IMG/VR virus record: IMGVR_UViG_3300021256_002372 | Span: 1 to 64,000 of that record | Reading direction: 5' to 3' (one strand) | Source of the DNA: a virus | Lineage: Duplodnaviria; Caudoviricetes | Length of the DNA stretch: 64,000 nucleotides | In this document: positions 1 through 64,000 of the stretch, in pieces | Numbering within the stretch: position 1 is the stretch's first letter | Layout: each line of letters opens with the position of its first letter | The notes under the pieces: generated by a model | Seen by the model: only the letters and a program-made list of their open reading frames with translations | Told to the model about the DNA's origin: nothing | Database searches by the model: none | Translations under genes and position numbers: made by a program

Positions 1-284
1 CCAAAACGAAAGCGGCTGAGCTGCTCGGTGTCTCCCGCACAACGCTGCGCAATATGATGGCGGAAAACAGCAAGCCCACGTATAAGCAATATGAGGATTT
101 TCCGGAAGGATTTGCAGCGATGTATTCTGAATATCTCGCCGGAAATATCAACATACCGGAAATGGTGCTTGCGCTCAGAAAGCCCCGCCGCGAAGTCGAG
201 CTGCTGATCCGCCGTTACACGGCTCTGCTGAAAGAGATGGACGATGCAGACTCAGAGCCCATTGTGATTCCGGAAAGCTCTTGA
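1..284 (+). CDS. 5'-truncated protein with Fis/resolvase-type HTH (C-terminal part)
   Basis: Frame is open from base 3 (KTKAAELLGVSRTTLRN, an HTH motif) into ORF 54..284. Confidence 0.6.
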   Translation, partial: KTKAAELLGVSRTTLRNMMAENSKPTYKQYEDFPEGFAAMYSEYLAGNINIPEMVLALRKPRREVELLIRRYTALLKEMDDADSEPIVIPESS

Positions 285-339
285 CATTTCTACGGAAACC
301 TGCTAGGTTTCGCAAGGAACCGAAACAAAAATATGACGT

Positions 340-373
340 AAAGAGCTTTGCTGGAAACTGCAAGGCTCTTTTG
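340..373 (+). terminator. Intrinsic terminator
   Basis: aaagagctttgc/gcaaggctcttt hairpin followed by a T-rich tract. Confidence 0.6.
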
Positions 374-416
374 ATTTGATGTTACCAAACTGTATCAGTT
401 TTTCCTGAATTTGCTC

Positions 417-445
417 TTGACTTTTTTGAGAAAATCGAGTACAAT
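417..445 (+). promoter_or_regulatory. Sigma70/SigA promoter for the structured RNA + PBECR4 unit
   Basis: TTGACT(417-422)-17 bp-TACAAT(440-445). Confidence 0.75.
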
Positions 446-450
446 ATATA

Positions 451-650
451 TAGGAACCATGAGTTCCTAGCGTGAGACTGACACGCCAATAAATCCGAAA
501 GAAAGCTGGATTTATGGGTCAGCGTAGTTGGCAGGCAACCTAAAAACCTGAAAGATGCTAGACGCAAGTGCTAGCGTAGTTGGCGGACAACGGAAAAATC
601 AGTCACTAAGGGGAGATGACTTTCGCTGCGGCAAAGCATCTCCCCTTTAA
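451..650 (+). ncRNA. Putative structured RNA (hairpins, two 19-nt repeats with pseudoknot potential) ending in a terminator; candidate RNA antitoxin
   Basis: Stems 451-469, 470-486, 489-515, 555-577; repeats agcgtagttggc(ag/gg)(g/a)caac at 521-539 and 573-591; terminator aaggggagatg/catctcccctt 608-647. Confidence 0.55.
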
Positions 651-671
651 ATTTATTTGCAAGGTGGAAAA

Positions 672-1583
672 ATGAAAAAGAATGAAGCAATAAATATAAT
701 CGTCCAAGCCGCAAAATATTTCAATTTGAATTTGCGCAGAAAGAATTTCCTGATCGTCTTTGGAACTCCAAACAAACCAGAGTGTATAGAAGCCCGATTC
801 CCTATTAGTAGCTTTGTTCATCTTACAGGTATTGTCCTTAATCAATCAAGACTCACACAGGAGCATCTTGAAAAGAAAACGAACGTGAACGAACTATTTT
901 ATGAAAAAGCAATCCATGAAAGAATATCTCCTTCTGATTTTTATTTCAAGAGCGATGGCACAACAGAATTAAAATTGTCTGTGCTGTCTCAGGCTATTGA
1001 TATATTGCACAATGCCAAAATGATTGGTGATTTCAAAGGAAATCATTGCAAATTGGAGACTGATAAATTAGCTGGCAGTGTGTATTCGGTATTAGGATTT
1101 GTTCGGGCAGGAAAGTATTATGTACCCAATACCGTTTTGGCTGCGGATACAAGAGATGAGGTGATAAAACCGCAGAAGGTATTAGCGATATTAAGCAAAG
1201 AAGAAGATTTGTCTTATTCACAAATCGAATACACCGCTAAAAAGATAGACATTCAGAGACTATTGGCTTTGGTTAGCAAAACATGGAATATCTCACAATC
1301 ACTTCTTCGAGAAAAAGCTGATTCTGTTCAAGAACGGCTTGCTGCAAATCATAATGAAGCTCCTCAATCCTCTGCACCCCAGCCAAAGACTAATCTCTCG
1401 GATCAAACTCAGAAAGATCAGGATTCGCATCATGTGCAGCAGACAGCAAAGCACAAGCCATTCACACTGTCCGGGGCCAAACGCTCAGCGATCGCCGCAA
1501 ATGCCGAGCGTGCCGGTCATAAGGAAAAGCCGCAGCAGCGTCCTGCAACGGTTCATAAACGCGATGATGATACGCTCTCCTGA
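672..1583 (+). CDS. PBECR4-domain (Barnase/EndoU/RelE-like) predicted RNase with low-complexity C-terminal tail
   Basis: AAKYFNLNL..KNFLIV..F..SSFVHLTG..DGTT.LKL.VL..YVPNTVL pattern typical of PBECR4; RBS aaggtgg before ATG 672. Confidence 0.75.
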   Translation: MKKNEAINIIVQAAKYFNLNLRRKNFLIVFGTPNKPECIEARFPISSFVHLTGIVLNQSRLTQEHLEKKTNVNELFYEKAIHERISPSDFYFKSDGTTELKLSVLSQAIDILHNAKMIGDFKGNHCKLETDKLAGSVYSVLGFVRAGKYYVPNTVLAADTRDEVIKPQKVLAILSKEEDLSYSQIEYTAKKIDIQRLLALVSKTWNISQSLLREKADSVQERLAANHNEAPQSSAPQPKTNLSDQTQKDQDSHHVQQTAKHKPFTLSGAKRSAIAANAERAGHKEKPQQRPATVHKRDDDTLS

Positions 1584-1603
1584 TCCGCATACTATATAAT
1601 TAG

Positions 1604-1640
1604 AACCGCCCTGTGAGTGTTTTCGCTCACAGGGCTGTTT
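1604..1640. terminator. Bidirectional terminator between convergent genes
   Basis: gccctgtgagtg/cgctcacagggc hairpin. Confidence 0.7.
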
Positions 1641-1642
1641 CA

Positions 1643-1921
1643 TTAGTCGCAGGGCTTACTGACCACGCGATCGACATACAGACCGCCGTCAATCTTTGCC
1701 TGCTCCATGACCCACAGGAAGGTGTCCATGAGATCTGCAAACTCGACGTCATCTTCGACGTAAGATGCCAGATCCTCGTCAGTCGTGTCGGGGCGAATAT
1801 CTCCGTCGGCTACGCCGAGGGTCAGCCAGGTCATGATGTATGCCTCATTGTTGACCGCCCGAACCAGCAGATCCATTGCGCGAACAATCTCGCAGCGTGC
1901 TTTCATATCCATAACAACCAT
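1643..1921 (-). CDS. Hypothetical protein (92 aa, acidic)
   Basis: ORF with RBS gaaagg, its own promoter and a terminator. Confidence 0.65.
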   Translation of the reverse strand: MVVMDMKARCEIVRAMDLLVRAVNNEAYIMTWLTLGVADGDIRPDTTDEDLASYVEDDVEFADLMDTFLWVMEQAKIDGGLYVDRVVSKPCD

Positions 1922-1977
1922 CCTTTCTGCCGGGATTTGCCGCCCGGCTCGGCATCTGTGTTTTCTTTGACAATATC

Positions 1978-2095
1978 ATCATACTACATATTACGTAATA
2001 TGTCAATTAGCATATTACGCAATATGCAGACAGTATTTCCATTTCATCTTTATGCACAATCACATATTGCACAATATGTAAAATTGTGGTATACT
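1978..2095. promoter_or_regulatory. Divergent SigA promoters with three 18-bp palindromic operators
   Basis: Minus: TTGACA(2006-2001)-17-TATGAT; plus: TTGCAC(2067)-17-TATACT(2090); palindromes RCATATTnnnnAATATGY at 1986, 2010, 2062. Confidence 0.7.
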
Positions 2096-2138
2096 GAATG
2101 ACAACAGGCATATTCAAACGATACCAGGAGGTTTTCTT

Positions 2139-2327
2139 ATGGATAAAAAAGAACAGATCAGCTATCAGAACAAATACATCGCTGAGAAGTATGATCGTTT
2201 TACAGCGACCTTCCCAGCCGGCAAGAAAGACGTATACCGGGAGCAAGCTGCCAAGAATGGTGAGAGCCTGAATGCGTATATCAACCGCCTGATTGAAGAA
2301 GATATTTTACGGCAATCGGAAAAGTGA
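2139..2327 (+). CDS. Ribbon-helix-helix (Arc/CopG-like) DNA-binding protein
   Basis: YDRFTATFPAGKKD..A...GESLNAYINRLI pattern; RBS aggagg. Confidence 0.75.
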   Translation: MDKKEQISYQNKYIAEKYDRFTATFPAGKKDVYREQAAKNGESLNAYINRLIEEDILRQSEK

Positions 2328-2361
2328 TTGCAATATATATAGTATAGGAGCGTATACCGAA

Positions 2362-4122
2362 ATGGACGATAAAATCACAATCGTCGGCACGAACATTGCC
2401 GAAAAAGCCACAATGATCTGGAATGTCGCAGATATGCTGCGCGGACCGTTCAAGCCGCATGAATACGGCCTTGTCATCCTTCCGATGACAGTAGTCAAGC
2501 GGTTTCACGACTGCCTGCTGCCGACGCATGACAAGGTGCTGGCAGAATACGAAAGCAAGAAAGGTCTTGCGGTCATCGACGGCTTCCTGACACGGGCATC
2601 CGGTTACCAGTTCTACAACACAAGCAAATACACCTTCGATCTGCTCTGCGCCGATCCCGATAACATCGAGGCGAATTTCCGTGACTACCTCGCCGGATTC
2701 TCCGCGAATGTGCAGGATGTGCTTGCGAAATTCGACTTTGACGCGATCATCCGCCGCATGGTCGAGAGCAACACGCTCTATCTCGTCATCAAGGAATTCA
2801 ACTCGCAGAAGGGCTATCTCGGTCCGGACAAGATCAGCGCGGTGGACTGCGGCTACATCTTCGAGGATCTGGTCAAGCGGTTCTCGGAATCCTTCGGTGA
2901 GGAAGCCGGAGCGCACTTCACCAGCCGCGATGTCATCTACATGATGACCGACCTGCTGCTCTCCGATGCCGACCTCTCCAAGAACGGCAATGTCACGGTC
3001 TATGACATGGCAATGGGAACATCGCAAATGCTTTCCTGCATGGAAGAACGCATCCATGATCTCAATTCGGAAATGGATGTCACCTGCTTCGGGCAGGAGT
3101 TCAACCCGTCAACATTCGCAATCGCAAAGGCGGATATGATGATCCGCGGCGGCGATCCGAATAATATGCGGTTCGGTGACACGCTCTCCGAGGATCAGTT
3201 CAGCGGCTATCAGTTCCAGTACATCATCTCAAATCCGCCGTTCGGCATCGACTGGAAGCGCGAGCAGAAAGCCGTCGAAGCGGAGGCGAAAAAGGGAGAG
3301 CTGGGACGCTTTGCGCCTGGTCTGCCGAAGATCTCCGACGGACAGCAGCTCTTTGTGCTGAACGGTCTTGCGAAGCTGCGCACGGACGGCAAAATGGCGA
3401 TCATTCAGAACGGCTCACCGCTGTTTTCCGGTGATGCCGGCAGCGGACCGTCTGAAATTCGCCGCTATATCCTCGAAAATGACTGGCTCGACTGCATCAT
3501 TCAGCTTTCGACCGATATGTTCATGAACACGGGCATCAGCACATATATCTGGGTATTGAACAAGAATAAGCTGGCGCACCGCGCCGGGCAGGTGCAGCTC
3601 ATTGACGCTTCACACTGCCGCGAGCAGCGCCGCAAGTCGATCGGCTTCAAGCGCTATGACATCACCGACACCTGCCGCGAGCTGATCGTCCGCGCATACG
3701 GTGAATTCCGCGACGATGCGATCTACGGCGACAAGGACGGCATCTATTGCCACAGCAAGATTTTTGACAGCGCCGAATTCGGCTATCGCAAGATCACAGT
3801 CGAGCGTCCGGAGCTGGATGCAGACGGCAAGCCGGTTCTGAAAAAAGGCAAGCCGGTTGCGGATGCGGCGCGGCGCGACACGGAAAATGTGCCGCTGATC
3901 GAGGACATTGACGCCTATTTTGCGCGGGAGGTGCTGCCCTATGCGCCGGATGCGTGGATCGACACGAAGAAAACGAAGGTCGGCTATGAGATTCCGATGA
4001 CGCGCTATTTCTACGAGTACAAAGCGCCGGAGAAGGTTGAAGACATTATGGCGCGGCTTTCCGGCATTGAGGCGGAGATTCAGCAGAGCCTTTCTGCACT
4101 CTTTGGGGGTGAACAGGCATGA
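2362..4122 (+). CDS. hsdM: Type I RM methyltransferase subunit M
   Basis: IWNVADMLRG N-terminus, GAHFTSRDV, YDMAMGT (motif I variant), NPPF motif IV; start at ATG 2362 after RBS aggag. Confidence 0.95.
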   Translation: MDDKITIVGTNIAEKATMIWNVADMLRGPFKPHEYGLVILPMTVVKRFHDCLLPTHDKVLAEYESKKGLAVIDGFLTRASGYQFYNTSKYTFDLLCADPDNIEANFRDYLAGFSANVQDVLAKFDFDAIIRRMVESNTLYLVIKEFNSQKGYLGPDKISAVDCGYIFEDLVKRFSESFGEEAGAHFTSRDVIYMMTDLLLSDADLSKNGNVTVYDMAMGTSQMLSCMEERIHDLNSEMDVTCFGQEFNPSTFAIAKADMMIRGGDPNNMRFGDTLSEDQFSGYQFQYIISNPPFGIDWKREQKAVEAEAKKGELGRFAPGLPKISDGQQLFVLNGLAKLRTDGKMAIIQNGSPLFSGDAGSGPSEIRRYILENDWLDCIIQLSTDMFMNTGISTYIWVLNKNKLAHRAGQVQLIDASHCREQRRKSIGFKRYDITDTCRELIVRAYGEFRDDAIYGDKDGIYCHSKIFDSAEFGYRKITVERPELDADGKPVLKKGKPVADAARRDTENVPLIEDIDAYFAREVLPYAPDAWIDTKKTKVGYEIPMTRYFYEYKAPEKVEDIMARLSGIEAEIQQSLSALFGGEQA

Positions 4123-4562
4123 GCAAGCCGGAGGAAAAGCAAATCACGCTGACAGCATCTGAACTTGAAAACATCATTCGTTCGGCTGTGAAAAATGCGC
4201 TGCGCGATCTGGATGCTGAGAAAGATCTGCCCGTCAATGATGTGAACGAAAGAAATGTTGCACCTGCGTCCTTTTCACTTCTGGAAGCTATTGCAACGAC
4301 TGCGCTTTGGCTTTTTGCTGTATTTACTGGTGTTGGCGTATATGTGTGCGGAAAAATTATGTATGAAACCGGTTTCAGTTGGATTGCTCTGTTATATTTG
4401 TTCGACTTAGGCTTTATTACAATTCTTGCGGTTGCCGCAGCATTTGAATTGTACAGAACAAAGAAACTGGAAGTATTGAACTCCGTTTTTTCCGCAATTA
4501 TGGCTTTCTCCACGCTGCTTGTCGCAATCGCAAGCGCGGTGTTTGCTTACAAGGCACTGTAA
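4119..4562 (+). CDS. Membrane protein (about 3 TM) inserted in the hsd operon
   Basis: Hydrophobic segments; ATGA overlap with hsdM stop. Confidence 0.7.
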   Translation: MSKPEEKQITLTASELENIIRSAVKNALRDLDAEKDLPVNDVNERNVAPASFSLLEAIATTALWLFAVFTGVGVYVCGKIMYETGFSWIALLYLFDLGFITILAVAAAFELYRTKKLEVLNSVFSAIMAFSTLLVAIASAVFAYKAL

Positions 4563-4576
4563 AGGGGTGAAAGATT

Positions 4577-5839
4577 TTGAGAAAAATGAAAGCCAGCGGC
4601 ATTGAATGGATCGGGGAGATTCCGGAGAGTTGGGAAACTACTAGGCATAAGTATGTAATGCACAAGGAGAAAAACATTTGTGAGCATTACAATGGTGAAG
4701 ATATTATTTCTCTCACGATGAATGGTGTTATTGTTCGGGACCTTGATGCAGGAGGAAAAATGCCTACCACCTTTGACGGCTATCAATATGTGGAACCGAA
4801 TAAACTGTTGCTTTGTTTATTTGATATTGATGTAACACCACGCTGTGTAGGCGTTATTAGAGACTACGGCCTTACAAGTCCTGCGTACAGCAAATTTGTA
4901 CTCCATGACGGGTGTCATATTGAATACTATGATTATTTGCTGAGAGCGATTGATGATGATAAGGTGCTTGTTCATCTGGCGAAAAACCTTCGTAGCTCTT
5001 TTACTGAAACCGATTTTTGTGCATTACCAACAATCGCTCCGCCACTCCCAGAACAACAAGCAATCTCCGCCTACCTCGACCGCCAATGCGCATTGATTGA
5101 CAGCGTGACGGAGAAAACAAAAGCCTCGATCGAGGAATACAAAAAGCTGCGGCAGGCGGTCATCACGCAGGCTGTGACAAAGGGCGTGCGCGGCGACAGA
5201 CCGATGAAGGATTCCGGCATTGAGTGGATTGGGGAGATTCCGGAGGAGTGGAAAGTTTACCGAATCGCAAACCTCTACACAGAGCGAAAAGAACAGGGAA
5301 ACGATGAACTTCCAATTCTCACGGTATCTATCAACACCGGCGTTTCTGACCGTGAATTAGCAGACGATGAAACCGCGAGAGTGTTTGTCCGGAGTGAGGA
5401 TAAATCCAAGTATATGAAAGTATGCCCCGGCGACCTAACATATAATATGATGCGTGCATGGCAAGGGGCTTTCGGTGCTGTTCGTGTTGAAGGCATGGTC
5501 AGTCCTGCTTATGTCATCGCAAAGCCGAAACGGGATATTGACAGCAGATATATGGAAGCGCTGCTCAGAACCCCTGCGGCAAAGGAAGAAATGAAGCGCT
5601 ATTCTCACGGCATAACAGATTTCAGACTCCGCTTGTATTGGGAGAAATTCAAGTGTATCAAAATCTGTTTTCCGTCTGTTGAAGAACAGCGCGAAATCGC
5701 AGATTACATTGACGCAAAATGCGCCGAAATCGACGCGCTTATCACCAAAAAAGAAACTTTCCTCACCGAACTGGAATCCTACAAAAAAGCCCTCATTTAT
5801 GAATATGTCACGGGCAAAAAGGAGGTGCCGCAGGCATGA
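4577..5839 (+). CDS. hsdS: Type I RM specificity subunit S
   Basis: Two MKxSGIEWIGEIP repeats, two TRDs, PPLPEQ and EYVTGKK conserved regions. Confidence 0.95.
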   Translation: MRKMKASGIEWIGEIPESWETTRHKYVMHKEKNICEHYNGEDIISLTMNGVIVRDLDAGGKMPTTFDGYQYVEPNKLLLCLFDIDVTPRCVGVIRDYGLTSPAYSKFVLHDGCHIEYYDYLLRAIDDDKVLVHLAKNLRSSFTETDFCALPTIAPPLPEQQAISAYLDRQCALIDSVTEKTKASIEEYKKLRQAVITQAVTKGVRGDRPMKDSGIEWIGEIPEEWKVYRIANLYTERKEQGNDELPILTVSINTGVSDRELADDETARVFVRSEDKSKYMKVCPGDLTYNMMRAWQGAFGAVRVEGMVSPAYVIAKPKRDIDSRYMEALLRTPAAKEEMKRYSHGITDFRLRLYWEKFKCIKICFPSVEEQREIADYIDAKCAEIDALITKKETFLTELESYKKALIYEYVTGKKEVPQA

Positions 5840-6417
5840 ATGTGCATCTTGATGCCAAGAATCTAGCGGATGTCATTAAGTCGCTGCCCTATAAGGCGAT
5901 TCTGCTTATCATCTCGATCATATCTGCATTACTGATTTTCTTACCGGACGCTGCGTTAAAGAAAATGTTTCTTTTGGACTTTAGAAATAAAATAGGAACA
6001 TTTCTGGGCGTTATTTTCATTTTCTCCATATGTCTTACTGCTTATTTTTATATTTCAGCTTATATTCATGAACGGCGAATCAAAAGTGAATTGTCGGGAA
6101 AGAAAGCAATAGCAAAAATAAGTGAATTATCATCTCTTGAAAAGCAGATTGTATGTTATCTGTATCATAATCCAGAAAAAACAACTTTTTTGCCAAGTTC
6201 TAACCCAACTATTGCCAGCTTAAAGCATAAACTCATAATTGCTGAAACAAGCAATGTTGGCTCTATGTTAGGATTAGAACAGATTTATCCATTTCATCTT
6301 CATCCGTGGGTTATAGAAACAATCAAAAAGAAACCGGATATTCTTCGTGGAATACCCCATGGTCTACCGACCATATTTGCAGATTATCAAGATATATATT
6401 CTATTCCAATAATGTAA
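5836..6417 (+). CDS. Superinfection-exclusion B (SieB)-like membrane protein
   Basis: Two N-terminal TM helices (LIFLPD...IGTFLGVIF) then LSSLEKQIV helical domain; AT-rich compared with hsd genes. Confidence 0.55.
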   Translation: MNVHLDAKNLADVIKSLPYKAILLIISIISALLIFLPDAALKKMFLLDFRNKIGTFLGVIFIFSICLTAYFYISAYIHERRIKSELSGKKAIAKISELSSLEKQIVCYLYHNPEKTTFLPSSNPTIASLKHKLIIAETSNVGSMLGLEQIYPFHLHPWVIETIKKKPDILRGIPHGLPTIFADYQDIYSIPIM

Positions 6418-6432
6418 GGAGGTGTCGTAGCC

Positions 6433-9432
6433 TTGAACACCACCGAAAAACAGTTTGAATCCGACATTCACGCCGCGATGCTCGCGGGCGGCTACACCGT
6501 CAACCGCGACACCTACGACGCGAAAAATGCGCTGTTCCTTGATACACTCATCCGCTTTGTGCAGCGCACGCAGCCGAAAGCGTGGCAGCGCTTCGAGACG
6601 CAGAGCGGCACGCCGGAAAAATTCGCGCGCGCCTTCCAGACCGCTGTCGATACAGACGGCGTGCTGTCCGTCCTGCGAAACGGCTTCAAGCATCGGGGCA
6701 TCCCGTTCCGCGTCTGCTATTTCAAGCCGGAATCGGGGCTCAATCAGACCGCGCTCGACAACTACGCCGCGAACGAGATCACCGTCAACCGGCAGTGGTA
6801 TTATTCGCCGGATTGCCGCAATTCCGTCGATATGGTCATCGCCGTGAACGGCATTCCTGTGTTCGCATTCGAGCTGAAAAATCAGTATACGGGGCAGAAT
6901 ATCGAGGACAGCAAGCGCCAGTGGATGTACGACCGCGATGCGCGGGAGCTGTGTTTCCGCTTCAACAGCCGCATTCTCGCGTTCTTCTGTGTTGATCTGC
7001 TCGAAGCCGCCATGACGACCAAACTCGACGGCAAAAGCACATATTTCCTGCCGTTCAATCAGGGCAGCAACGGCGCGGGTGAGGACGGCGGCAAGGGCAA
7101 TCCTGCCAATCCTGATGGCTACCCGACTGCGTATCTCTGGGAGCGAGTATTCCAGAAAGACAGCATGATGGACATTTTGCAGAAGTTCATGAGCCTGAAA
7201 ATCGACACCGAAAAGAAACTGCTCCCCGACGGCAGGGAGCAGGTCACGAAGAAGAAAAATCTCCTGTTTCCGCGCTTTCATCAGCTTCATGTCGTGCGCA
7301 GTCTCATTGCAGATGTGCGCGAAAACGGCGCGGGGCATAACTATCTGATTCAGCACAGCGCAGGCTCTGGCAAGTCCAATTCGATTGCATGGACGGCATA
7401 CCGGCTCGCTTCGCTGTTCAATGACGAGGACAAACCGGTCTTTTCCAGCGTGATTATTGTCACCGACCGCCGTGTGCTCGATCAGCAGTTACAGGAGACG
7501 ATCTCCGGCTTTGACCACAAGCTCGGCGTGGTCGAGACGATCGACGAGAAGAAGAATTCCCGCGATCTGCGCGACGCACTCAACAGCGGCGTGCGCATTA
7601 TTGTCACGACCTTGCAGAAGTTCCCTGTGATCTATCAGGAGGTGGACAGTGCCGCGGGGCGCAATTTCGCCGTGATCGTGGACGAGGCGCATTCCTCGCA
7701 GACCGGCAGCTCCGCAATCAAGCTGAAAACCGCCCTTGCCGATACCGAAGAAGCGCTCCGCGAATATGCGGAGATCGAGGGCAAAGCCGAGGACGAGATT
7801 GACCGCAACGATCCCATTTTGCAGGAGATGCTCACGCACGGCAAGCATCCGAATCTGTCGTTTTTTGCATTCACCGCAACGCCCAAGCCCGAAACGCTGG
7901 AGATGTTCGGCGATCAGTGGGAAGACGGCACATTCCACCCGTTCCATATTTACAGTATGCGGCAGGCGATCGAAGAAGGCTTTATCCTCGATGTGCTGCG
8001 CAATTATATGACCTACAAGACCTGCTATCAGATCGCAAAGAATACGCCGGAGAATCCGGAGCTGCCGGAGAGCCGCGCAACCAAACTCATCAAGAAATAT
8101 CAGCAGCTGCACCCGTATATCATCAGTCAGAAAACAGCGATCATCGTCGAGACATTCCGCGATACCACGCGCCATAAGATCGGCGGCAAGGGCAAAATGA
8201 TGATCGTGACGGATTCCCGTCTTGCTGCGGTGCGCTATTTCCATGAGATCAAGCGGTATATTGCCGAGCATCACTATGAGGATATGGACGTGCTGACGGC
8301 GTTTTCCGGCGCGGTACAGGATGACGGCGAGGAATACACGGAGAGCGGGCTCAATGTCCGCAAGGACGGCAGCCACATTGCCGAATCGCAGACAAAGGCG
8401 GAGTTCCACGAGAATTTCAATCTGCTGGTTGTCGCGGAGAAGTATCAGACAGGCTTTGACGAGCCGCTGCTGCACACGATGATCGTAGACAAGAAGCTGA
8501 AAGGCGTCAAGGCGGTGCAGACGCTCTCCCGCCTGAACCGCACCTGCCCCGGCAAGGTCGATACCTTTGTGCTGGATTTTGCCAATAAGCAGGAGGATAT
8601 TCTCAAGGCGTTCCAGCCGTTCTATCAGGAGACATTTTTAGAGCAGGAGGTCAACACCGATCTGATCTACCAGACCGAGAAAGAGCTGCTGAATTATGCA
8701 ATCTATAGCAGTGAGGATATTGCGGCATTTATCAAAGTCTGGGAAACCGGTCAGGACAGCGCTGCTATGGGCAGGATGACAAGCGTGCTGAAACCGGTCG
8801 CTGACCGCTATCATGCTAAGAATCCGGAGGAGCGGTATCAGTTTCGCAGAAAGGTGCGGCAGTTGATTCGCTGGTATAACTATGTCACACAGGTTGTCCG
8901 GATGTTTGACGAGGAAATGCACAGGGAGTTTCTGTTCCTGCGCTATCTGATTCATCTGCTGCCCGCAGACGAAAAAGGTGTGATTGATCTGGAAGGCAAG
9001 CTGAAATTGGAATACTACAAGCTGAAAAAGACTTTTGAGGGCGAAATCAGGCTCCAGAATCTTGACGGCGAGTATGTTCCGGCAAAGCAGAAGGGCGCAG
9101 CCGGTTCGCAGAAAAAGAGCACCCTTGACGAGATCCTCGAACGGATCAATGAGAAGTACAAAGGACAGTTTACCGATGCGGACCGCGTAATTATCGACGC
9201 GCTGCACCAGAAGCTGATGAAGAACAAGAAGCTCGCTGATTCCGCACGAACAGCCGATCCGACGATCTTCACGGAGAGCATCTTCCCGTCTGCATTTGAG
9301 ACAGCGGCAATGGACAGCTATACGGAATCGCAGGAGAGCTTTGCATCGCTCTTTGCCGATCAGAGCAAGTTCAATGCGATCATGAGCGCGCTCGCCGGTG
9401 TGATTTATCGGAAGATGAGAAAACAGCCTTAA
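6433..9432 (+). CDS. hsdR: Type I RM restriction subunit R
   Basis: D..VNGIPV..ELK nuclease motif, HSAGSGKS Walker A, DEAH, FTATP, QTLSRLNR. Confidence 0.95.
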   Translation: MNTTEKQFESDIHAAMLAGGYTVNRDTYDAKNALFLDTLIRFVQRTQPKAWQRFETQSGTPEKFARAFQTAVDTDGVLSVLRNGFKHRGIPFRVCYFKPESGLNQTALDNYAANEITVNRQWYYSPDCRNSVDMVIAVNGIPVFAFELKNQYTGQNIEDSKRQWMYDRDARELCFRFNSRILAFFCVDLLEAAMTTKLDGKSTYFLPFNQGSNGAGEDGGKGNPANPDGYPTAYLWERVFQKDSMMDILQKFMSLKIDTEKKLLPDGREQVTKKKNLLFPRFHQLHVVRSLIADVRENGAGHNYLIQHSAGSGKSNSIAWTAYRLASLFNDEDKPVFSSVIIVTDRRVLDQQLQETISGFDHKLGVVETIDEKKNSRDLRDALNSGVRIIVTTLQKFPVIYQEVDSAAGRNFAVIVDEAHSSQTGSSAIKLKTALADTEEALREYAEIEGKAEDEIDRNDPILQEMLTHGKHPNLSFFAFTATPKPETLEMFGDQWEDGTFHPFHIYSMRQAIEEGFILDVLRNYMTYKTCYQIAKNTPENPELPESRATKLIKKYQQLHPYIISQKTAIIVETFRDTTRHKIGGKGKMMIVTDSRLAAVRYFHEIKRYIAEHHYEDMDVLTAFSGAVQDDGEEYTESGLNVRKDGSHIAESQTKAEFHENFNLLVVAEKYQTGFDEPLLHTMIVDKKLKGVKAVQTLSRLNRTCPGKVDTFVLDFANKQEDILKAFQPFYQETFLEQEVNTDLIYQTEKELLNYAIYSSEDIAAFIKVWETGQDSAAMGRMTSVLKPVADRYHAKNPEERYQFRRKVRQLIRWYNYVTQVVRMFDEEMHREFLFLRYLIHLLPADEKGVIDLEGKLKLEYYKLKKTFEGEIRLQNLDGEYVPAKQKGAAGSQKKSTLDEILERINEKYKGQFTDADRVIIDALHQKLMKNKKLADSARTADPTIFTESIFPSAFETAAMDSYTESQESFASLFADQSKFNAIMSALAGVIYRKMRKQP

Positions 9433-9501
9433 TTGATATGAACTACATGTAGCGCCTTAGTATACCTGAAATAACAAAAGCCTGAAAGGAATGAAAAAAT
9501 T

Positions 9502-12500
9502 ATGGGTGTTATTGTTAGTGCAATTTTTTTAAAAGTATTTGACATGGCTAAAGAATTCATCGGCGGAAAAACTGAAGATGAAATAAAAGACAAGATTGCA
9601 GCAGCAGTAAAAAGCCGTACTTTGAAAGAAAAGCTCAAAAAAATACTCGAGCGTGAGAAGCAAGCACTTGACAAGAATACAGCAGACGCTGATTTTATGT
9701 TTGAAAATTTTCAGAAATCTGTTACAGATCAAGTTCTAAATGAAAAATCTCTTGCTTTATTATTAGATACAGATTCAGAAAAGCAGGAGCGTGAAATGCG
9801 CAGAATCTGTAACCAATGTGCTCAGGATGCTGCCGCCAGAGGCGATTCTGCGAAAGAAAAAATTCAGGAAATTGTAGGCAAGTGTATTCAAGAGGTACTC
9901 GAATCAATAGATGATCCCAATAAAAGCATAAGAGATACACGAGATGCAGTGGGTGAACTTATAGAAGAAGCAACTGATAAAGTTACTAAATACGTTGCAG
10001 AATCCTCTTCTGAAATAAAGCGTCATTCCGACGAGGCAATTCGTCACATTGATGAAAGATTCAATGAACTCATTACGCTGCTGATGCAGTCCCAAATCCA
10101 ACAGACAGCACTGACATCCGATAATCAGGATTATTTAGATCTGTTTGATCATAGACTATTCCTCGAACCGGAGACTTCAAAGATTAAACTTCGGGATATG
10201 TTTATTCCTCCGCTTGTTGACAAAGGCGAACAAAAAGCAGAAGATTGCATTGCTGATTGGTGTGAACAGGGAACAACACCGTGTATGATTTTGTATGGTG
10301 ATGCTGGCATCGGTAAATCAAGTCTGGTTGCAAAAATTATTTCAAAGGCTTGTGAAGTTAGTGATACTATTGAACATCCAAATGACGCTCCCGTTCTTGC
10401 GGTCGCTCTTAGGGATCACTGTGAATTATTCAGCAATTTGCAAGATGGTTATTCAGCAAAGTATTTACTTTTAAAACTATTCGGAACAGAGTGTATTTCA
10501 GATCTTCAAAACAAATTACTGATACTTGATGGCTTTGATGAGCTCACTGTATTAAGTTCTGGTTTTGATGAAAAAAAAGCAGAGAAATTCATTAACAGTC
10601 TTACGCGCTCATGTAAAACAAATATGCGTATACTGATTACATCCCGGGAAGGGTATTTTAATAGTAAAAACTTGACAACCATTGTTCAGAAAACACTTTG
10701 TTGGGAAGCAGAGCAGGTTGCGGATTGGTGCTTATTATATGGCCGAAAGAATTCGGAATATGAAGAATGGTGCCGTGATTTCCCGGAACAATATCGAAAA
10801 TTGCCAAAAGAAGATGATAACGATAAACGTTATGAAATCCTATGTATCCCTTTTATTCTATATCTTTGTTGCAACAGTAAAATTGATCTTAACAAGAATA
10901 AGACCGTCTGCAAAATATATGATCAATCATTTAGAAAAATACTTCTTCGTGCGCACAGCAACGAATTGACAGGAAATGATCGTTTTCTGACTTCTCAATC
11001 TGATCAGCAACGCAGACTGGTTCACTGGCAATATACAAAAGAAATTGCGTATCAGATGTTTTTGAATGACACGTTGACACTTTCTGATGCTTGTGAACAT
11101 AATGATAAAAGATATATTGGATTTAAAAATGCAAAAGAACGAACCATAATTGTTCTAAAAGAAAACTATGGAATAATAATCGACGAAACTGATTTACATC
11201 CTCAGCAATACCTTTCTGTATTCAGATTTGCTAAGAACAGCGGAAAAGAAGGCAAAGCCGGTATCACTTTTGTTCATAAGACAGTATATGAATACTTTAC
11301 AGCGTTAAAGCTATACGAAGACTATTTTGCCAAATTTAATTCAGTATATTTCGAAAATAACAAAACAGAAAATGGCGATTATGCGCCCAAGGCGATTCAG
11401 GAAGTGATGAATAGCTTTATTAAAGCTTTTCGATATAAACCAATCCTTAAAGAAGATAATATATTTGATTATTTATGTGGATTTGTTGATCCGCCATTTG
11501 AAGGAGAAGAAAGTGACCCCGACGATGCAAAGTGTTTTGACTTTGATCAATTTTCAAAAGCATTTTCAATGGGTACGGTTCAGCACTACTTATCCGATTG
11601 TGTTGTTCCATCACAAATAAAGGAATATAAAGTGCCAAGATATAAAGAAATTCCAATATCAGCACAACTGAATCTTGCTTTTTGCAATTTTACATGGTTT
11701 CTGACCGGACGCGGTTATTCTAATAGCGATAAAAACAGCATGGGCATAGGTGATTTAGTTAGTTCGCGTTATCAAAGAGTGAATATGCAAAATTGGATGT
11801 TACCTGACGCTTTTTGGGGAAATGTTGATTTGAGAGGTGCTAATTTGACAGGTGCTAATCTCGAAGATGCACATTTAAGTAGTACTTGTTTAGCAAATGC
11901 TCATCTGGATCATGCTATAATGAAAGATGCAAGATTACAAGGAGCTAATCTTACAGGTTCCACAATGAATGATGTTCAACTGTAATATGCAAACTTAAGT
12001 AACGCAATTCTAAGAAGAGCTATCATGCAAAATGCACAACTAGAACATGCTGACCTAGGTGGAGCGGATTTGGATGGTGCTTATATGCAACATGCGAATT
12101 TAGAACATGCGCTACTAGAGGCAGCCCGTTTACAAGGCGCATACTTAGCAAATGTGAACCTCACAGTTGCTGATTTATATAATGCTCATTTAGAAATTGC
12201 AAATTTGGAAAGTGCTTGTTTAGACGGTGCTCATATAGAATCTGCTCACTGTGCAGGAGCCTGTTTGAAAAAAGCTTCTTTAAAAAGAACTGAGCTAGTC
12301 AATTGTGATTTAAAATGTGCTGATTTTCAGGAAGCTATTTTAGATGATGCTAACTTAGAAGTATCTCATTTGGAAAAATCCAACTTAAAACGTGCTAGAT
12401 TAAGAGGTGCTAATCTGAAAGGCACTAATATGGAAGGCGCCCACTTGGAAGGTGCTCATCTGGAAAGCGCTCATCTGGAATACGCTCATCTGAAAGGCGC

Positions 12501-12735
12501 TTATCTGGAAGGTGCTAATCTGAAAGACGCTCATTTGGAAGGTGCTCATCTAGAAAATGCTCATCTAGAAAATGCTCATCTAGAAAATGCTCATCTGGAA
12601 GGTGCTCATCTAGAAAATGCTCATCTGGAAGGTGCTCATCTAGAAAATGCTCATCTGGAAGGTGCTCATCTGGAAGGTGCCCATCTGGAAGGCGCCAATT
12701 TGGAGGGCGCTTACTATAGTCCATCTAATACTTAA
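9502..12735 (+). pseudogene. NACHT (STAND NTPase) + pentapeptide-repeat protein with an in-frame TAA at 11983-11985 (ORFs 9502..11985 and 12025..12735 share one frame)
   Basis: GDAGIGKS, LILDGFDE, ILITSR motifs; pentapeptide register continues across the stop (VQL*YANLSNAIL). Confidence 0.8.
12430..12712 (+). repeat. 15-bp tandem coding repeats (GAHLE/NAHLE pentapeptides)
   Basis: Repeated gaa(a/g)(a/g)tgctcatct(a/g) units. Confidence 0.85.
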
Positions 12736-12898
12736 TTCCCTAATGGCTTCAATTGTGAGGAACATGAAATGATCCCATGTGAAGATTAATTCCATAGATT
12801 TATGAGAAAAGTAATTAAGAACTTGACTGCATCAAGATAATCTGGTAGAATTGCGATATAGGCAAACATTCTTTTCTCCTGCAATCATAACACCGTGG

Positions 12899-12931
12899 AA
12901 TCGCCCTGTGAACAATATCACAGGGCGATTT
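12899..12931. terminator. Hairpin terminator
   Basis: aatcgccctgtga/tcacagggcgatt. Confidence 0.65.
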
Positions 12932-12944
12932 CGTATACCAAAAT

Positions 12945-13229
12945 AAATTGGGCTCCAATGGAGCCCAATTTCCGGAAGTGATTTCTGCCGTGCCAAAAGC
13001 AGGATTTCAGCAGGCTGTGGTGTCCGTAAATAATTGGGCTCCAATGGAGCCCAATTTCCGGAAGTGGTTTCTGCCGTGCCAAAAACAGGATTTCAGCAGG
13101 CTGCGGTGTCCGTAAATAATTGGGCTCCAATGGAGCCCAATTTCCGGAAGCAGTTTCTGCCGTGCCAAAAAGCAGGATTCCAACGGGCTGCGGCGTGCAA
13201 AAAGAATTGGGCTCCAATGGAGCCCGATT
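12945..13229. repeat. Array of 86-87-bp tandem units, each starting with the 25-bp palindrome AATTGGGCTCCA-A-TGGAGCCCAATT (candidate parS cluster)
   Basis: Palindromes start at 12946, 13032, 13118, 13205; fifth copy at 15177. Confidence 0.85.
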
Positions 13230-13515
13230 CCAGCCAGCATCTCAGAGTGCCGTTTCATGCGGTTTCGCGGCAGTATTGTCCTCCTGCGGAAAGCAGATCA
13301 GAAAATAGTCACATTCATCGCAGCAGCACTCAATGTCCGCGTGCGTTCCGTTTCCTGGACAGTCTGATCCGTTCAGCGACGGCACAAGCGGAATGAGGTC
13401 GTGATTCTCACAGTCCTGAACAGTCTTATCCACGGCTCCATCCCTTCATCTGTTCGCCCGGTTCGGTTGCATCCTCCGGATCCACGATCTGAATAAACTC
13501 ATCAAAGTGATAGAG
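13204..13515. repeat. 312-bp direct repeat, copy 1 (copy 2 at 15176..15487)
   Basis: About 14 mismatches by manual comparison; includes the Cys-rich small ORF. Confidence 0.9.
13242..13433 (-). CDS. Small Cys-rich protein, duplicate of 15214..15405
   Basis: CPGNG..ECCCDECDYFLICF; lies within the direct repeat. Confidence 0.5.
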   Translation of the reverse strand: MDKTVQDCENHDLIPLVPSLNGSDCPGNGTHADIECCCDECDYFLICFPQEDNTAAKPHETAL

Positions 13516-13928
13516 AATCTTGCTTGGGGGCATGAAAAACTTATCTCCGGAAATTCGGACTCATTGGTTCCGATTATAGTCTGTTCACAAAGTCCTTATG
13601 CGAGCGCAGCAAAGGGGGATATTAATGAGATTATTGAATATTAGCAAGATTCACAAATATTAATTGAAAATGTAATGCTGTTATGTGTAAGCGTATAAAT
13701 CTGAAAAATGATGTCAGATTATGCCGTTTTTCAGACGGTACTATACAGAGGGGCAGCAACACAGGCTGAACTGCTGCATTCATGTAATGCTCTATGATCA
13801 CTTTCATACAGGGTATCTGATTCATTAAATATGACCTCAAGAGTTTATCCAGCATAATTTTATTTTCCGTTTATAACAGCTATTGGCTGTTATTATATCA
13901 CATTTTATATTATTAAAGGAGTAGTACT

Positions 13929-15146
13929 ATGAAAAAACAACTTTTGAAGCGCATCACAGCACTCGGTATGGTCGCTGCACTGTCCTGCGGTATGATCGCC
14001 GTACCGGAGACCTTTTCAGGATTGAAGGACACCGTCGCTATTACGGCGAGCGCAGAGGATGACATTGCAAACGGGACGCTCGGCAACATGACATGGAGAA
14101 TCAACTCCGTCGGAACTTTATTTATTAGTCTTGAAGGTGCGTTTGATACCAGAGTGATTCCGGACTTTACGCAGGGCGGTGCGCCGTGGTACAGCTACAG
14201 AGACACGATCAAGAAGATCATTCTTCCGAGTGCTCTGCGCGGAATCGGTGATAATGCATTCTATAATTTGCAGAATTTAGCGCTGGTGCGTAACGCTAGT
14301 GGCGCATCATGTTTTCCGGTCAATCTGCGTTACATTGGCAAATATGCTTTCGGAAACTGCAAAAAGCTGAAGGGTACCACCGGAACCACGTTGAAATTTG
14401 GAGATGCAAGTGGCATGACAGGCAATCTGACGATCAAGCAGTTTGCCTTCGGAAATTGCTTCCAGATTGAGAAGATTGATATTAAGAGCAATTATTCTGT
14501 GACGGTTAATGAGCATGCATTCAGCAAAATGAATGCGCTGAAGAACGTTGATCTGGATACTCCGACGCTGACGCTGGGATATCGGACATTCTATAACTGT
14601 AATGCTTTGGAAACGGTACGCCTTGATATCAATGCGACTGTTGATGCTGACGCATTCTATGGCACGGAATACGCTGCTTATGCACAGGCTGTTTCCGACA
14701 GTAGCTCGGCGGCAGCGCAGGCAGCAAAGTTTGGTGCATTAGTTAATAAAGAGCGTGCAAACAGGGGATATGCGCCCTTGAAATATTGTTCACAGGTTGC
14801 AGCGGCAGCACAGCTTCTTACTGATGAATATTGCCCGTTGCAGACTATTCATCCTCCTGTCAATCGTCCTGATGGCAGACCGCAAGCTACAGTATTAGAG
14901 GATTGTGGATTCGATTTAAATAATACTGGTAAGAAAATTACTTTATGCTGTTATTTCCATGAATATAATGCGTTGCCGCAGCCGCAACAGTGGAGCGATA
15001 GATGGTGGATGAACGAGCGCGATTTTGAGTACTGCGGCTGTGGCTTTTCAGCCGGAACAAGTGTTGATTATTGGGCATATATTCCGATTCAGCCCGCAAC
15101 CTCATGTAATATCACGCTCAACGGCTATGTTGTTATTGCACGCTAA
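13929..15146 (+). CDS. Secreted BspA-type leucine-rich-repeat protein with C-terminal CAP/SCP-like domain
   Basis: Signal peptide ending ITASA, IGDNAF/IGKYAFGNC LRR_5 repeats, LVNKERA..APLK..RPDGR CAP-like region. Confidence 0.75.
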   Translation: MKKQLLKRITALGMVAALSCGMIAVPETFSGLKDTVAITASAEDDIANGTLGNMTWRINSVGTLFISLEGAFDTRVIPDFTQGGAPWYSYRDTIKKIILPSALRGIGDNAFYNLQNLALVRNASGASCFPVNLRYIGKYAFGNCKKLKGTTGTTLKFGDASGMTGNLTIKQFAFGNCFQIEKIDIKSNYSVTVNEHAFSKMNALKNVDLDTPTLTLGYRTFYNCNALETVRLDINATVDADAFYGTEYAAYAQAVSDSSSAAAQAAKFGALVNKERANRGYAPLKYCSQVAAAAQLLTDEYCPLQTIHPPVNRPDGRPQATVLEDCGFDLNNTGKKITLCCYFHEYNALPQPQQWSDRWWMNERDFEYCGCGFSAGTSVDYWAYIPIQPATSCNITLNGYVVIAR

Positions 15147-15175
15147 CCCCTGACACCTCATTCTGAATCAACCGT

Positions 15176-15487
15176 GAATTGGGCTCCAATGGAGCCCAAT
15201 TCCAGCCAGCATCTCAGAGTGCCATTTCATGCGGTTTCGCGGCAGTATTGTCCTCCTGCGGAAAGCAGATCAGAAAATAGTCACATTCATCGCAGCAGCA
15301 CTCAATGTCCGCGTGCGTTCCGTTTCCGGGACAGTCTGCTCCGTTCAGCGACGGAACAAGCGGAGTGCGGTCGAGATCCTCACCTTTCCGAACAGTCTTA
15401 TCCACGGCTCCATCCCTTCATCTGTTCGCTCGGTTCGGTTGCATCCTCCGGATCCACGATCTGAATAAACTCATCAAAGTGATAGAG
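15176..15487. repeat. 312-bp direct repeat, copy 2
   Basis: Matches 13204..13515. Confidence 0.9.
15214..15405 (-). CDS. Small Cys-rich hypothetical protein
   Basis: Last gene of the ssb-par operon; overlaps upstream stop; CCC-DECD motif. Confidence 0.6.
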   Translation of the reverse strand: MDKTVRKGEDLDRTPLVPSLNGADCPGNGTHADIECCCDECDYFLICFPQEDNTAAKPHEMAL

Positions 15488-15598
15488 GATCGAGATATCC
15501 TTATTAGCGTATTTCTCGCCGCCAAGCTCCACAGCCGTTGCACGGTCACAGCACCGTACATCCGTTTTTTCATCAATCCACATATTCATAATACTCAT
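15398..15598 (-). CDS. Hypothetical protein (66 aa)
   Basis: ATG 15598 overlaps the upstream TGA (ATGA coupling). Confidence 0.55.
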   Translation of the reverse strand: MSIMNMWIDEKTDVRCCDRATAVELGGEKYANKDISILYHFDEFIQIVDPEDATEPSEQMKGWSRG

Positions 15599-15939
15599 CC
15601 TTTCCACGGCAGAATCTGCATCAGCCAGTCGCTGGCTGCCGAGACTCCGCTGATTACATAGTCGATCACATTCGGCAAAATGTAAAGGATGCCCGCACAT
15701 ACGTACATTGCGATCCATACAATCCAGTTCGATGTAATCAGTTCCTTTTCGCCAATCAAAAGCATCAGCAGAAGCAGCAACGTAATGCCTGATGCCAGAA
15801 GTCCCGCCGCAGCCACTGCGATTCTTTCAATCACAAACGCTGCAAGATTCAAAATTACCGCTGCGAAACGCAGCAGCAGTCCGATCAACATAGCCGGAAG
15901 CGCGAAGATTCCGCGCATAATTACAACGAAAGTGTACAT
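15595..15939 (-). CDS. Small membrane protein of Firmicute mobile elements
   Basis: Largely hydrophobic; RBS gggaga. Confidence 0.65.
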   Translation of the reverse strand: MYTFVVIMRGIFALPAMLIGLLLRFAAVILNLAAFVIERIAVAAAGLLASGITLLLLLMLLIGEKELITSNWIVWIAMYVCAGILYILPNVIDYVISGVSAASDWLMQILPWKG

Positions 15940-15967
15940 GATCCGTTTCTCCCTTCGGGCTGCCCGC

Positions 15968-16408
15968 TTAACAGAAGCAGATCTCTTTTCTCACGATCTC
16001 CCGCGCACTCTGCTCATAGTTGCTGCGAAGCCGCATCTGCTCCAGTACGTCCCCGGCTTCACAGGCAACCAGATAATCGCGCTCCGTGTTCTGCATCTGC
16101 TCGATGATCTCCAGCATCATGTCCGTGCCGCGCTCCTGCACACTGTCCAGATACTCCTGAAACCGCTTTTCGTCGAGGAGCTGTTCCAGACGCTCCGGGC
16201 ATTCGTCCATCAGCCAGCGCAGATGCAGACTGCCGAATTCGCCCGAATGCACATACTTCTTTTCGTAGCCCATGGCTGAATCATACCCGTACCAGAGCAT
16301 TTCGCCGCTGCGCGGGTCAACCTCATACTTCCAAAGAGGAAAATTCTGTTTGAGTTCTGCATCCCAGTTCATCTTCTCAGATGTGTACTTGTTACCGTCT
16401 TTCAGCAT
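15968..16408 (-). CDS. tnpV: TnpV-family protein
   Basis: GEFGSLHLRWL...YL..VQE...M...AREIV..EI pattern. Confidence 0.7.
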   Translation of the reverse strand: MLKDGNKYTSEKMNWDAELKQNFPLWKYEVDPRSGEMLWYGYDSAMGYEKKYVHSGEFGSLHLRWLMDECPERLEQLLDEKRFQEYLDSVQERGTDMMLEIIEQMQNTERDYLVACEAGDVLEQMRLRSNYEQSAREIVRKEICFC

Positions 16409-16414
16409 CGTCGT

Positions 16415-17344
16415 TTACCTCCCAAAATACTGCTTCAACGCTTTTTCAATCGTTTCCTCGATTTCCTCCGGCTTGGCATCTTCTTTGAAATACTGTGCGA
16501 ATTTCGCTCTCGGCAGCTTGAATGTCCCGGATGTCTGCGGTTTGGTCTCCGTCAGGATCGCGAGGATCACGCTGCTGCTCAGACTGCCGTCTGCGGAAAA
16601 CTGCCTGATCCTGCAAGCCTGCGACAGCGTCGGACCCGTCTGTTCCGCGACAATACAATCCAGCAGCCACGCCTGTTCTTCCGCATTCAGATAGGACAGC
16701 TCAACCGCCGGTCTGAATCCAATCTGCCGGGTATCGACCATTTCCAGAAGCTCCGGCAGCAGATACGTCAGGCGGATATACCGCTTGATCTGCGTTGCAC
16801 TTTCATTGGATTCTGCGGCAAGCTGTGCATCAGATCTCTGTCCCATTAAATTCGGACCCATTGGGTCCGAATTTTTTTCGGACGGTCTGCCCGCCTTCCG
16901 CTTCAGCGCATCGAGGCGCATTTTGTACGCAAATGCTTTCTCGCTCGGCAGGATTTCCGAACGCTGGAAATTGCTTTCGACCATACGCAGAACCGCATCG
17001 TCATACGAAAGCTCCACGATCTCACATGGAATTTCCGTCAGACCGGCAAGCTGTGCTGCCCGCTTGCGGCGGTGTCCGCTGACCATCTCATAACGGTCGC
17101 CGGCTTTCCGCGTCACCGTTGCCGGTGTCAGGACACCGCGCTCCCGGATGCTTTCCGCGAGCTGCATCATGTCTTCGTCATCCCGGACATGGAACGGATG
17201 CTCGGGAAAATCGTCGATCAGCGCGATCTCAATGTCGATGATCCGCTTTGCGACGGCTGCTTTCCGCTGCTCCTCCCGCTCAGATGCCGATGCGAAGATA
17301 TCCGTCAGCGGCTTGCAGGCACCGCTGAGATCCAGTTTACTCAT
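16415..17344 (-). CDS. parB: ParB/Spo0J partition protein
   Basis: HPFHV, SGHRR (ParB box II), NFQR, IKRYIRL HTH. Confidence 0.92.
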   Translation of the reverse strand: MSKLDLSGACKPLTDIFASASEREEQRKAAVAKRIIDIEIALIDDFPEHPFHVRDDEDMMQLAESIRERGVLTPATVTRKAGDRYEMVSGHRRKRAAQLAGLTEIPCEIVELSYDDAVLRMVESNFQRSEILPSEKAFAYKMRLDALKRKAGRPSEKNSDPMGPNLMGQRSDAQLAAESNESATQIKRYIRLTYLLPELLEMVDTRQIGFRPAVELSYLNAEEQAWLLDCIVAEQTGPTLSQACRIRQFSADGSLSSSVILAILTETKPQTSGTFKLPRAKFAQYFKEDAKPEEIEETIEKALKQYFGR

Positions 17345-18135
17345 TCGGCTGCCTCCTTTCCGTTCAGCAGCTCGTTTGCCAGTGCCGTGTACGCTTCCGC
17401 TGCTTTGCTTCTCGGTGCGTATTTCAGCAGGCTGCTGCCGGTCGCAGGGGCTTCGGCTGCCTTCGTGCCGGTCGGGATTCGGGTATCAAATACACGGATG
17501 CTGCTGCCGTAGGCTTCGGATATCGCAGACGCGATCTGTTCGGAGAGGTTCGTACTGTTAAACATCGTGAACAGGATACCCTCGATTGCCAGATTCGGAT
17601 TGATGCGGTAACGGATGCTGCTGACCGTCTGGAAAAGCTGCTGCAAGCCCTTGATCGGCAGATACTTCGTTTCAACCGGAATCAGGATGCTGTCCGCTGC
17701 CGCCAGTGCGTTGACCGTCAGCATACCAAGCGACGGCATACAGTCGATCAGGATGAAGTCAAACTCGTCTTTCACCTGGGCGATCACGCCGGTGAGGATG
17801 TATTCCCGGCTCATCGTGTTAATCATCGTGACATCCACGGAAGCCAGCTCGATATTTGCCGGAAGGAAGTCTACGCCTTCTTCATGATGCCGGATATAAT
17901 CCCGCGTATCATACTGCTCACGGTTCATCTCGCGCAGCATCACGGTTGCCAGCGTGTCCGGCTCTGCGTCCGCATCCCCGATGCCGAGGCTGACGGACAG
18001 GCTGCCCTGCGGGTCAGCGTCGATCAGCAGCACGCGCTTGTCGGCTGCCGCCAGACCGACACCGAGATTGACTGTCGTCGTGGTTTTGCCGACGCCGCCC
18101 TTCTGGTTGCACAGGGCGATCACTTTCGCGCTCAT
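17341..18135 (-). CDS. parA: ParA/Soj ATPase
   Basis: NQKGGVGKTT, DADPQG, IDCMPSLG; start ATG 18135 after RBS aaggag. Confidence 0.95.
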   Translation of the reverse strand: MSAKVIALCNQKGGVGKTTTTVNLGVGLAAADKRVLLIDADPQGSLSVSLGIGDADAEPDTLATVMLREMNREQYDTRDYIRHHEEGVDFLPANIELASVDVTMINTMSREYILTGVIAQVKDEFDFILIDCMPSLGMLTVNALAAADSILIPVETKYLPIKGLQQLFQTVSSIRYRINPNLAIEGILFTMFNSTNLSEQIASAISEAYGSSIRVFDTRIPTGTKAAEAPATGSSLLKYAPRSKAAEAYTALANELLNGKEAAE

Positions 18136-18154
18136 TGTCTCACTCTCCTTTGAT

Positions 18155-18583
18155 TCAGAACGGTACGTCTTCGTTGGCACACATTTCCTCGAATGCTTCC
18201 AGATCCACGCCGGAACCTGAATGAACCGAAGATGCCGAAGCAGCGCCTTCCGGCTTCGGCTTGCTGCCGGTGAAGAAAATCTCCTTTGCCACGATCTCCG
18301 TCTGCGTGCGCGGCTTTTCCTCGCCTACGACGGTGTACTGCGTATTCCGCAGCGTGCCGGTCAGAAGGATCTGATCGCCCTTGTCGAAATACTTGCAGAC
18401 GAATTCCGCAGTCGAGCGCCATGCGACCACGCGGAAGAAGTCGGTCTCCTTTTCACGGTCCTTCCGGTACGGTCTGTCAACTGCCAGATTGAATGAGCAG
18501 ACCGAAAAGCCACCGTTCACTGTAAAATTCAGCTCCGGTTTTGCGGTCAGCCGCCCCATGATCGTCACCTGATTCATACTCAT
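18155..18583 (-). CDS. ssb: Single-stranded DNA-binding protein
   Basis: MNQVTIMGRLT..PEL, TDFF.VVAW, acidic EDVPF tail. Confidence 0.95.
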   Translation of the reverse strand: MSMNQVTIMGRLTAKPELNFTVNGGFSVCSFNLAVDRPYRKDREKETDFFRVVAWRSTAEFVCKYFDKGDQILLTGTLRNTQYTVVGEEKPRTQTEIVAKEIFFTGSKPKPEGAASASSVHSGSGVDLEAFEEMCANEDVPF

Positions 18584-18839
18584 TGCTGCATTCCTCGCTT
18601 TCTCCGGCTGTGCCGGTTCGTTGATTTTTGATTTGCCTTCGCAAATATTATACCACTGTTAGCGGGCTATGTCAAGTATATTTTGGGAGAGTATTTTTCA
18701 TTTTGGTGATCTGCACAAATCGGTCATCCGAATTTTGTATACCATCACAATATCTTTTCCGACCGCTTGACATTTGAAATGAAATGATTTAGAATATCTT
18801 TACAAGCTAATTTCCCTATAAATCCGGAGGCAAAATCCC

Positions 18840-19280
18840 ATGAAAAGAGAAGTAAAAACATTTACTTGTGAGCGCTGCGGGCAGTCATTTTCGTCTGTTG
18901 CCCATCACGCACGGTACTGCTTTGACTGCCGCAAGATAATCCAAAATGAGCGCGTCAGACGCGGCACACAATACAGGATCGGAGACCTGAAAACCTGCCC
19001 GACCTGCGGGAAGGAATTTGCGATCACAAGCCCTTCACAGGTCTATTGCAGCGCGGAATGCAAGCCCAAGCGGAAATCCTCGTCTGCGGAAGTCGTTGCA
19101 TCGCGCAGGAAGAATTCCGACACGATCACGTTCTATCTCCCGAAGGGCAGCAGGGCGGTCTTGCAGGAAGCCTGCGAGCGCCTCGGCATGAACCTCTCCG
19201 ATATGGTTCGTACCGCGCTGCGGGATTACCTGGAACGCGAGGCAGAAGATGTCCTGAAAAAATTAGACACGCCGGAGTGA
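18840..19280 (+). CDS. Zinc-ribbon + RHH regulator
   Basis: Four CxxC/Cx3C pairs followed by ITFYLPKG...MNLSDMVRTAL RHH. Confidence 0.7.
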   Translation: MKREVKTFTCERCGQSFSSVAHHARYCFDCRKIIQNERVRRGTQYRIGDLKTCPTCGKEFAITSPSQVYCSAECKPKRKSSSAEVVASRRKNSDTITFYLPKGSRAVLQEACERLGMNLSDMVRTALRDYLEREAEDVLKKLDTPE

Positions 19281-19284
19281 GTGA

Positions 19285-20655
19285 TTACTCCAGCGTGTCT
19301 TTTGTTTTGTTCTGATCGGTCTGATTCAGATATTCGTCAATCGTCGCTCTGGCTCTCTCCAGTTCCGCGATCTCCTCTTTGCAGGATTTGTATTCCTCGT
19401 TGAGCTGCAGGCGCTGCTCAGTCAGCTTCGCGCGCTCCTGTTCCAGCCGTTCGATTTTCGGCACAGAATGCGTCGGAAAACGCTCCTGCATCTGCTTTTC
19501 CGCAGCGTCATACTGCCGCAGTTCCTCCGCGTGTTCGGCAGCGTATTTCTTGCGGAAAGTCGCCGTGAAGGAAGCCTCATAGACCGGACGCAGTTTGCGG
19601 TATCGCCGGATGAGTGCAATGTCATCCGATACGCCGTCGATCTTCTGCTGGGTGGCATTCAGATCCGCAACCAGTTTCATGCGGCGGTCGAACTCATGCA
19701 CAGCGCGGTCGTTCAGATCGTCGGGGGACGTCAGACCGTGCGCGGTCAGGAAGTTTATCATGCGGGATGCTTCCTGCATATTGCGCAGCATCGCCCAGCG
19801 TTCCAGCCCCGGCGCTTCGGCAAAGCGCGGCTGCGCGGTGTCGATGAGTTTGGTCTTCGGCTCATAGCTGATCTCTCCGCGGATGAATGCGGCATAGTTT
19901 TCGATGCGCTTTTCAATCTGTTCCGGTTCGTAATACCAGCCGAGTGTCCGGGCGCGCGTCCACTTCTCCTGACCGGCTTCGGTCAGACGGAATTTCAGCG
20001 AAATGCGGTGATCCGGACGGTACTGAAATTCGATGTTCCGCCTGCGGCATTCCTCCCAGAAATCCGCCATACTGCCGCTGGACATGATCGCTTCGTCGAT
20101 GCCGTGCCGCAGCCGCTTTTTCCACGACGAGCCCTGCTGATCGTGCTGCCATTCATACCAGCTCTTGCCTTTCCGCTGATCCGGATTCGGTATCACATAG
20201 AGCTGCTGCTCACGGCAGATTTCGTCACTGATCTGCTGCAAAACCTTCCATGCGTGCTTGCCCCGGTTCTCGTTGCTGTTGAATGTCATGTGATTATCGA
20301 AACTGACGTTGTTGAAGATCAGGTGATTGTGGATGTGATGCTTGTCCACATGGGTCGCAAGCACATACTGGTATTGCCCTTTCAGGAATCGCTCTGCAAG
20401 TCTGATCCCGATTTCATGTGCCTGCTCCGGTGTGGTTTCCTCCGGAAGAAAGGACTGGATCAGATGCTGCGCAAGAACGGAGCCGTTTCGCGTTCCGAGC
20501 CGCCGCACGACGGCAAAATCCTCTGCGGCGTGTTCATCATCGCTGCACAGAAAGCTCGATACCAGAATCTGATCTTCGGTCTTGTCCGGATTGACGATGT
20601 AGCGGATCGCTTTCTCTACGGTTGATTTGATAGCATGGTATTGAGTGACTGCCAA
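19285..20655 (-). CDS. Relaxase (MOBP-type relaxase/mobilisation nuclease)
   Basis: YIVNPDKT, HLIQSF, THVDKHHIHNH HUH motif, coiled-coil C-terminus. Confidence 0.92.
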   Translation of the reverse strand: MAVTQYHAIKSTVEKAIRYIVNPDKTEDQILVSSFLCSDDEHAAEDFAVVRRLGTRNGSVLAQHLIQSFLPEETTPEQAHEIGIRLAERFLKGQYQYVLATHVDKHHIHNHLIFNNVSFDNHMTFNSNENRGKHAWKVLQQISDEICREQQLYVIPNPDQRKGKSWYEWQHDQQGSSWKKRLRHGIDEAIMSSGSMADFWEECRRRNIEFQYRPDHRISLKFRLTEAGQEKWTRARTLGWYYEPEQIEKRIENYAAFIRGEISYEPKTKLIDTAQPRFAEAPGLERWAMLRNMQEASRMINFLTAHGLTSPDDLNDRAVHEFDRRMKLVADLNATQQKIDGVSDDIALIRRYRKLRPVYEASFTATFRKKYAAEHAEELRQYDAAEKQMQERFPTHSVPKIERLEQERAKLTEQRLQLNEEYKSCKEEIAELERARATIDEYLNQTDQNKTKDTLE

Positions 20656-20963
20656 ATTTCGTTCAGCTCCTTCCGTGCTTCCTCAATCGTTTTCCGGTCA
20701 TCTTCGTAATACTGATTCGTGGCGTTCAGACGCTTCGCAATCTGGTTCAGGCTGCCGCGGATGCCGGCAATGTCCGTGATGATTTTTTTCAGAGAATCTT
20801 TGTCCAGAATCCGGATTTCCTTGCTGATCGAAGCGTAGCGGATGTATGCGCTGAGACTTCTCGCGCCCATAAATTTCTGACGGTATTCGAGGTAATCACG
20901 TTCGTCCTCTGTCAGCCGGACTTTGACATTGACGCTGCGGTTCTTTTTTGGAATTTCGTCCAT
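20616..20963 (-). CDS. mobC: MobC relaxosome accessory protein
   Basis: RHH N-terminus, LNQIAKRLN motif, overlaps relaxase start. Confidence 0.9.
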   Translation of the reverse strand: MDEIPKKNRSVNVKVRLTEDERDYLEYRQKFMGARSLSAYIRYASISKEIRILDKDSLKKIITDIAGIRGSLNQIAKRLNATNQYYEDDRKTIEEARKELNEIWQSLNTMLSNQP

Positions 20964-21039
20964 CGGGTATCACTCCGTTTCTGAAAAAATTTGCTGCTTC
21001 GCTCCGCGATTTTTTTGCGGTTTCCGCAATTCGTCATCC

Positions 21040-21130
21040 GGGGGTCTTAGGGGGCGGACGCCCCTCTAACAAGCAGCCGATTTTTGCAAATCGGGCAGTT
21101 TGTCCCACAAACTGCATTGCTTGCTATTCC
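21040..21130. promoter_or_regulatory. Candidate oriT
   Basis: Clustered inverted repeats (ttagggggcg/cgcccctctaa; ccgattt/aaatcgg; gcagtttgt/acaaactgc) directly upstream of mobC. Confidence 0.5.
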
Positions 21131-21464
21131 AGCGATGCCCGCTCCGCGGTCATCGGCGGCTGTTCCGATTTTTTCAGAAATCGGATTCGGCGGATGCCGG
21201 TTTTTCTTCCGGAAAATGAAATCAGGAGATTGCTTTTCCGTGAGAGATTTCTGCCGCCTGAGTGGCTGCATACCCGCCGGATTCGCTGACGAGCGGGATG
21301 GTTGCTGCCCTTCCTTCCGGATTTTTCATATCATACACGATTTTTTCTTTTTTGTCAACCCGGCGTCTGAAAATCATTGCTGATATTCGGTTCCCGATGC
21401 CGGCTGACAAGGAAAAGATTTATAGTTTGTTCATAATTATTTCTCCAAAAATGAAAAAATCCTC

Positions 21465-21678
<214 letters not shown>

Positions 21679-21805
21679 ACAGCGTATAGGATACAAACAA
21701 ATAAAAGGTCAACTGCCGAAATATCGCAGAATTGCGAGAAATCCGGTAGTTGACCTTGCTTTGTTATTGGAAGTATCCGTTTTGGATGCTGATAGGTTTT
21801 CTCTC

Positions 21806-22036
21806 ACCTTCAAATGAAAGATTTTCCACGAACAACACTATGCAAATGAAAGGTAAGGCTTTTGTTTGAAGGTGTAACCACCAATCATTTTCTTAGTGCT
21901 GTTTGTGAAATAAATGCCGTAGATACGAGAAAAATAAGATGTTAGTTTCGTTACAGAGTTAATCCCAAGTTTTCCACAAACAACACTATGCAAATGAAAG
22001 GTGGGCTTTCATTTGAAAGTGCGAGCTTTCGTTTGA
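21806..22036. repeat. Two ~50-bp direct repeats and six CAAAYGAAAG-like boxes in both orientations near the element end
   Basis: tttccac(g/a)aacaacactatgcaaatgaaaggt at ~21823 and ~21971; boxes at 21810, 21842, 21859, 21990, 22006, 22026. Confidence 0.7.
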
Positions 22037-22066
22037 GGGTAACGATAATTCTTTAGTAATTACTCC

Positions 22067-23113
22067 TCAATTACTCTCGTTTATGTATTCGTGAATCTTA
22101 TTGTAGTAGTCTTCAACTGCTGATGCAGCATACTCACGCGCATCTTCTTCACATGCCTGCTCATAATAACCGCAAAAGTCCTCAGTTCCGGTTATGTAAT
22201 CTGCAAATTCGACCTCATATTTCTTTACTCTTCGGTATACTTTAAGATCTCTGTACTGATCATCACAAGAGTTATACATATCTACAAGGCAATGCTGATA
22301 TGCATGATATGCCTCATGACATACGGTATCCACCACTTCACATGGGGCGTCATACATCAGACTTTTAACACTGACTGAGATAGTGTGTGATCTGTCCGAA
22401 TAATTACCAAGAATAGTGTCTCTCTCCATATCTGTAGCCACAACATTCAGCTCATGTGGAAGCCCAAGGTATCTGCATTCAATATTGGCTATGGTTTGTA
22501 GCACATCGAGTTTCTCCTCAAATGTTAGGCTGAACCACTCGCTGTTATCTAGCCTCGATAGGCAATCTATGTTATTGGCTATAGTTGCTTCTTGGCTGAC
22601 ACTCGGTATTGTCGACTTTGCTTGTGAAACACCTGACGTGACCGTAACACTAACACACGGAACAAGCATTAATATTGCCATTCCGAGCGCAAGAAAGGCT
22701 TGGCTTCCCCTTACGAATGTGAACACTCTCTTAGGAATCATCTTGTAAGCTGATACCCCTTCTCGCCTATAAGTAATCAAATAAGTGGCGTATAGTCCAA
22801 CCGAAACACTCAAAAGTGCAACGATAGTGAGAATCAATGATTTCAATATTGGAAAATATGAAACTAAAGTGTATAAGCCATAACCTGCTACAATATTCAT
22901 AACAATACTGACAGTATTCATTCTTGTCTTTTTTTGAGTAGAATAGCCAACTGCCAAACTTACAATGAGTAATAATAGCAGTAGCAACATAGATTTTGCG
23001 AACGAAAGCCCTTCGATACTTCTGAACAGCAATGCCTTATACCAAAACCAAGCGATGAAGTACCCATAAATATTGGTAAAGATAAATCCAGAAGCACTAT
23101 ATGTGTTTTTCAT
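22067..23113 (-). CDS. Polytopic membrane protein with C-terminal HEXXH zinc-peptidase domain
   Basis: About 5 TM helices; CHEAYHAYQH and E.DAR motifs; RBS gaggag. Confidence 0.75.
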   Translation of the reverse strand: MKNTYSASGFIFTNIYGYFIAWFWYKALLFRSIEGLSFAKSMLLLLLLLIVSLAVGYSTQKKTRMNTVSIVMNIVAGYGLYTLVSYFPILKSLILTIVALLSVSVGLYATYLITYRREGVSAYKMIPKRVFTFVRGSQAFLALGMAILMLVPCVSVTVTSGVSQAKSTIPSVSQEATIANNIDCLSRLDNSEWFSLTFEEKLDVLQTIANIECRYLGLPHELNVVATDMERDTILGNYSDRSHTISVSVKSLMYDAPCEVVDTVCHEAYHAYQHCLVDMYNSCDDQYRDLKVYRRVKKYEVEFADYITGTEDFCGYYEQACEEDAREYAASAVEDYYNKIHEYINESN

Positions 23114-23163
23114 AGAAAGCCACTCCTCTTCACACATAGAGTCGAAATCAAACCAGCAGGTCA

Positions 23164-23331
23164 TCAGAGATCATCTGACACACCATATTTCGGATGGCGT
23201 TTATACGCTTTCTTACTTGTATCAGCGATATGAGTAACAGGATTGACCACTTGCCAAGTAGTACGCTTCTTCTTGTTCAGCTCACGCTTCGCTTTTTTGC
23301 TCATCTTTTCATACGGTACAAACTCATTCAT
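23164..23331 (-). CDS. Small basic hypothetical protein
   Basis: FVPYEKMSKKAKRELN...W..NPVT...KAY.R; RBS aaggag; own promoter. Confidence 0.7.
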   Translation of the reverse strand: MNEFVPYEKMSKKAKRELNKKKRTTWQVVNPVTHIADTSKKAYKRHPKYGVSDDL

Positions 23332-23361
23332 ACTTGTCACTCCTTTGTTTTCAATAATTTG

Positions 23362-23412
23362 ATTATACCATACAAAACCTGAATACTCATCATCTATGTC
23401 ATAAACAAAGAT
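23362..23412 (-). promoter_or_regulatory. Regulon promoter A (shared upstream motif + extended -10)
   Basis: ATCTTTGTTTATGACATAGA-25 bp-TATAAT (TGg). Confidence 0.65.
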
Positions 23413-23419
23413 AAAAATT

Positions 23420-23442
23420 GGGCGGCCAGTTCTTGACCGCCC
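23420..23442 (-). terminator. Intrinsic terminator
   Basis: gggcgg/ccgccc stem, T tract on minus strand. Confidence 0.6.
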
Positions 23443-23460
23443 TAACCATATCACCCCCAA

Positions 23461-23922
23461 TTACACCCAGCAGTTCGATCCGCCATCGATGGACCAGTAA
23501 ACGCACTTGCCAGCGTTGGTGAAGTTCCATCCCGGATTCCACGACTTATGGATTCTGACTTTCACCTTATAGGTGCTGTAGCCCTTGGGAAGAGTAAACG
23601 TTCCCCTGGATTTATCATTGTAGGTGCCAATGTATCTGCCATCACCGTACACCTCATAGTCGAACTTGCCGTAGGTCCAGTGTCCGACAACGTCAAAAGT
23701 GCAGATTTTGATTTTGCATTTCTTGTTTGTATTGTTCGAGTGGATAGTTGTCTCTCCTGTCCAGTTATAACCGTTGAAGCACCCCCTCACAACTCCGTTC
23801 GCCGCCTCAGCAACGATAGCTGTGCTGCTGCCGTTGGTAAAGGGGAAAGCCTGTGTTGCGGTTCCCACAGTCAGGGTAAGTGCCATCATAACGCCCATAA
23901 TAATCTTTGTGATTTTTTTCAT
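23461..23922 (-). CDS. Secreted protein (153 aa, beta-rich, basic)
   Basis: Signal peptide MKKITKII...AEA. Confidence 0.75.
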   Translation of the reverse strand: MKKITKIIMGVMMALTLTVGTATQAFPFTNGSSTAIVAEAANGVVRGCFNGYNWTGETTIHSNNTNKKCKIKICTFDVVGHWTYGKFDYEVYGDGRYIGTYNDKSRGTFTLPKGYSTYKVKVRIHKSWNPGWNFTNAGKCVYWSIDGGSNCWV

Positions 23923-23940
23923 AATATCAACCCTTTCATT

Positions 23941-24123
23941 TTATAGCCTTAGATTATTGTCTGCTTGATTGAATGTATTTATCACACAATCATATCTACC
24001 ATCACCCTTTCGAGAGCAGTCCTCTGGTTGTACGGATGTTATCATTCCGTATCTTATGTATAAATCATACCACAATATCAAGTTGGATGCATCATCCATG
24101 TCGTAAAAAAGTTCATTCTTCAT
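23941..24123 (-). CDS. Small hypothetical protein
   Basis: Overlaps upstream gene end and fills the operon. Confidence 0.4.
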   Translation of the reverse strand: MKNELFYDMDDASNLILWYDLYIRYGMITSVQPEDCSRKGDGRYDCVINTFNQADNNLRL

Positions 24124-24310
24124 CAGAGGAGCCAAATAATTCATCAAATTTCGCTTCAAGCTCGGCCTGTATTCTTGCTTCATCGGATTCGCTCGTAATC
24201 TCGCAGGGAACGACCTTGAACATGTTTTTTTTACTCTTATCGTCCCTTATTACCGTCTTACGAAGTTCGTCCACAAACCTCTGATGACGTTTCTTGAAAC
24301 TTATGTTCAT
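24113..24310 (-). CDS. Small hypothetical protein (65 aa)
   Basis: Coupled to the VirD4-like gene; RBS aggag. Confidence 0.55.
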   Translation of the reverse strand: MNISFKKRHQRFVDELRKTVIRDDKSKKNMFKVVPCEITSESDEARIQAELEAKFDELFGSSDEE

Positions 24311-24312
24311 TG

Positions 24313-25575
24313 TTATCTCATCTCCTTCTTTTTATCACCCTGCAGCATCATCAACTCGATATATTTCCTATCATGGAATGTATCATACCGCTCGGTAAAT
24401 ATAGGACGTGATCCACGCCTAAAGCATATAAGAGAGCCAACAGGCTGCCATAATACCTCATCAACAGGAATATTTGCTTTCAGTGATACAAGTTTGGCGG
24501 TTTCATACTCATTACAGCCTAAGAAAATTGTGGTGTCAATATTATTCATTATTGTCTTACTGCCGAATTCACCATATGCCTCAACTAACTGCGATTCGCT
24601 CTGAAGCAAAAGTAAGAAATCCATGTTTGCCTCTCTTACTATGCTTGTGTATTCAGCAAAATCCTTTACCGCGACACCTCCGACAGCAAAGTCATCATAA
24701 CACATGCTTACTCGAACAGGGAGTCTATATCCCGGACTATGCTGCGCCTTGGTAAATAGCGAACGAAATATTTGACCATAGAACAGATTTACAAATGTAT
24801 ATAAAGCTGTATTCATAGCAGATGTGGTGATGAATAAGGCTGTTCGCTCTTCTCCAATCTTCTCAATATCTATGCACTTCTTCTTACTGATTTGGTTTCT
24901 AAGCCCCGATGTGAAGATTGTAGAAAGCATCGTTTGAAGACTTGATATGATACATGAAGCTGTCTTGGTCGAGTCTAAGGTGCTGAATACAAGCCAATTA
25001 TTTGCACAAAAACCGTGGGGGTCTCTTTCAACAATAAGATCGAACTTGTCATCAAGAGTTGTTTCGATATGACTACAACCGGGTTTTATACGAAGAAGGT
25101 CAGCATTCCGCAGCACATCGTCCATTGTAGCATCTTCTTCAAAGATCATCGTCATGCTAATTAAAGCATTTAACAGATTGATGCTAGTCGAGTCCCAATA
25201 GGGATCCGCCTTGGAGGTCGCTTTGCGGCTGTCACTCATTACCAGCGCTGTAGAAAGATGAGCAATATCCTCTGTTGAACAGATATATGCAATCGGATCA
25301 TAACACATCTCGCTTTTTTCAGGCTGTTCAAAATTCATATCAATAACATTATATCCCATCTTCTTATAATAAGGAATAAACTGGTCTGCAACTCGCCGCT
25401 TACTAAGAGAGCAGATTACAGAACTCTCATGTGTATGGAGTAAGAAAGGAACAATTATACTAACACTCTTACCCGCGCCGGATGATCCGATCACAAGGGA
25501 GTTATTGTTCAGCCCAGTCTCATCTGGATTCCTACTGAAGATCGCATCTTTGCCTGCTATCATCTTTTCACTCAT
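24313..25575 (-). CDS. VirD4/TraG-like P-loop ATPase lacking an N-terminal TM anchor
   Basis: N.LVIGSSGAGKS, YDPI, DPYW, DDF Walker B, LQSESQL..YG. Confidence 0.85.
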   Translation of the reverse strand: MSEKMIAGKDAIFSRNPDETGLNNNSLVIGSSGAGKSVSIIVPFLLHTHESSVICSLSKRRVADQFIPYYKKMGYNVIDMNFEQPEKSEMCYDPIAYICSTEDIAHLSTALVMSDSRKATSKADPYWDSTSINLLNALISMTMIFEEDATMDDVLRNADLLRIKPGCSHIETTLDDKFDLIVERDPHGFCANNWLVFSTLDSTKTASCIISSLQTMLSTIFTSGLRNQISKKKCIDIEKIGEERTALFITTSAMNTALYTFVNLFYGQIFRSLFTKAQHSPGYRLPVRVSMCYDDFAVGGVAVKDFAEYTSIVREANMDFLLLLQSESQLVEAYGEFGSKTIMNNIDTTIFLGCNEYETAKLVSLKANIPVDEVLWQPVGSLICFRRGSRPIFTERYDTFHDRKYIELMMLQGDKKKEMR

Positions 25576-26171
25576 TATCGTTCGCCCTTTCTGATAAGAT
25601 CCTTCATATCGGCAATTCCATCTGCCAATCCAAAACTGATGGCTTCTGTTGCATTGAAGTATGTGTCCGTTCGAGTGACCGACTCGATCTCATCTACGCT
25701 CTTGCCGGTACACATAGAGAGAATATCATTAATGACTCTGGATGTCGATATAAGCGAGTCGGAAACTGCTTTGATCATTGAAACATTGCCTTCAATTCTC
25801 GTTGCCGAGACAAGAGGCTGATGAATCATTAGCTCTGCATGCTTAAGCATATAGCGTTTAGAGCCGGCAGAGAATAAGAGGGCTGCCATGCTGAACGCTC
25901 TTGACAGACACCAAGTTCGGATTTCCAACCCTGAGCCCTCCATTGCGTCGAGAATTAATAATCCGGCATCGACTGCTCCACCGTTACTGTTTATCACGAT
26001 GTCAACAGGAAGATTGTGGTCTTCCGCAGCAAGAAACAAAAGCGACTTGCAAGTCTCAACTGCTGTATCCTGTGTGATCTCACCTTCGATAAAGATGATT
26101 CGCTTCGTCAGCAGATTGCATTCAATCGGCATAGTGCTGTAGCCTGTTGCGCTTTTCATAGGAACATTCAT
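25575..26171 (-). CDS. clpP: Accessory ClpP-family serine protease
   Basis: RIIFIEGEI, INSNGG, AFSMAA (Ser), IHQP (His), RTDTYF (Asp), A..FGLAD. Confidence 0.9.
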   Translation of the reverse strand: MNVPMKSATGYSTMPIECNLLTKRIIFIEGEITQDTAVETCKSLLFLAAEDHNLPVDIVINSNGGAVDAGLLILDAMEGSGLEIRTWCLSRAFSMAALLFSAGSKRYMLKHAELMIHQPLVSATRIEGNVSMIKAVSDSLISTSRVINDILSMCTGKSVDEIESVTRTDTYFNATEAISFGLADGIADMKDLIRKGER

Positions 26172-26195
26172 GATCTAGTCCTCCCATTCTTTTTA

Positions 26196-27110
26196 TCAGG
26201 AAACAAGCCTTTCGGCTGTTTCAATCTCACGAGAAATCTCAAGAATACTCTTCAAGGCAGTTTCAGGAGACATCCTTTCTGTACGCTCTATCGCAGTCAT
26301 TTTCCGAATCATATTTGCTATCCTGCAGTCAAGGCAACTCGTCAGCTTATTGATGTCGCAGAGCTCTATGCTGGAGAGCTTGTCTTCAGAAGCTAAGAGA
26401 GGGTTGACTCCTGTAAACAGCCAGCAGATTACTAATCCCATCTGAAAAGCATCTGATTCCATATAGAAGCGGTTCGTCTCCTTTTTTGCATAGGCAACCA
26501 GTTCAGGGGTTCGGTAATGTCTTGGCATCGACGCACTGGCATGAAGTATATCTTCACTCCGTTCCGTATCAGAACAGCAAAGGCTCTTGATAAGACCAAA
26601 ATCACCAAGAACGATTCGTGTTCCGTCAGTGAAAATGTTCTGTGGTTTAATATCTCTATGAACAACACTCTGTTCCTTTAACTGCGATAATGCCATCAAC
26701 AGCATGTGTGTAAACCGAACCTTCTGCTCATACGAAACGACACGAGCAGACATAAAGCTGTCAAGTGTATGCGGATAATACGGAGTCACAACAAAAGAGT
26801 AGCTTCTGTTGGCAATACGCATTTCACCTGAGTCAATATAGGAAAGCAGATACTGAGAAGTTTGGCGCTTGAGAAAAGACTGTTCTCTCTGGAAACGCTT
26901 CATTCTTTTATCAAGAAGATTATACTGGATTTTGAGTGCGTAGTATGAATGGTCGTGCAGTAAGTCATTGCGTTCCACTTTGAACACAGCACCATTCTTG
27001 CCGGTATTGATAAAACCGATGATCCGGTATGAAGAACCGCTATTCGTACTCAGAACATCACCAACCTTCAGAGCGTGTCCGAAGATATTGTTCGTGTTAG
27101 CACTTTTCAT
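26196..27110 (-). CDS. Hanks-type Ser/Thr protein kinase (cytoplasmic)
   Basis: GKNGAVF, ALK, HRDIKPQN, DFG, YRTPE. Confidence 0.9.
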   Translation of the reverse strand: MKSANTNNIFGHALKVGDVLSTNSGSSYRIIGFINTGKNGAVFKVERNDLLHDHSYYALKIQYNLLDKRMKRFQREQSFLKRQTSQYLLSYIDSGEMRIANRSYSFVVTPYYPHTLDSFMSARVVSYEQKVRFTHMLLMALSQLKEQSVVHRDIKPQNIFTDGTRIVLGDFGLIKSLCCSDTERSEDILHASASMPRHYRTPELVAYAKKETNRFYMESDAFQMGLVICWLFTGVNPLLASEDKLSSIELCDINKLTSCLDCRIANMIRKMTAIERTERMSPETALKSILEISREIETAERLVS

Positions 27111-27117
27111 GATTTCC

Positions 27118-28158
27118 CTACCTTTCTTTAGACATACTTATTTTTTCAAGCAAAGAATGTATTTCTTCTTCAGTGATATGTCCCGTAGTTGCAATTTGGC
27201 TTACGCAGCACGCCGCAACAATGTTCCCGAAGATGAGTGAAGATTCTTCGGAGATTCCAGCCAGTTTCGCTGATATATATCCTGAAGTAAACGCATCACC
27301 TGCGCCACGCGAGTCGGTTTCGCTATGATGGCATATGGCGGGTGCACCCAAGAGCTCTCCTCCAATTCCAGCTACTGTTCCAGCCTCACCTAGCGTAACG
27401 ATTACAGGAGCAGACGAATTCCTTGACATCTCTGCACAAAAGACCGGGAGAAGTCTCTTGCTGAGCGAGAACGCTCTCATAAACTCATTTTCATTGCATT
27501 TCCGGATAGCTCTATTATCAACATCAGCAATATGCTTGCGAGAGTCGATATAGATAAGCAGCTCAGGATACTTGTCTGCAAGTACAGCAATATGCTGTCT
27601 CATACGATGTGTAACGACACCGCAGTCCACAGAATCAAGCTGGTCAAGGAAGATAATTGCATCAGGTTTTTCTAATTCTACAAGATCATCTATAGCCAAG
27701 ATGAGTTTTTCTTCATCACAAACGCTTGTACGCTGAAAATTCTGCACAGATGCTTCGCCATCTTCGACATAGCCGTTTCCGCAGTCTCTCATAATCATGG
27801 TGTAACTGGGAGTGCTAAAGTGCTCCAGTACAAACAGATTATCTGTGTTGATACCGAGCTTACGGAGATCATGCTCTAAATTGAATCCATCGCCGTCATC
27901 ACCGCGATACCCTACGGCATAGATGCTACCAATTCCAAGATTGGCAAGATTCTTTGCCACAGTGCCAGCAGCACCAGGACTCGTTCTTGTAGCTCGGATT
28001 ACATATGCGGGTTTGCCTGTATACAGCGATGCACCAGTGTCAGAATCCTTCATATATACATACTTGTCCAGGAAATAGTCACCAACGACAACGACCTTCT
28101 TGCCTGCGTTTGATGAATTGATGTTCTTGCAGATATCGAGCATTTCTGTATACTTCAT
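27118..28158 (-). CDS. PfkB-family carbohydrate kinase (HldE/RfaE kinase-like)
   Basis: VVGDYFLDKY, PGAAGTVA.NL, TLGEAG, DSRGAGDAF. Confidence 0.88.
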   Translation of the reverse strand: MKYTEMLDICKNINSSNAGKKVVVVGDYFLDKYVYMKDSDTGASLYTGKPAYVIRATRTSPGAAGTVAKNLANLGIGSIYAVGYRGDDGDGFNLEHDLRKLGINTDNLFVLEHFSTPSYTMIMRDCGNGYVEDGEASVQNFQRTSVCDEEKLILAIDDLVELEKPDAIIFLDQLDSVDCGVVTHRMRQHIAVLADKYPELLIYIDSRKHIADVDNRAIRKCNENEFMRAFSLSKRLLPVFCAEMSRNSSAPVIVTLGEAGTVAGIGGELLGAPAICHHSETDSRGAGDAFTSGYISAKLAGISEESSLIFGNIVAACCVSQIATTGHITEEEIHSLLEKISMSKER

Positions 28159-28202
28159 AAAGCAATCCTCCTTATTCTATGCCGACTTACGATTACTTGT
28201 GG

Positions 28203-28535
28203 TTATGCTATCTCGTAATCGTACTCCTCAACTGCCTTGATTTTGCGCTCACTTCTCTTTCTTTTCCTTGAAGCTGTAAGGTCGATTCCGTTTTCCTCCG
28301 ACATGTACTTGAACATTCGGAGGATTCTTTCGTTGAGTTTCTGCTGACGAAAGACCGCAGTCTTGCTGTATGCATCTTCCATTCTTCTGCCAGTATGGTA
28401 AAGAGCATAGATTTCTTTGGAGTAGTAGTTCGTTGTAAACAGGTACAGATCGTACTCGTTGTTGATGCGCAGGTAGAACTCCATCTTCCCGTGTTCATTG
28501 TTCTGGCAGAATACCATAGCGTTCATCTTTTTCAT
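28203..28535 (-). CDS. Hypothetical protein (110 aa)
   Basis: RBS aggaggag; first gene after promoter C. Confidence 0.75.
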   Translation of the reverse strand: MKKMNAMVFCQNNEHGKMEFYLRINNEYDLYLFTTNYYSKEIYALYHTGRRMEDAYSKTAVFRQQKLNERILRMFKYMSEENGIDLTASRKRKRSERKIKAVEEYDYEIA

Positions 28536-28586
28536 GGTTGCTCCTCCTATATCTGTTCCATTGGGTGTCGGTTACCTTCTATATAT

Positions 28587-28637
28587 ATTAAACCACTTTT
28601 TCGCTTTGTTCTCAATTTCTATATAGTATAAAAAGAT
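28587..28637 (-). promoter_or_regulatory. Regulon promoter C
   Basis: ATCTTTTTATACTATATAGA-25 bp-TTTAAT (TGg); -35 TTGAGA. Confidence 0.6.
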
Positions 28638-28638
28638 G

Positions 28639-28682
28639 AAAAGCACAGACACGGGTTATTACTGCCCTCTGTCTGTGCTTTT
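28639..28682. terminator. Intrinsic terminator
   Basis: aaaagcacagac/gtctgtgctttt. Confidence 0.7.
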
Positions 28683-28706
28683 ATGAGAAATAGGATTTGT
28701 TATCGT

Positions 28707-29996
28707 TTATTTTGCTAACTTGAAGAAGAACGGTCTGCCTGTATTAGGGAACACTATTACTTCACCACAATCGAGAGATGTCAGAGCATCTTCACTTACG
28801 ATTGGTACGCGCTGAATTTCTGTTAGCACATTACATAATGCATCAATGTGAGTGATCTCGCAGTCCTCGGAACCAGCTCTGCCCACAAGATTTTCAATGG
28901 TTTCCTTGTCGTGAAGATTGAAGGCCACCACATTTGAGAAGCCAGCGAGTTCCTCTGCTGCCAGATCTGCTCTACCATCATGCATCTTCATGAGTTGATT
29001 GTAGTTTTGGAAGCCGCCATAAAGTCTGCATCCTTTTGAGCGCCCGATTTCTTTTAGAGCATCGAGATACTGGAGACCTGATGAGAGAAATGCATATTCG
29101 TCGAAAATGAAGTTGGTTCGTGTCATATCGCCCTTCTTTACACATGGTCTGGAAAGAGCTTCCTTCATAGCGAGATCCAAAAGAAGGCGAATTATAGAGG
29201 CAGAAGACTCTCGTTCATTGAAGGAGTATTCGATGAATAATTTGTGTCCGTGCCCGTTACGTACAAAGTCTCGAATTGAGAAACGGCTGTCAGATGTACA
29301 GAAATTCGACCCCTTAACAAATATTTCCATCAGTACTGTTCGCATCTCCATCTTGATACCAAACGACGTAATATTTGTATTTCGGCTGATCAGATCCTGT
29401 ACGCCAAAAAGATCGGTGTGCTTCTTTACACTCTGCTCGATCTCGGCATCAGATACAGACAGTATCTTCTCAATTAGTTGATTTGTAAAGGGTATCTTAC
29501 CATTAGAGGATCGGAAAATGTGCAGCATCTGAGAATAGAACACAAGCATAGCAGCAGTCGGAAATGCTTTGTTATCGCTATGGTCAATTGCGTCCACAAA
29601 AACCATCTGTGCGAGTTCTTTCAAGGCTTGGTTTGGATGTGAGTCCAGAACGGCTTCCTTGAGCAGCGACCAGCGCACCTGATTAACCTTAGGGATATTT
29701 GGAAGGTCATACATGCTGAGAACAACATCAGTTGACGGATCAAAACATGCCTCAAGATACTCACCCTTGAGATCAAAGATGACGGTAGCACCTCGCTTGT
29801 TCTTCGCCAACTCTGCAATGCATTTTTTGATAGCTGTCGATTTACCCGTGCCAGGGCTGCCAATGAAAAGCGTTGAAAGATCAGATAAAAGCAACTCCCT
29901 AGCGATACCGTAGTGATCTTCGCCCTTCATCCGCACAGCAACTGTTTCCGGTATCGTTTCAGGTACTGCATAGATATCTTTGCTTCTAATAATCAT
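28707..29996 (-). CDS. TrwB/VirD4-like ATPase (T4CP DNA-binding domain), no TM anchor
   Basis: FIGSPGTGKS, FDLKGEY, FIFDEY, GRSKG, FQNYNQL. Confidence 0.85.
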   Translation of the reverse strand: MIIRSKDIYAVPETIPETVAVRMKGEDHYGIARELLLSDLSTLFIGSPGTGKSTAIKKCIAELAKNKRGATVIFDLKGEYLEACFDPSTDVVLSMYDLPNIPKVNQVRWSLLKEAVLDSHPNQALKELAQMVFVDAIDHSDNKAFPTAAMLVFYSQMLHIFRSSNGKIPFTNQLIEKILSVSDAEIEQSVKKHTDLFGVQDLISRNTNITSFGIKMEMRTVLMEIFVKGSNFCTSDSRFSIRDFVRNGHGHKLFIEYSFNERESSASIIRLLLDLAMKEALSRPCVKKGDMTRTNFIFDEYAFLSSGLQYLDALKEIGRSKGCRLYGGFQNYNQLMKMHDGRADLAAEELAGFSNVVAFNLHDKETIENLVGRAGSEDCEITHIDALCNVLTEIQRVPIVSEDALTSLDCGEVIVFPNTGRPFFFKLAK

Positions 29997-30007
29997 AATT
30001 TACCTCC

Positions 30008-30775
30008 TTACAGCGTGTCTGCTGCATCATCGGTATCGCTCATCACATCTGCATCACCATCGGACATATCGTCATCGACAGTATATGCATCATCCAAGGT
30101 ATTACCGCTACTCAGATCAACGCCGTCAACGTCACCGTTTCCAGGCAGTGATGCCGCTGCTTGATTTCCTTCGTTCATCTGAGCGTTGGATGTACTTGTC
30201 CACCCAGGACCGTAATCAGATATATTCATACTTTCAGCCTCCTCAAGTATTCCATAGTATTCATCCCGACTATACCCACTCCCTTTCGCCGCATCATATG
30301 AATCGGCTGCATGTTCAAGCCCTGTGTCATCCTGATACTGACTCATATCTGTATTTGTAAAGGAGCTATGGATATCTGTGGTTGTGCCATCAGGCATAGT
30401 CTCGTGGTCGTTAATCATATAGGCGTCTGGTCTGTTAGGATCGTGAGAGCAAAACGCAATTCTCTCCGTTTGAATCTCTGCACCATTGCGGACATCCTGA
30501 GTTTCTCCGCGTTCTACAGCACGGACATCTCGTGTGTTGACCTTACCGTTTTGAGCAGAGATATTTACCTCATTGGATGTTCCGTTCTGAGAGGCGGGGA
30601 CAAGATGTCCACCATGATCGTCTGGCTGTCTGCTGTCACCACCAGCATTACGTTGAATGGATGCATTCCTAGATGCCTTATCATCCTGAATATTACCACG
30701 AGCAATTGTCGTGCCGCTGTCATATACATCGTAAGTATAGCCGTTATGCTCTTCACTACGAATTATATCACTCAT
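30008..30775 (-). CDS. DNA/RNA non-specific (His-Me finger) endonuclease with acidic tail
   Basis: DHGGHLV...N..AQN..VN motif; Asp-rich C-terminus. Confidence 0.75.
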   Translation of the reverse strand: MSDIIRSEEHNGYTYDVYDSGTTIARGNIQDDKASRNASIQRNAGGDSRQPDDHGGHLVPASQNGTSNEVNISAQNGKVNTRDVRAVERGETQDVRNGAEIQTERIAFCSHDPNRPDAYMINDHETMPDGTTTDIHSSFTNTDMSQYQDDTGLEHAADSYDAAKGSGYSRDEYYGILEEAESMNISDYGPGWTSTSNAQMNEGNQAAASLPGNGDVDGVDLSSGNTLDDAYTVDDDMSDGDADVMSDTDDAADTL

Positions 30776-30871
30776 ACTTCACACCTCCATTTTGTTTTAC
30801 AGAGCATCATTCGTCATATTCTCTACGGGGGTTCGATTCTCTTGATAACAGTGGGCATAGTAACTTCTCCT

Positions 30872-31738
30872 TTACTCAATAGGAATCGGAAATTCATATG
30901 AATGGTTTCTTTCAGCATAGATTTTTTCAAGGCGCTGCTCTATCCTGGCGCACCTTCTCTGGTCACTTGGATGGCTGCTCAAAAGGCGCTCAGTGAAGGT
31001 CAGGGGCTTGCGTAATGAGGTGTCCATCGAAAGAAAACTGATAAGGTCCTCTCCATAACCGGCATCTACCGCAAAGGCATCACTGGCATACTCCTCGCTT
31101 CTGCTGATAGCCATTTCAACAGCCAAAAGCAGAGTCACGATCAAGTTACATACCCCTCTCTTTAGCGGGATGAGTAACTTGGCAAGAATCAGCCCAAACC
31201 ATCCGCTGTTCTTCGTAAAAATACCTAGTATCGCAACGAAGAATATGATAATAAACAGAAGGTAAAGCCCGGTAAAGAGGGAAAGGGAAATACCAGTTAT
31301 AAAGAAGTTGGCTCCTAAAAGCATACTAAAGTAGGAATGTCCGCATCTATAATGGTTTAACTCATGCGCCAGGACGGCACGCAGTTCTGGACCATAAAGA
31401 ATCGGTCGGTTTACAACGATGGCTTTACCGCAGTTATATGCGTTGTGAGTGTCCTCGTCTGCGATGTAGAGTTTGGCGCTATTCTTTATTTTATAACCAC
31501 ACGACTTCGCCCTCTCCTCAACTTCGCGATAAGCTGCCTCCAGAAGGTCTGCATCAGCCTTCCTGCATTTGGTGATATGCGTAGCTCCAGATTTGAAGAG
31601 CGTAACCTTCTGCCAGATAAAGAGGATTACGGGAATCACTGCGGCAGTAACGGCTGCCACAATATAGTCCTCAGTGAGCATATAGGCGAGGAGAACATCG
31701 ATCAGATACAGCCCCGCAAAAGAAATCCTTGAAAGCAT
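30872..31738 (-). CDS. M48 (HtpX-like) membrane zinc metalloprotease
   Basis: NAY, VLAHELNH, SR.EE..SD, SHP...R. Confidence 0.88.
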   Translation of the reverse strand: MLSRISFAGLYLIDVLLAYMLTEDYIVAAVTAAVIPVILFIWQKVTLFKSGATHITKCRKADADLLEAAYREVEERAKSCGYKIKNSAKLYIADEDTHNAYNCGKAIVVNRPILYGPELRAVLAHELNHYRCGHSYFSMLLGANFFITGISLSLFTGLYLLFIIIFFVAILGIFTKNSGWFGLILAKLLIPLKRGVCNLIVTLLLAVEMAISRSEEYASDAFAVDAGYGEDLISFLSMDTSLRKPLTFTERLLSSHPSDQRRCARIEQRLEKIYAERNHSYEFPIPIE

Positions 31739-31751
31739 AAGAACTCTCCTT

Positions 31752-32933
31752 TCAGTATAGCGTTATCGTGGAATAAGCATTTCCCTTCGTATTTACAATG
31801 ATTGCCTTGTTATCAGGCATTGAAGCCACATATTCAGGACGAAAATATGGGATCTCTGCAGGAACATATTGCGTTCCTTCTGTATAATTTCGACCGGTAA
31901 GCGTATCGAATACGGTGTTTGCTGTCAGACGGCGGTCAATAGTTTTGCCATAATGCTCTTCGAGCACACGTCTGGTGCCGAAAAGTCCACTGATTGCTAC
32001 TGAAGATTCGCCATTATGTGCGCCAAACACATTGATCTCGTAGAGTTTCCGAAACTGCTCGTACTGCTTGGTGTCACTGAAAATGTCATCTGTGATGTAG
32101 AGCAGGTTGTATCTGGTGTGCGTTGTGACACATGATGCCAGATCAAAGAGATTATCTGCACAAGGTACCTTGCCAGTATAGATAATCACATTCACGGGGT
32201 AATGAATATCTGCGATGTCCTTTCTGAGAGTCTCCAGCATTACCGCCGTTTTATCTGCATATACCGAATTTACATAGAGGTGACACAGTGTGTGTGACGG
32301 AAGCTGTTTGATGGAAAAACCACTTTCAGGTGCTGTTCCCAAGGTGAAATCGCATTCCGACAGGATGTTGTCAATCAATAGGTTCCCTTTGGCTGAACGC
32401 TGCAGCATCGAGAGATGCGACTTCATATCTGATGGTCTGATCTTCTGTTTCCTCACCAATTCTTCAAGAGCTTCACCGATCCGTTCAACCGAATCATAGT
32501 GACGGTTCATCTCCCGAAGGCTCTCAAACCGAAGTCCGAGCTGATCGTTGATAGTTTGGAGGAGTGAGATGTACTTGATGATCTGAACGGTCTGATCATG
32601 AGGATACCCAAGGGTGGCAGCCTTTTGCTTAATGTAGCGAACAGCCTGTCCCACATCACTTCCATAGAATGAATCATATCCGCAGACATCTGAGTCGATA
32701 TCGAATGATGCCACTTCATAATTTGAGCCACGAAAGACCGCATCCATATCATGATCCGTGAAATCTATAACGATCACAGATGTGTTTCCAGTTCCGTATG
32801 AGCTGGCAATGAATCTTGTTACAACCTGATTCCTTATCACGCTACAATTACCACTGATCAGGCAAGATGCATTTGCAAGCTGCGTGAGCTTCTCATTGGC
32901 TGCATTATAAGGAACAATCCTTCTTCTCATCAT
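31752..32933 (-). CDS. Degenerate TraD/VirD4-like protein (no intact Walker A)
   Basis: YD.F, ISGLFGT...E..G.T, C-terminal ASMPDNKAII resemble T4CP C-domain; P-loop replaced by SGNCSVIR. Confidence 0.45.
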   Translation of the reverse strand: MMRRRIVPYNAANEKLTQLANASCLISGNCSVIRNQVVTRFIASSYGTGNTSVIVIDFTDHDMDAVFRGSNYEVASFDIDSDVCGYDSFYGSDVGQAVRYIKQKAATLGYPHDQTVQIIKYISLLQTINDQLGLRFESLREMNRHYDSVERIGEALEELVRKQKIRPSDMKSHLSMLQRSAKGNLLIDNILSECDFTLGTAPESGFSIKQLPSHTLCHLYVNSVYADKTAVMLETLRKDIADIHYPVNVIIYTGKVPCADNLFDLASCVTTHTRYNLLYITDDIFSDTKQYEQFRKLYEINVFGAHNGESSVAISGLFGTRRVLEEHYGKTIDRRLTANTVFDTLTGRNYTEGTQYVPAEIPYFRPEYVASMPDNKAIIVNTKGNAYSTITLY

Positions 32934-32982
32934 GTGTGCTCCTTTCCTGGAGACGCTGAAGCGCCTCCCTAATAATTGGCTG

Positions 32983-34209
32983 TTAGTTCCAAATGTTATT
33001 AGCCTGCTCTGAATTCAGAGCAATAATCACCACCTTCCTATTAGTAGCTGCGATAGGCTCAACAAGCTGTCCGTTCTCGATGTCATTCGTAAAGAACGGG
33101 TTTGCAGGGTCATAACCGAATCCTTTGATCCTAATGTCTGTAGTCACTCCCGCATCTCTTAACAGTCGCTCAATCGCTCGTCCTCTTTCCTCAGAGAGAG
33201 TAACCGATGATTCTGCCTCACCGTATGATGCTGTAGAGCAAACGAGCAGAAGATCAATGTGGTTGGTTTCTACAGTATCTGCGAAGGAAGCTATTTTCTC
33301 TCTTGCTACGGACTCATCCTTGATTTCCGCAGTCCCAGCTTTGAAGGCAATGTCCTCTTCACCGATCGTAACCTCAAAGTCAGCAGGGAGAGTATCAGGG
33401 ACATTTTCGAGGGTGATTTCTCGGATACTGCTTCCGTCATCGCCAATAGCAACGGGAGTGACGTTCGGCGCTGATTCAAAGACTGATACCGAATCAGGGA
33501 GATAGTAATTCATGCTAAAACTGCCACCGCCTGTCTCGACAATACTTTGCCAGAGCTCGGTAAGAAGTCGCTCTTCCTTGTCTGTAAGTGTTTCCTGATT
33601 TCCCGCCGTCTTCGCCATGTAGAACTGAACTGAACACCCAGAAAGATCTGGAATCGCATATGAGGTCTTCAGGTCTTCCACAGTTGCAGCAACGTCCAGC
33701 CGGTCGAGCGAAGACAACTCGGTCATATCAAGCTTGCCCGCGGTCGAAAGACCATTGGTGTATACGATGATGGTAGGAGAGTCTTTTCCGGCCATATCCT
33801 TTGCGGCAAGATTCAGCGCTTTCAACAGATCAACCTCATCTGTCTTAGGTGTCCAAGTAGTAATACTCTCAGATACTTCGACCGCCTTGCTGTTGACTCG
33901 GCGATTATAGTTACCTGACGAGAGGTTCTTTCCATCAATGAAGATGGAATCATGATACCCGATGAACGGATCACCGTCTGCGATGATATAGCTGAAGTAC
34001 CCGTTTGACTTGCAGGCATCTGCGATAGCAGGCTGAATCTCCGCCATGTCAAGGCATACGGAATTGGAATTGGATGCATTCACGACAGCAACATTGGCAG
34101 GATACTCTGCATCCGTTATTGTTGTGTCGCCACACCCACAAAGTGACAGTCCCAGCAGTGTTGTCCCTGTAATGCACAGCATTGCTTTGATAGTATTGAT
34201 ATTTTTCAT
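32983..34209 (-). CDS. Lipoprotein with vWA-like N-domain and OmpA/MotB-like peptidoglycan-binding C-domain
   Basis: Lipobox LCGC; DLLKAL, YTNGL (MIDAS-like); F..GTAE, LSEERG, NRKV. Confidence 0.8.
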   Translation of the reverse strand: MKNINTIKAMLCITGTTLLGLSLCGCGDTTITDAEYPANVAVVNASNSNSVCLDMAEIQPAIADACKSNGYFSYIIADGDPFIGYHDSIFIDGKNLSSGNYNRRVNSKAVEVSESITTWTPKTDEVDLLKALNLAAKDMAGKDSPTIIVYTNGLSTAGKLDMTELSSLDRLDVAATVEDLKTSYAIPDLSGCSVQFYMAKTAGNQETLTDKEERLLTELWQSIVETGGGSFSMNYYLPDSVSVFESAPNVTPVAIGDDGSSIREITLENVPDTLPADFEVTIGEEDIAFKAGTAEIKDESVAREKIASFADTVETNHIDLLLVCSTASYGEAESSVTLSEERGRAIERLLRDAGVTTDIRIKGFGYDPANPFFTNDIENGQLVEPIAATNRKVVIIALNSEQANNIWN

Positions 34210-34254
34210 GGTAGGTTCCTCCTTTAGGTTGTCTTGGCTTTACCTAACACTATT

Positions 34255-34305
34255 ATCATAGCAGATAATTCTGAAATTGGATACTTCTATGTCATACAAA
34301 AAGAT
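34255..34305 (-). promoter_or_regulatory. Regulon promoter B
   Basis: ATCTTTTTGTATGACATAGA-25 bp-TATGAT (TGc). Confidence 0.65.
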
Positions 34306-34348
34306 ATTAATGCGGCAGCCATAGCAGTTCTACAACTGCCGCTCAGTA

Positions 34349-35161
34349 TCATTCCTCCTCTTCGCAAGTATCTTTGTCATCCTCATCATCCACAATGGGT
34401 GAGGGCTGCAGGCTATCAAGGACATGGCTCGGAAGTACAGCCTTGGAGAGTTCCTTTGCCGACTCGCTGTCGCCGAGTGCTGATGCAAACTTGTTCCTTG
34501 CCTCTCCTTTAGCTCGAACCGCATATGCTTTGATCAGCTCAATAGTAGCTAAATACTCATCATGATCCAGTTTTTTAAGATCGATACTCTCTCCCTGACT
34601 GAGTTCCAGCTCCCTTCCCCGTGCGCGGAGAGGAATAAGGATCTGCTCGTTGACATATGCGGCATTACGCTTGTCCCAGTGCGACTTCTGAATAGAAAGG
34701 AACAGCATGGCCAATGTAGAAGCAATAGGAATGCTGCCGAGAATCACATTAATCATGGTAGAAGAACTTGAGGACAGCTGAACAACCGTATTGCTCGTAG
34801 ATACATCACCTGTGCTGATTCTGAATGCGACCGACAATGCCGCTACAAGAGCGATAATTCCCGCAAGTGCGATACCGAAGATGATTGTTCTCTTCTTCTT
34901 CGTCATATACTCAAGCGTGGCGGGAAGCCACTGCGAGTAGAGATCGAGGACTGCAACGATGCCAAAAGAAGTAATCAGGGAAACAAGCATGTTTCCGTTC
35001 AGCACAGCATCATAAAGAGACCACAGCGCTACGAAGTCAATGGCTGTTCCAAGTACGACAATGAAGGTATAAGCGAATGCCTTGCAATAGAAAGGCGTCC
35101 CAGCCATGTACTTGTTAATTTTGTTAATGCGCTCATTTGCGCAGTTTCTTGCGTTTTTCAT
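34349..35161 (-). CDS. Four-TM membrane protein with helical C-terminus
   Basis: Hydrophobic segments; operonic. Confidence 0.75.
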   Translation of the reverse strand: MKNARNCANERINKINKYMAGTPFYCKAFAYTFIVVLGTAIDFVALWSLYDAVLNGNMLVSLITSFGIVAVLDLYSQWLPATLEYMTKKKRTIIFGIALAGIIALVAALSVAFRISTGDVSTSNTVVQLSSSSSTMINVILGSIPIASTLAMLFLSIQKSHWDKRNAAYVNEQILIPLRARGRELELSQGESIDLKKLDHDEYLATIELIKAYAVRAKGEARNKFASALGDSESAKELSKAVLPSHVLDSLQPSPIVDDEDDKDTCEEEE

Positions 35162-35163
35162 CG

Positions 35164-35580
35164 TTAATGATCCTCCTTCAATTCATTGTTGAGTTCTTCT
35201 GTTTCGCGCTCAAGAAGTTCAATGACCTCTCGGAGCTGATACAGATGAGCCTCTTTGGTAGTGGCGATTTCCATAAGAGAATGCTGGTGCCTTACACGCA
35301 TAAGCCTTATCTTACGCAGAGCGATGTGTGCCTCTGCATCAATAATCGAGTCAAGAACATCACCGTTCTGCTTTCCATCGATATCGATGCTGTTGATCGC
35401 CTCCTGAATTGTTGCCTGGAAGCTAGCAAAGAAGTCGGCATATTCATCTGGTATGTGGTATGCAGACTGCGACCACGAGCTATTGTTGTCAAGCCAGTCA
35501 ATATATGCATATCTCTTATGCGATCTAGCGTCGAAGTCGTGGCGCTGATCATCGATCTTCTCTCTTTTCTTGCTACGCAT
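35164..35580 (-). CDS. Coiled-coil hypothetical protein
   Basis: ATG 35580 after RBS aggaggg; helical heptads. Confidence 0.7.
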   Translation of the reverse strand: MRSKKREKIDDQRHDFDARSHKRYAYIDWLDNNSSWSQSAYHIPDEYADFFASFQATIQEAINSIDIDGKQNGDVLDSIIDAEAHIALRKIRLMRVRHQHSLMEIATTKEAHLYQLREVIELLERETEELNNELKEDH

Positions 35581-35581
35581 C

Positions 35582-36163
35582 TTATTCACCCTCCTTATCT
35601 GTGATTCCTGCAAATTCCTTCGCCTTTGCATGGATTGCATCATCGATAACAGCGTTCGTGGATTGGTATGCAGCGTAAGCGCTGTTCTGCTCTACAGAAT
35701 ACAGTGCCGTCAAAATCGCCTCGGCTATCGGTTTCTTGGAAAAACCGTGGGCATATGCAATTGTTTGCGCTTTCAGCTTATCCACATAGGGCAGTAATGA
35801 TTCTCTCGCCTTAACCGCTTCCTTGCGAATCGAGCCGTCAAGTGAGATCAGCTTTGCTCTGCGCTCCTCCAAGAGCTTTCTCGCTCTTTTCTGCCCCATG
35901 CTTTTCCCGTTTGGCGATTCAGCATCATCAAGATTACTCATGATGATCTGCGCCTCGCTCCGGTACTGTTCAGTACTTTCTTCGAGTGCCTTCATCATCA
36001 GCGCCGCGTAGTCGGTAAATGCTGCGATGCGCCTTGCGATGAAGGCGGCATCCTCAACCTCTCCCTTGTTGCGCTTGAACCAGCGGTCAAGCACCCCTGC
36101 CAGATAGCAGAAGAACAGGACAGAGTTGCGAAATCTTGGTTTCTTATGCTTTTTAGTTTTCAT
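35582..36163 (-). CDS. Coiled-coil hypothetical protein
   Basis: RBS ggagg; first gene after promoter D. Confidence 0.7.
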   Translation of the reverse strand: MKTKKHKKPRFRNSVLFFCYLAGVLDRWFKRNKGEVEDAAFIARRIAAFTDYAALMMKALEESTEQYRSEAQIIMSNLDDAESPNGKSMGQKRARKLLEERRAKLISLDGSIRKEAVKARESLLPYVDKLKAQTIAYAHGFSKKPIAEAILTALYSVEQNSAYAAYQSTNAVIDDAIHAKAKEFAGITDKEGE

Positions 36164-36215
36164 AAGTATCCCTCCATATCAGAAGCGTGTCGGCATATCG
36201 GTGTTCCATGGTTCC

Positions 36216-36266
36216 ATTATAAAGGATAGGAAAACAAAAATCAAAGAGCTTATAATACAAAAAGAT
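36216..36266 (-). promoter_or_regulatory. Regulon promoter D
   Basis: ATCTTTTTGTATTATAAGCT-25 bp-TATAAT; -35 TTGATT. Confidence 0.6.
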
Positions 36267-36273
36267 AAAAAAA

Positions 36274-36298
36274 GAGACCTGTCATTACAACAGGTCTC
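36274..36298 (-). terminator. Terminator after HD gene
   Basis: gagacctgt/acaggtctc + T tract. Confidence 0.7.
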
Positions 36299-36305
36299 GA
36301 ACAAG

Positions 36306-36995
36306 TTATAGTTCATGAAGTATTCGCTCAATTTCAGTAAGTTTTTTCAGCTTATGGGCTTTGGTGTCAATAATATTTCCGCCCATATACACATTATCAG
36401 ATTGTGCCATAACATCAGCTTCGCATAGTATCAAAAGATCCTTCCATATATTTATTCCATGTGATGAGGTAGGAAGATGTAGAGCGTTACGCTCAATGTG
36501 GTTGGCGATATTGTCGGTTGATATTTCAACAAGATATGGGTTTTCCTTATCATAAGGTTCATCAGGCAAAACATACGATATGAAATCATCATGATGCTCG
36601 ATATAGAAGCTGATAAGTGCTACCTCTGTTTTGCCGAAGCCTTGACACGGTAGGATTTGCTCTACAAGCTCTGCTGATTTCTTCGCATGATGATAGAAAA
36701 CAAGCCGTCCCTCTTTTTCTGTAGCAACATATGGTTTTCCTATATCATGATAGAGTGCAGCAACCTTCAAAATATCTGCAAAGGTCTTTACATCATCTAT
36801 TCTTGACAGAACCCCACTCACTGTCCGAAGTGAGTGTTCCATCAAGTCATAACAATGGTGCGGATTATTCTGCTTATATTCAACCATATTAGCGGCATCT
36901 ATTCCCAAGAGGATGCCCACCATGCGTTTATGCATATGAAGCCAATTATCCAAGGGAAAGTCTAACGAAAGAAACAGGTCTTCTTTACCAATCAT
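36306..36995 (-). CDS. HD-domain phosphohydrolase (CCA-adding/polyA-polymerase HD type)
   Basis: HH..DL.EH, LYHDIGKP, HAKKS, EHHD, EAD. Confidence 0.85.
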   Translation of the reverse strand: MIGKEDLFLSLDFPLDNWLHMHKRMVGILLGIDAANMVEYKQNNPHHCYDLMEHSLRTVSGVLSRIDDVKTFADILKVAALYHDIGKPYVATEKEGRLVFYHHAKKSAELVEQILPCQGFGKTEVALISFYIEHHDDFISYVLPDEPYDKENPYLVEISTDNIANHIERNALHLPTSSHGINIWKDLLILCEADVMAQSDNVYMGGNIIDTKAHKLKKLTEIERILHEL

Positions 36996-37001
36996 ATCGG
37001 A

Positions 37002-39695
37002 TCACCTGTCTTTCTCACGATTCCTAAAGAGCTCATTTTGCTTTTCGATTCTCTCCATTAGTTCCTTATAGATGAAATGATTCTTGTCAACGATACGAAT
37101 ATATGGTCCATAGCTCATTAATCGAATAAGAACATCGATCTCATCATATTTATGATAGTAGAGCGTAAATCGATACAGTTTTGTTTTAGGGTTTATCAGT
37201 TCACAGCGCTTCCGCCAAGGAGCAAATTCATTCAATAATCTGTCTGGAATATTCTTAGTGTCAATAAATTCAACTGTTATTTGTTTACTTGTATTTTGAA
37301 GAAAATCCGATAGTATTTTCTGATAGTCTTCTGGGCTAAAGGTGCTGTCACAGGGGGTGATGCCCGTTATTCCGTCTATATTCATTATACGAACACGTTT
37401 TGAAGCGTCATCTACAACATATAGCCTGAAACGATCATCGCGCTTTGAGTATTCAATATGAAGAGGACAGTATGTTCCTTTATATTTTCTCCCTTTTCCG
37501 TCCGTATATCTGATTTGCAAACGAACACCCTTATGTAGCGCAGAAATAAGTGCTTGAAAAAATTCAGCATTGGGTTTATGACCTTTAGAATGATACCGAT
37601 CAAATACTACAATATCTGATACATTTATGGGTTTGATACTATCTGGTATCAAAGCAAGAATCTTATTTATAGTATCTGAAGACAGAAACAGATTCATTTT
37701 ATCGTCATTCAGAATAGTACATAACCATCGAAGCTCCCAGGCTGTAAGTGGAATTACATCAAAAAACAAATCTGGTTCCATTTTTTGAACAGCCTTATAT
37801 TTCATGTGATATACATAATCTTTTTTATCTTCAGGCGCGCCCTCGACCCATGTATCGTATTCCATATATCCGCACTTGATAAATAGAAGGCGATTTAATG
37901 CGGATAGTAGATTGTATTTGCTTTTAGAACTTACAAATGAAAGTCTTGTGTGTAAACCTATTTCTTGTTCTCGCTTTTTGTAACATGACTCAATACATTC
38001 TTTAAGTGCATCAGCAGATAAACAATCAGAGTGATTTTTGCCTGATTCATATAGAGATGATAAGACATCACCGAATAGCATAAAATAAACTCCAAAGAAT
38101 GGGTTGAAAAGAGAATCGCTGATGCTTTCTTTGATTCGCGTAAAGGATGTTCCTTTTGGAATAAACCAATTAGAATTAAATGACGTATCAGGCTTTAAAT
38201 CTTTGAAATGACTATCAAGTTCCTGATATTCATTTACTTCATCAGATAAATGGAATGCGTCTGTATCTATTCCGGAACACTCTACAATTCTAGAATAGAA
38301 GCTTCTGATCCATGGCCGCATTTCCCTTGGGTCTGTCACCTTAATTGAGAAAACAATTCTATCTTTTTGGATAGTGATTGTACCATGTCTTTTTTCATGA
38401 TTCAACCTATTTATTATATAGTATTCCGAACCATCTGGATTATATTGAATGACAAGCCTTACCTCTTTGAGAGGTACAGGACTTTGCGCATTATTCTCCT
38501 GTCTGTCAGTTGTTGAGACTCCCCAAGAATAACGAATACCTGTAAGAGCATTTGATATTTCTTCTTTAATTTGTGAATTCTTTAATGAGATATCTTCTCC
38601 GTTCATTTTTATGTTATCGATAAGTTCAAGAGCAGTAATCAGATCAAGCCGAATGTTAGAGTAACTATGGTTATGAGGTGCATAAAAAGAGAGGTATTGC
38701 CGTCCGTTTGTTTGACTCGCTCGTATTTGTAAAGGAAAACATATAAGATGTTGCTCTTCACCTGACATTGGGTTGGACTGTGTGATTTTGCACCACAGCT
38801 TATCCTCCATTGCCTTTAATAGGTCAATTATAATATAGTCATTAAGCGATTGAGCGAAATACTCATGTTTAAATCTGAATATACTTCTATCAGCTTTATG
38901 CGCACGAGATAAGAAATATGTTCCGTATTCGCCAAGCACGAAAAATCTGGAAAAGAAATCTATCGCATCAAAGAACAAATCGGCAGCATCTCCGCATTCA
39001 GAGATGATATACTGAAGTGTAATCTTGCTAAGTTTCCACTTGACATTTCGCTTGTCAGACGAGACCTCTCTTAGTAAATGAAGATTCTCTCTTGGAGTTA
39101 GATACTTTCTAACTATCTGATCTTCTTCAAGAAAGCCCTTAGATACAGGCGCACAGAATGCTGCAATTTGTTTATATGTCAGTTCTCGGCGTTCGTAGTT
39201 TTCAAGAAAGCTGTCAAGTAAAGAAGTGATGCTATGCGATATCCCATCTGAAATCTTGCGTTCTTCTGAGATTATTTCTTCAAATCGATCTTTATCAATA
39301 ATTTTCAAAGCTGGCAATGAATCTTCACCTACAGAGAAGAAGTTCTCTGCAAGTTCATATTTCTCACTAAGCGCTAATACAGTATTAAAAAAAATAACCA
39401 GATCAGCTTTAGTATACATTGAAAAGCGATAAACTCTGTGAAACGGATTGCACTGCTGTGACTGCGAATCAGCTGAAATAAATGCAACCTTACTTCTTTC
39501 GGTTGACCATTGAAAATACTGATCTTGACGAAGAATATTTGATAATCTCACCCAGTCTTCATCAAGTGTCTTACGGGTTCCTGAAAGCGTAGAATAATTC
39601 ATAAACCCATATGTATAGTAGTTGCGGAGTGGATTTCTGAATTTTTCGATAAATTTGCTTTTGATCATCTCTTCATGTGTTTGATTTGTCGGCAT
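37002..39695 (-). CDS. Double-WYL-domain transcriptional regulator (fused, PafBC-like architecture)
   Basis: WYL1: FPLQIR....GRQYL..Y..IRLDLI, WCX: DPREMRPWIRSF; WYL2: PLHIEYSKRDDRFRL, WCX: LIRLMSYGPYI; start ATG 39695. Confidence 0.85.
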   Translation of the reverse strand: MPTNQTHEEMIKSKFIEKFRNPLRNYYTYGFMNYSTLSGTRKTLDEDWVRLSNILRQDQYFQWSTERSKVAFISADSQSQQCNPFHRVYRFSMYTKADLVIFFNTVLALSEKYELAENFFSVGEDSLPALKIIDKDRFEEIISEERKISDGISHSITSLLDSFLENYERRELTYKQIAAFCAPVSKGFLEEDQIVRKYLTPRENLHLLREVSSDKRNVKWKLSKITLQYIISECGDAADLFFDAIDFFSRFFVLGEYGTYFLSRAHKADRSIFRFKHEYFAQSLNDYIIIDLLKAMEDKLWCKITQSNPMSGEEQHLICFPLQIRASQTNGRQYLSFYAPHNHSYSNIRLDLITALELIDNIKMNGEDISLKNSQIKEEISNALTGIRYSWGVSTTDRQENNAQSPVPLKEVRLVIQYNPDGSEYYIINRLNHEKRHGTITIQKDRIVFSIKVTDPREMRPWIRSFYSRIVECSGIDTDAFHLSDEVNEYQELDSHFKDLKPDTSFNSNWFIPKGTSFTRIKESISDSLFNPFFGVYFMLFGDVLSSLYESGKNHSDCLSADALKECIESCYKKREQEIGLHTRLSFVSSKSKYNLLSALNRLLFIKCGYMEYDTWVEGAPEDKKDYVYHMKYKAVQKMEPDLFFDVIPLTAWELRWLCTILNDDKMNLFLSSDTINKILALIPDSIKPINVSDIVVFDRYHSKGHKPNAEFFQALISALHKGVRLQIRYTDGKGRKYKGTYCPLHIEYSKRDDRFRLYVVDDASKRVRIMNIDGITGITPCDSTFSPEDYQKILSDFLQNTSKQITVEFIDTKNIPDRLLNEFAPWRKRCELINPKTKLYRFTLYYHKYDEIDVLIRLMSYGPYIRIVDKNHFIYKELMERIEKQNELFRNREKDR

Positions 39696-39765
39696 AGGAA
39701 TCACCCCTAAAAAGGCGGTGGAAAACTTGTCCCTTTTATTAAGCCAAGCATTCCACCTCAATTTG

Positions 39766-42700
39766 TTACTCTATTGGTTCTTTTACAAGTTTAATCAGCC
39801 TCGTGAAACCTTCATCATCGAACAATTCCTTTGTAAGTTGCTGTAACTCTGAAAGTGTAATCAGTTGCCCCTTATTTCCATGAGCCGATGGATTTCTGAT
39901 GTCTCTAATATTAGCGATAAAGGCAGCATGCAAACGCCAATCACGAGCACTGCCAAAAGAACCGTTTGCCAAATCAGCGATATTACTCGTTGTATTGCTC
40001 GCATTATTGCCGTGGGAAACATTGATCGGAAATGCAAACGATCCTATTGTTAACTTCTGTTTTTGGGATTGCGGAAGTCTTCGGATTGCCCCCCATGTGT
40101 ATTTTTCGCGAGCATCCTTTCTTAAATCTGTTTTTACATCTACTAATACTTGACTATAAATATCTGTGTGGTATTCTTTCAGCATGCTCTCAATCAGCTT
40201 ACAGTACATGATAGAAACCGGGCTATAATCAAGAGTAGACAGATCGCCGCCAATGCTTCCGTTAATAAACATTTTTTCAAGTTGTGCTGCTAATCGAAGA
40301 GAATCAATAAAGCACGATGGAATATTATATCTCTGATGGAAAACATTAAATTCTTCTTCCGAGATCTTTAGAATATCCCAAACTGCGGGTAATTCTGTTT
40401 CGGTCTTATCAACAGCAGTCTGAAGACTTTCTTCCATATCAGCAGCGTATCCATCAATAGCATAGGATAATCTCGCATCCGAAATATCAGTTTCTTCAGA
40501 GTTATGCGGCGGTAGATAGGCATTGAGTCTTGGCAAATCACGCAATCCGGTAAGTACCTTTTGAGGATCACCGTTTGCTGTTAAAATACCGTTCAGCGTG
40601 TTTGTGATGTTTTTTACACTAATTTGTATTGTTTGATTTTCTATGATAGTACCTGTGTTAATGACGTCAACAGCAACACGTTTTCTGAATTCGGTCATCT
40701 TTTCGGAAGGTATGCTTGTGTCAAGATATGCCATAGATAACAAATTATATTTCGCATCAGGAGACAGACGATCAAACTCTTCCTTAGCTGTTGATAATGT
40801 TGACGCTTTATCCTCTTCAAGTTCAAATTGTGGATCCTCTGGAGGTGCAGCAAGTCTATTCTCAATCTGCTCACAGCTCATTTGATTGATACCAAGAAAA
40901 GCATAGTAATAAAACACCGTTGTGAAAGTGTATGCGCAGACAATACCGCTCTCATCTCGCTGCTCACGCAAAATCCCACGCTTCACTGCAATTTCGATAG
41001 AATCACCGATCGTATTTGCATACAAGTCTTTCAGACGCATAGAATTGAAAACAGATTTCGGAAAACTTTCGTTGCTTGGATTCTCCCTCAGCCATTGCGC
41101 AATATACATCAGGAACAGCATGTCCGTTTCTTTATCAAGATTTTTGACAACTGCATCGTAAATGTGGATGATTCCTTCTACAACACTCCCATTTGTAGTT
41201 TGCTCATGCTTCTGCCGATTCAGCAATGTTTGAACCGCCCATGTAATATCTGAAGGGAAAATAGTATTTCTATTCGTGAAGGAAGAAGCATCCCTGCATA
41301 CTTTTCTCAGAATTGTATTGCAAATCTCCTTTCCGTATAAGGCAATTCCGCCTGTATAAGTATACAGCGCATCAATCGCAGAATCCGAATAACAAATCAA
41401 GTCTTTCGGAAATTCTTCTGCCTCGCAGATCATTTTCCTGAATCCATCTCTCGGCAGCGGACCAACCAAGATGCCGGTATCTGGAATAATCTTTCTCCAA
41501 ACCGATTTCTCTGTTGAGGTCATCTGTTTCAAAAGCTCGTCAGATCCGCACAGCACAAGACGAACAGCATGCGGATATTCCGGATCCGAAATCTTCAAAT
41601 CCGAGCAAACTAAAGCAAAGGCAGATGTTGCGGACTCTATATTTTTCCATTGACGGACTACCTCTTGAAATTCATCCATCAGCAGCCACAGTTCTGTTTC
41701 ATTTTTGCGGAGAAGTTCCTCAAGGTTTGAATATCGATCCACCAAATTCGATTTCTTGTCGCTTAGTACAGACGTTATTTGTTTTTTCAGTTCTTGTGTT
41801 AATTCTTCGCCGACAACGGCAAATCTTTTTGGCTTATCAATGCTGTGGATAATAGAGTCGCAGAGCAAATAATCAGATACCTCTGAGGCGTTTGAATAGT
41901 CTAAAGGTGTATCGTCGTAGAATTTTATCGTATAATCGCGTTCTTTGAAGGTTCTTTCACCCGCTAGAAGAATCGTTATAATACGTTTTGCAGACGAGTT
42001 TGGGGCAGTTACATTTTGTTTACTCAAAAAACGTCTTACCCAATTCAGCAGAGATGTTTTTCCGATTCTTGACGGTCCATACAGAACTGTCAGCCCTTCC
42101 TTTAATGACTGACGTAGCTTTTCCTTATCATTTTCCCGTCCGAACAGCATTTCTTCATCTGTAACCGCACTGTCCACATGATACCATTGCTTTTTCTCCG
42201 AAATCCCAACGCTTTCCTGGTCGTGATGAATTTGCAATGTCTTTCTGAATCGGGAGTATAGTACTTGATTCAGCCAAGCAGATACTGTGACATCAACAGT
42301 TGAAAGATTTTCCAGTTGAATTGGCAGTTTGACGCAGAAGCCGCTAACATAACCGTGACGAAGTTCTGTAATTGTATTATCCATTCCGATTATGATTTCG
42401 TTCGGATTATCATTGAAACTCAAAGTGATTTTAACATGATTATCGCCCAGATTGTCAAGATTCACGGTACTGTGTCCGACATTTAGGATTTGTGCATAGA
42501 TGCATCCATCCGAACAAGAATCATTCACAATTTCAATATGAAGTCTAACATCTTTTTCAAGCTGTTTTATTTCGTGCTCAACTGCTTTTTGCAGATATCC
42601 GGCGAATCTAGAATAGAAGACTGTAGCGATATTTAAGGACTTCAGTATGATAAGGCGCTGTTCAAGAGAAGTGTCCTTATGCAAGACCTTCTGTAGCACC

Positions 42701-45700
42701 GGTATAATCTGCGCCTTCACAATTTCAAGTTCTTTGGAAGTCTCGTCATCCTTGCTGATACAAGCACTGATCAGGTCATAATATCTGCACCAACAATTTA
42801 TGTCAAGACCTTCTTGAATCAGCTTGTCCATAGTTTTCTTGCTAATTGAGTAAAAATTGCGTTGAGTGGAGATACTCAGCACATTGATGGTGCTGTCAAG
42901 ATCGGCTAGAATGATGATACGAGCTTCTGGAGTAAGCTTATTTTCATTTTGCAGCATTTCTATACCCACGATATAAGCCACTTCTAGATAGGAAGGCATG
43001 TCGCGCTTAGTATTTGTTTTAGACATCACCATGAGTAACTGGATGCCTAATTCAGTTTTCTTCTCCCCTTCGGCAACTCGATATGCCGCATAAAGCTCCT
43101 CCATATCGGTAACCTTTGGCTGAGGGATGTTCAACATCCTAGAAACCGCATTAATAAACTTATATTTGCTGCTTTTAGCCGTTCTGTAACTTGAATCACC
43201 ATCAAGACTCGGAGGAGCAAACATTTCTGACATATCTGACAGCATATACTGCTTCAATGCTAAATATGACTTGTGCCATGTCTCCGGCAAGTTCTTGTCA
43301 AAGTCAAGATCGTCAAAGTACATTGCCAAGGATTCAGCATCTTTACTGATTGCAGCCTGAACACAATGTAAAAAACGGTAAACAGTTTGTGCTTGTGGAT
43401 GCTCGGTCGAGATATAATTTAGCACGTACAGATAACGATCACTTGTGTCACCTTTTGCAGAAAGCGAGTACATCTTTTCGTATAGGCGCAACGGGAGTTG
43501 CACAGATGCAAGTAGCGGAATGAGCATCTCACGGCATTGGTCAAAATCCTTAGTTGGAACTTTCAGTATCTTTGTTACGCATGTGCTGGCCTTTTCAGAT
43601 TGCACCACTTCTACTAACAGCTCATACGATTTTGTATCTGAGTGCATTTGTAAATATGCAAGAACATCATGAACCGGTTTAGAAACCCCTTCGGACAGTT
43701 TTAACAAATAGTCGATTTTATCAGGATGAAGAATATAATATTTCAAGGTGCTGACATTGAATTCACGATAAGCAACTTCAGAAACAACCAGTTTCATTGC
43801 GTTCGGATTAAAGCATTCAACATCAGAGAGGAGGTGCATGGTACATTCGTCAAAGAATTCACAGAAGTCTCCGTTTAGCAATGAAAACAGCATCAATTTG
43901 TGCATTGTATTCATTTCGGTTGTGCATTGTAAATCTTCGGATTTACAAACGAGTAACATGATTGCTTGCTTAAAAGGAATATATTTTGTTTGATAGCTCA
44001 ATTCCTTATGACCAAAATATTCCATACTGGAAATAATTGATCCGTCATCTATCTCATCGACATGATTTGAACCAAGAAGGCAAAGTGCCAGCAACGCCTT
44101 TTGATATCTTCTCTCGATATAAAAAAGATCAAAGTCGCTGTTATGATAAACCTGATACAGATAGGTTTTATATGAGAAATATGCAAAAATATCAAACGCA
44201 TCCCAAGCCGTTAGTTCTGCATAGCTACAGCTAAAATAGTTAGAATACAGATCTTGATCATAGAGTACAGAGGCGATGATAGAATACACGATCATTTTGT
44301 AAGGTGCGGAATATGTTTCCCTATCGAATAAAAACAGGTTTTTCTTGCTTGGATAACAGGACAGAATGGTTGCAATATCACGCTTGATACGAATAATGTC
44401 ATGTTCGGACTGATTCATCCAGTTCGGGATATAGCCTTGCGTTATTTCATCAGAATACCCATATAGGAAGCGCACAACAGAAACGAGGTTGCTTTCAACA
44501 TACCCGAGCGCATTCCAATGCTCATTTCGAAGGATATTTCGATATTCAAAGGCATTTTCAACCTTATCATACACCTTGCACAAGTGACGTAAGATAGCGA
44601 TTCTTCCTTCATCGTAAACAAGCAATCTTGACATATCGATGAGGCTGAACAAATCTTCTTGACCATCTATGCACTCAATAAGATCAAAGTATATCTCCTC
44701 ATGTGATTCATTAAACTTATTTGCACAGATATTTATAAAATCTTGAACAGAATAATTAAGTTCACGCGTTATAGGACTGATAGTTATTCTCGTTTTGAAA
44801 TCATCACTTTGTATCATTGCGTCATGTATTTTGTGAAAAATGATTTCTGAATCTGCATTCGCAAGAAAAGGACATATCATATTTAGATAATTAAAAGGGA
44901 TTTCATCAATCGTGAGTGCAATTTGACTCTCCGCCATTTGTATGACAATTCCTGTAAATTCTGGCGTAGCCTTCATTTCTAAATAAGAAATGGCATTTGC
45001 GCAAGCGCAAATTTTCCATGCATTCAAGTTAGGCTTCTTAGTGATGTGTTCAAAGAACTTTCTCCATCTTTGTGGATCTTTTGCGTTCTTAATCAGATAT
45101 TCGTAATTCGAAGCAAATGAATGCGTCTGCTTTTTCGACAGTCCTATTTTCTCTGGTAGTTTAAGATTTCCACACCAATCAAGGAAATCGATTAGCTGTT
45201 CAGTCGACAGATAGATAAAGGACTTTTCAATGACCGAAAAACGAGTCATAGTATCGTTCACTACTTTTGTAAACCGATTTCCGAGCCATCTGCGGAATTG
45301 TGTATATATGTGGCTGTGTCCTCTTTCCAATGTATCCTTATAGCATGCATACAGGTAAATAGCGTAAAACGGATTGTTCAAAACACAGTATAGAACAATC
45401 ATTGTATTAATGACATATGTTGAATTAGCTGTATAGTGTTTAGATGTAAATGCAAGAGCTTTCTCCAAAGACCATGCGCTGTTAAAAATGTTTCGCGTTT
45501 GCTCAGAAATGCCACAGTGTTCGCATATATCGATTGTTACATGTAGAATATGATCTTGAAGATTATTATCGATTACAAATGAAAGAGCTTCTTCGTAATA
45601 GTGAAGGAAAATTAAAGAATCAATATACTTTACAATGAGTTGTCGATTTGTCTGCTCCGGACTGCCATTAAACACGTGTTTGAATAATCGGCAAAAGGCT

Positions 45701-48594
45701 TCGTAGGCGTGAATAGCATATAAGTCATCTAGAACATCCTCCACATGATCCGGTGCGCTATCAATGATATCACAACCCATTACCCAATCTGCATACGCAT
45801 CTTGCAGTTTCATTTCATGCGTATAATCAAACTTGAACACATCAAACAGACTAATCAGCACAGGCGATGTAACTTCTGTCACAGGGAAAACATCTGACGT
45901 CTGCTGTGCATAATAGCTATCTGAAATATTCCTCCAATGTCCCCAGTTTTCTTTCATATCCACAGTTAATACTGCTTCTGATATATCATCAAAAGATTTT
46001 TTTGCGTACACTGCCAATCCGTAAAATGCATCATTAGTGCTGAGAAGATTAATAATCACAGAAAAAGAACCAAGTAATGATAAGCGCTTTTCTTGCTTAG
46101 TAAGATCTCCTTGTGTTACTCGCAAGCGCAGAATCTCATCGACACTTGCTTCGCAATCATATTTCAGTGTAAATGCCAAGATCTTTAGAAAAGCAGGTGA
46201 AAGGACATCAACAAATCCAATCTTCTCCCAAATTTGCGCTACAATTTTCTGATACAGTTCTTTGTTGATATTCGTGTCAAAGATTGTGCGGTATTCCTCT
46301 TCTGTCAGCGTGTCATAGTGATTATACACCTTAAATAAAAAATGAAACATTGGCTCAGCAAAAAGGTGACTAATCGGAGAGATCTCGTTGAGCGCATTGA
46401 GGTCAACAAAAGTCGAAAACAACTGGGTTAAAAAGATTCTGGAAGGACAATCAAATTGATTCTGTTCTTCGCAAATAGAAATAATAGAAGGCAGATACAA
46501 CCAATTTTCAGGCGAACCAGGTATCAGAGATGCTCCTGACTGCGGACGGTTCACACGCTTTATCATTCTGCACAACTCGTTCAGCTGCTCATATTTTCTA
46601 CTTGGGTGGGCTATGATATAAATAAACAACAGATAGGGATATAATTCATTCCAACATGACTCTGCACGCTCAATCAATCCTATGTAATCAGTATTATGCG
46701 TTTTGGCGGCTAAATATCCAATGGAATTGAATAATTCTTTTGCTGCATTAATTTTATCTTTTTTCAATCGGAACGTGCGGGGTGGGATACTTGTGGAGAG
46801 GCATTCTTCCAGTGCAGTATTATCTATTACGATTCCATTCTTGTATTTTTTTACAATGTCAGTGCCCAAAGGTGCTTCAAGCAACGTTTTTTGGAACGAA
46901 TTTAGTGTAAACACAGCTTCTTCATCTTTGGTAAGTAAACGTTTAGCACACGTTAATGCTTTGGTAAAGAAGAAGGGTGGGATGTCAATAGGGCGATATT
47001 TCGTAAAATGTTCAGATGATAAGAATCCGTAATAATCGCCTGACTCGTAAAGCGGAGTTAATACCGAGGCATCGTCAGACGAGAAAAAAGAGATTTCCTG
47101 TCCGCTCGCTATAATAATGGCTGGATAGTCTTTTCCCCCAATATATGCATGCGTTTTCGACACGAAATCGGTTAAATACTTTTCTACGAATTGTGTCAAA
47201 GAGTCTGCATACAGTTTATAATTATCCAAACCAAATCGTTTGAAAATTGTTGGTAACTCGGAGGATAACATATACCCATTATCCCTGATGATGGTGCTGA
47301 TTGTCTCAGATACACTCAATACTATATCAGAAGGCAACATTAATTCACCACTATAATTATCAAAGCTCTCAAAATCAACACGCCCTTTTTGTAAAAGAAC
47401 CCGCTTGTAATACCGTTGACCGATAACCACATCATCTTGTATCTCTAATCCATTCAATTCTTTTTCAACGAATTCAGAGAAACTTGAGGGGAGAATGGAG
47501 GCATCTATATTGTACTTCTCAAGCAATCCTGTCACAAGTGAAAAGTCAGCAAACCCTCGCTCACCTATGATTTGGAGAAGTTCAGATTTCATATCTTCAA
47601 TAGCTGCTGCTTTAAGTCTACTATCAACGGATGTAATAATACAGGGCTGAGTTTTCCCATCTATGTAAACATTTGTTTCAACTTTGAACTCAGTGTTGAA
47701 ATATAAAGATATAAAAGCTGTAATAGATTCAGCAAATCGATGATAGTCTAGGATGCCAGCTTTTTTCAACAACGCTGGAAAATATGCCCCCTTGACATAA
47801 CCATATTCCTCTATGTACTGTTTGATAATACTCACAGTATTTTTAAGAGCTTCTTCATCCAAATTGTTGTTAGGCAAAATTATACAAGGCTGATTTTTTC
47901 CGTCAATAATAACATTATTTTCAACTCTAAATTCGTTGCTAAAAAAGGATGAAATAAATGAGACGATAGAAACCGCATACTGATGAAAATCGTTGATCCC
48001 TGCTTGTTTGAGCAGTTCTGGCAGATATGCTCCTTTGATATAGCCATGTTCCCTGATGTATTGTGTTAAAACACTGACAACCTTCTTCATTGTGTCATTA
48101 TCCAGATCTTGTGATGACATAGGGGATTTTCCAAATGAAAGATTTGCACTTGCTTGCGCAGAAACAATCGCGCAGGGACAAATTTTGCCATTCACCCTTA
48201 CATCAGATCTTGATGTGTATTTGGGGGCCAAGTATTTTGAAATAAATCCAGTCATATTTTGGGCGTAGGTTTTAACATCTTGTACTCCATTACCTTTTAA
48301 TAACTGCGAAAATTCTATTGCTGTTAAAAAGCCTTTTTGCTCAACAATTGCATCAACTTCAGCAATAATATCTTGGACGATATCGTTCGATAATTCAGGA
48401 TACTCTATTTCGGCTTGACGAATTAATTGCGCGTACTCTTTTCCCTCTAACTCAATGATATCAAATTCGATAATGAAACCAGGGCGTACATAAACTGAAG
48501 GACTAGAAAAAGAATATTCCCTGCCATCCTGAGAAGATATGATCCCCTGTACTATCCCATCAATCTTAGACACCGTTATTACTCTTCCGATCAT
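39766..48594 (-). CDS. Giant (~2,942 aa) protein: cold-shock-like OB domain, 5 LOTUS/OST-HTH-like repeats, helical region, STAND-type ATPase, C-terminal HEPN
   Basis: Five ~78-aa repeats (G Y/F..ll...g..d...y...fi...f..V.I.GK..P.II); FGRE..LYGPSRIGKTS; LLMDEFQ; RNPSAH at 39880-39897. Confidence 0.75.
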   Translation of the reverse strand: MIGRVITVSKIDGIVQGIISSQDGREYSFSSPSVYVRPGFIIEFDIIELEGKEYAQLIRQAEIEYPELSNDIVQDIIAEVDAIVEQKGFLTAIEFSQLLKGNGVQDVKTYAQNMTGFISKYLAPKYTSRSDVRVNGKICPCAIVSAQASANLSFGKSPMSSQDLDNDTMKKVVSVLTQYIREHGYIKGAYLPELLKQAGINDFHQYAVSIVSFISSFFSNEFRVENNVIIDGKNQPCIILPNNNLDEEALKNTVSIIKQYIEEYGYVKGAYFPALLKKAGILDYHRFAESITAFISLYFNTEFKVETNVYIDGKTQPCIITSVDSRLKAAAIEDMKSELLQIIGERGFADFSLVTGLLEKYNIDASILPSSFSEFVEKELNGLEIQDDVVIGQRYYKRVLLQKGRVDFESFDNYSGELMLPSDIVLSVSETISTIIRDNGYMLSSELPTIFKRFGLDNYKLYADSLTQFVEKYLTDFVSKTHAYIGGKDYPAIIIASGQEISFFSSDDASVLTPLYESGDYYGFLSSEHFTKYRPIDIPPFFFTKALTCAKRLLTKDEEAVFTLNSFQKTLLEAPLGTDIVKKYKNGIVIDNTALEECLSTSIPPRTFRLKKDKINAAKELFNSIGYLAAKTHNTDYIGLIERAESCWNELYPYLLFIYIIAHPSRKYEQLNELCRMIKRVNRPQSGASLIPGSPENWLYLPSIISICEEQNQFDCPSRIFLTQLFSTFVDLNALNEISPISHLFAEPMFHFLFKVYNHYDTLTEEEYRTIFDTNINKELYQKIVAQIWEKIGFVDVLSPAFLKILAFTLKYDCEASVDEILRLRVTQGDLTKQEKRLSLLGSFSVIINLLSTNDAFYGLAVYAKKSFDDISEAVLTVDMKENWGHWRNISDSYYAQQTSDVFPVTEVTSPVLISLFDVFKFDYTHEMKLQDAYADWVMGCDIIDSAPDHVEDVLDDLYAIHAYEAFCRLFKHVFNGSPEQTNRQLIVKYIDSLIFLHYYEEALSFVIDNNLQDHILHVTIDICEHCGISEQTRNIFNSAWSLEKALAFTSKHYTANSTYVINTMIVLYCVLNNPFYAIYLYACYKDTLERGHSHIYTQFRRWLGNRFTKVVNDTMTRFSVIEKSFIYLSTEQLIDFLDWCGNLKLPEKIGLSKKQTHSFASNYEYLIKNAKDPQRWRKFFEHITKKPNLNAWKICACANAISYLEMKATPEFTGIVIQMAESQIALTIDEIPFNYLNMICPFLANADSEIIFHKIHDAMIQSDDFKTRITISPITRELNYSVQDFINICANKFNESHEEIYFDLIECIDGQEDLFSLIDMSRLLVYDEGRIAILRHLCKVYDKVENAFEYRNILRNEHWNALGYVESNLVSVVRFLYGYSDEITQGYIPNWMNQSEHDIIRIKRDIATILSCYPSKKNLFLFDRETYSAPYKMIVYSIIASVLYDQDLYSNYFSCSYAELTAWDAFDIFAYFSYKTYLYQVYHNSDFDLFYIERRYQKALLALCLLGSNHVDEIDDGSIISSMEYFGHKELSYQTKYIPFKQAIMLLVCKSEDLQCTTEMNTMHKLMLFSLLNGDFCEFFDECTMHLLSDVECFNPNAMKLVVSEVAYREFNVSTLKYYILHPDKIDYLLKLSEGVSKPVHDVLAYLQMHSDTKSYELLVEVVQSEKASTCVTKILKVPTKDFDQCREMLIPLLASVQLPLRLYEKMYSLSAKGDTSDRYLYVLNYISTEHPQAQTVYRFLHCVQAAISKDAESLAMYFDDLDFDKNLPETWHKSYLALKQYMLSDMSEMFAPPSLDGDSSYRTAKSSKYKFINAVSRMLNIPQPKVTDMEELYAAYRVAEGEKKTELGIQLLMVMSKTNTKRDMPSYLEVAYIVGIEMLQNENKLTPEARIIILADLDSTINVLSISTQRNFYSISKKTMDKLIQEGLDINCWCRYYDLISACISKDDETSKELEIVKAQIIPVLQKVLHKDTSLEQRLIILKSLNIATVFYSRFAGYLQKAVEHEIKQLEKDVRLHIEIVNDSCSDGCIYAQILNVGHSTVNLDNLGDNHVKITLSFNDNPNEIIIGMDNTITELRHGYVSGFCVKLPIQLENLSTVDVTVSAWLNQVLYSRFRKTLQIHHDQESVGISEKKQWYHVDSAVTDEEMLFGRENDKEKLRQSLKEGLTVLYGPSRIGKTSLLNWVRRFLSKQNVTAPNSSAKRIITILLAGERTFKERDYTIKFYDDTPLDYSNASEVSDYLLCDSIIHSIDKPKRFAVVGEELTQELKKQITSVLSDKKSNLVDRYSNLEELLRKNETELWLLMDEFQEVVRQWKNIESATSAFALVCSDLKISDPEYPHAVRLVLCGSDELLKQMTSTEKSVWRKIIPDTGILVGPLPRDGFRKMICEAEEFPKDLICYSDSAIDALYTYTGGIALYGKEICNTILRKVCRDASSFTNRNTIFPSDITWAVQTLLNRQKHEQTTNGSVVEGIIHIYDAVVKNLDKETDMLFLMYIAQWLRENPSNESFPKSVFNSMRLKDLYANTIGDSIEIAVKRGILREQRDESGIVCAYTFTTVFYYYAFLGINQMSCEQIENRLAAPPEDPQFELEEDKASTLSTAKEEFDRLSPDAKYNLLSMAYLDTSIPSEKMTEFRKRVAVDVINTGTIIENQTIQISVKNITNTLNGILTANGDPQKVLTGLRDLPRLNAYLPPHNSEETDISDARLSYAIDGYAADMEESLQTAVDKTETELPAVWDILKISEEEFNVFHQRYNIPSCFIDSLRLAAQLEKMFINGSIGGDLSTLDYSPVSIMYCKLIESMLKEYHTDIYSQVLVDVKTDLRKDAREKYTWGAIRRLPQSQKQKLTIGSFAFPINVSHGNNASNTTSNIADLANGSFGSARDWRLHAAFIANIRDIRNPSAHGNKGQLITLSELQQLTKELFDDEGFTRLIKLVKEPIE

Positions 48595-48608
48595 TTTATA
48601 TCCCCCTA

Positions 48609-49085
48609 TCAACTGTTAAACCATTTTTGCCAATTATCATCTTGAATTGCATGAGATGTTTTCTTTTTAGTATCAGCAGTTTGAGCTTTTTTAGCATCGA
48701 TTGTTTGAACCGTTTTAGGTCGTTCAGTTTCTATCACTGCGAACGCATAATTGTTCGGATCAAAATCAAATATATTTGCGGAATATCCGTTTCTTGTCAT
48801 CTCAAAGATTGTAGCGCCACTATCAATAGCCTTATTGAATGCATACAGAATCGTTGCTTCAATAAGCTTCCTTCCAATCTCATTGATTGGGTGAGCTATA
48901 TCCATAAAGCCACCTTGTTTTTTGGGCTTACTCGGCATTGCTATAAAGAATCGTTCATTTGCATATAAGACCTTAATATCATTAACAGCAAATACGCCAT
49001 CAATAACTATACTTGCTACTGCCTTCATTTTGCTATTGCTATTGGACTCAGGAAACACATATATCTTCACCGAAGTAATAACCAT
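48609..49085 (-). CDS. spoVG: SpoVG-family nucleic-acid-binding protein with C-terminal extension
   Basis: ITSVKI..MKAVASIVID..FAV.DIKV..FIAMPS...F.DIAHPIN. Confidence 0.85.
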   Translation of the reverse strand: MVITSVKIYVFPESNSNSKMKAVASIVIDGVFAVNDIKVLYANERFFIAMPSKPKKQGGFMDIAHPINEIGRKLIEATILYAFNKAIDSGATIFEMTRNGYSANIFDFDPNNYAFAVIETERPKTVQTIDAKKAQTADTKKKTSHAIQDDNWQKWFNS

Positions 49086-49160
49086 AATCATTCTCCTTGT
49101 AAAAATAAAAAGCAAATCGTTTCGACATATAGCCCTGTGTTTTTCTTGATATTCATATTA

Positions 49161-49189
49161 ATTATAGCACATTTCGACAATAAAGTCAA
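49161..49189 (-). promoter_or_regulatory. SigA promoter of the spoVG-giant gene operon
   Basis: TTGACT-17-TATAAT with extended TG. Confidence 0.75.
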
Positions 49190-49378
49190 GATTTCCAAAG
49201 CGAAAATATAACGGTTCTAAACAAAAAAATTCTGCTCATTATTATGTTTTGCGTATACTGAGAATCAAGTATTACATTCAGTTGATATCACATATGGAAT
49301 ATTAATAATAAAGAGGCTGCAAGTCACCCTGCAACCTCTGTATTATTATTCTCTGTCAGTAGTTATTTCTTTCGCTAC

Positions 49379-49660
49379 CTAGGGTTCGTTCGTAGCGGCG
49401 GCACACTTGTCATCAGTGCAACAATTACTCACCCCTAGATGCTTCTCAATGATCCTCATTATCTCCTCAGCTCGTTTTTCACCGATGCCCTTAACGCCCT
49501 TGATATCTTTCTCCACTTCTCTGAGATCAACGGTAGGCGCATCCTTTCGCAGCTCGTCAGCATATCGCACAAGAAACGCCTGCAGTTCCTCACGAGACAT
49601 CTTCTTAATGGAGCGATAGGTATCGCGGTCGATCATATTTTGGCTCATTGTGGTTATCAT
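49379..49660 (-). CDS. Small protein with helix-hairpin-helix motif
   Basis: VKGIGEKRAEEI. Confidence 0.6.
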   Translation of the reverse strand: MITTMSQNMIDRDTYRSIKKMSREELQAFLVRYADELRKDAPTVDLREVEKDIKGVKGIGEKRAEEIMRIIEKHLGVSNCCTDDKCAAATNEP

Positions 49661-49697
49661 ACTTCTTACTGTGTTTAATCCGATAGAGAGCATCTGT

Positions 49698-49928
49698 TCA
49701 AGATAAAGTCATCTGCTTAATAGCTCTTTCCACGCTTTCAATTAGCATCGGTCTCCGCATCTCACCGACCATTTTATCAAACTCGTCACCAGTCGGCTCA
49801 CCGTACATGAGGTTATCGCCATCGGTGGTACGAAGCCAGACTAATGCTTTCTTTAGTGAGGATAGTGATGTAGTATCAAAGCCTTTAGATTGCAGGAAGG
49901 TTAAGTTTGCATCGTGTTGTGTGGGCAT
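49698..49928 (-). CDS. Hypothetical protein (76 aa)
   Basis: RBS aaagg; operonic. Confidence 0.55.
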   Translation of the reverse strand: MPTQHDANLTFLQSKGFDTTSLSSLKKALVWLRTTDGDNLMYGEPTGDEFDKMVGEMRRPMLIESVERAIKQMTLS

Positions 49929-49947
49929 CGTGTGTTTTCCTTTCAGC

Positions 49948-50889
49948 TCAATCGCCAGTGTACTTCTTTAAGAACGGCGTGAATGCCTCTCTGAGCGCAA
50001 CTACCAAGTCAATGGCTCTACTCATCAAATCTCTGTAATTGCTTTGATCGTTGAAGTTCAACTTTGGAATGCAGGTGCAAATTGTGCAGGCTTTTTTGTT
50101 TTCCAGTTTGTCCCAATCCAAAGACATACCTGCTGCAGTTTCAATTTCTGTTTTATGCTCAAAGAAATAGTCGAACATTTCCTTACTGTCATCAATCCAC
50201 AGTCCAACCCTAATCTTGTGGTCTTTATGCACTAAATCAATGGAGATATGGCACTTTGATGATCCAACAGCAACTGTGTACCAGTGATCGGTGGAGGGCT
50301 TATGCTTATTGAAAGGTTTTCCACGCTCATCAATAAGATCGTTCAGTCGCGTCCAAAAATCAAGACGATACTTCTGTGTTTCATTCAACTCGCCCTTTTC
50401 AGCGAGTGCTTTTGCGTTCTTGACAAAGTCATTCGGCTGTTCTATGATTTTGAACATCGGTGCCGGATCAGAATCACCGATTCTATAAGCATGGATTTCA
50501 ATCAAAAAGAAGGAGATATTGTCATCAGTATGGTTATTCAGCCATTCAATGGCACTTGCGTGCTCATCCCTCGCAGTCTCCACAATCCAAACAACAACGC
50601 TGGCATCCAGACCGGAAGCATAAGTGATGATCTTTCCGAGATGGTCGTGGTTCGTCTGTTCAAGCTGATTTTCAATCAGAACAGATTTGCCAGTAAGTTC
50701 ATCCTTGCAAATGATATCGCAGCGATAGCTGCCCACGAACTGTTCTGTGTTCACATCGGTCAGCGAAAGGTTGAGAACCTCTCCGAGTAACTTGATGTTT
50801 TCTTCTTCAGCAAGCCACTTTGAGAAGTCATATTGTTCATGCGCCCATACATCGCGGATATCAACTTCGTGTAATTTTCCGAGTTTCAT
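49948..50889 (-). CDS. DUF4268-domain protein with N-terminal NucS-like PD-(D/E)XK fold
   Basis: W.HE..DFS.WL, RCDI, IENQL..T.HDHLG, FW...HWY. Confidence 0.8.
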   Translation of the reverse strand: MKLGKLHEVDIRDVWAHEQYDFSKWLAEEENIKLLGEVLNLSLTDVNTEQFVGSYRCDIICKDELTGKSVLIENQLEQTNHDHLGKIITYASGLDASVVVWIVETARDEHASAIEWLNNHTDDNISFFLIEIHAYRIGDSDPAPMFKIIEQPNDFVKNAKALAEKGELNETQKYRLDFWTRLNDLIDERGKPFNKHKPSTDHWYTVAVGSSKCHISIDLVHKDHKIRVGLWIDDSKEMFDYFFEHKTEIETAAGMSLDWDKLENKKACTICTCIPKLNFNDQSNYRDLMSRAIDLVVALREAFTPFLKKYTGD

Positions 50890-50921
50890 CGAAATCCCTC
50901 CAGTCCCTATATACGATTCTA

Positions 50922-53570
50922 TTACATTGTTTTCAGCATTTCTGCAAAATCAGCAAGGGTATGTGCGTTTTTGATTGGTTTATCCATAAATACCATAAAA
51001 TAGCTGTATTTCGTTCCAGTTTCGGAGGCACTCGATGCCCACCGTTTACCTAATTCCAACTTCGTATCGCTATCATCATTACCAAGCTGTTCGCCCTTAA
51101 ACTCAACTACAAGAATCCGGCCAGACTTCATTTTCACTATGAAATCCGGATAATGGTTGATGAAGGCATTGATCTTAAAGCCTTTTTTTCCTATGATTCT
51201 GTGCCACCACTCGACACTGTCCGTGCTTGCGAACACATCACGCAGTTTGGCTTCATCATCGTTAAGGTCATCGCATTCTGACTCATACAGAGAAAGCGGT
51301 ATAGCGGAAGTCGCATCTGAGGGAGTAATGATGTCCGGAAACGCATATTCTTCCTGACAGCAGATTTTCCCGCTGTCAAGCCACTTATAAAACATTTTCT
51401 CTCTGTATGCATCCTGCAACTTTTCAATTTTATCCTTGATACGCAGAGCATAGGTCTGGAAAGAGGTCTCAATCACAGACAGCTCGTCCTCAGTCATATT
51501 GGCTACGACTCTGTGAACATAGGCTTCAATATCAGATGCGGCAAAGGCATTATTCTTATTGATGATATGGCAGATATTGCGTACACAGCTTGCAATTTTC
51601 TCCTCCGGAGCCATTCTTGCGAGCATTTCTCTGAGGTAGTCGCTTTGAAGCTGGGATGCACGCTTATACTTCGGAACTGCATCGCCCTGCTCTGCAACAT
51701 CGAATTCGTACATTTCTCCTGCTGACAGCGTGAAGTTCACCTCGGCATCCTGCCCACTGAGAGTAAATCCGTCAAGCAGTGCATCCTTTTCAAGTTTTAC
51801 TGTATCGCCAAAGAACAAGCTCTGTGCAGACTGGATAAAGAACTGCGGAATACGAAGAGCCTTGACCTGTTCCGTATACTGCGGTTGGATGTGATATTGT
51901 TTCATCATATTTCCTAATTCGCCCCCGATAAAACCGGAGGACTCGCTCTGTTCTGCTTCTTCCTCGTACTCTTCAGACTGCTTTTCAGCGTGAGAGATCA
52001 TAGCTTCGATCTCGGGAGAAGCAGATGTTGTGGCTGTAGGTGTGAATGTGAGTGAATGCTTATCTGCGTCGGTCGGAACAATATCCGAGAAATCATCAAT
52101 ATCGCTCTGCACAGGTTCATCTGTTGCAGGAGGTGCCAGAGGAATGGACGGCTGCTCAGCAGGAGTATCCTCGGGCTCATCAGCCGCAGGAAGTTCCTCT
52201 TCACCAATGCGGTAATCTTTGCTGCTGAAGCCTGCGCTGTTCAGTCCCTTAACAATATTGTTCAGGGTATCACGGAAATCATTAGAAGAAGTCAGAACGA
52301 AAGACATATTCAGTAGCTTAGACTCGTGCTTTCTTGCATACGGCTGACGAAGGATTCTACCGAGAATCTGCTCAACATCGACTTTGGAGGTTTTATTGGC
52401 GAGCGATGCAAGAATATATGCAAATGGACAGTCCCAACCTTCTTTCAGAGCATTGACGGTAATGATATATCGAATCGGGCAATCACGGTTCATAAGGTCG
52501 GTTTTGCCAAGATCATCAACCTTTGATGTTTTGATTGCAATCTGTTCTTCGGGAATATCATATTCCATCAGCATTTGCTTGACTTTTTCAAAGGTTTCGC
52601 TGTCGCTGTTTGTATTTGGCTGTGCCTGAAACAGAACGATAGGACGGATATATTGTCCTCCCGCTTGTTCTTCTGCAATTGCTTGCTGTTCGAGTGTGTT
52701 TCGGAGCTTGATAGCATCCATAATCACGCTCTTTCGGGATGTACGGTTATACACGATAACAGGGAGCTTGACCATGTTTTCCTTTTTCAGCTCTCTTGCA
52801 TTCACATAGGAAATGATGTTGCTGTTCTTGCGGGGTGTCGCTGTCAGGTCAAGCACAAAGGACGGATTCAGGTTTTTCAACATCTCCACGCTGAGATCGG
52901 AGCCTGCATTGTGGCTCTCGTCCACGACCACAACCGGCTGCAAATGGCGCAGAACCTGAATCAGTGCCGTATCCGGTGTATCTGCCAACAGAGCAGAATC
53001 ATCCTTGAAATACTCAGCAAAGCGCAGGAGATTTCCGTTTTCCTGATACACCTTGCGGACATCCTTCTTCTTGCTGTCAATACGGAGAGAGCCATAGCTG
53101 AGAATGCAAACTGTGAGCTGTTCCCGTACTGTATCGGGTGAGAAATTCTGTCCGGTCAGCAGCATTTCCTTTGTATAGACACCGACACGCCCTGCAAAAT
53201 CAGCATTCAGCCGCTGACGGTATGGGTGGTCGATGCTCATGAGATTCTTTGTAGTTTGGACAAGGATAGGATCAGACGGCACAAGCCACACAACCATTTT
53301 CAGTTTGCCCTGTGGAAGTTCATCAAAGATGCACTTGACAGCAGAGCAAGCCATGAAGGTCTTGCCGCCGCCGGTCGGCACTTTCATGCAGACGTGCGGA
53401 ACACCTGCTATCGCATTCTGGTATGCCGGAACGCCGCCGAGTCCGACAGCAATATCCTGCTCCCGCCAATAGTGCCGCCATGCCTTGTTGAGGTCGTTGT
53501 CATCGTTCAGGATAGAAATATAGGTAGAGAGGTCACGCATGACCGATTTCTGATAGTTTTTCAGTTCCAT
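50922..53570 (-). CDS. res: Type III RM restriction subunit
   Basis: VPTGGGKT, DESH, TATP, EGWDCP, QILGRILR, C-terminal YPDF...VEFKG nuclease. Confidence 0.9.
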   Translation of the reverse strand: MELKNYQKSVMRDLSTYISILNDDNDLNKAWRHYWREQDIAVGLGGVPAYQNAIAGVPHVCMKVPTGGGKTFMACSAVKCIFDELPQGKLKMVVWLVPSDPILVQTTKNLMSIDHPYRQRLNADFAGRVGVYTKEMLLTGQNFSPDTVREQLTVCILSYGSLRIDSKKKDVRKVYQENGNLLRFAEYFKDDSALLADTPDTALIQVLRHLQPVVVVDESHNAGSDLSVEMLKNLNPSFVLDLTATPRKNSNIISYVNARELKKENMVKLPVIVYNRTSRKSVIMDAIKLRNTLEQQAIAEEQAGGQYIRPIVLFQAQPNTNSDSETFEKVKQMLMEYDIPEEQIAIKTSKVDDLGKTDLMNRDCPIRYIITVNALKEGWDCPFAYILASLANKTSKVDVEQILGRILRQPYARKHESKLLNMSFVLTSSNDFRDTLNNIVKGLNSAGFSSKDYRIGEEELPAADEPEDTPAEQPSIPLAPPATDEPVQSDIDDFSDIVPTDADKHSLTFTPTATTSASPEIEAMISHAEKQSEEYEEEAEQSESSGFIGGELGNMMKQYHIQPQYTEQVKALRIPQFFIQSAQSLFFGDTVKLEKDALLDGFTLSGQDAEVNFTLSAGEMYEFDVAEQGDAVPKYKRASQLQSDYLREMLARMAPEEKIASCVRNICHIINKNNAFAASDIEAYVHRVVANMTEDELSVIETSFQTYALRIKDKIEKLQDAYREKMFYKWLDSGKICCQEEYAFPDIITPSDATSAIPLSLYESECDDLNDDEAKLRDVFASTDSVEWWHRIIGKKGFKINAFINHYPDFIVKMKSGRILVVEFKGEQLGNDDSDTKLELGKRWASSASETGTKYSYFMVFMDKPIKNAHTLADFAEMLKTM

Positions 53571-53581
53571 GCTGTACCTCC

Positions 53582-55156
53582 TTACAGTCTTGTGATGTCA
53601 CGCGGAATCTTTTTGAATGTGATGTGATAACGCTCCAGCTCTTCTTCGCTGAGAATGCAGCGGTCGGCATAGATCACATAGCTTTCCGCTTTGGTCTTGA
53701 CCGTTGACAGGAAAGCGTGATCGAGTGTTGTTGCGGCATTTTTGTCATAGAAGAAGTAGTATGCCGTGTCAAGATAGGAGCCAAGATAATGCGGCTCGTC
53801 CTCTTTATTGGTTACAGGCTGTTTTGTTTCTGTGAAATAGACATAGCTTCTGATTTTGTCAAGCGGTACATTTTCATTGAGGTATTCACCGTCAAGGAGC
53901 TTTTCACCAAGTTCATAGAAGGTGAAGCCGCCGCCTGTTCCTTCGACTGCCTTTTTGCCGTCACCGTAGCCGTCAATGACACGGCGCACACGTTCAGCGG
54001 TGATCGTTTCAGCATAGTCACACATCTCGATTAGAATAAACTTGCGGTTACCGCCGTCAGCTTTGTTCATGTTGAGGACAGCGTGTGCAGTTGTGCCGGA
54101 GCCTGCAAAAGAGTCGAGAATGACAGAATCCTTGTCGGTTGCAATCTGCATCACTCGTTCTATTAAACGAGTAGGCTTAGGTGTATCAAAAATGCTCTCA
54201 TTATCTGAAAGTATGGACATGATCTCTTTCTTAGCTTCATCTGTGTGTCCTACTTCATCACTAGGCCACCAAGTCCACGGAACAGCTCCTTCGACCTCGC
54301 TCAAATATCTGATAGTTTGGGGCTGAGAATCTCCATTCTTACCAAAATATATACGACCTGCTTCCAGTAGTTTTTTGAACTCAGGCTCTATGGTACTCCA
54401 ACAACGTCCCTTGGGAGGAGTTACTATTTTACCGCTAGGTGTTTCTATAGGATACATTTGATTTGGCCGAAATCCCTGTGCTGTCATCGGAACACCGCGC
54501 CAACGTCCTTTAGGATCGTTATTCGGATTTTTATAGATTTGCGCTTGTTTTTCGTCGAATCCTATTTTATGGCGTGTGTTTTTGAATACTTCGACATCAG
54601 AAGCATATACAAGTAGATATTCGTGCGCATCGCCAAAAGCGCCTCTGTTCTCACGAGAATATCTTTTTTGCCAAACTACAGTTGCTATATGATTGTTTCT
54701 TCCAAAAACTTCGTTGCAGATGATCTTTAGTTCTTCAATTTCATTTTCATCAATAGAAATAAAGATTACTCCTGTTTGTGGATCCAATAGTTTCTGTAAC
54801 AGTTTCAACCTTGGATACATCATGCACAGCCACTTATCATGCCGTGACAAATCTTCACTCTCTGAACCGACAACCTGACCAAGCCATTTTCGGATACGGG
54901 GATCATTGACATTATCGTTGTATACCCAGCCTTCGTTGCCGGTATTGTACGGCGGATCAATGTAGATGCACCGGATTTTTCCTTCGTATTCCGGCAGCAG
55001 ACTTTTCAGCGCCTCCAGATTATCTCCGTGGATAATCATGTTGCCTGTGTCATCACCATAGGTATACTGCGGATCTAACACACGGTAGGGTACGTCCATA
55101 TGATGATTGATAACCTTGTCTTTTCCGATCCAGTCAAGTGTCGGCATTATGGTCAC
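53582..55156 (-). CDS. mod: Type III RM methyltransferase (Mod)
   Basis: IHGDNLEAL, IYIDPPY, TPKP, LDSFAGSGTT. Confidence 0.93.
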   Translation of the reverse strand: MTIMPTLDWIGKDKVINHHMDVPYRVLDPQYTYGDDTGNMIIHGDNLEALKSLLPEYEGKIRCIYIDPPYNTGNEGWVYNDNVNDPRIRKWLGQVVGSESEDLSRHDKWLCMMYPRLKLLQKLLDPQTGVIFISIDENEIEELKIICNEVFGRNNHIATVVWQKRYSRENRGAFGDAHEYLLVYASDVEVFKNTRHKIGFDEKQAQIYKNPNNDPKGRWRGVPMTAQGFRPNQMYPIETPSGKIVTPPKGRCWSTIEPEFKKLLEAGRIYFGKNGDSQPQTIRYLSEVEGAVPWTWWPSDEVGHTDEAKKEIMSILSDNESIFDTPKPTRLIERVMQIATDKDSVILDSFAGSGTTAHAVLNMNKADGGNRKFILIEMCDYAETITAERVRRVIDGYGDGKKAVEGTGGGFTFYELGEKLLDGEYLNENVPLDKIRSYVYFTETKQPVTNKEDEPHYLGSYLDTAYYFFYDKNAATTLDHAFLSTVKTKAESYVIYADRCILSEEELERYHITFKKIPRDITRL

Positions 55157-55190
55157 GCTCCTTTTAAATTGTATAATAACTCAATATATT

Positions 55191-55219
55191 ATTATAGCAC
55201 AATTGCAGTCCATTTTCAA
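55191..55219 (-). promoter_or_regulatory. SigA promoter of mod-res
   Basis: TTGAAA-17-TATAAT with extended TG. Confidence 0.7.
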
Positions 55220-55296
55220 GCCTTTGTACTGCATTTCGTGCGAAAAATACTCCTGATAACTTCAACGGAGCTTATAGCCAGCATACTCTATCGTTC

Positions 55297-56463
55297 TCAC
55301 ATCAACCCATAAGACTCAGCAAACTTCGCAAGATCCTCCGGTGGAGTGTTCTTTATCATCTCTGCCATATACAGGCTGCCGAGCGTTTCTATATCATCAG
55401 GCGTAATCTTGTAACCGCACTCATTATGCACCATATCAAATACATGGTGAATAATCGACATAAACGGCATCTTCATCTTGTTCAGTTTCTTCTCCAAATC
55501 CTCCCATTGCTCTGCCTCGCCACCTTCGCGTGAGTTCATGATTGCAGATAGATAACGGTGCAGCAGAGATTTGGACAGAGGATTTCCAACCTTAACCTTC
55601 TTAGCGATAGAATGCAGCTCCTTTGAAATCTCATTCAAGTGCAGTGACGGCTGCTGATAGACGAGATCCTGAACAATTTCAGCAATAAATTCACGCCAGA
55701 TCGCATAACCGGCATTCATGCGGCCGTCATTATATTCTTCAGAGGGTGTTTCCGGTGTGCCTGCACAGTATAGGTCATAGAAGCGCTGACCAACTTTTCC
55801 TGCTGTCTCGATTTCGTGTGTGGTGCAAAAGATATGTGCCAGCTCATGAACGAGAATAATCTTGTAATAGTCTAAATCAGCCAGCTCTTGTGGCGGATCA
55901 ACACGAATCATCAGTCCGTCAACATGGGCAGGATCGTCGATATCAGTTTGACCTACGAATGCCTCAGCAAGAACAGACTCAAAGTCGCTCATGATGCGTT
56001 TTTCGGAGTGAAACCCGTATTTTTGAGTGAACTCATTATAAACTTCCACGATATTATCCAGCGTACAGAAAGCGACCTTGATATTGTCAAGGGAATAGTT
56101 TGTGTCGAGATAGTCGTTATACAGCTCACAGGCTTGCTGAAGAAAAGTCGTGAGCGTTTCCTCGATATCCGATGTTGCAGATTGTTTGCTGCTGATTTCA
56201 ATGTATTTATTCATGACTTTACCCTCTGGAAAGAATGCATAGGGGTCTAATTTAAGAACAGCGCAGATTGCAAGTGCTGTTCTGAGTGTCGCCGTTTCAA
56301 GGTTTCGTTCACCACTTTCGATACGCTGATACTGACGAAGCTGAAGTTTGGCGGCTTTTGCCACTTGCTGCTGTGATAGCCCCAGCTTTTCACGGCGGGT
56401 GCGCAGTATCTCCTGACTTGTGATTCTGTCATCATATACGAGTGGGAAACTGATAAAGTTCAT
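55297..56463 (-). CDS. XRE HTH regulator fused to an HEXXH metallopeptidase-like domain
   Basis: RREKLGLSQQQVA...YQRIESG; VHELAH. Confidence 0.8.
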   Translation of the reverse strand: MNFISFPLVYDDRITSQEILRTRREKLGLSQQQVAKAAKLQLRQYQRIESGERNLETATLRTALAICAVLKLDPYAFFPEGKVMNKYIEISSKQSATSDIEETLTTFLQQACELYNDYLDTNYSLDNIKVAFCTLDNIVEVYNEFTQKYGFHSEKRIMSDFESVLAEAFVGQTDIDDPAHVDGLMIRVDPPQELADLDYYKIILVHELAHIFCTTHEIETAGKVGQRFYDLYCAGTPETPSEEYNDGRMNAGYAIWREFIAEIVQDLVYQQPSLHLNEISKELHSIAKKVKVGNPLSKSLLHRYLSAIMNSREGGEAEQWEDLEKKLNKMKMPFMSIIHHVFDMVHNECGYKITPDDIETLGSLYMAEMIKNTPPEDLAKFAESYGLM

Positions 56464-56619
56464 GTAAGGGCCTCCTTTTAATACTATACGACCAGATGGC
56501 GAACATTAGATAACAGCTGTAAAGTAGCATACTTTGCACCAGTATAGCAAAGAAGACCGTGGTTTGTCAATAGGCAAAATAAACAAATCAGAAGGACAAT
56601 TTTGATGCAAAAAAGAAAA

Positions 56620-56672
56620 AGGCTCTGTCGGAGAATGAACACTTCAATACGGTGTGTTCTCCCACAGAGCCT
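56620..56672. terminator. Long hairpin, probable terminator
   Basis: aggctctgt..ggagaa/ttctcc..acagagcct. Confidence 0.55.
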
Positions 56673-57094
56673 GTTATTATCCATTTTTCTCCAAGCACAT
56701 CTCAGTCAAATCTTTCTAACATATCTCCTAAAGTCGTTGCTGAATTGAGTGCGTATCAATTAGTGTCTCCTCAATAACCCGTTTTTCTCAGATTCCCTCC
56801 GAAATCAGCTTGAAAACGGTATAAACCTTGGATTTGTGGCATTTTTCTATCAGTTATATCATGAATAATGCAGTAAAATGCTGCCGATTTCAAGTCGCCA
56901 TTCTAAAAAGTGCAAGCTTTTTTGCGGATTTGTTTCAAAAACCTTGCACCTGTCTCCTCTAAAACGATGTGATTTCTTCGTATCAGCGTTAGTATTGAGT
57001 TGTTGAGTAGACACCAATTAGAAATCGTTTTTAGGTCAGAGACGCACCCCTATGGTAGTACGATTTTTGCAACAAGGGTATTGTAATCTCATCA

Positions 57095-59492
57095 TTATCT
57101 TTTCCCTGTCATCATCTGGAAATGCTGCTCCTGATGCATAACTTTAAAAATTCGCTCAAAAACGTCTCGAAGACTATCTACGCTTACCGCAGAAGAATCA
57201 TAGTATAGACCATCATTAAAACCGATGGCGCCAACATTTAGCATGGCTATCATAGCCGATGCTGCAATATAGTCTGTTCGATCTTCTGTGCCGTCATCAA
57301 GCGTCTTCACAAACTCCTTTTCATTCATGTCCAGGAGTTCGTGTCGCAGATTGCCGCTTTTAAATCCTACCATTTGAATAAAGTAGTATTCGAGAATTTG
57401 TCGCATTATCATCATGAGTGTTTCCGAGTCATCAGTGTAACTATATTCGTGCCAGAGGGTATCATATGTATTACGAACTGGGGAACGATTAATCTTACTT
57501 CCGCCTGAGAATTTCAGTTCATCCGTACACTCTGCAATACTGGTCTGATTATCCTTGCTCTTTTTGATTTCAAAGAACGATGCGCATTCATAGTCACTAA
57601 TTCGGTTATAAGTGATTTCTCGGAAGAAGTAGGGGTTGTGTGTCATGCAGAAGAATTGGCGGATGTGATCGTCACTTCCAGTTTTAGTCATATCGTAGTT
57701 ATTATAGCAAACTGCGATCATCTCCCGAACCAGTGAGGCAACAATAAAGAGTGAACTGCTGTCCATTGAGGATACCGGATCATCAATGATTACTATCTTG
57801 TCTACGACCTTTCCTTCATCCGACTGACTGCCCATAACCATGTGGTAGAAGTACAGGAAGGCTATAAAGTTACGCTCGCCTTCGCTAAGATTCTGTTGCA
57901 CAACTTCTGGATTTCCGCTGTTATCCCTTACAAGTTCGTATACATATTTTGCGCCGGCTTTTTCTTGCAAGTAAAAGCCGCGGAATCCGGCATTTTTGAT
58001 TGCCTTGTTAATGTCGTGCATCGCTTTGGTGGTATTGACGGTCTGACTGTTAAGAAATGCAATATGACGCTCAATCTCATTTGCGTTATCTATGAGCTGC
58101 TTCGCCTCACCATTGGCTTTTCTCCATTCTTCGCGATCAGATTCTGTTTTTTTCTTCCAGTTTGATATTATGTCATCACATTCTTTCGCCAAAAGCCCCC
58201 AGACCATCTTTGTGCATTTTACAGTTTGACCGGGAATGTCAGCAAGAACCGCCATATACGCTTTGATCTCAGCATTAATTGCTTCAGTGAGGTCATTGAT
58301 ATATTTTGAAGTTGAAATAAGACTTTCTATAATGATTGATTCGGCAGGGTTATCCTTCTTTTTCTGAAGCAAAACAAAGTTTCTTTCTATTATTGACATC
58401 AGAAGTTGAGCGTGCTGCCTGTAGTCATCTAATTTGCGAGACGGAAAAGGCGCTTGAAGGTTCCTTTGAATCACTTGCTTTGTATCGTTCATTAAATTTG
58501 TGATTTCTTCAAAATAAAAATCCAAGTTGGAAAGATCCTTCTTGTACTGTTCGTCATAACATGTTGCAAGCATTTCCTCAAAATTTTCAGGAAGCATTCT
58601 TTGACAATAAGGGCATTTCCCGTCTGCTTTATCATGGAACTGTCTGTGTCCAGCAGCAACCCAGTCCATATTACCCAAAGCACGGATAAAAGCAGCAAAT
58701 TCTGTATCAGATCTGCTAACAATCGATTTTCGCATGATTTCGCTCATTGGCTCTATAACAGATGGAATGGGTTTGAACTCTGAATATGATTGCTGATTGG
58801 AATCAGAGATAGTAAGATAGAGGTTAAAGCATTCTTCTTCCGTTGTATCCAAAGGTTGTGTTTCCTCAAGTTTTTTTACGAACTTGCTCTTGTCTTTCAT
58901 AAATCCTGTTTGAGTTGTAGGAAACCTCTTTCTTATAGCTTCGGTTTTCTTCCAAACAGTCGTTATGTATTCTTGCTCGGCTTGTTCATGATTGCTTTTA
59001 TTACTTCGGCAATAATATAATTTGATCAGTTTGAACTAAAAATCAGGAAAGGACGCAACAGCGTTCTTTTGACGGATTTTCAAAAAGAAGAGCCAATTGT
59101 TTAATTGCCGAAGTAATAACCTGATCAGCAGTGGATTGTGCTTCTCTTGCACGTTTTACAAGCTCGGCTTTTATTGCAGCTTGATCGTCTGCCTCTTTCT
59201 TTTTTTGAGCATTGATATCAGAAATAGTGAACACACCCGGAATATTACCATAGCTTTGAATGTTCGCCTTAATAAAGTCTTCGTTATAAACAAGAATCTG
59301 TTCATCTGAAAGTGCCGCATCGCTCCATGTTAGTAATGCCGAATGATTCTTGAAAGATCTGCCGAGGGTAGATTTGCCAGTACCGTTTTTGCCATAGAAA
59401 AAGTTGAGCATGGTCGGTCGGAATGTTACATTGTGGTAAGTTGGGGCATTGATTGTGATGTCAGTAATGTAGCGTCTGATTTTGTCGCTCAT
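57095..59492 (-). pseudogene. RloC-like ABC/SMC ATPase (AAA_13) disrupted by a MITE; about 759 aa if restored
   Basis: GKNGTGKS in 59043..59492; CPYC zinc hook, LSEGE, IDDPVSSMD, THN in 57095..58900; removing 118 bp restores one frame. Confidence 0.85.
59001..59116. mobile_element. 116-bp MITE with 13-bp terminal inverted repeats and TA target duplication
   Basis: TTACTTCGGCAAT...ATTGCCGAAGTAA flanked by TA (58999-59000 and 59117-59118). Confidence 0.85.
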
Positions 59493-59504
59493 TAGAATTC
59501 CTCC

Positions 59505-60173
59505 TTATTTCACTTCAATTCCTTTGTCTTTGGTGATCTGTATGAGATCACCACGCCTTATACTCCAATGTTCCTCGTCAAGCTGATTCCTGACATGAGC
59601 TGAGATAAGATGAAAATCCTGTATATTGTTATTAATCATTTCCTGCTGGAAATATTTAGTTGTTTCAAACACTTCATAGTTAAAAATGATCTTTCCAGGT
59701 TGCGGCTGAATTTTCGTCAGCCTGCCAAGAAAAGACGGGCAATCTTGAAAGGCAGTCTGGAATCTTTCATTTTTCACTGTGAAGAGACATGGCATTTTCA
59801 GCAGTTCGTTAATGTGCCGGTCAGATAGCGGCGAATAGTATTCCTTAAGCTGTGAGTCAGTGTACTTCAAAGATAATTCTGCACTAATTGAAAAAGAAGA
59901 ACCAGAATAGTCTTCGTTATTTAGTACGAACAGATGGAAATGTGAGCGATCAAGTTTAATCCATTCTACGCTGTGCGACTTATGCTGGATTGGGGTTTGT
60001 TGTTGCATGGCTAATGAAATAGCCTGGACGAGCGTTTCAGGGCATCCTTCAATAACCAAATTTCCCTGCAAATTACCTACCGCAATACCATTGTCGGAAG
60101 CAGTAACAGTAGTAGGAACTTGAAACTGTGTCGGAAGCTGAGAGTCTTTGGACTTTACTATCTCATTTTTCAT
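59505..60173 (-). CDS. Hypothetical protein with N-terminal GIAVG motif; paralogue of 60181..60744
   Basis: VTASDNGIAVGNLQGNLVI; C-terminal HWSIRRGDL. Confidence 0.8.
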   Translation of the reverse strand: MKNEIVKSKDSQLPTQFQVPTTVTASDNGIAVGNLQGNLVIEGCPETLVQAISLAMQQQTPIQHKSHSVEWIKLDRSHFHLFVLNNEDYSGSSFSISAELSLKYTDSQLKEYYSPLSDRHINELLKMPCLFTVKNERFQTAFQDCPSFLGRLTKIQPQPGKIIFNYEVFETTKYFQQEMINNNIQDFHLISAHVRNQLDEEHWSIRRGDLIQITKDKGIEVK

Positions 60174-60180
60174 TTATACC

Positions 60181-60744
60181 TCACTTTCCGGGGAATACTC
60201 CCGCATCCTGCATTACTTCAAGTAAATCCACCTTTTTTATAGTCCAGTGTGTCCTTGTCAACTCAAACAAGTGCATAGCAAGATCGGACAAGTTATCCTT
60301 CAGAAAGGAAAACGGAATAGGGAAAAATCTCTGGAAATACACCTTGACACCGTTGTCTTGATCCCTGACATCCTTAATAAAAGCAAATACTGCTTGCTGT
60401 TCCTCAGTGCCATCACGTTCCATTGCGATGATTGCAGGCAGCTTTTTTATTTTTTCAACGATCTCATCTGACCAACCGCAGAACTCATTTTTTACCTCGT
60501 CCGTTATGTACTCGGTCAGAGCACGAGATTTATCCACGAGGATGTAGTTTTTTTCAAAAGGGTCATATCCTATTATCAGGTTGAAGTACCTTGGACGGGA
60601 TGCGGTCTTGATTCCGTCAGAAAGGAACAGATTAATTGTCGGAGAAAATGAATCAGTGTATCCAACTGCAATTCCGTCCCCTTCGGCATGAGCAGAGAAC
60701 GATGTCGGAATAGCGCCTTCTTTTTTTACGATGTCATTACTCAT
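60181..60744 (-). CDS. Hypothetical protein with N-terminal GIAVG motif
   Basis: AHAEGDGIAVGY; C-terminal ELTRTHWTIKKVDL. Confidence 0.8.
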   Translation of the reverse strand: MSNDIVKKEGAIPTSFSAHAEGDGIAVGYTDSFSPTINLFLSDGIKTASRPRYFNLIIGYDPFEKNYILVDKSRALTEYITDEVKNEFCGWSDEIVEKIKKLPAIIAMERDGTEEQQAVFAFIKDVRDQDNGVKVYFQRFFPIPFSFLKDNLSDLAMHLFELTRTHWTIKKVDLLEVMQDAGVFPGK

Positions 60745-61633
60745 TCTTATTTCCCCGCCTTCCGATTACAAGTCCGCCGAACACCTGTCCGATAGCGATA
60801 CCATTATCCTTAGCCACAACATTAAACTGAGCTACGGATTGCTGCTGTGTAGCCGGTTCAGTAAACGGAGCTTCATAAACTTCCACTTTGGGCTGCTCTT
60901 CGTCGGTCACTTCTTCCGCTTCAACTACATCGTTCTCAGTTTTGTCCATTTCTTCCGTCTGGTCCTCCACCATGATTTCATTCTTCACTGTGAGCTTCTG
61001 CGATCTTTGAGTGCCGATATCTGCTGTGATTATTCGCGGACTGTTATCACCAGCTTCCTTAGTCCAGGCCTCATATGTATTAGCTCCTTCTTTAGTGTCG
61101 GGATGGCTGAGCAGAATATTATTCCAAACTGAAAGCAGAAAGTTTTGAAGTACGATTTCCATGACGGTATCAAGCTGTGCTTTGCTTACAATTTGACTGC
61201 CGATATCAAACTCACCGTCAATACTGTCATCTTCAAGTATGAGGTCAATCATTCCGGCTACAAGAAGTGCCATTGATGACTGGCTGAGATCAAGATACTT
61301 CTGACAGAACTTGTCCATTTCATACAGTACCGTTTCTTTCTCATTTATAAGCCGTAAATTCAATCCATTCTTATAAGCAGCATTATCAAACGGAAGATAG
61401 CTGGGGCTGTTAGGCGGACTGCCAGCCAAGTATTTTGAGAAGTACGACGCGAGTGTCTTAGGGTTGTTAGGTTGATATGCCGGATTAGCTAATTTCAGAA
61501 GATCTCGGAGCATATTTGGCTTGGTAACACCGTCTTTGCTGTCTCCGTACTCTTGCTGTGTGGTCAATGTCTGATTTCCAGAACGCAACAACAGTAGTAA
61601 AAACGTATTGCCTCTTAATCGATTCAAAGCCAA
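60737..61633 (-). CDS. Hypothetical protein with acidic linker and C-terminal GIAIG motif
   Basis: TTG start after RBS aaaggtg; ends NVVAKDNGIAIGQVFGGLVIG. Confidence 0.8.
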   Translation of the reverse strand: MALNRLRGNTFLLLLLRSGNQTLTTQQEYGDSKDGVTKPNMLRDLLKLANPAYQPNNPKTLASYFSKYLAGSPPNSPSYLPFDNAAYKNGLNLRLINEKETVLYEMDKFCQKYLDLSQSSMALLVAGMIDLILEDDSIDGEFDIGSQIVSKAQLDTVMEIVLQNFLLSVWNNILLSHPDTKEGANTYEAWTKEAGDNSPRIITADIGTQRSQKLTVKNEIMVEDQTEEMDKTENDVVEAEEVTDEEQPKVEVYEAPFTEPATQQQSVAQFNVVAKDNGIAIGQVFGGLVIGRRGNKNE

Positions 61634-61820
61634 TCACACCTTTCAACTAAATAAACAGAATAAACTGCATAAAGCACATTGCAATAAACTCAATCAATGA
61701 TTTAATAGCTTCAGAGGCGAAACCTCTGAGGCTAATTTTATTACCTCAGCTGTCTCTTTCATTATACCACAGTCTCTGTGAAAAAGCCAGAGGCAAATAA
61801 AAAAATTGGAGGAAAATTCT

Positions 61821-62264
61821 ATGAACAGTATTGAGAACAAAACACCTGCCCACCCCACCGTTTACATCTGCAGCCCCCTCCCCCCCGTTTCCACCGATCC
61901 TATCTTCCGTGCCAACGAGCTGATCGACAATCTGAAGCTCGCCAAGGACGCGGCTACGTTCGCAACGATCCGCGGCTGTGATCCGATCGCCCCGCACCTC
62001 TACTATCCGCAGTTCCTGGATGACAACGATCCGACTGAACGTCAGCTCGGTATAGAGCTGGGGCTGAAGGCGCTCAGAAGCTGTGACGAGCTGTGGATCG
62101 TAAGTAACCGGATCAGCTCCGGCATGAGCGCCGAGATCAAGGAAGCGCAGAAGTGCGGTATCCGCGTGCTGGTGTTCACGAGTGCTGGCTTTAGGGTATA
62201 TACCGGCAACGGCGACATGACAGACAACTGCCATGTTGATACCGCTGATGGCGTGATTGACTGA
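61821..62264 (+). CDS. DUF4406/nucleoside-2-deoxyribosyltransferase-like fold protein
   Basis: VYICSP, PIAPHL.YPQFL, CDELW..ISSGM..EI. Confidence 0.8.
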   Translation: MNSIENKTPAHPTVYICSPLPPVSTDPIFRANELIDNLKLAKDAATFATIRGCDPIAPHLYYPQFLDDNDPTERQLGIELGLKALRSCDELWIVSNRISSGMSAEIKEAQKCGIRVLVFTSAGFRVYTGNGDMTDNCHVDTADGVID

Positions 62265-62325
62265 GAACGATACACACTCCTATATAAAGTAAGGACCGGC
62301 AGTGGCCGGCGGAAAGGAAATTATT

Positions 62326-63075
62326 ATGGCAAAGAAGAGAATGGGTGTTTATAATCGCGGAGTAAATGGTATGAAGAAGAACAATGTCGCAGCAAAGTCG
62401 ATGGACAAGCCGGCCTCGTTCAATGATAAGCTGTCTCTCAAAGAGCTGCTGACGTTGGTCAGCTCCACAAAGGGCGTAGCAATCCCGACCCGCAAAGCAC
62501 TGAAGGCTACATTTGAGCCGATTGCCGTCTATGTCACCCGAAACTATCAGGTTTCTATCTATCAGAACGGCTTTGCACTGGCAGAGTCCTGGAAGCGCCA
62601 TTCGGTATTTCGTGTGGACGCATGCAAGGACTATCACTATGACACGGAGCATGAGACACTTGCGAAGCAGAAGAACAGCGCAACCAAGCCGGATATCACG
62701 TTTGAGGAATTCCTCGACGAGCCGTGGCCGATACGGATTTCTCTGACCGCGGGGGACAAGCTGGAGGAGAATAACGATACGGCGGCACGCAGAGCAATTT
62801 CTGAGCATCCCGCAATTGCATCTGATGTTCAGCAGTATAATCGCTATGTTCACGGTGAATCAGTGGAAAATCAGGTGATTTGGAAGATGAGTACGTTGGA
62901 GGCACTGAGTACATTGACAGAACGGCAGCAGGAGGCGATGCTTCTTTATTATGTAGAAGGCTATACACAGCAGGAGATCGGCAGAATGCTTGGGATTTCC
63001 ACAACCGCCGTAAAAAACAGACTTGAAAGCGGACTTCAGAGAATCCGCAAGCATATCTATGCGATGATGGGCTGA
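62326..63075 (+). CDS. Sigma-70 region-4 domain protein
   Basis: LTERQ....L.Y..GYTQQEIG..LGIS..AV..RL. Confidence 0.85.
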   Translation: MAKKRMGVYNRGVNGMKKNNVAAKSMDKPASFNDKLSLKELLTLVSSTKGVAIPTRKALKATFEPIAVYVTRNYQVSIYQNGFALAESWKRHSVFRVDACKDYHYDTEHETLAKQKNSATKPDITFEEFLDEPWPIRISLTAGDKLEENNDTAARRAISEHPAIASDVQQYNRYVHGESVENQVIWKMSTLEALSTLTERQQEAMLLYYVEGYTQQEIGRMLGISTTAVKNRLESGLQRIRKHIYAMMG

Positions 63076-63125
63076 GATATAGCCTAAATCCATCAAAAGC
63101 AAACTAAAAAACATACTGAAGTCAG

Positions 63126-63255
63126 GGCGCGCACTGGCGACAGGTGCTCATATAACAGAACAGAGTTATAAAACCGGGATGGGTCTTGGATTGACCGCCC
63201 AATGTACGGGATAACTCTGTCTGCTGAGACATCTGCTGCCGTGAGCGCCTTTTTG
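63126..63255 (+). ncRNA. Long intergenic stem-loop (possible leader RNA/terminator)
   Basis: Nested pairs ggcgc/gcgcc, caggtg/catctg, ctca/tgag, acagagttat/ataactctgt; followed by ttttt. Confidence 0.4.
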
Positions 63256-63319
63256 TGGTGCTGTGCGTAGCTGCGTGAGCATCTGCCGCTGGATGTGTTC
63301 CTTGCAGAAAGGAACGATT

Positions 63320-64000
63320 ATGGAAAACAAGAATACTTTTACAGCACAGACTGCTCTCGAAATGCCCGTTGCAACTCCGACTGCGGCTTCGGTGGAACTG
63401 CAGCCGATCACGGATAAGACCACACTTGGCGCACTGCTGAAGATGCTTGATCTTACGCCGGGACAGAGAAAGCCTGATAAGACTCCCACACCGAAGAAAC
63501 TGCGCACCACAGTTGAGCCTCTTGCGAATATGCATGACTGCGTACTGTATCGTAACGGTTTCGTCTACTACAACAATGGCTGCAATCACACCGTCCTTTG
63601 GCTCCCTTACTGCGTAAGTTTCACCTACCACTTCAATCCGTTGAAGGATACAGAAAAGGACACTTTGAAAGATAAGGATGAGTTAAAGGATGGGCTGTTG
63701 GAAGAGAATCCGTGGGTAACGGCCGCTACATTAATTGCAGAGCATCGCATTGAGCACCACATGGATAACAACGCCGGTATCGGTCACGCTGACATACCAG
63801 ATTATGCCGAGGACGAGGATGAGACCAGCATAGATTCTTATGTAGCTAAGGATTACCGTTGCATGGAGTTCATGTGGCACGAGGAGCCGATTAACGTAAA
63901 TCCGCTTGATGCTGTCTGCCGCAAGGAAACCAAGGAAGAGGTTCTCGCGGCACTGACAGATAAGCAGTTCGAGGTGTTCGTGCTTCATTATCGGGATGGC
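63320..64000 (+). CDS. 3'-truncated paralogous sigma-70 region-4 protein (not in ORF track)
   Basis: RBS gaaagg, ATG 63320, open to window end: MENKNTF...PTPKKLR..EPLA..LYRNGF..PW...ALTDKQFEVFVLHYRDG. Confidence 0.8.
   Translation, partial: MENKNTFTAQTALEMPVATPTAASVELQPITDKTTLGALLKMLDLTPGQRKPDKTPTPKKLRTTVEPLANMHDCVLYRNGFVYYNNGCNHTVLWLPYCVSFTYHFNPLKDTEKDTLKDKDELKDGLLEENPWVTAATLIAEHRIEHHMDNNAGIGHADIPDYAEDEDETSIDSYVAKDYRCMEFMWHEEPINVNPLDAVCRKETKEEVLAALTDKQFEVFVLHYRDG

What the first reader, a model, noticed from the sequence alone, without database searches (positions are those of the whole stretch)
22067..39695. Four promoters share one motif at identical spacing: an 18-gene regulon next to a double-WYL regulator
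Seen (minus strand): ATCTTTGTTTATGACATAGA (23412-23393), ATCTTTTTATACTATATAGA (28637-28618), ATCTTTTTGTATGACATAGA (34305-34286) and ATCTTTTTGTATTATAAGCT (36266-36247); consensus ATCTTTKTDTAYKAYA, pseudo-palindromic (TCT...AGA). Each lies exactly 25 bp upstream of a -10 box (TATAAT, TTTAAT, TATGAT, TATAAT; three with extended TG), right after a terminator-like hairpin and in front of an operon. Two have poor -35 boxes. Known: tandem or heterodimeric WYL proteins (PafBC) and DriD are activators triggered by single-stranded nucleic acid. Inference: the fused WYL-WYL protein (37002-39695) switches on this whole uncharacterised block on phage infection, DNA damage or conjugation. I know of no description of this system.
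Basis: partly seen in the sequence, partly recalled or inferred. Interest (0 to 1): 0.85.

Follow-up and report, generated by a model that had tools for sequence, protein, structure and literature searches.

The report
Shared promoter element of defence regulon
Four neighbouring operons of protease, nuclease, kinase and ATPase genes share one promoter element at a fixed distance from the -10 box, and this design recurs wherever a large two-WYL regulator is encoded beside a giant STAND protein or a type III CRISPR system, so it is probably an immune alarm that switches effector genes on.

Summary
Four minus-strand sites (23412, 28637, 34305, 36266) each carry the 20-nt element, then exactly 25 nt, then a -10 hexamer. 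Each follows a strong hairpin and precedes an operon. No other such site exists in the 125.5-kb record.

The adjacent 897-aa protein is a fused tandem wHTH-WYL-WCX protein. Its best structural match is the naturally fused PafBC (6SJ9), followed by DriD, BrxR and CapW.

In 80 metagenome loci that encode relatives (27-89% identity), a related element (consensus AACTTTTTyTTCCGATAnnGAAaTGA) occurs 1-6 times per locus. It lies almost only downstream of the regulator gene, on the same strand, with the same 20+25-nt spacing to the -10. It is about 150-fold denser there than in regulator-free genomes of the same order.

Upstream of the regulator lies either a giant STAND NTPase (as here), type III CRISPR-Cas genes, or other genes. 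Downstream the recurrent genes are an HD gene and a ClpP / VirD4-like ATPase pair.

The best reading is a DriD-like activator that drives inducible immune-effector operons. Binding, activation and the trigger are inferred, not shown. I found no published description. The scan earlier noted a similar four-promoter design with a different palindrome and a ClpP/VirD4-like pair in another genome (e1-4172294).

The parts
36247..36266 (-). P4 upstream element (ATCTTTTTGTATTATAAGCT). The -10 TATAAT is at 36216-36221 and a -35-like TTGATT is present.
   Evidence: A near-identical site with the same spacing is at L055:1507.
34286..34305 (-). P3 upstream element (ATCTTTTTGTATGACATAGA). The -10 TATGAT is at 34255-34260, preceded by TGc. 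No recognisable -35.
28618..28637 (-). P2 upstream element (ATCTTTTTATACTATATAGA). The -10 TTTAAT is at 28587-28592, preceded by TGg. -35-like TTGAGA at 17 nt.
   Evidence: The orthologous promoter at L008:20429 has the same 25-nt gap and the same TTTAAT.
23393..23412 (-). P1 upstream element (ATCTTTGTTTATGACATAGA). The -10 TATAAT is at 23362-23367, preceded by TGg. No recognisable -35.
36274..36298 (-). Terminator hairpin plus T-run that ends the regulator operon, directly before P4.
34312..34342 (-). Hairpin before P3 (13-bp stem, no T-run).
28641..28680 (-). Hairpin before P2 (dG -20.6 kcal/mol).
23420..23442 (-). Terminator hairpin before P1.
37002..39695 (-). 897-aa fused tandem wHTH-WYL-WCX protein ('W919'), the proposed regulator. 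Unit 2 covers about residues 535-892 and unit 1 about 156-474. It also has a family-specific N-terminal part of about 150 aa.
36306..36995 (-). 229-aa HD/HDIG phosphohydrolase, the last gene of the regulator operon. Its nearest solved relative is the HD domain of an A-adding (CCA-type) enzyme.
   Evidence: It follows the regulator gene in 27-29 related loci.
39766..48612 (-). 2948-aa giant protein with an nSTAND1 NTPase domain (Walker A GPSRIGKT at residue 2179) and a C-terminal RNPSAH (HEPN-like Rx4H, 39880-39897). Proposed sensor.
   Evidence: Homologues lie upstream of the regulator in 15-17 loci.
48609..49115 (-). SpoVG-family gene, the first gene of the sensor/regulator operon.
   Evidence: Present upstream in 6-7 related loci.
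34349..36163 (-). P4 operon with 3 genes: weak L7Ae-like 193 aa, 159 aa, 270 aa.
28707..34209 (-). P3 operon with 5 genes: OmpA-like 408 aa, 393 aa, M48 peptidase, Endonuclease_NS_2, TrwB/HerA-like ATPase.
23461..28535 (-). P2 operon with 7 genes: 110 aa, PfkB kinase, Ser/Thr protein kinase, ClpP, soluble VirD4-like ATPase, 80 aa, 153 aa.
22067..23331 (-). P1 operon with 2 genes: 55 aa and a 365-aa protein with a weak SprT-like match.
   Evidence: The SprT-like gene follows ClpP and VirD4-like in 8-9 loci.

Best explanation
The four sites are operator-promoters of one regulon. Each is a housekeeping-sigma promoter with a good -10 (three with the TGn extension) and a weak or absent -35. Each depends on a roughly 27-nt upstream element that spans about -57 to -31 if transcription starts about 7 nt after the -10. 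I propose that the 897-aa fused tandem wHTH-WYL-WCX protein binds this element.

That protein is made from a separate, terminator-insulated operon: SpoVG, giant STAND NTPase, regulator, HD. When its WYL domains bind a ligand, it helps RNA polymerase onto the promoters, as DriD does. This switches on four operons (17 genes) of likely immune effectors: ClpP with a VirD4-like ATPase, M48 and SprT-like proteases, a nuclease, two kinases, a TrwB/HerA-like ATPase and envelope proteins. The hairpin before every promoter blocks read-through, so the effectors stay off until induced.

Shown here: the sites, their spacing and hairpins; the protein's fold; the family-wide association of the element with the regulator gene, including strand, position and spacing; and the alternative upstream partners (STAND or type III CRISPR).

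Inferred: that this protein is the binder, that it activates, that the ligand comes from the upstream sensor, that the HD enzyme removes the signal, and that the block is anti-phage or anti-plasmid.
For: (1) Fold. The AlphaFold model has pLDDT 84.5 and pTM 0.88. The best Foldseek hit is naturally fused PafBC 6SJ9 (E 3.6e-15), then PafBC-RNAP, DriD, BrxR and CapW. VIA-align gives Z 11.9 over residues 277-892 for PafBC, Z 9.8 over 535-892 for full-length DriD, and Z about 11 over 700-875 for BrxR/CapW. The PADLOC CRISPR-associated WYL model matches at E 5e-18 in two stretches.

(2) Association. A 27-nt PWM scan of 80 related loci gives 90 unique hits. 74 lie on the regulator's strand downstream of it, and 66 of those have a -10-like hexamer at exactly +45. 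Only 4 lie upstream on that strand and 10 on the other strand, with 584 kb of upstream and 516 kb of downstream sequence. 43 of 66 loci with at least 1.5 kb of downstream sequence have 1-6 sites. The first site lies 57-210 nt after the regulator gene, or about 535-830 nt after it when the HD gene intervenes.

(3) Specificity. AACTTWTTNTTCSGATA with up to 1 mismatch gives 32 unique downstream sites in 1.24 Mb of loci. It gives 4 in 9.7 Mb of five regulator-free genomes of the same order, none with a -10 at +45. A 26-nt family pattern has 0 hits in viral contigs.

(4) Variants follow the regulator tree. The clade window+L005+L008 (support 100) shares A[AT]CTT..TAYKAYAT, while other clades have TTCCGATA-type 3' halves. 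The 5' half AACTTTTT is kept throughout.

(5) Promoter logic. The consensus -35 position keeps only TGA, followed by a 17-nt spacer and TATaAT. DriD sites are likewise at a fixed distance from the -10 over a missing -35 (PMC13004042).

(6) No other DNA-binding regulator or sigma factor was seen among the conserved neighbours.
Against: There is no direct evidence of binding, of transcription start sites or of induction. Three of the four window promoters have an extended -10 (TGn), which can work without a -35, so they may have activator-independent basal activity. The loci were collected by searching with the regulator, so any factor inherited together with it would show the same association. 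The variant-by-clade pattern rests on only two or three independent changes. About a third of the loci with downstream sequence have no PWM hit; some carry variant sites, while others show none in the sequence held. In L005 the gap to the -10 is 27 nt, not 25. The closest structural relatives include repressors (BrxR, CapW). The first wHTH (about residues 156-222) is read from secondary structure only, and the N-terminal part modelled alone is poor (pLDDT 54).
Confidence: 0.65

Rival explanations
1. The same protein binds the same element but acts as a repressor, like BrxR or CapW. It would keep the effector operons off and release them when its WYL domains bind ligand.
For: BrxR and CapW, both repressors of defence operons, are among the closest structures (Z about 11). 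Three window promoters have TGn-extended -10 boxes that could fire without an activator. Toxic effectors need a tight off state.
Against: The element lies upstream of and only partly over the -35 position, not over the -10 or the start site. Its distance to the -10 is fixed to the base in 66 of 74 sites. An activator that touches RNA polymerase needs such phasing; a repressor does not. The -35 position is degenerate across the family. The regulator is not autoregulated from such a site: only 4 of 90 hits are upstream sites. BrxR and CapW act at their own promoters.
Confidence: 0.12
2. The element is real but is read by something else. Candidates are the RNA polymerase alpha subunit (an UP element, which also occupies -57 to -38), the giant STAND protein, SpoVG, or a host regulator. 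The tandem-WYL protein would then have other targets.
For: The T-rich 5' half (AACTTTTT at about -57 to -50) resembles the distal UP-element half (my recollection of the Estrem et al. consensus, not tested here). Some STAND proteins are transcription activators (MalT, AfsR; AfsR is mentioned in PMC11804915). The loci were selected through the regulator, so co-inherited factors cannot be separated from it.
Against: The near-invariant C3 and the G+C-containing 3' half (TTCCGATAC) do not fit an UP element. The element is about 150 times rarer in regulator-free genomes of the same order. It is present in loci with type III CRISPR genes instead of STAND and without SpoVG, for example L031-L037, L049 and L084. 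The regulator is therefore the only constant DNA-binding partner seen.
Confidence: 0.15
3. The similarity is chance, or generic AT-rich promoter and terminator sequence without a specific function.
For: Isolated matches to the 20-mer do occur in very large collections (23 in 2.9 million viral contigs). The T-run of the preceding terminators adds to the T-richness just upstream.
Against: There are four copies in 13 kb and none elsewhere in 125 kb. All have the same base-exact spacing to a -10. The element and spacing are conserved in loci whose regulator is only 27-52% identical. The strand and position bias is strong. The spacers between the element and the -10 are not conserved, so these are not copies of a repeat.
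Confidence: 0.02

Closest known systems
DriD of Caulobacter crescentus (homodimeric wHTH-WYL-WCX activator; PDB 8TP8, 9PFQ, 9PFV; PMC13004042, PMC10853764)
   Same: Same domain order. Full-length DriD superposes on residues 535-892 (Z 9.8). Its target sites sit at a fixed distance from the -10, at or next to a missing -35, at several promoters of one regulon.
   Different: DriD is a homodimer of about 325 aa with a palindromic site. It serves a DNA-damage regulon in an alphaproteobacterium and its ligand is ssDNA. Here one 897-aa chain carries two unlike units plus an extra N-terminal part. The site is asymmetric and longer (about 27 nt). The genes controlled look like immune effectors. Sequence identity is 12-14%.
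PafBC of Actinobacteria, including the naturally fused Arthrobacter aurescens protein (PDB 6SJ9, 9FND; PMC11804915)
   Same: Best structural match overall (Foldseek E 3.6e-15; Z 11.9 over 277-892). Two wHTH-WYL-WCX units act as a pseudo-heterodimer, fused in one chain in 6SJ9. It activates many promoters that lack a normal -35.
   Different: PafBC reads a motif at -26 with one HTH while the other HTH contacts sigma domain 4 ('sigma adaptation'). Here the element ends 25 nt before the -10 and reaches to about -57. PafBC is actinobacterial, linked to the Pup-proteasome locus and controls DNA repair. Identity is 10-14%, and this protein is about 250 aa longer.
BrxR and CapW (WYL repressors of BREX and CBASS; PDB 7QFZ, 7T8K, 7TB5, 7TB6, 9C5G; PMC9122601, PMC9122588, PMC11662680)
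   Same: WYL-WCX fold (Z about 11 over 700-875). WYL regulators encoded beside immune systems and defence islands.
   Different: They are small homodimeric repressors that act at the promoter of their own or the adjacent operon. No multi-operon regulon with fixed promoter phasing is described for them.
CRISPR-associated WYL proteins (Makarova et al. 2014, cited in PMC11229360) and transcription outputs of type III CRISPR signalling (Csa3; CalpL-CalpT-CalpS)
   Same: Relatives of this protein lie directly after type III cas genes (Cas10, RAMPs, Csm6, CARF-like) in at least 17 loci. The PADLOC 'CAS-associated WYL' model matches. The shared idea is that immune sensing is relayed to transcription.
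   Different: The published survey set WYL factors aside 'for a future study'. I found no target promoters or regulon described. Csa3 uses a CARF domain and CalpS is a sigma factor. In this window there is no CRISPR system; the partner is a giant STAND NTPase.
Earlier scan finding e1-4172294 (another genome, Lachnospiraceae)
   Same: Four dispersed promoters with one element at a fixed distance from a -10-like hexamer, which control among others a VirD4-like ATPase/ClpP pair.
   Different: That element is a different palindrome (TTTCCGT-N7-ACGGAAA, 15 nt from the -10) and its regulator was not identified. I did not re-examine that DNA.

Membership tests
wHTH-WYL-WCX transcription factors (PafBC/DriD/BrxR/CapW superfamily) | WYL (Sm-like beta-barrel) domain followed by a WCX domain | tested here: met
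   Two such modules, at about 286-474 and 710-868, in a confident model. BrxR, CapW and DriD C-domains align at Z 9.8-11.7 over 700-883. The PADLOC WYL model matches at E 5e-18 in 2 stretches. Pfam WYL alone is below its cut-off (20.9 vs 21.8 bits).
wHTH-WYL-WCX transcription factors (PafBC/DriD/BrxR/CapW superfamily) | N-terminal winged helix-turn-helix DNA-binding domain in each unit | tested here: inconclusive
   Unit 2: full-length DriD (chain residues 4-326, including its wHTH) aligns to 535-892. Unit 1: only a helix-helix-helix-strand-strand pattern at about 156-222. The N-terminal part folded alone was too poor to search (pLDDT 54).
wHTH-WYL-WCX transcription factors (PafBC/DriD/BrxR/CapW superfamily) | Dimeric or pseudo-dimeric arrangement of two units | tested here: met
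   Two units in one chain. Foldseek aligns 775 columns to the naturally fused PafBC 6SJ9. Split two-gene forms (about 430 + 310 aa, adjacent) occur in 45 of 401 genomes of one order.
wHTH-WYL-WCX transcription factors (PafBC/DriD/BrxR/CapW superfamily) | Sequence-specific binding to promoter DNA, and ligand (ssDNA or other nucleic acid/nucleotide) binding by the WYL domain | not testable with these tools
   Only the association of the element with the gene family is shown. WYL-core residues are conserved in both units (GRQYL; KRDDxFRL).
PafBC proper (actinobacterial DNA-damage activator) | Promoter motif at -26 read by one HTH, with sigma adaptation replacing the -35 | tested here: not met
   The element here ends 25 nt upstream of the -10 and spans about -57 to -31. 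The PafBC motif position is taken from PMC11804915.
PafBC proper (actinobacterial DNA-damage activator) | Close sequence kinship and pafA/proteasome or DNA-repair gene context | tested here: not met
   Identity to 6SJ9 is 10-14%. The context is STAND or type III CRISPR upstream and ClpP/VirD4-like effectors downstream.
DriD-type activated promoters | Activator site at one fixed distance from the -10, over or next to a degenerate -35, at several promoters | tested here: met
   4 of 4 window sites and 66 of 74 family sites have the -10 at exactly +45 from the start of the element. Only TGA is kept at the -35 position. The DriD description is from PMC13004042.
DriD-type activated promoters | Transcription depends on the activator plus its ligand | not testable with these tools
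   The RNA contigs held cannot show starts or induction.
Type III CRISPR-Cas accessory module | Encoded within or next to a type III cas operon | tested here: not met
   There are no cas genes in this window. The feature is met for relatives: at least 17 of 61 loci with at least 3 kb of upstream sequence, for example L005, L031-L037 and L084.
Conjugative type IV secretion system (because of the VirD4/TrwB-like genes) | Coupling protein together with VirB4-type ATPase, channel and pilus genes, and a membrane anchor | tested here: not met
   No other T4SS family appears in the block. The 420-aa VirD4-like protein scores below the NCBIfam cut-off (208.6 vs 250 bits). It is paired with ClpP in 27-32 loci.

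The most novel reading that the evidence does not exclude
The tandem-WYL protein plus its HD partner is a portable 'signal-to-transcription' output module. Two unrelated immune sensors use it: type III CRISPR-Cas complexes and giant STAND (HEPN-like) NTPases. The WYL domains would sense a sensor-made product, such as a cyclic oligoadenylate-type nucleotide or RNA fragments with 2',3'-cyclic phosphate ends, and the HD enzyme would remove it. The output would be de novo expression of a whole arsenal. Its conserved core, ClpP with a soluble VirD4-like ATPase and a SprT-like protease, would be a new ATP-driven protease that attacks protein-DNA complexes of phages or plasmids.
Probability: 0.3. Interest if true: 0.85.

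Novelty: new variant of a known kind. Interest (0 to 1): 0.66.

Why it matters
Known WYL regulators of immune systems (BrxR, CapW) are small repressors of single operons. Known WYL activators (PafBC, DriD) serve DNA repair. This case is a distinct, fairly large family: 133 representatives at 50% clustering with E of 1e-30 or better. It consists of fused two-unit WYL proteins from gut and rumen Firmicutes, and it comes with a ready-made, easily recognised promoter class.

That gives three things. First, it allows prediction of which uncharacterised genes are the output of a type III CRISPR or giant STAND sensor, up to six operons per locus. Second, it gives a testable case of immunity that works by inducing effectors rather than by activating pre-made ones. 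Third, it gives a handle (promoter-reporter fusions) for finding the ligand of CRISPR-associated WYL domains, which has been an open question since they were predicted in 2014. The recurrent ClpP/VirD4-like pair is also a candidate new effector machine.

Tried and rejected
- Near-identical DNA in plasmid and phage collections: none.
- Relatives of the regulator in viral contigs: none besides the window's own record.
Contexts are therefore limited to 10-kb flanks from the search for related loci, and the most distal promoter (the P1 equivalent) could rarely be reached.
- tRNA and Rfam searches of the window and related loci: nothing.
- The N-terminal 290 aa folded alone gave a poor model (pLDDT 54), so it was not searched.
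- ESM Atlas gave no usable lead for the N-terminal part or for the 801-aa upstream protein of some loci. That 801-aa protein is not related to the giant STAND.
- PDB sequence search found nothing for the giant protein or the L7Ae-like protein.
- No PWM hits near the split two-gene homologues, but only about 1.5 kb of flank was held, so this shows nothing.
- RNA: four metatranscriptome runs from three studies hold short contigs (90-99% alike) over parts of the effector operons (26-36 kb). One contig bridges P3. Contigs give no starts, strand or level. The lack of cover over the regulator and STAND genes is not evidence.
- I considered an alternative sigma factor. Reading GAAAC as an ECF-type -35 would put it about 21 nt from the -10, which is too far; the -10 is of the housekeeping type; and no sigma gene is among the conserved neighbours.
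- I considered a repeat or mobile element. The spacers and flanks are not conserved.
- No complex prediction was run, because the tool does not take DNA.

Full report
1. THE OBSERVATION

When the four regions are aligned, each 20-mer is followed by exactly 25 nt and then TATAAT, TTTAAT, TATGAT or TATAAT. P1-P3 carry TGn directly before the -10.

A stable hairpin ends 4-7 nt before each element (dG -16.1 to -21.3 kcal/mol, z -4.5 to -5.3). The hairpins before P1 and P4 also pass a strict stem-plus-T-run terminator scan.

A plain sigma-70 scan lists only P4 (TTGATT-17-TATAAT). P2 has TTGAGA at 17 nt. P1 and P3 have nothing recognisable at the -35 position.

- The window is the first 64 kb of a 125,539-bp IMG/VR record. 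A mismatch scan of the whole record finds no further comparable site.
- The same degenerate 20-mer gives 23 isolated single hits in 2.9 million viral contigs. One has TAnnnT at +45 and none lies near related genes.

I count 17 ORFs in the four operons (3 + 5 + 7 + 2), not 18.

2. THE GENES

Pfam, NCBIfam and PADLOC scans give two blocks.

The upstream operon contains:
- SpoVG.
- A 2948-aa protein with an nSTAND1 NTPase domain (Walker A at residue 2179) and a C-terminal RNPSAH, which is a HEPN-like Rx4H motif seen in the sequence only.
- The 897-aa protein.
- An HD/HDIG protein whose nearest solved relative is the HD domain of an A-adding (CCA-type) enzyme (E 2.6e-10).
- A terminator at the end.

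The four motif-led operons contain:
- P4: a weak L7Ae-like protein and two unknowns.
- P3: an OmpA-like protein, a 393-aa unknown, an M48 peptidase, an Endonuclease_NS_2 protein and a TrwB/HerA-like ATPase.
- P2: a 110-aa protein, a PfkB kinase, a Ser/Thr kinase (best PADLOC matches PD-T4-6, MkoA, mad6), ClpP, a soluble VirD4-like ATPase and two small proteins.
- P1: a 55-aa protein and a weak SprT-like protein.

Further upstream lie a type III restriction-modification pair, a DUF4268 protein and an AAA_13 ATPase. The setting is a defence island on a mobile element. No known defence system in PADLOC covers the ensemble.

3. THE REGULATOR

Pfam sees only a sub-threshold WYL match. With 21 homologues the AlphaFold model is confident (pLDDT 84.5, pTM 0.88).

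- Foldseek's best hit is the naturally fused PafBC of Arthrobacter aurescens (6SJ9, E 3.6e-15, 775 columns). Next come PafBC on RNA polymerase, DriD, BrxR and CapW.
- VIA-align gives Z 11.9 over residues 277-892 for PafBC, Z 9.8 over 535-892 for full-length DriD, and Z about 11 over 700-875 for BrxR/CapW.

The 'double WYL' reading is therefore right: two wHTH-(helical bundle)-WYL-WCX units in one chain. There is also a family-specific N-terminal part of about 150 aa, which I could not assign.

The family is moderately large and almost entirely from metagenomes. There are 36 clusters at 90% identity. There are 133 representatives at 50% clustering with E of 1e-30 or better.

In 45 of 401 genomes of the order that holds locus L005, the two units are separate adjacent genes, like pafB and pafC.

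4. THE ELEMENT IS A FAMILY TRAIT

The metagenome scan returned 80 loci with relatives of 27-89% identity.

Close relatives keep the window's version and spacing:
- L055:1507, where the regulator is 89% identical.
- L008:12554 and L008:20429, where it is 49% identical. The sequence is AACTTTTTTTAYKAYAT, followed by 25 nt and then TATAAT or TTTAAT.

Pairwise comparison of intergenic regions within distant loci turned up a related element. A scan with its consensus showed it 2-6 times per locus.

An iterated 27-nt PWM gave 90 unique hits:
- 74 are on the regulator's strand and downstream of it. Of these, 66 have a -10-like hexamer at exactly +45.
- 4 are upstream on that strand.
- 10 are on the other strand, mostly low-scoring and without a -10.
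- The sequence searched was 584 kb upstream and 516 kb downstream.

The consensus of 71 sites is T-AACTTTTTtTTCcGATAnnGAAaTGAa, then 17 nt, then TATaAT. Only TGA survives at the -35 position.

43 of 66 loci with at least 1.5 kb of downstream sequence have one or more hits. The first hit lies 57-210 nt after the regulator gene, or about 535-830 nt after it when the HD gene intervenes. Several 'no-hit' loci carry variant sites with the same 5' half and spacing.

AACTTWTTNTTCSGATA with up to 1 mismatch occurs 32 times (unique contexts) downstream of the regulator in 1.24 Mb of loci. It occurs 4 times in 9.7 Mb of five regulator-free genomes of the same order, and none of those has a -10 at +45. 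This is roughly a 150-fold difference in density.

On a tree of 56 regulators, the window groups with L005 and L008 (support 100). These three share the TAYKAYAT 3' half, while other clades have TTCCGATA-type 3' halves. The 5' half is kept throughout. This is what one expects if one conserved and one diverging DNA-reading head of an asymmetric protein read the two halves. It rests on few independent changes.

5. WHAT SURROUNDS THE REGULATOR ELSEWHERE

tblastn searches and clustering of all neighbours, with Pfam on cluster representatives, show a modular layout.

Downstream, the recurrent genes are:
- HD (27-29 loci).
- ClpP (27-31 loci) next to the VirD4-like ATPase (32 loci).
- The SprT-like protein (8-9 loci).
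- A YbjN-like 234-aa protein (13 loci).
- A 98-aa protein (13 loci).
- The remainder varies from locus to locus.

Upstream, among 61 loci with at least 3 kb of sequence:
- 17 have type III CRISPR-Cas genes (Cas10 palm domain, RAMPs, Csm6, a CARF-like protein).
- 15 have a giant STAND homologue.
- 7 have a Card1-like nuclease set.
- 7 have an unrelated 801-aa protein.
- 15 have something else.

L005, from a rumen Clostridiales genome, has Cas10-Csm3-Csm4-Csm5-Csm6-Cas6, then the regulator, HD, a terminator, and a related promoter. L084 has type III genes, then the regulator, HD, and four element-type promoters that include the one before ClpP/VirD4-like.

The regulator is thus the constant link between interchangeable sensors and interchangeable effector operons. 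It is rarely preceded by its own element.

6. HOW IT PROBABLY WORKS

The published picture for DriD is a target site at one fixed distance from the -10, over the place of a missing -35, at all promoters of the regulon (PMC13004042). That matches this case. PafBC differs: it reads a -26 motif with one HTH and touches sigma domain 4 with the other (PMC11804915).

If transcription starts about 7 nt after the -10, the element spans about -57 to -31. Its pseudo-symmetric part (TTCnGATAnnGAA, or TATGACATA in the window) is then centred near -42 to -44. To my knowledge that is the classical position of activators that overlap the -35.

My reading is as follows (confidence about 0.65):
- The sensor/regulator operon is expressed on its own.
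- The hairpins insulate each effector operon.
- A ligand on the WYL domains makes the protein recruit RNA polymerase to P1-P4.
- The HD enzyme may clear the signal.

The rivals are:
- The same protein acts as a repressor (0.12).
- Another reader of the element, such as the alpha subunit, STAND, SpoVG or a host factor (0.15).
- Chance (0.02).

The TGn-extended -10 boxes of P1-P3 are the main point against strict activator dependence.

7. KNOWN OR NEW

WYL regulators next to defence systems, WYL activators, and WYL proteins near CRISPR loci are all known (PMC9122601, PMC9122588, PMC11662680; Makarova 2014 as cited). The 2024 survey of type III loci explicitly left WYL factors for later study. 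Three full-text searches found no description of this fused family, its promoter class or the ClpP/VirD4-like pairing.

I therefore class it as a new variant of a known kind. It fails the membership tests for PafBC proper (motif position, kinship, context). It meets the structural tests for the wHTH-WYL-WCX superfamily and the promoter-architecture test for 'works like DriD'.

I did not re-examine that DNA.

8. LIMITS

- There is no binding, start-site or induction data.
- RNA contigs only show that parts of the effector operons of close relatives occur in gut and bovine metatranscriptome assemblies.
- The loci were ascertained through the regulator itself.

Noticed in passing
L090-L102 (genomes G024-G395), e.g. 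L091 = G040:C1:1377263-1380952: In 45 of 401 genomes of one Clostridia order, the two halves of the regulator occur as two adjacent genes (about 420-470 aa and 305-330 aa), like pafB/pafC. The fused full-length form was found in only one of these genomes. What these pairs regulate is unknown.
   Followed up: partly
L021:14756-14850; also L019:13720-13815, L020:13272-13365, L014:14808-14900, L024:14833-14925, L072:597-737 (minus strand): A conserved structured 5' leader of about 90 nt lies directly after one element-type promoter in distant loci. It has a nearly invariant first hairpin (GTTGGTGGG...TTCATCAAC) and a second hairpin with 2-3 compensatory pair changes. It is not a tRNA and has no Rfam match. 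A second leader type (GTACTTCAGAGATGAACGTACCGCCTGGTGG) follows the first promoter in L051, L060, L065, L074, L076 and L084. Neither type is present in the window.
   Followed up: partly
window 39880-39897 (minus strand), residue 2906 of the 2948-aa protein: RNPSAH, an Rx4H motif of the HEPN kind, lies 40 residues from the C-terminus of the giant STAND protein. No profile or PDB sequence match supports a HEPN fold.
   Followed up: partly
G001:C27:2917-5130 (L087-L089): The rumen genome that holds L005 has a second, shorter paralogue of the regulator (751-aa open frame) on another contig.
   Followed up: no
L006 and L007, about 10430: The closest metagenome relatives with upstream context (68% identical, SpoVG and STAND upstream) change frame after about residue 144 of the regulator. 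This is either a broken gene or an assembly error.
   Followed up: no
window 36213: Contigs of two metatranscriptome runs from one study match the P4 operon up to 36213, three bases below the -10 of P4. They then continue with unrelated sequence. The relative they come from therefore has a different upstream region (table 7).
   Followed up: no
window 11056-11071 (plus strand): ATGTTTTTGAATGACA has 2 mismatches to the 16-nt core. It lies inside the ORF 9502-11985, on the other strand, in a low-G+C stretch. There is no -10 at the right distance, so it is probably chance.
   Followed up: partly
window 49948-58900: Upstream of the system lie a DUF4268 protein, a type III restriction-modification pair (Res helicase 50922-53570, Mod methylase 53582-55156), an XRE-type HTH protein and an AAA_13 ATPase. 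This is a dense defence island.
   Followed up: no
L043:7376-9781 and 17 other loci: An 801-aa protein without any family match takes the place of the STAND gene directly upstream of the regulator in some loci. It is unrelated to the giant STAND.
   Followed up: partly

What the first reader, a model, noticed from the sequence alone, without database searches (positions are those of the whole stretch)
36306..49189. SpoVG + 2,940-aa CSD-LOTUSx5-STAND-HEPN protein + WYL-WYL + HD: candidate RNA-sensing defence system
Seen: a consensus promoter, spoVG, then 14 bp later a giant ORF. It has an N-terminal cold-shock-like domain, five ~78-aa repeats (~47100-48400) resembling LOTUS/OST-HTH, ~1,500 aa of helical sequence, a P-loop (GPSRIGKT; LMDE) and a terminal RNPSAH. 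The WYL and HD genes follow. Known: Rx4H is the HEPN RNase signature; STAND ATPases act as NLR-like phage sensors (Avs); CSD, LOTUS and SpoVG bind nucleic acids. The order here (putative sensor N-terminal, effector C-terminal) is the reverse of Avs. Inference: it recognises foreign RNA or ssDNA, oligomerises and cleaves RNA; the fragments might activate the WYL regulator, and HD might process RNA ends.
Basis: partly seen in the sequence, partly recalled or inferred. Interest (0 to 1): 0.8.

Follow-up and report, generated by a model that had tools for sequence, protein, structure and literature searches.

The report
Giant STAND–HEPN defence protein with RNA-binding array
A four-gene operon in the cargo region of a gut-Clostridia prophage encodes a 2,942-residue NLR-like ATPase with a cold-shock-like domain, five LOTUS-like winged helices, a large unknown region and a HEPN-type RNase motif at its end; it is the core of an undescribed, probably RNA-directed, anti-phage family.

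Summary
A consensus promoter (49189-49161, minus strand) drives spoVG-like, a 2,942-aa gene, a WYL gene and an HDIG gene, and a terminator follows (36298-36274).

What is shown for the giant protein:
- An invariant RNxSAH motif in an all-helical C-terminal domain. Its only weak database matches are HEPN families.
- The N-terminal cold-shock assignment holds through orthologues only.
- The 1,600-aa middle region matches nothing known.

About 100 clusters of relatives exist, almost all in gut Clostridia. The giant is the constant core. After dereplication, WYL follows it in 21 of 43 clusters, HD in 14 of 39 (only with WYL), and SpoVG precedes it in 11 of 32, mostly where the N-terminus is cold-shock type. 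Many giants stand alone. PADLOC has no model for it and I found no paper on it.

Best reading: an NLR-like abortive-infection RNase with optional accessory genes. This is a new variant of a known kind. The HEPN fold, any RNase activity and defence itself remain untested. The scan holds no note of this family on other DNA.

The parts
49161..49189 (-). sigma-70 consensus promoter TTGACT-17-TATAAT with extended TG
48609..49091 (-). SpoVG-like gene (about 158-160 aa; SpoVG fold plus a ~70-aa C-terminal extension); a paralogue, not the housekeeping equivalog
   Evidence: Pfam SpoVG 81.6 bits; NCBIfam PRK13259 79.2 bits, below its cut-off of 108; start codons read
39766..48594 (-). giant gene, 2,942 aa from the ATG at 48594
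48388..48594 (-). N-terminal cold-shock-like OB domain (residues 7-75 of P0001)
   Evidence: phmmer to orthologous N-termini, E about 1e-4; those N-termini hit Pfam CSD at 29.7 bits (cut-off 27) and 21.7 bits; the window's own sequence gives no Pfam hit
47104..48387 (-). five tandem ~77-aa LOTUS/OST-HTH-like winged-helix repeats (residues 76-503)
42190..47103 (-). conserved middle region (residues 504-2141) with no recognisable relatives; candidate sensor or scaffold
   Evidence: occupancy about 0.9 across the family; no Pfam hit, no PDB sequence hit and no Atlas match, best 0.75
40867..42189 (-). STAND NTPase module: nucleotide-binding, helical and winged-helix domains (residues 2142-2582)
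42052..42078 (-). Walker A, GPSRIGKTS (residues 2179-2187)
   Evidence: G2179, G2184, K2185 and S2187 invariant
41671..41685 (-). Walker B, LLMDE (residues 2310-2314)
   Evidence: D2313 invariant, E2314 nearly so
39769..40410 (-). C-terminal all-helical HEPN-like domain (residues 2735-2948)
39880..39897 (-). Rx4H motif RNPSAH (residues 2906-2911)
   Evidence: R, N, A and H invariant in 42 relatives; RNxxxH is also invariant in 34 distant homologues with other architectures
37002..39695 (-). WYL-domain protein (897 aa from the ATG at 39695); WYL domain at 37356-37565, weak second WYL-like stretch at 38658-38732
36306..36995 (-). HDIG-type HD phosphohydrolase (229 aa)
   Evidence: Pfam HD 7e-10; TIGR00277 39.4 against 27.6; next best are the HD regions of CCA-adding enzyme, GlnD and Cas3
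36274..36298 (-). intrinsic-terminator-like hairpin that closes the operon

Best explanation
The operon encodes an uncharacterised NLR-like (STAND) abortive-infection system whose effector is a C-terminal HEPN-type RNase. The giant protein is the self-sufficient core. In the resting state it is probably a closed, ADP-bound monomer. A cue of infection is bound either by the variable N-terminal array of nucleic-acid-binding domains (cold-shock-like OB plus 0-6 LOTUS-like winged helices) or by the conserved 1,600-aa middle region. That binding allows nucleotide exchange and oligomerisation of the STAND module. Oligomerisation brings the C-terminal HEPN domains together. HEPN RNases need a dimer to form the composite Rx4H site, so RNA is then cut and translation stops. 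The accessory genes modulate this. The SpoVG paralogue, found almost only with cold-shock-type N-termini, would act as a nucleic-acid-binding co-factor. The WYL protein would sense a nucleic-acid ligand or cleavage product. The HDIG enzyme, most like the 2',3'-cyclic phosphodiesterase domain of CCA-adding enzymes, would act on the cyclic-phosphate ends that HEPN cleavage leaves. Shown here: the gene order and operon bounds; the domain identities (STAND firm, LOTUS-like fold good, HEPN and CSD probable); conservation of the catalytic motifs; the co-occurrence statistics; the defence-island setting. Inferred: the trigger, oligomerisation, RNase activity, the roles of SpoVG, WYL and HD, and the defence phenotype.
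For: STAND module:
- Pfam nSTAND1 is above its gathering score.
- Walker A and B are invariant or nearly so.

HEPN:
- RNxSAH is invariant.
- Among 42 C-terminal domains, the Pfam families hit by most members are HEPN_RiboL-PSP (14, best 8.9e-4), DUF4145 (14, best 2e-3) and HEPN_MAE_28990 (8); SWT1_3rd, HEPN_Apea, HEPN_Swt1 and HEPN_Cthe2314 also appear.
- The only PDB profile hit is HepS, aligned on IRNxxAH.
- hhalign to a DUF4145 profile gives P 5.7e-4 over the motif helix and the next helix.
- Language-model neighbours are all RnlA/LsoA HEPN clusters, 0.94 and 0.90.
- The same domain sits at the C-terminus of Upf1-like helicases and of other STAND, NACHT and KAP NTPases, as a swappable effector would.

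LOTUS-like repeats: AF2 pLDDT 94. Five of the six best of 48,161 chains are LOTUS domains: TDRD7 7.1, TDRD5 6.9, Marf1 6.3, Oskar 6.3, Tejas 6.2.

CSD: orthologous N-termini hit PF00313.

Defence setting:
- In the window: type III R-M and DUF4268 upstream, PDC-S06/PrrC-like protein, type I R-M, NACHT-pentapeptide protein, PBECR4.
- In relatives: Eco29kI R-M, ParE/Phd and an E1/JAB system next door.

Association: WYL 21/43, HD 14/39, SpoVG 11/32 among clusters dereplicated at 90%. SpoVG accompanies 10 of 13 CSD-type N-termini against 2-3 of about 22 others.
Against: - No HEPN family reaches its Pfam gathering score. hhalign to an RnlA-DBD profile aligned only the motif, probability 0.2%.
- PADLOC has no model for the giant, so there is no experimental precedent.
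- Some relatives sit among housekeeping genes with no defence neighbours.
- No other IMG/VR viral contig carries the family.
- No HTH was found in the WYL protein.
- The SpoVG-CSD link may reflect shared descent rather than function.
Confidence: 0.6

Rival explanations
1. The architecture and effector are the same, but the sensor is the conserved 1,600-aa middle region. It would recognise a phage protein, as the repeat arms of Avs proteins do. The CSD-LOTUS array and SpoVG would only tether the enzyme to its RNA substrate (mRNA, tRNA or ribosome) or set cleavage specificity.
For: Residues 500-2140 are conserved in every relative (occupancy about 0.9), whereas the N-terminal 500 residues vary from about 85 to 630 aa with 0-6 repeats. 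All bacterial STAND defence proteins characterised so far sense proteins (PMC13581612). The middle region has no invariant acidic or histidine residues that would suggest catalysis.
Against: The fold of the middle region is unknown. In arms-race proteins the variable part is usually the one that contacts the invader, which favours the N-terminal array as sensor.
Confidence: 0.25
2. It is not anti-phage defence. It is a function of the mobile element itself: an addiction, exclusion or RNA-surveillance module that helps the prophage or plasmid persist or compete with other elements. SpoVG and the WYL protein would be regulators of the element's own genes.
For: The record carries capsid and portal genes together with a relaxase and ParAB. 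Close relatives lie beside polyvalent conjugative-element proteins. SpoVG is a known global regulator. A 12-nt motif marks four downstream promoters of the same element.
Against: Relatives also occur in chromosomal housekeeping contexts without element genes. STAND plus HEPN is a typical immune architecture. The neighbours are overwhelmingly restriction and abortive-infection genes.
Confidence: 0.1
3. The C-terminal domain is not a nuclease. It is a nucleotide- or ligand-binding helical domain, as some HEPN relatives are, and the protein is a signalling scaffold whose real effectors are the neighbouring genes (HD, the ClpP/TraG-like pair, the envelope module).
For: No HEPN family reaches significance. 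A ClpP plus TraG-like pair recurs downstream in 10 of 31 clusters and an OmpA-like module in 9 of 32.
Against: R, N and H of Rx4H are invariant even in distant homologues fused to helicases. Inactive HEPN domains typically lose the motif (PMC3710099). Many giants have none of these neighbours.
Confidence: 0.05

Closest known systems
Avs (antiviral STAND) and bacterial NACHT/NLR-like defence proteins
   Different: The order is reversed: here the effector is C-terminal and everything else is N-terminal. The effector is HEPN-like rather than Mrr/REase, SIR2 or a protease. The N-terminus is an array of nucleic-acid-binding domains. It is 2-3 times longer. No PADLOC Avs or bNACHT model hits it. The NTPase belongs to nSTAND1/ATPase_2.
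STAND-TPR-S1-HEPN fusions and OST-HTH+S1 effectors predicted by comparative genomics (Anantharaman et al. 2013, PMC3710099; Kaur et al. 2021, PMC8195603)
   Same: The same parts list in principle: a STAND ATPase, an OB-fold RNA-binding domain, OST-HTH, and HEPN with Rx4-6H. nSTAND1 was defined in that work.
   Different: Those are other families (cyanobacterial and proteobacterial, with TPR sensors). I found no description of this roughly 2,500-3,100-aa Clostridial family, of its 1,600-aa middle region, or of its SpoVG, WYL and HD partners.
CoCoNuT type IV restriction systems (Bell et al. 2024, PMC11090510)
   Same: Predicted RNA-directed immunity that combines cold-shock domains, HEPN nucleases and an NTPase. 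They are often extended by FtsK/HerA-like ATPases, vWA proteins and kinases, as in the window's downstream genes. Distant homologues of this HEPN domain are fused to Upf1-like helicases.
   Different: There is no McrB GTPase, McrC or coiled-coil tandem here. The motor is a STAND ATPase.
WYL-regulated defence (CapW, BrxR, PafBC) and WYL1 of type VI-D CRISPR
   Same: A WYL(-WCX) protein encoded next to an immune effector. WYL domains sense ssDNA or ssRNA (PMC11662680, listed).
   Different: This protein is three times larger (897 aa), has a weak second WYL-like stretch and no detectable HTH. It is always followed, when HD is present, by an HDIG enzyme.

Membership tests
STAND NTPase (nSTAND1 / ATPase_2 clade) | Pfam model above its gathering score | tested here: met
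   PF20703 32.8 bits against 27.1, residues 2151-2397
STAND NTPase (nSTAND1 / ATPase_2 clade) | Walker A GxxxxGK[ST] and Walker B hhhhDE, conserved | tested here: met
   G2179, G2184, K2185, S2187 and D2313 invariant; E2314 at 90% or more
STAND NTPase (nSTAND1 / ATPase_2 clade) | Tripartite fold: NBD, helical domain and winged helix | tested here: met
HEPN superfamily | Rx4-6H motif with a polar residue after R, conserved | tested here: met
   R2906, N2907, A2910 and H2911 invariant in 42 relatives and in 34 distant homologues
HEPN superfamily | Significant profile match to a HEPN family | tested here: inconclusive
   No family reaches its cut-off. The families hit by most members are HEPN_RiboL-PSP (14 of 42, best 8.9e-4), DUF4145 (14 of 42, 2e-3) and HEPN_MAE_28990 (8). 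hhalign to DUF4145: P 5.7e-4, probability 29.5%, 33 columns. hhalign to RnlA-DBD: probability 0.2%. PDB: HepS only, E 0.48
HEPN superfamily | Four-helix up-down bundle fold | tested here: inconclusive
   The AF2 model shows an all-helical domain with the motif at the end of a long helix, followed by two helices. The domain could not be folded and searched alone, and STAND matches fill the whole-model lists
LOTUS / OST-HTH domain | Winged-helix fold closest to solved LOTUS domains | tested here: met
LOTUS / OST-HTH domain | Sequence match to Pfam OST-HTH (PF12872) | tested here: not met
   No hit at E<=10 for any of the five repeats. The repeat profile finds no LOTUS chain in the PDB
Cold-shock domain (PF00313) | Pfam CSD match | tested here: inconclusive
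   The window's residues 7-75 give no hit. Orthologous N-termini score 29.7 bits (L068, cut-off 27) and 21.7 bits (L064), and are linked to the window by phmmer at E about 1e-4. The fold was not modelled
Avs families as modelled in PADLOC 2.0 | Match to an Avs model, with N-terminal effector and C-terminal sensor | tested here: not met
   The only PADLOC hit is a GajA P-loop at E 0.022. The domain order is reversed
WYL domain protein | WYL domain | tested here: met
   PADLOC WYL 5.9e-18. Pfam 20.9 bits against 21.8 in the window, but 15 of 17 orthologues hit at E<=0.1 (best 2.5e-8)
wHTH-WYL-WCX transcription factors (CapW/BrxR/PafBC type) | N-terminal winged HTH and a WCX domain | tested here: inconclusive
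   WCX in 2 of 17 orthologues (1.3e-5). No HTH family at E<=0.1. No PDB hit at E<=1
HD / HDIG phosphohydrolase | HD domain with the HDIG signature | tested here: met
   PF01966 39.6 bits against 22. TIGR00277 39.4 against 27.6. The sequence contains ...YHDIGK...
SpoVG | SpoVG domain; housekeeping equivalog | tested here: met
   The domain is met: PF04026 81.6 bits against 29.6. The equivalog PRK13259 scores 79.2, below 108, so this is a paralogue with an extra C-terminal tail
CoCoNuT | McrB-like GTPase plus McrC with coiled coils | tested here: not met
   No such Pfam hits in the operon or its neighbours

The most novel reading that the evidence does not exclude
This would be the first bacterial NLR-like receptor that senses nucleic acid directly. 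A variable array of cold-shock and LOTUS domains, helped by a dedicated SpoVG paralogue, would read phage RNA or ssDNA and switch on a C-terminal HEPN RNase. The WYL protein would then read the cleavage products and turn on a second layer of immunity: the four downstream operons that share a promoter motif, including the ClpP/TraG-like and envelope modules. HD would reset the signal.
Probability: 0.2. Interest if true: 0.85.

Novelty: new variant of a known kind. Interest (0 to 1): 0.62.

Why it matters
Bacterial STAND/NLR-like immune proteins studied so far recognise phage proteins and carry their effector at the N-terminus. This family of about a hundred sequence clusters, common in human and animal gut Clostridia, inverts that plan. 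It puts an expandable array of RNA-binding-type domains where the effector normally sits. If the array is the sensor, it gives a testable case of nucleic-acid sensing by a prokaryotic NLR relative, a parallel to eukaryotic RNA sensors. LOTUS is otherwise known mainly from animal germline proteins, so this would also give it a bacterial immune role. The recurring SpoVG, WYL and HDIG partners point to regulation through RNA ends or fragments. The 1,600-aa region with no detectable relatives is a large piece of unknown protein structure.

Tried and rejected
- Pfam on the whole giant and on each segment at E<=10 gave no OST-HTH and no CSD for the window, and only one weak HEPN hit.
- PDB sequence and profile searches with the C-terminal 819 aa, the repeat profile, the HEPN profile, the middle region and the WYL profile gave only P-loop matches, HepS at E 0.48, or nothing.
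- Foldseek with the repeat model found nothing at E<=1e-3.
- Whole-model fold searches of the 819-aa model are filled by AAA+/STAND chains, so they say nothing on the HEPN part.
- RnlA/LsoA membership, suggested by the Atlas, is rejected as a family assignment: hhalign aligned only the motif.
- The Atlas gave nothing for the middle region, best 0.75.
- A scan of IMG/VR viral contigs found no relatives.
- The idea that the four genes form an obligate system is rejected by the context counts.
- The full 20-nt promoter motif matches only two of the four sites within three mismatches, and my spacing pattern was mis-set and found none. Only the 12-nt core is shared by all four.
- My first tblastn queries for the giant's middle and C-terminal parts were out of frame; those rows should be ignored.


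Full report
WHERE IT LIES

The window is the first 64 kb of a 125.5-kb IMG/VR record. The record carries an HK97-type capsid gene and a portal gene at 107-113 kb. It also carries a relaxase and ParA/ParB inside the window. It is therefore a large temperate phage or phage-plasmid.

Most of the window is defence cargo:
- PBECR4, a type I R-M system and a NACHT/nSTAND1-pentapeptide protein on the plus strand.
- On the minus strand upstream of the finding: a PDC-S06/PrrC-like ATPase, an HTH protein, a type III R-M system and DUF4268.

G+C drops to 0.37-0.40 over 36-50 kb, against 0.43-0.48 in the adjacent flanks.

THE OPERON

All four genes are on the minus strand.
- The best sigma-70 match of the region, TTGACT-17-TATAAT with extended TG, lies at 49189-49161. 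It follows a terminator hairpin at 49339-49312.
- The SpoVG-like gene ends at 48609.
- Fourteen nucleotides containing GGGGGA separate its stop from the ATG of the giant gene at 48594.
- The giant gene stops at 39766.
- The WYL gene most likely starts at the ATG at 39695, behind an AGGGGTGA site, and stops at 37002.
- HD runs from 36995 to 36306.
- A strong hairpin with a T-run at 36298-36274 closes the unit.

THE GIANT PROTEIN, PART BY PART

(a) Residues 7-75. Pfam sees nothing in the window's own sequence. The same N-terminal position in relatives L068 and L064 hits Pfam CSD at 29.7 bits (above the cut-off of 27) and 21.7 bits. phmmer links the window's segment to them at about 1e-4. The cold-shock-like call is therefore probable by transitivity.

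(b) Residues 76-503.
- There are five tandem repeats. Four score 108-254 pairwise against a shuffled maximum of 50. The fourth copy scores 86 bits against the repeat HMM.
- I took 58 repeats from the window and relatives (alignment A3) and folded repeat 2. The model has pLDDT 94.2 and the layout helix, short strand, helix, helix, beta-hairpin, which is a winged helix.
- The correct wording is 'LOTUS-like winged helix', not a proven OST-HTH family member.

(c) Residues about 504-2141. This region is conserved in every relative, with occupancy about 0.9. It has no Pfam, PDB or Atlas relative. Its invariant residues are aromatic, proline or arginine, with no catalytic-looking pattern. Its fold is unknown, and I did not test the claim that it is helical.

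(d) Residues 2142-2582.
- Pfam nSTAND1 is above its cut-off.
- The AlphaFold2 model of the last 819 residues, built from the 42-sequence alignment A2, has pLDDT 84.5.
- The STAND call is firm.

(e) Residues 2735-2948.
- The domain is all-helical in the model.
- R2906, N2907, A2910 and H2911 are invariant in 42 relatives that share as little as 24% identity with it.
- A profile of this domain finds 273 representatives at E<=1e-3 among 1.84 billion proteins.
- I scanned 34 of the more distant hits of that search. Their commonest partners are Upf1-like SF1 helicases (11 of 34), other STAND, NACHT or NB-ARC ATPases, DEAD/ResIII helicases and KAP. They keep D...E...RNxxxH invariant. This is the behaviour of a swappable effector domain.
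- No HEPN Pfam family reaches significance. However, across the 42 domains the families hit by most members are HEPN_RiboL-PSP (14), DUF4145 (14) and HEPN_MAE_28990 (8), with SWT1_3rd, HEPN_Apea, HEPN_Swt1 and HEPN_Cthe2314 behind.
- The only PDB profile hit is the HEPN protein HepS, aligned on the motif.
- hhalign against a 21-sequence DUF4145 profile gives P 5.7e-4 over the motif helix and the following helix.
- Language-model neighbours are all RnlA/LsoA HEPN clusters, but hhalign against an RnlA-DBD profile aligns only the motif. It is therefore not that family.
- I rate HEPN superfamily membership at about 80-85%. The fold test on the isolated domain is still missing.

THE PARTNERS

- The WYL protein has a WYL domain at residues 733-802: PADLOC 5.9e-18; Pfam just under its cut-off here, but detected in 15 of 17 orthologues; WCX in 2. 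A weak internal match (E 0.004) places a second WYL-like strand pair at about residues 344-368. This gives partial support to 'WYL-WYL'.
- No HTH was detected in the WYL protein and no solved relative was found. Calling it a transcription factor is inference.
- HD is an HDIG-type domain, above the TIGR00277 cut-off. Its next-best matches are the HD regions of CCA-adding enzymes, GlnD and Cas3.
- The SpoVG gene has a full SpoVG domain but falls below the housekeeping equivalog cut-off and carries a roughly 70-aa tail.

THE FAMILY AND ITS CONTEXTS

- A word-indexed search found 81 relatives of 1,650-3,120 aa.
- Pattern scans returned 27 loci in species genomes. Nearly all are gut Clostridia (Ruminococcus, Lachnospiraceae, Acutalibacteraceae, Christensenellaceae, Faecalimonas), with single Odoribacter, Paludibacteraceae and Erysipelotrichales records. 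A further 49 loci came from metagenomes and none from other viral contigs.
- After dereplication at 90% there are 56 clusters. Counting only loci with enough flank:

| Neighbour | Clusters with it |
|---|---|
| WYL orthologue directly downstream | 21 of 43 |
| HD (only ever after WYL) | 14 of 39 |
| SpoVG paralogue directly upstream, same strand | 11 of 32 |
| ClpP | 10 of 31 |
| 420-aa TraG-like ATPase | 9 of 30 |
| OmpA-like module | 9 of 32 |

- Several giants have none of these partners and sit next to unrelated defence genes or housekeeping genes.
- The full arrangement SpoVG-giant-WYL-HD recurs in relatives only 25-27% identical to the window's giant, for example L023 and L064. It is therefore an old, repeatedly kept arrangement, but not an obligate one.
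- N-terminal architecture varies from about 85 to 630 aa with 0-6 repeats. It begins either with a CSD-type domain, directly with a LOTUS-like repeat, or with a third, unassigned type.
- SpoVG accompanies 10 of 13 CSD-type proteins and 2-3 of about 22 others. This has not been corrected for phylogeny.

MECHANISM

The parts fit an NLR-like abortive-infection RNase. STAND proteins switch from monomer to oligomer on ligand binding. HEPN RNases need dimerisation to build their active site, which is established knowledge of the family (Anantharaman et al. 2013, PMC3710099). Placing HEPN at the end of an oligomerising STAND is thus a simple on-switch.

What triggers it is open. The variable CSD-LOTUS array with SpoVG argues for a nucleic acid. 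The conserved middle region argues for a protein ligand, as in Avs (PMC13581612).

HEPN cleavage leaves 2',3'-cyclic phosphate ends. The HD domain of CCA-adding enzymes, the closest named match here, has 2',3'-cyclic phosphodiesterase activity; I recall this from the literature and did not check it here. WYL domains bind ssDNA or ssRNA (PMC11662680). A WYL/HD pair that reads and processes cleavage products is therefore plausible but untested.

COMPARISON AND NOVELTY

- Comparative-genomic papers list HEPN fused to STAND, TPR and S1, list OST-HTH+S1 effectors, and define nSTAND1.
- CoCoNuT systems combine CSD, HEPN and an NTPase for predicted RNA targeting.
- I found no paper that holds SpoVG together with HEPN, and none that describes this family.
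- PADLOC 2.0 has no model for it.
- The scan's own notes hold it only for this same genome.
- I class it as a new variant of a known kind: STAND immune receptor with a nuclease effector.

Noticed in passing
window 36266, 34305, 28637, 23412 (minus strand): A 12-nt core ATCTTT(G/T)T(G/A/T)TA(T/C) occurs exactly four times in the window. All four are on the minus strand, each just after a terminator hairpin and upstream of a -10 box, and each heads one of the four operons downstream of HD. The two equivalent sites are conserved in the closest relative (L007). Background is about 1 per 170 kb in the related loci. This could be the operator or activator site of the WYL protein or of another regulator.
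   Followed up: partly
window 24313-26171; L002, L009, L010, L026, L050-L054, L063, L064, L080: A ClpP-like protease followed by a 420-aa TraG/VirD4-like ATPase recurs 3-8 kb downstream of giant-WYL(-HD) in 10 of 31 dereplicated clusters, including loci flanked by housekeeping genes. In the window the pair is pushed about 10 kb away by inserted modules. It may belong to the same larger system.
   Followed up: partly
window 28707-34209; L015, L024, L025, L038, L045, L051, L065, L077: An OmpA-like 408-aa protein, a 393-aa protein, an M48 peptidase, an NS_2-type endonuclease and a TrwB/HerA-like ATPase recur next to giants, including giants that lack WYL/HD (9 of 32 clusters for the OmpA-like gene).
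   Followed up: partly
window 26196-28158: A Ser/Thr kinase (PADLOC PD-T4-6/MkoA-like, 2e-24) and a PfkB-family sugar kinase sit in the same operon as ClpP and the TraG-like gene. A PfkB gene also lies directly upstream of the giant in L010 and L039.
   Followed up: no
window 9502-12735: A second STAND protein (NACHT/nSTAND1, 827 aa) ends in pentapeptide repeats and is followed by a 236-aa all-pentapeptide protein.
   Followed up: no
window 39700-39765: The 70-nt spacer between the giant and the WYL gene holds an inverted repeat GGTGGAA...TTCCACC followed by GCCTTTTT. This may be an attenuator that sets the ratio of giant to WYL/HD.
   Followed up: no
P0176, P0183, P0185, P0192, P0204, P0206 and others: Distant homologues of the C-terminal RNxxxH domain end roughly 1,300-1,600-aa Upf1-like SF1 helicases and other NACHT, NB-ARC or KAP NTPases. 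The domain is an unrecognised HEPN-like effector family with several carriers.
   Followed up: partly
G000 107715-113613 (outside the window) and window 16415-20655: The record combines phage portal and HK97 capsid genes with a MobA/VirD2 relaxase and ParA/ParB, as in a phage-plasmid or a composite element.
   Followed up: partly
L029 10001-10903; L035 8768-10954: In one Ruminococcus and one Paludibacteraceae genome, only a short ORF carrying the C-terminal domain was found where the giant would be. In L029 it is followed by WYL and HD. These are either broken giants or short stand-alone forms.
   Followed up: no

Follow-up and report, generated by a model that had tools for sequence, protein, structure and literature searches.

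The four-gene operon described here is probably a prophage-borne amyloid-signalling device, likely to act against phages and made up of new parts. It lies in a window of 64,000 nt, the whole stretch of DNA that was analysed (positions 1 to 64,000 of IMG/VR record IMGVR_UViG_3300021256_002372). This reading builds on a common tag in three of its proteins, on the co-variation and strong conservation of that tag across loci, on domain fusions and on the gene order, all of which were observed directly.

Organization and genomic context of the operon

The operon runs on the minus strand in the order gene A, gene B, gene C and an RloC-like AAA_13 ATPase, and its coordinates agree with those of the first-pass annotation of this DNA (Table 1). 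Genes A and B share 8 nt, and gaps of 7 and 12 nt separate B from C and C from the ATPase, so the genes overlap or abut as had been noted. We collected 138 related loci, most of which are related prophages, and the number of independent events is thus smaller than the number of loci. The hosts are gut Clostridia with their prophages, Synergistaceae and streptococci. Even where A has fallen to about 25% identity, the genes keep the order A-B/C-(HTH_17)-ATPase. In addition, phage early and replication genes always adjoin the operon divergently, namely those for sigma70_r4, PDDEXK, an ssDNA-binding protein and DNA polymerase A.

The context of the operon is defence-like. The ATPase matches the PADLOC entry PDC-S06, which is a predicted candidate system defined on a single gene and not validated. 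A type III methylase gene, an HsdM-like ORF and a gene for an SNF2 helicase are among the neighbours. Furthermore, in a sample of 399 genomes of the same class, just 3 had the B/C family.

Table 1. Features of the operon and its surroundings, in window coordinates
Feature	Position	Strand	Details
XRE-type HTH protein	55297-56463		matches PHROG families of phage transcriptional regulators and repressors
ATPase 3' part	57095..58997	(-)	AAA_13 E 2.5e-80; PDC-S06 E 2.5e-140; phrog_2801
ATPase R-x3-E	57389-57403	(-)	
ATPase Walker B	57761-57796	(-)	
ATPase ABC signature	57875-57889	(-)	
ATPase zinc hook CPYC	58604-58615	(-)	
MITE-like insertion	58998..59119	(.)	122 bp; 16-bp terminal inverted repeats; splits ATPase gene
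ATPase 5' part	59120..59492	(-)	AAA_13 E 7e-15; PDC-S06 E 1.9e-23
ATPase Walker A	59367-59393	(-)	in 5' part
Gene C	59505-60173	(-)	222 aa; N-terminal tag and predicted PUA-like domain
C globular domain, predicted PUA-like	59508..59981	(-)	residues 65-222; pLDDT mostly >90
C N-terminal tag	60045..60113	(-)	residues 21-43; core ASDNGIAVGNLQ
Gene B	60181-60744	(-)	187 aa; short paralogue of C with half-length N-terminal tag
B N-terminal tag	60622..60699	(-)	residues 16-41; half-length; core AEGDGIAVGY
Gene A, presumed effector	60737-61633	(-)	298 aa; TTG start; C-terminal tag
A C-terminal tag	60752..60835	(-)	residues 267-294; downstream of acidic disordered linker; core AKDNGIAIGQVF
A N-terminal globular domain, all-helical	60968..61633	(-)	residues 1-222; AlphaFold2 pLDDT mostly >90
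A conserved hydrophobic first helix	61577-61621	(-)	within N-terminal domain

A common tag in A, B and C

Residues 272-290 of A and 23-41 of C are identical at 12 of 19 positions (pairwise BLASTP, E 1e-4), which bears out the earlier claim that the C-terminus of A matches the N-terminus of C. The same claim had been made for B. Taken pairwise, the A tail and the B N-terminus share 6 of 13 residues (BLASTP E 0.26), a match not significant by itself. However, related loci (L045, L027 and L058) lend it support, since in them the A tail and the first half of the B-type tag vary together. The segment right after the B tag is invariable among B-type proteins.

The tags are enriched 2-fold in N plus Q and 1.6-1.8-fold in V, T and G, and charged residues are down to 0.4-fold. 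This composition is prion-like and typical of amyloid signalling motifs. In AlphaFold2 monomer models, the tags of A and C are of low confidence or disordered and not globular. In position, length, composition and disordered flanks the tags thus resemble known amyloid signalling motifs, as the first-pass annotation had suggested. It had also called for a comparison with the RHIM profile, and no amyloid-motif family of Pfam-A, RHIM included, matched A, B or C at E ≤ 0.1. At this threshold A and B had no family at all and C had chance-level matches alone. The class-1 core G-I-A-I-G bears only a loose resemblance to the G-phi-Q-phi-G signature of RHIM and BASS3.

Co-variation of the tag across loci

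The layout with the tag at the C-terminus of A and at the N-terminus of B/C holds in 110 related loci. When the tails of these loci were compared as 20 classes, the mean local-alignment score was 60.9 for cognate and 28.8 for non-cognate pairs (permutation P ≤ 1e-5), and the cognate pair had the top score in 15 of 20 rows. A comparison of 12 tail classes gave 61 and 28, respectively. The tag therefore differs from one locus to the next but matches among the proteins of each locus, the behaviour that had been proposed as a check. In addition, all three loci that were chosen through the B/C family had an upstream A with a matching tail, and the same arrangement was found in Streptococcus phage Javan105. 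Some loci carry the same tag on up to four or five different proteins.

Within class 1, identity is 83% in the tag, 46% in the A domain and 45% in the linker. Meanwhile, the DNA of the A and C tags in the window is just 54% identical, and the same codon is used at 4 of 12 conserved residues. Judged from these sequences, selection acts on the tag peptide.

Domains of the tagged proteins

The start codon of A is backed by the N-termini of its homologues (n = 82). Gene A has no family in Pfam, PADLOC, PHROG or NCBIfam. Structure searches with its helical domain found no match (Foldseek E ≥ 0.4; VIA Z ≤ 3.5; Atlas TM ≤ 0.28) and nothing that resembles Bell/HeLo or a known toxin, although a distant relative may exist. 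The effector role of A is therefore presumed from its position only. The acidic linker (residues 226-247) has pLDDT <50, and the tail behind it is drawn by AlphaFold2 as low-confidence strands in an ordinary beta meander. Apart from the tag, A is unrelated to B and C, in line with the first reading of the sequence.

Two kinds of fusion involve the A domain. It stands N-terminal to NACHT and SNaCT14 in three relatives (L036, L040 and P0080), and it is joined to the B/C domain as one chain in at least 11 clusters. Among the A-B/C fusions, at least five retain one tag, which lies in the linker, and several others are tagless.

B and C are paralogues, as had been supposed: they match each other in BLASTP (E 5e-7), and one family profile matches both (E 2e-69 and 5e-61). 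Neither has an NTPase domain. Residues 1-38 of C are disordered in the structure model. In the C-terminal region of the C domain (59556-59573), W203 is invariant and H202 nearly so. The best 18 VIA matches of C are all PUA-like (PH1033, VcaM4I, ASCH, YTH, THYN1/EVE and McrB-N); they span residues 58-222 with Z of 4.8-6.9, which is below the safe level for such matches. The best Foldseek E for the domain was 0.006, and sequence profiles gave no PUA-like support. Thus, the B/C domain looks PUA-like in the models, with Z of 5-7 below the safe level. Clustering at 50% identity divides the B/C domain family into no fewer than 1,300 protein clusters.

The ATPase and the MITE-like insertion

The ATPase has the ABC motifs (Walker A, signature and Walker B) of the RloC/PrrC anticodon nucleases, and its orthologue in Javan105 is annotated RloC in GenBank. 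The zinc-hook residues C254, P255 and C257 do not vary among 15 relatives. The catalytic triad of RloC is Arg-x3-Glu-x36-52-His (PMC2610378). By this spacing, R-x3-E is present and no His stands at x36-52 in the window and in three related loci (L049, L047 and L050); the candidate triad column holds His in 5 of 15 ATPase relatives. This fits the earlier remark that a nuclease motif is missing from the ATPase C-terminus.

The ATPase co-occurs with the other genes in 67 of 72 loci with enough flanking sequence, and some loci are without it. When loci from all tag classes are compared, ATPase identity is 32-60%. The ATPase had been put forward as the partner of A, B and C; the conserved gene order suggests such a partnership, but the ATPase itself carries no tag. 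The MITE-like element that splits the gene is present as a single copy in the 125.5-kb record, and owing to this split the locus of the window is probably impaired. In the 91%-identical locus L049, from an Oscillospiraceae MAG, the gene is uninterrupted and encodes 759 aa.

Proposed mechanism and alternative explanations

From the above results we infer a cross-beta assembly, a division into sensor and executioner, a trigger and a defence phenotype, which could be connected as follows. A would be the executioner, with its orphan helical domain, flexible acidic linker and, at the C-terminus, a tag some 25 residues long. B and C would be receptors, in which a putative PUA-like domain follows the N-terminal tag; such domains read nucleic acids or modified bases. 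A trigger would cluster B/C, with either phage nucleic acid or the Rad50-like ATPase as the platform, and the clustered N-terminal tags would stack as a cross-beta (amyloid-like) nucleus. This nucleus would recruit and template the matching tag of A, and the oligomerisation would activate the A domain and abort the infection. The tagless zinc-hook ATPase, the fourth conserved component, may serve as a scaffold, a co-sensor or a parallel arm.

The tag could instead be a constitutive, non-amyloid dock, in which strand pairing of A with B/C forms a fixed soluble complex equivalent to the A-B/C fusions, with neither templating nor signal-dependent polymerisation. We regard this as unlikely. In its favour, several single-chain fusions have no tag, the AlphaFold2 meander of the A tail is an ordinary one, and Pfam returned no amyloid-motif match. 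However, docking pairs are usually complementary, whereas in 20 classes here the two partners carry similar tags. The fusions that keep a tag need no tether, and their linker tag points to self-assembly rather than simple tethering. Furthermore, up to four or five proteins per locus with the same tag fit a shared stack better than a 1:1 pairing, and the N/Q/G-rich, charge-poor tags are typical of amyloid signalling motifs.

It is very improbable that the tags bind a common third factor (ATPase, protease or chaperone) rather than each other, their likeness coming from co-evolution with one receptor. Short linear motifs can act as degrons or recruitment signals, and the frequent presence of the ATPase would suit such a role. 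Nevertheless, loci without the ATPase (L043 and L053) keep matching tags, the class-1 tag is far more conserved than the A domain while ATPase identity over all classes is 32-60%, and no other conserved candidate receptor was found in all loci. We give scarcely any weight to the idea that A, B and C are a non-defence module, for example for lysogeny or replication control at the early-region boundary, with the ATPase as an independent defence neighbour. The constant divergent orientation towards the early genes and the single-gene definition of PDC-S06 agree with it. However, A has no DNA-binding family match, its domain is fused to immune-type NACHT-SNaCT14 NTPases, and the operon occupies a usual cargo slot of prophages. 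In addition, the nearby XRE-type HTH protein matches regulator and repressor families, and the gene order that includes the ATPase is retained at low identity in A. Thus, we favour the signalling device, in which matching tags assemble with each other.

Comparison with known systems

The closest system is Bab/Agp of E. coli ECOR25, an antiphage abortive-infection pair with an amyloid motif (BASS11) and a non-NLR receptor (Ibarlosa et al., 2024, bioRxiv 10.1101/2024.11.07.622273). Both are encoded by adjacent genes in a prophage defence island, and both have a tag of about 20 residues, C-terminal on a small helical effector and N-terminal on a non-NLR receptor that is thought to sense infection through nucleic acids or the transcription machinery. 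However, the presumed effector of the window has an orphan fold of 220 residues that lacks the N-terminal Bell/HeLo signature, and the family adds a conserved RloC-like ATPase. It also occurs in Clostridia, Synergistaceae and streptococci, has other tag-class sequences and is known here from sequence and models. To our knowledge, Bab/Agp is the sole bacterial antiphage system that has been linked experimentally to amyloid signalling.

The polarity of the window tags is the same as in Bab/Agp, in fungal HET-S/NWD2 and in the Bell-domain/NLR gene pairs, which carry BASS1-10 motifs (Dyrka et al., bioRxiv 10.1101/2020.01.06.895854). Like the window family, the latter two combine homologous domains with several motif families that are unrelated to each other but agree within a gene pair, and they have all-in-one fusions (here the A domain with NACHT or with the B/C domain). 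However, their receptors are NACHT or NB-ARC NLRs, whereas the tagged receptors of the window have no NTPase; their organisms are multicellular Actinobacteria, Cyanobacteria and fungi, whereas the window family occurs in unicellular gut anaerobes and phages. The receptor of amyloid signalling clusters is usually an oligomerising NLR, and here NACHT was found in the fused A relatives alone. In L036, L040 and P0080 the A domain takes the N-terminal effector position of the bacterial NLR-like short-NACHT SNaCT proteins (PF05729 and PF22720), whereas A of the window stands alone, ends in a tag and has no NACHT module.

The ATPase resembles RloC/PrrC in its ABC ATPase head, in the CxxC zinc hook within a putative coiled-coil insert, in the C-terminal R-x3-E domain (Davidov & Kaufmann 2008, PMC2610378) and in frequent linkage to restriction-modification genes. 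However, RloC and PDC-S06 have been described as stand-alone genes, and the window ATPase sits in a tag-linked multi-protein operon. The predicted B/C fold is like that of PUA-like readers of modified bases (VcaM4I, McrB N-domains, MspJI/SRA, EVE/THYN1 and YTH), with 104-132 residues aligned along the entire domain; it differs from them in having no sequence similarity and in being joined to an N-terminal tag instead of a nuclease.

Effector-associated adaptor domains (EADs) are globular, of about 80-100 residues, and stand on both effector and NTPase. We rejected such a Death-like adaptor for the window, where the common segment has about 20-28 residues, is non-globular in the models and is missing from the NTPase.

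We found no description of the tag-linked A-B/C-ATPase arrangement in the searchable literature. The arrangement had been called undescribed, which holds for this combination, whereas the general idea has been published with Bab/Agp and BASS11. The partner domains joined by matching tags here are all new, and the tag principle itself is known from amyloid signalling immune pairs.

Implications

A wider reading, which we put forward tentatively, is that the family is a large undescribed group of phage-borne immune switches. Small, putative PUA-like readers of nucleic acids would use an exchangeable barcode of 25 residues to seed a prion-like polymer. This polymer would activate a new helical executioner, together with a Rad50/RloC-like ATPase that gave up its nuclease. 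The at least 20 mutually dissimilar barcodes would then stop cross-talk of co-resident systems or escape phage decoys.

If the favoured reading is true, it would extend amyloid signalling to gut Firmicutes and their prophages, would mean that such signalling works without an NLR or TGP receptor, and would bring in one new fold for the effector and another for the receptor. It could also account for the missing nuclease His in a subset of RloC-like PDC-S06 ATPases. With two constant scaffolds that bear more than 20 tag classes, the family is a natural experiment on the specificity and orthogonality of templated assembly. Furthermore, the family allows one to ask how several receptors (B, C and the extra tagged proteins) converge on one effector.

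Operon Structure and the Shared Tag

The first-pass annotation had described an operon of four genes, and we found this operon as described, on the minus strand: the presumed effector gene A, the genes B and C, and an AAA_13 ATPase gene with a zinc hook. Packing is tight: A and B share 8 nt, and 7 and 12 nt separate the other neighbours. A scan for promoters and terminators gave signals no higher than the shuffled expectation. The ATPase gene is split by a MITE-like element, which occurs as a single copy across the 125.5-kb IMG/VR record containing the window. In L049, a locus from an Oscillospiraceae MAG that is 91% identical to the window locus, the ATPase is uninterrupted (759 aa) and the element is absent. 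Thus, the window allele is a recent knock-out.

The annotation had also proposed that A, B, and C share a short amyloid-like motif, here called the tag. The sharing holds for A and C, because residues 272-290 of A and 23-41 of C are identical at 12 of 19 positions (pairwise E 1e-4). In B, the likeness covers the first half of the tag alone, and its match to A (6/13 identical) is not significant by itself. B and C are indeed paralogues, and a single family profile detects both (E 2e-69 and 5e-61). The DNA coding for the tags of A and C is 54% identical, with the same codon at only 4 of 12 conserved residues. Thus, it is in the protein sequence that the likeness is maintained, and we reject recent gene conversion or duplication as its origin.

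In addition, B-type paralogues of several loci have no more than the initial half of the tag of their locus. Behind it comes a segment that does not change with tag class (consensus near ADSF-PT-N). Such a half tag with its constant segment might serve to cap or regulate assembly instead of acting as a full partner.

Features of the window operon, its surroundings, and related loci
Feature	Source	Position	Strand	Remarks
A	window	60737-61633	-	298 aa
B	window	60181-60744	-	187 aa
C	window	59505-60173	-	222 aa
ATPase, two ORFs	window	59043-59492 + 57095-58900	-	
MITE-like element	window	58998-59119		122 bp, inside ATPase gene; 16-bp perfect terminal inverted repeats (TTATTACTTCGGCAAT)
Type III restriction-modification methyltransferase	window	53582-55156	-	PADLOC MTase_III E 9e-199; just downstream of operon
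882-aa ORF	window	50922-53570		adjoins MTase_III gene
388-aa protein	window	55297-56463	-	N-terminal XRE-type HTH, HExxH (HELAH) further on
Terminator-like hairpin	window	61706-61734	+	12-bp stem; divergent region upstream of A
Nucleoside 2-deoxyribosyltransferase-like gene	window	61806-62264	+	phrog_355; beside hairpin, then sigma70_r4-type genes
B-type half tag	window	60622-60699		
B-type protein	L045; L027; L058	6887-7447; 7884-8474; 1493-2095		
Extra tagged proteins	L043; L053; L065; L120	6903-8279; 8634-9095 + 9991-11727; 2156-3496; 6983-7990		'AEKIYNIEH' tail class
HTH_17 gene	L005; L047; L141	7925-8173; 8138-8335; 7506-7700		excisionase/MerR-like, 'VrlI-like'
HTH_17 fused to ATPase	L054	3184-5739		
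A domain before NACHT + SNaCT14	L036; L040; P0080	6980-9385; 6932-9691; 		proteins of 800-920 aa
Streptococcus phage Javan105 operon (L141)	MK448667.1	10008-14082		A, one B/C gene, HTH_17, ATPase annotated RloC

Co-variation of the Tag across Related Loci

Related loci were collected from IMG/VR (42), species genomes (6), and metagenomes (80), and by exact-protein look-ups. A has 82 homologues, whose N-terminal domains can be aligned throughout, but whose C-terminal tails sort into mutually unrelated classes. At one locus after another, the B/C-family protein or proteins encoded by the next gene or genes repeat the A tail of that locus at their N-terminus. For instance, the tail core NQYGEKNIHI is paired with NQYGEKNVHI in L030, SGSGVNIGQ with TGEGTNIGL in L024, NNYGNGPQIG with NNYGSGPQIG in L059, and NAEGGIQA with the same NAEGGIQA in L058. 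Fine tuning is seen even inside one class, where L047 pairs GGIHID with DGLHLH and the window pairs GGLVIG with GNLVIE.

Among 12 tail classes, local-alignment scores averaged 61 when A tail and B/C N-terminus were cognate and 28 when they were not; the cognate pair was top in 10 of 12 rows. When 20 classes (110 loci) were compared, the means were 60.9 and 28.8, the cognate pair was top in 15 of 20 rows, and none of 100,000 permutations attained the observed sum. The motif therefore varies between loci and co-varies within them, as the first-pass annotation had suggested checking. Furthermore, starting from the B/C side, each of the three chosen loci has an A gene upstream whose tail matches, and the same is true of Javan105, which is the prophage of a cultured strain. 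Proteins of class 1 show 83% identity in the tag, compared with 46% in the globular domain and 45% in the linker.

The 'AEKIYNIEH' tail class includes additional proteins of 153-578 aa, of no recognised family, with the same tag at the N-terminus. Therefore, the tag network can hold four or five proteins.

Domains of A, B, and C

Residues 1-222 of A are predicted to form a confident all-helical domain (AlphaFold2 pLDDT mostly >90). The model had no convincing structural match in the PDB (Foldseek), in a VIA-wide search, or in the ESM Atlas; a language-model atlas search gave unnamed clusters only, and a profile search of PDB sequences gave nothing. The same domain stands N-terminal to NACHT and SNaCT14 in three proteins, the place where NLR-like proteins of bacteria carry their effector. 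These fusions are an all-in-one version without the tag. In addition, at least 11 clusters join the A domain directly to a B/C domain, and at least five of these fusions retain one tag between both domains. As such fusions have no need of a simple tether, the retained tag argues for a role in driving self-assembly.

Two other identities for A were rejected. A phage repressor is ruled out by the lack of a DNA-binding signature and by the occurrence of A fused to NACHT. For the Bell/HeLo domains, the comparison consisted of a Pfam search and inspection of the N-terminus by eye: Pfam, HeLo included, gives A no family, and its N-terminus (RLRGNTF and a Leu run) is unlike 'MEPIS', the N-terminal motif named in the Bab/Agp paper (bioRxiv 10.1101/2024.11.07.622273).

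The predicted model of C has a confident fold at residues 65-222, and its best 18 VIA matches are PUA-like throughout (Z 4.8-6.9 across the whole domain), including PH1033, VcaM4I, ASCH, a DrmA domain, YTH, THYN1/EVE, and McrB N-domains. The model is consistent with a PUA-like domain in B/C, as the matches agree, but they lie below the safe Z level with no sequence match behind them; a profile search of PDB sequences gave Ras hits only, at chance level. The B/C family comprises 1,313 clusters at 50% identity and is rare per genome: it turned up in 3 of 399 sampled genomes of the class to which the L049 MAG belongs.

The ATPase

The ATPase matches AAA_13 (E 2.5e-80), PADLOC PDC-S06 (E 2.5e-140), and phrog_2801, and has Walker A, ABC signature, Walker B, and CPYC zinc-hook motifs. 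Of 72 A genes that stand alone and are followed by 4.5 kb or more of sequence, 67 have the ATPase together with one or more B/C genes (59 with one B/C gene, 8 with two or three), 4 have B/C only, and 1 has the ATPase only. The ATPase is ruled out as a tag bearer, since A tails score against it at background (mean 28). L043 and L053, two loci of the 'AEKIYNIEH' class, are without it. In many loci, a small HTH_17 gene separates B/C from the ATPase; in L054 it is fused to the ATPase N-terminus, and the window operon lacks it.

The RloC triad is Arg-x3-Glu-x36-52-His (PMC2610378). The ATPase lineage of the window keeps R-x3-E and has no His at x36-52; a His stands in the candidate column in 5 of 15 relatives. 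Thus, we file the ATPase as RloC-like, not as a proven anticodon nuclease.

Genomic Context

In related prophages, the operon is always divergent from and adjoins an early/replication module (sigma70_r4, PDDEXK, ssDNA-binding protein, DNA polymerase A), and restriction-modification or helicase genes lie past it. The 388-aa protein of the window could be an ImmA/IrrE-like fusion of repressor and protease, as well as a candidate phage repressor. Its orthologue comes after the ATPase in L049.

A Proposed Switch of the Amyloid-Signalling Type

The best-supported reading is that the operon is an amyloid-signalling-type switch. B/C, together with the extra tagged proteins where present, would be receptors, A would be the executioner, the tag would be the homotypic templating element, and the ATPase would be a conserved partner without the tag.

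Less probably, the tag might be a constitutive, non-amyloid dock, the tag might be read by a third factor, or the A/B/C module might be unrelated to defence. Pfam amyloid-motif families, RHIM included, gave no match at E<=0.1. Among 126 B/C-family representatives (pairwise <=50% identical), N and Q are 2-fold and V, T, and G 1.6-1.8-fold enriched in the tag region relative to the globular part, and K, R, E, and D are reduced to 0.4-fold. AlphaFold2 predicts the linker of A (226-247) and residues 1-38 of C to be disordered, and the A tail to form low-confidence strands. Such composition and disorder are hallmarks of published amyloid signalling motifs. A complex prediction that paired the tail of A (residues 244-298) with the N-terminus of C (residues 1-62) scored 0.02 against a mark of 0.32, which counts neither way on binding. 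A, B, and C match no family in Pfam, PADLOC, PHROGs, or NCBIfam, and PDC-S06 is listed in the literature as a prediction only.

For the amyloid-signalling switch, the principle is already known: Bell/NLR BASS pairs and HET-S/NWD2 follow it, as does Bab/Agp in phage defence. Compared with these systems, the predicted effector fold, the small NTPase-free receptors, and the multi-receptor layout would be new, and the RloC-like ATPase linkage, the hosts, and the many tag classes are new. The annotation knew of no earlier description of this arrangement, and our literature search likewise found none, nor anything relevant on AAA_13 and amyloid.

The host of Javan105 is the cultured strain Streptococcus constellatus C232, and in the sister prophages Javan102, Javan108, and Javan112 the A protein, the only one compared, matches at the same record position. 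The Javan prophages are a tractable source of an intact system.
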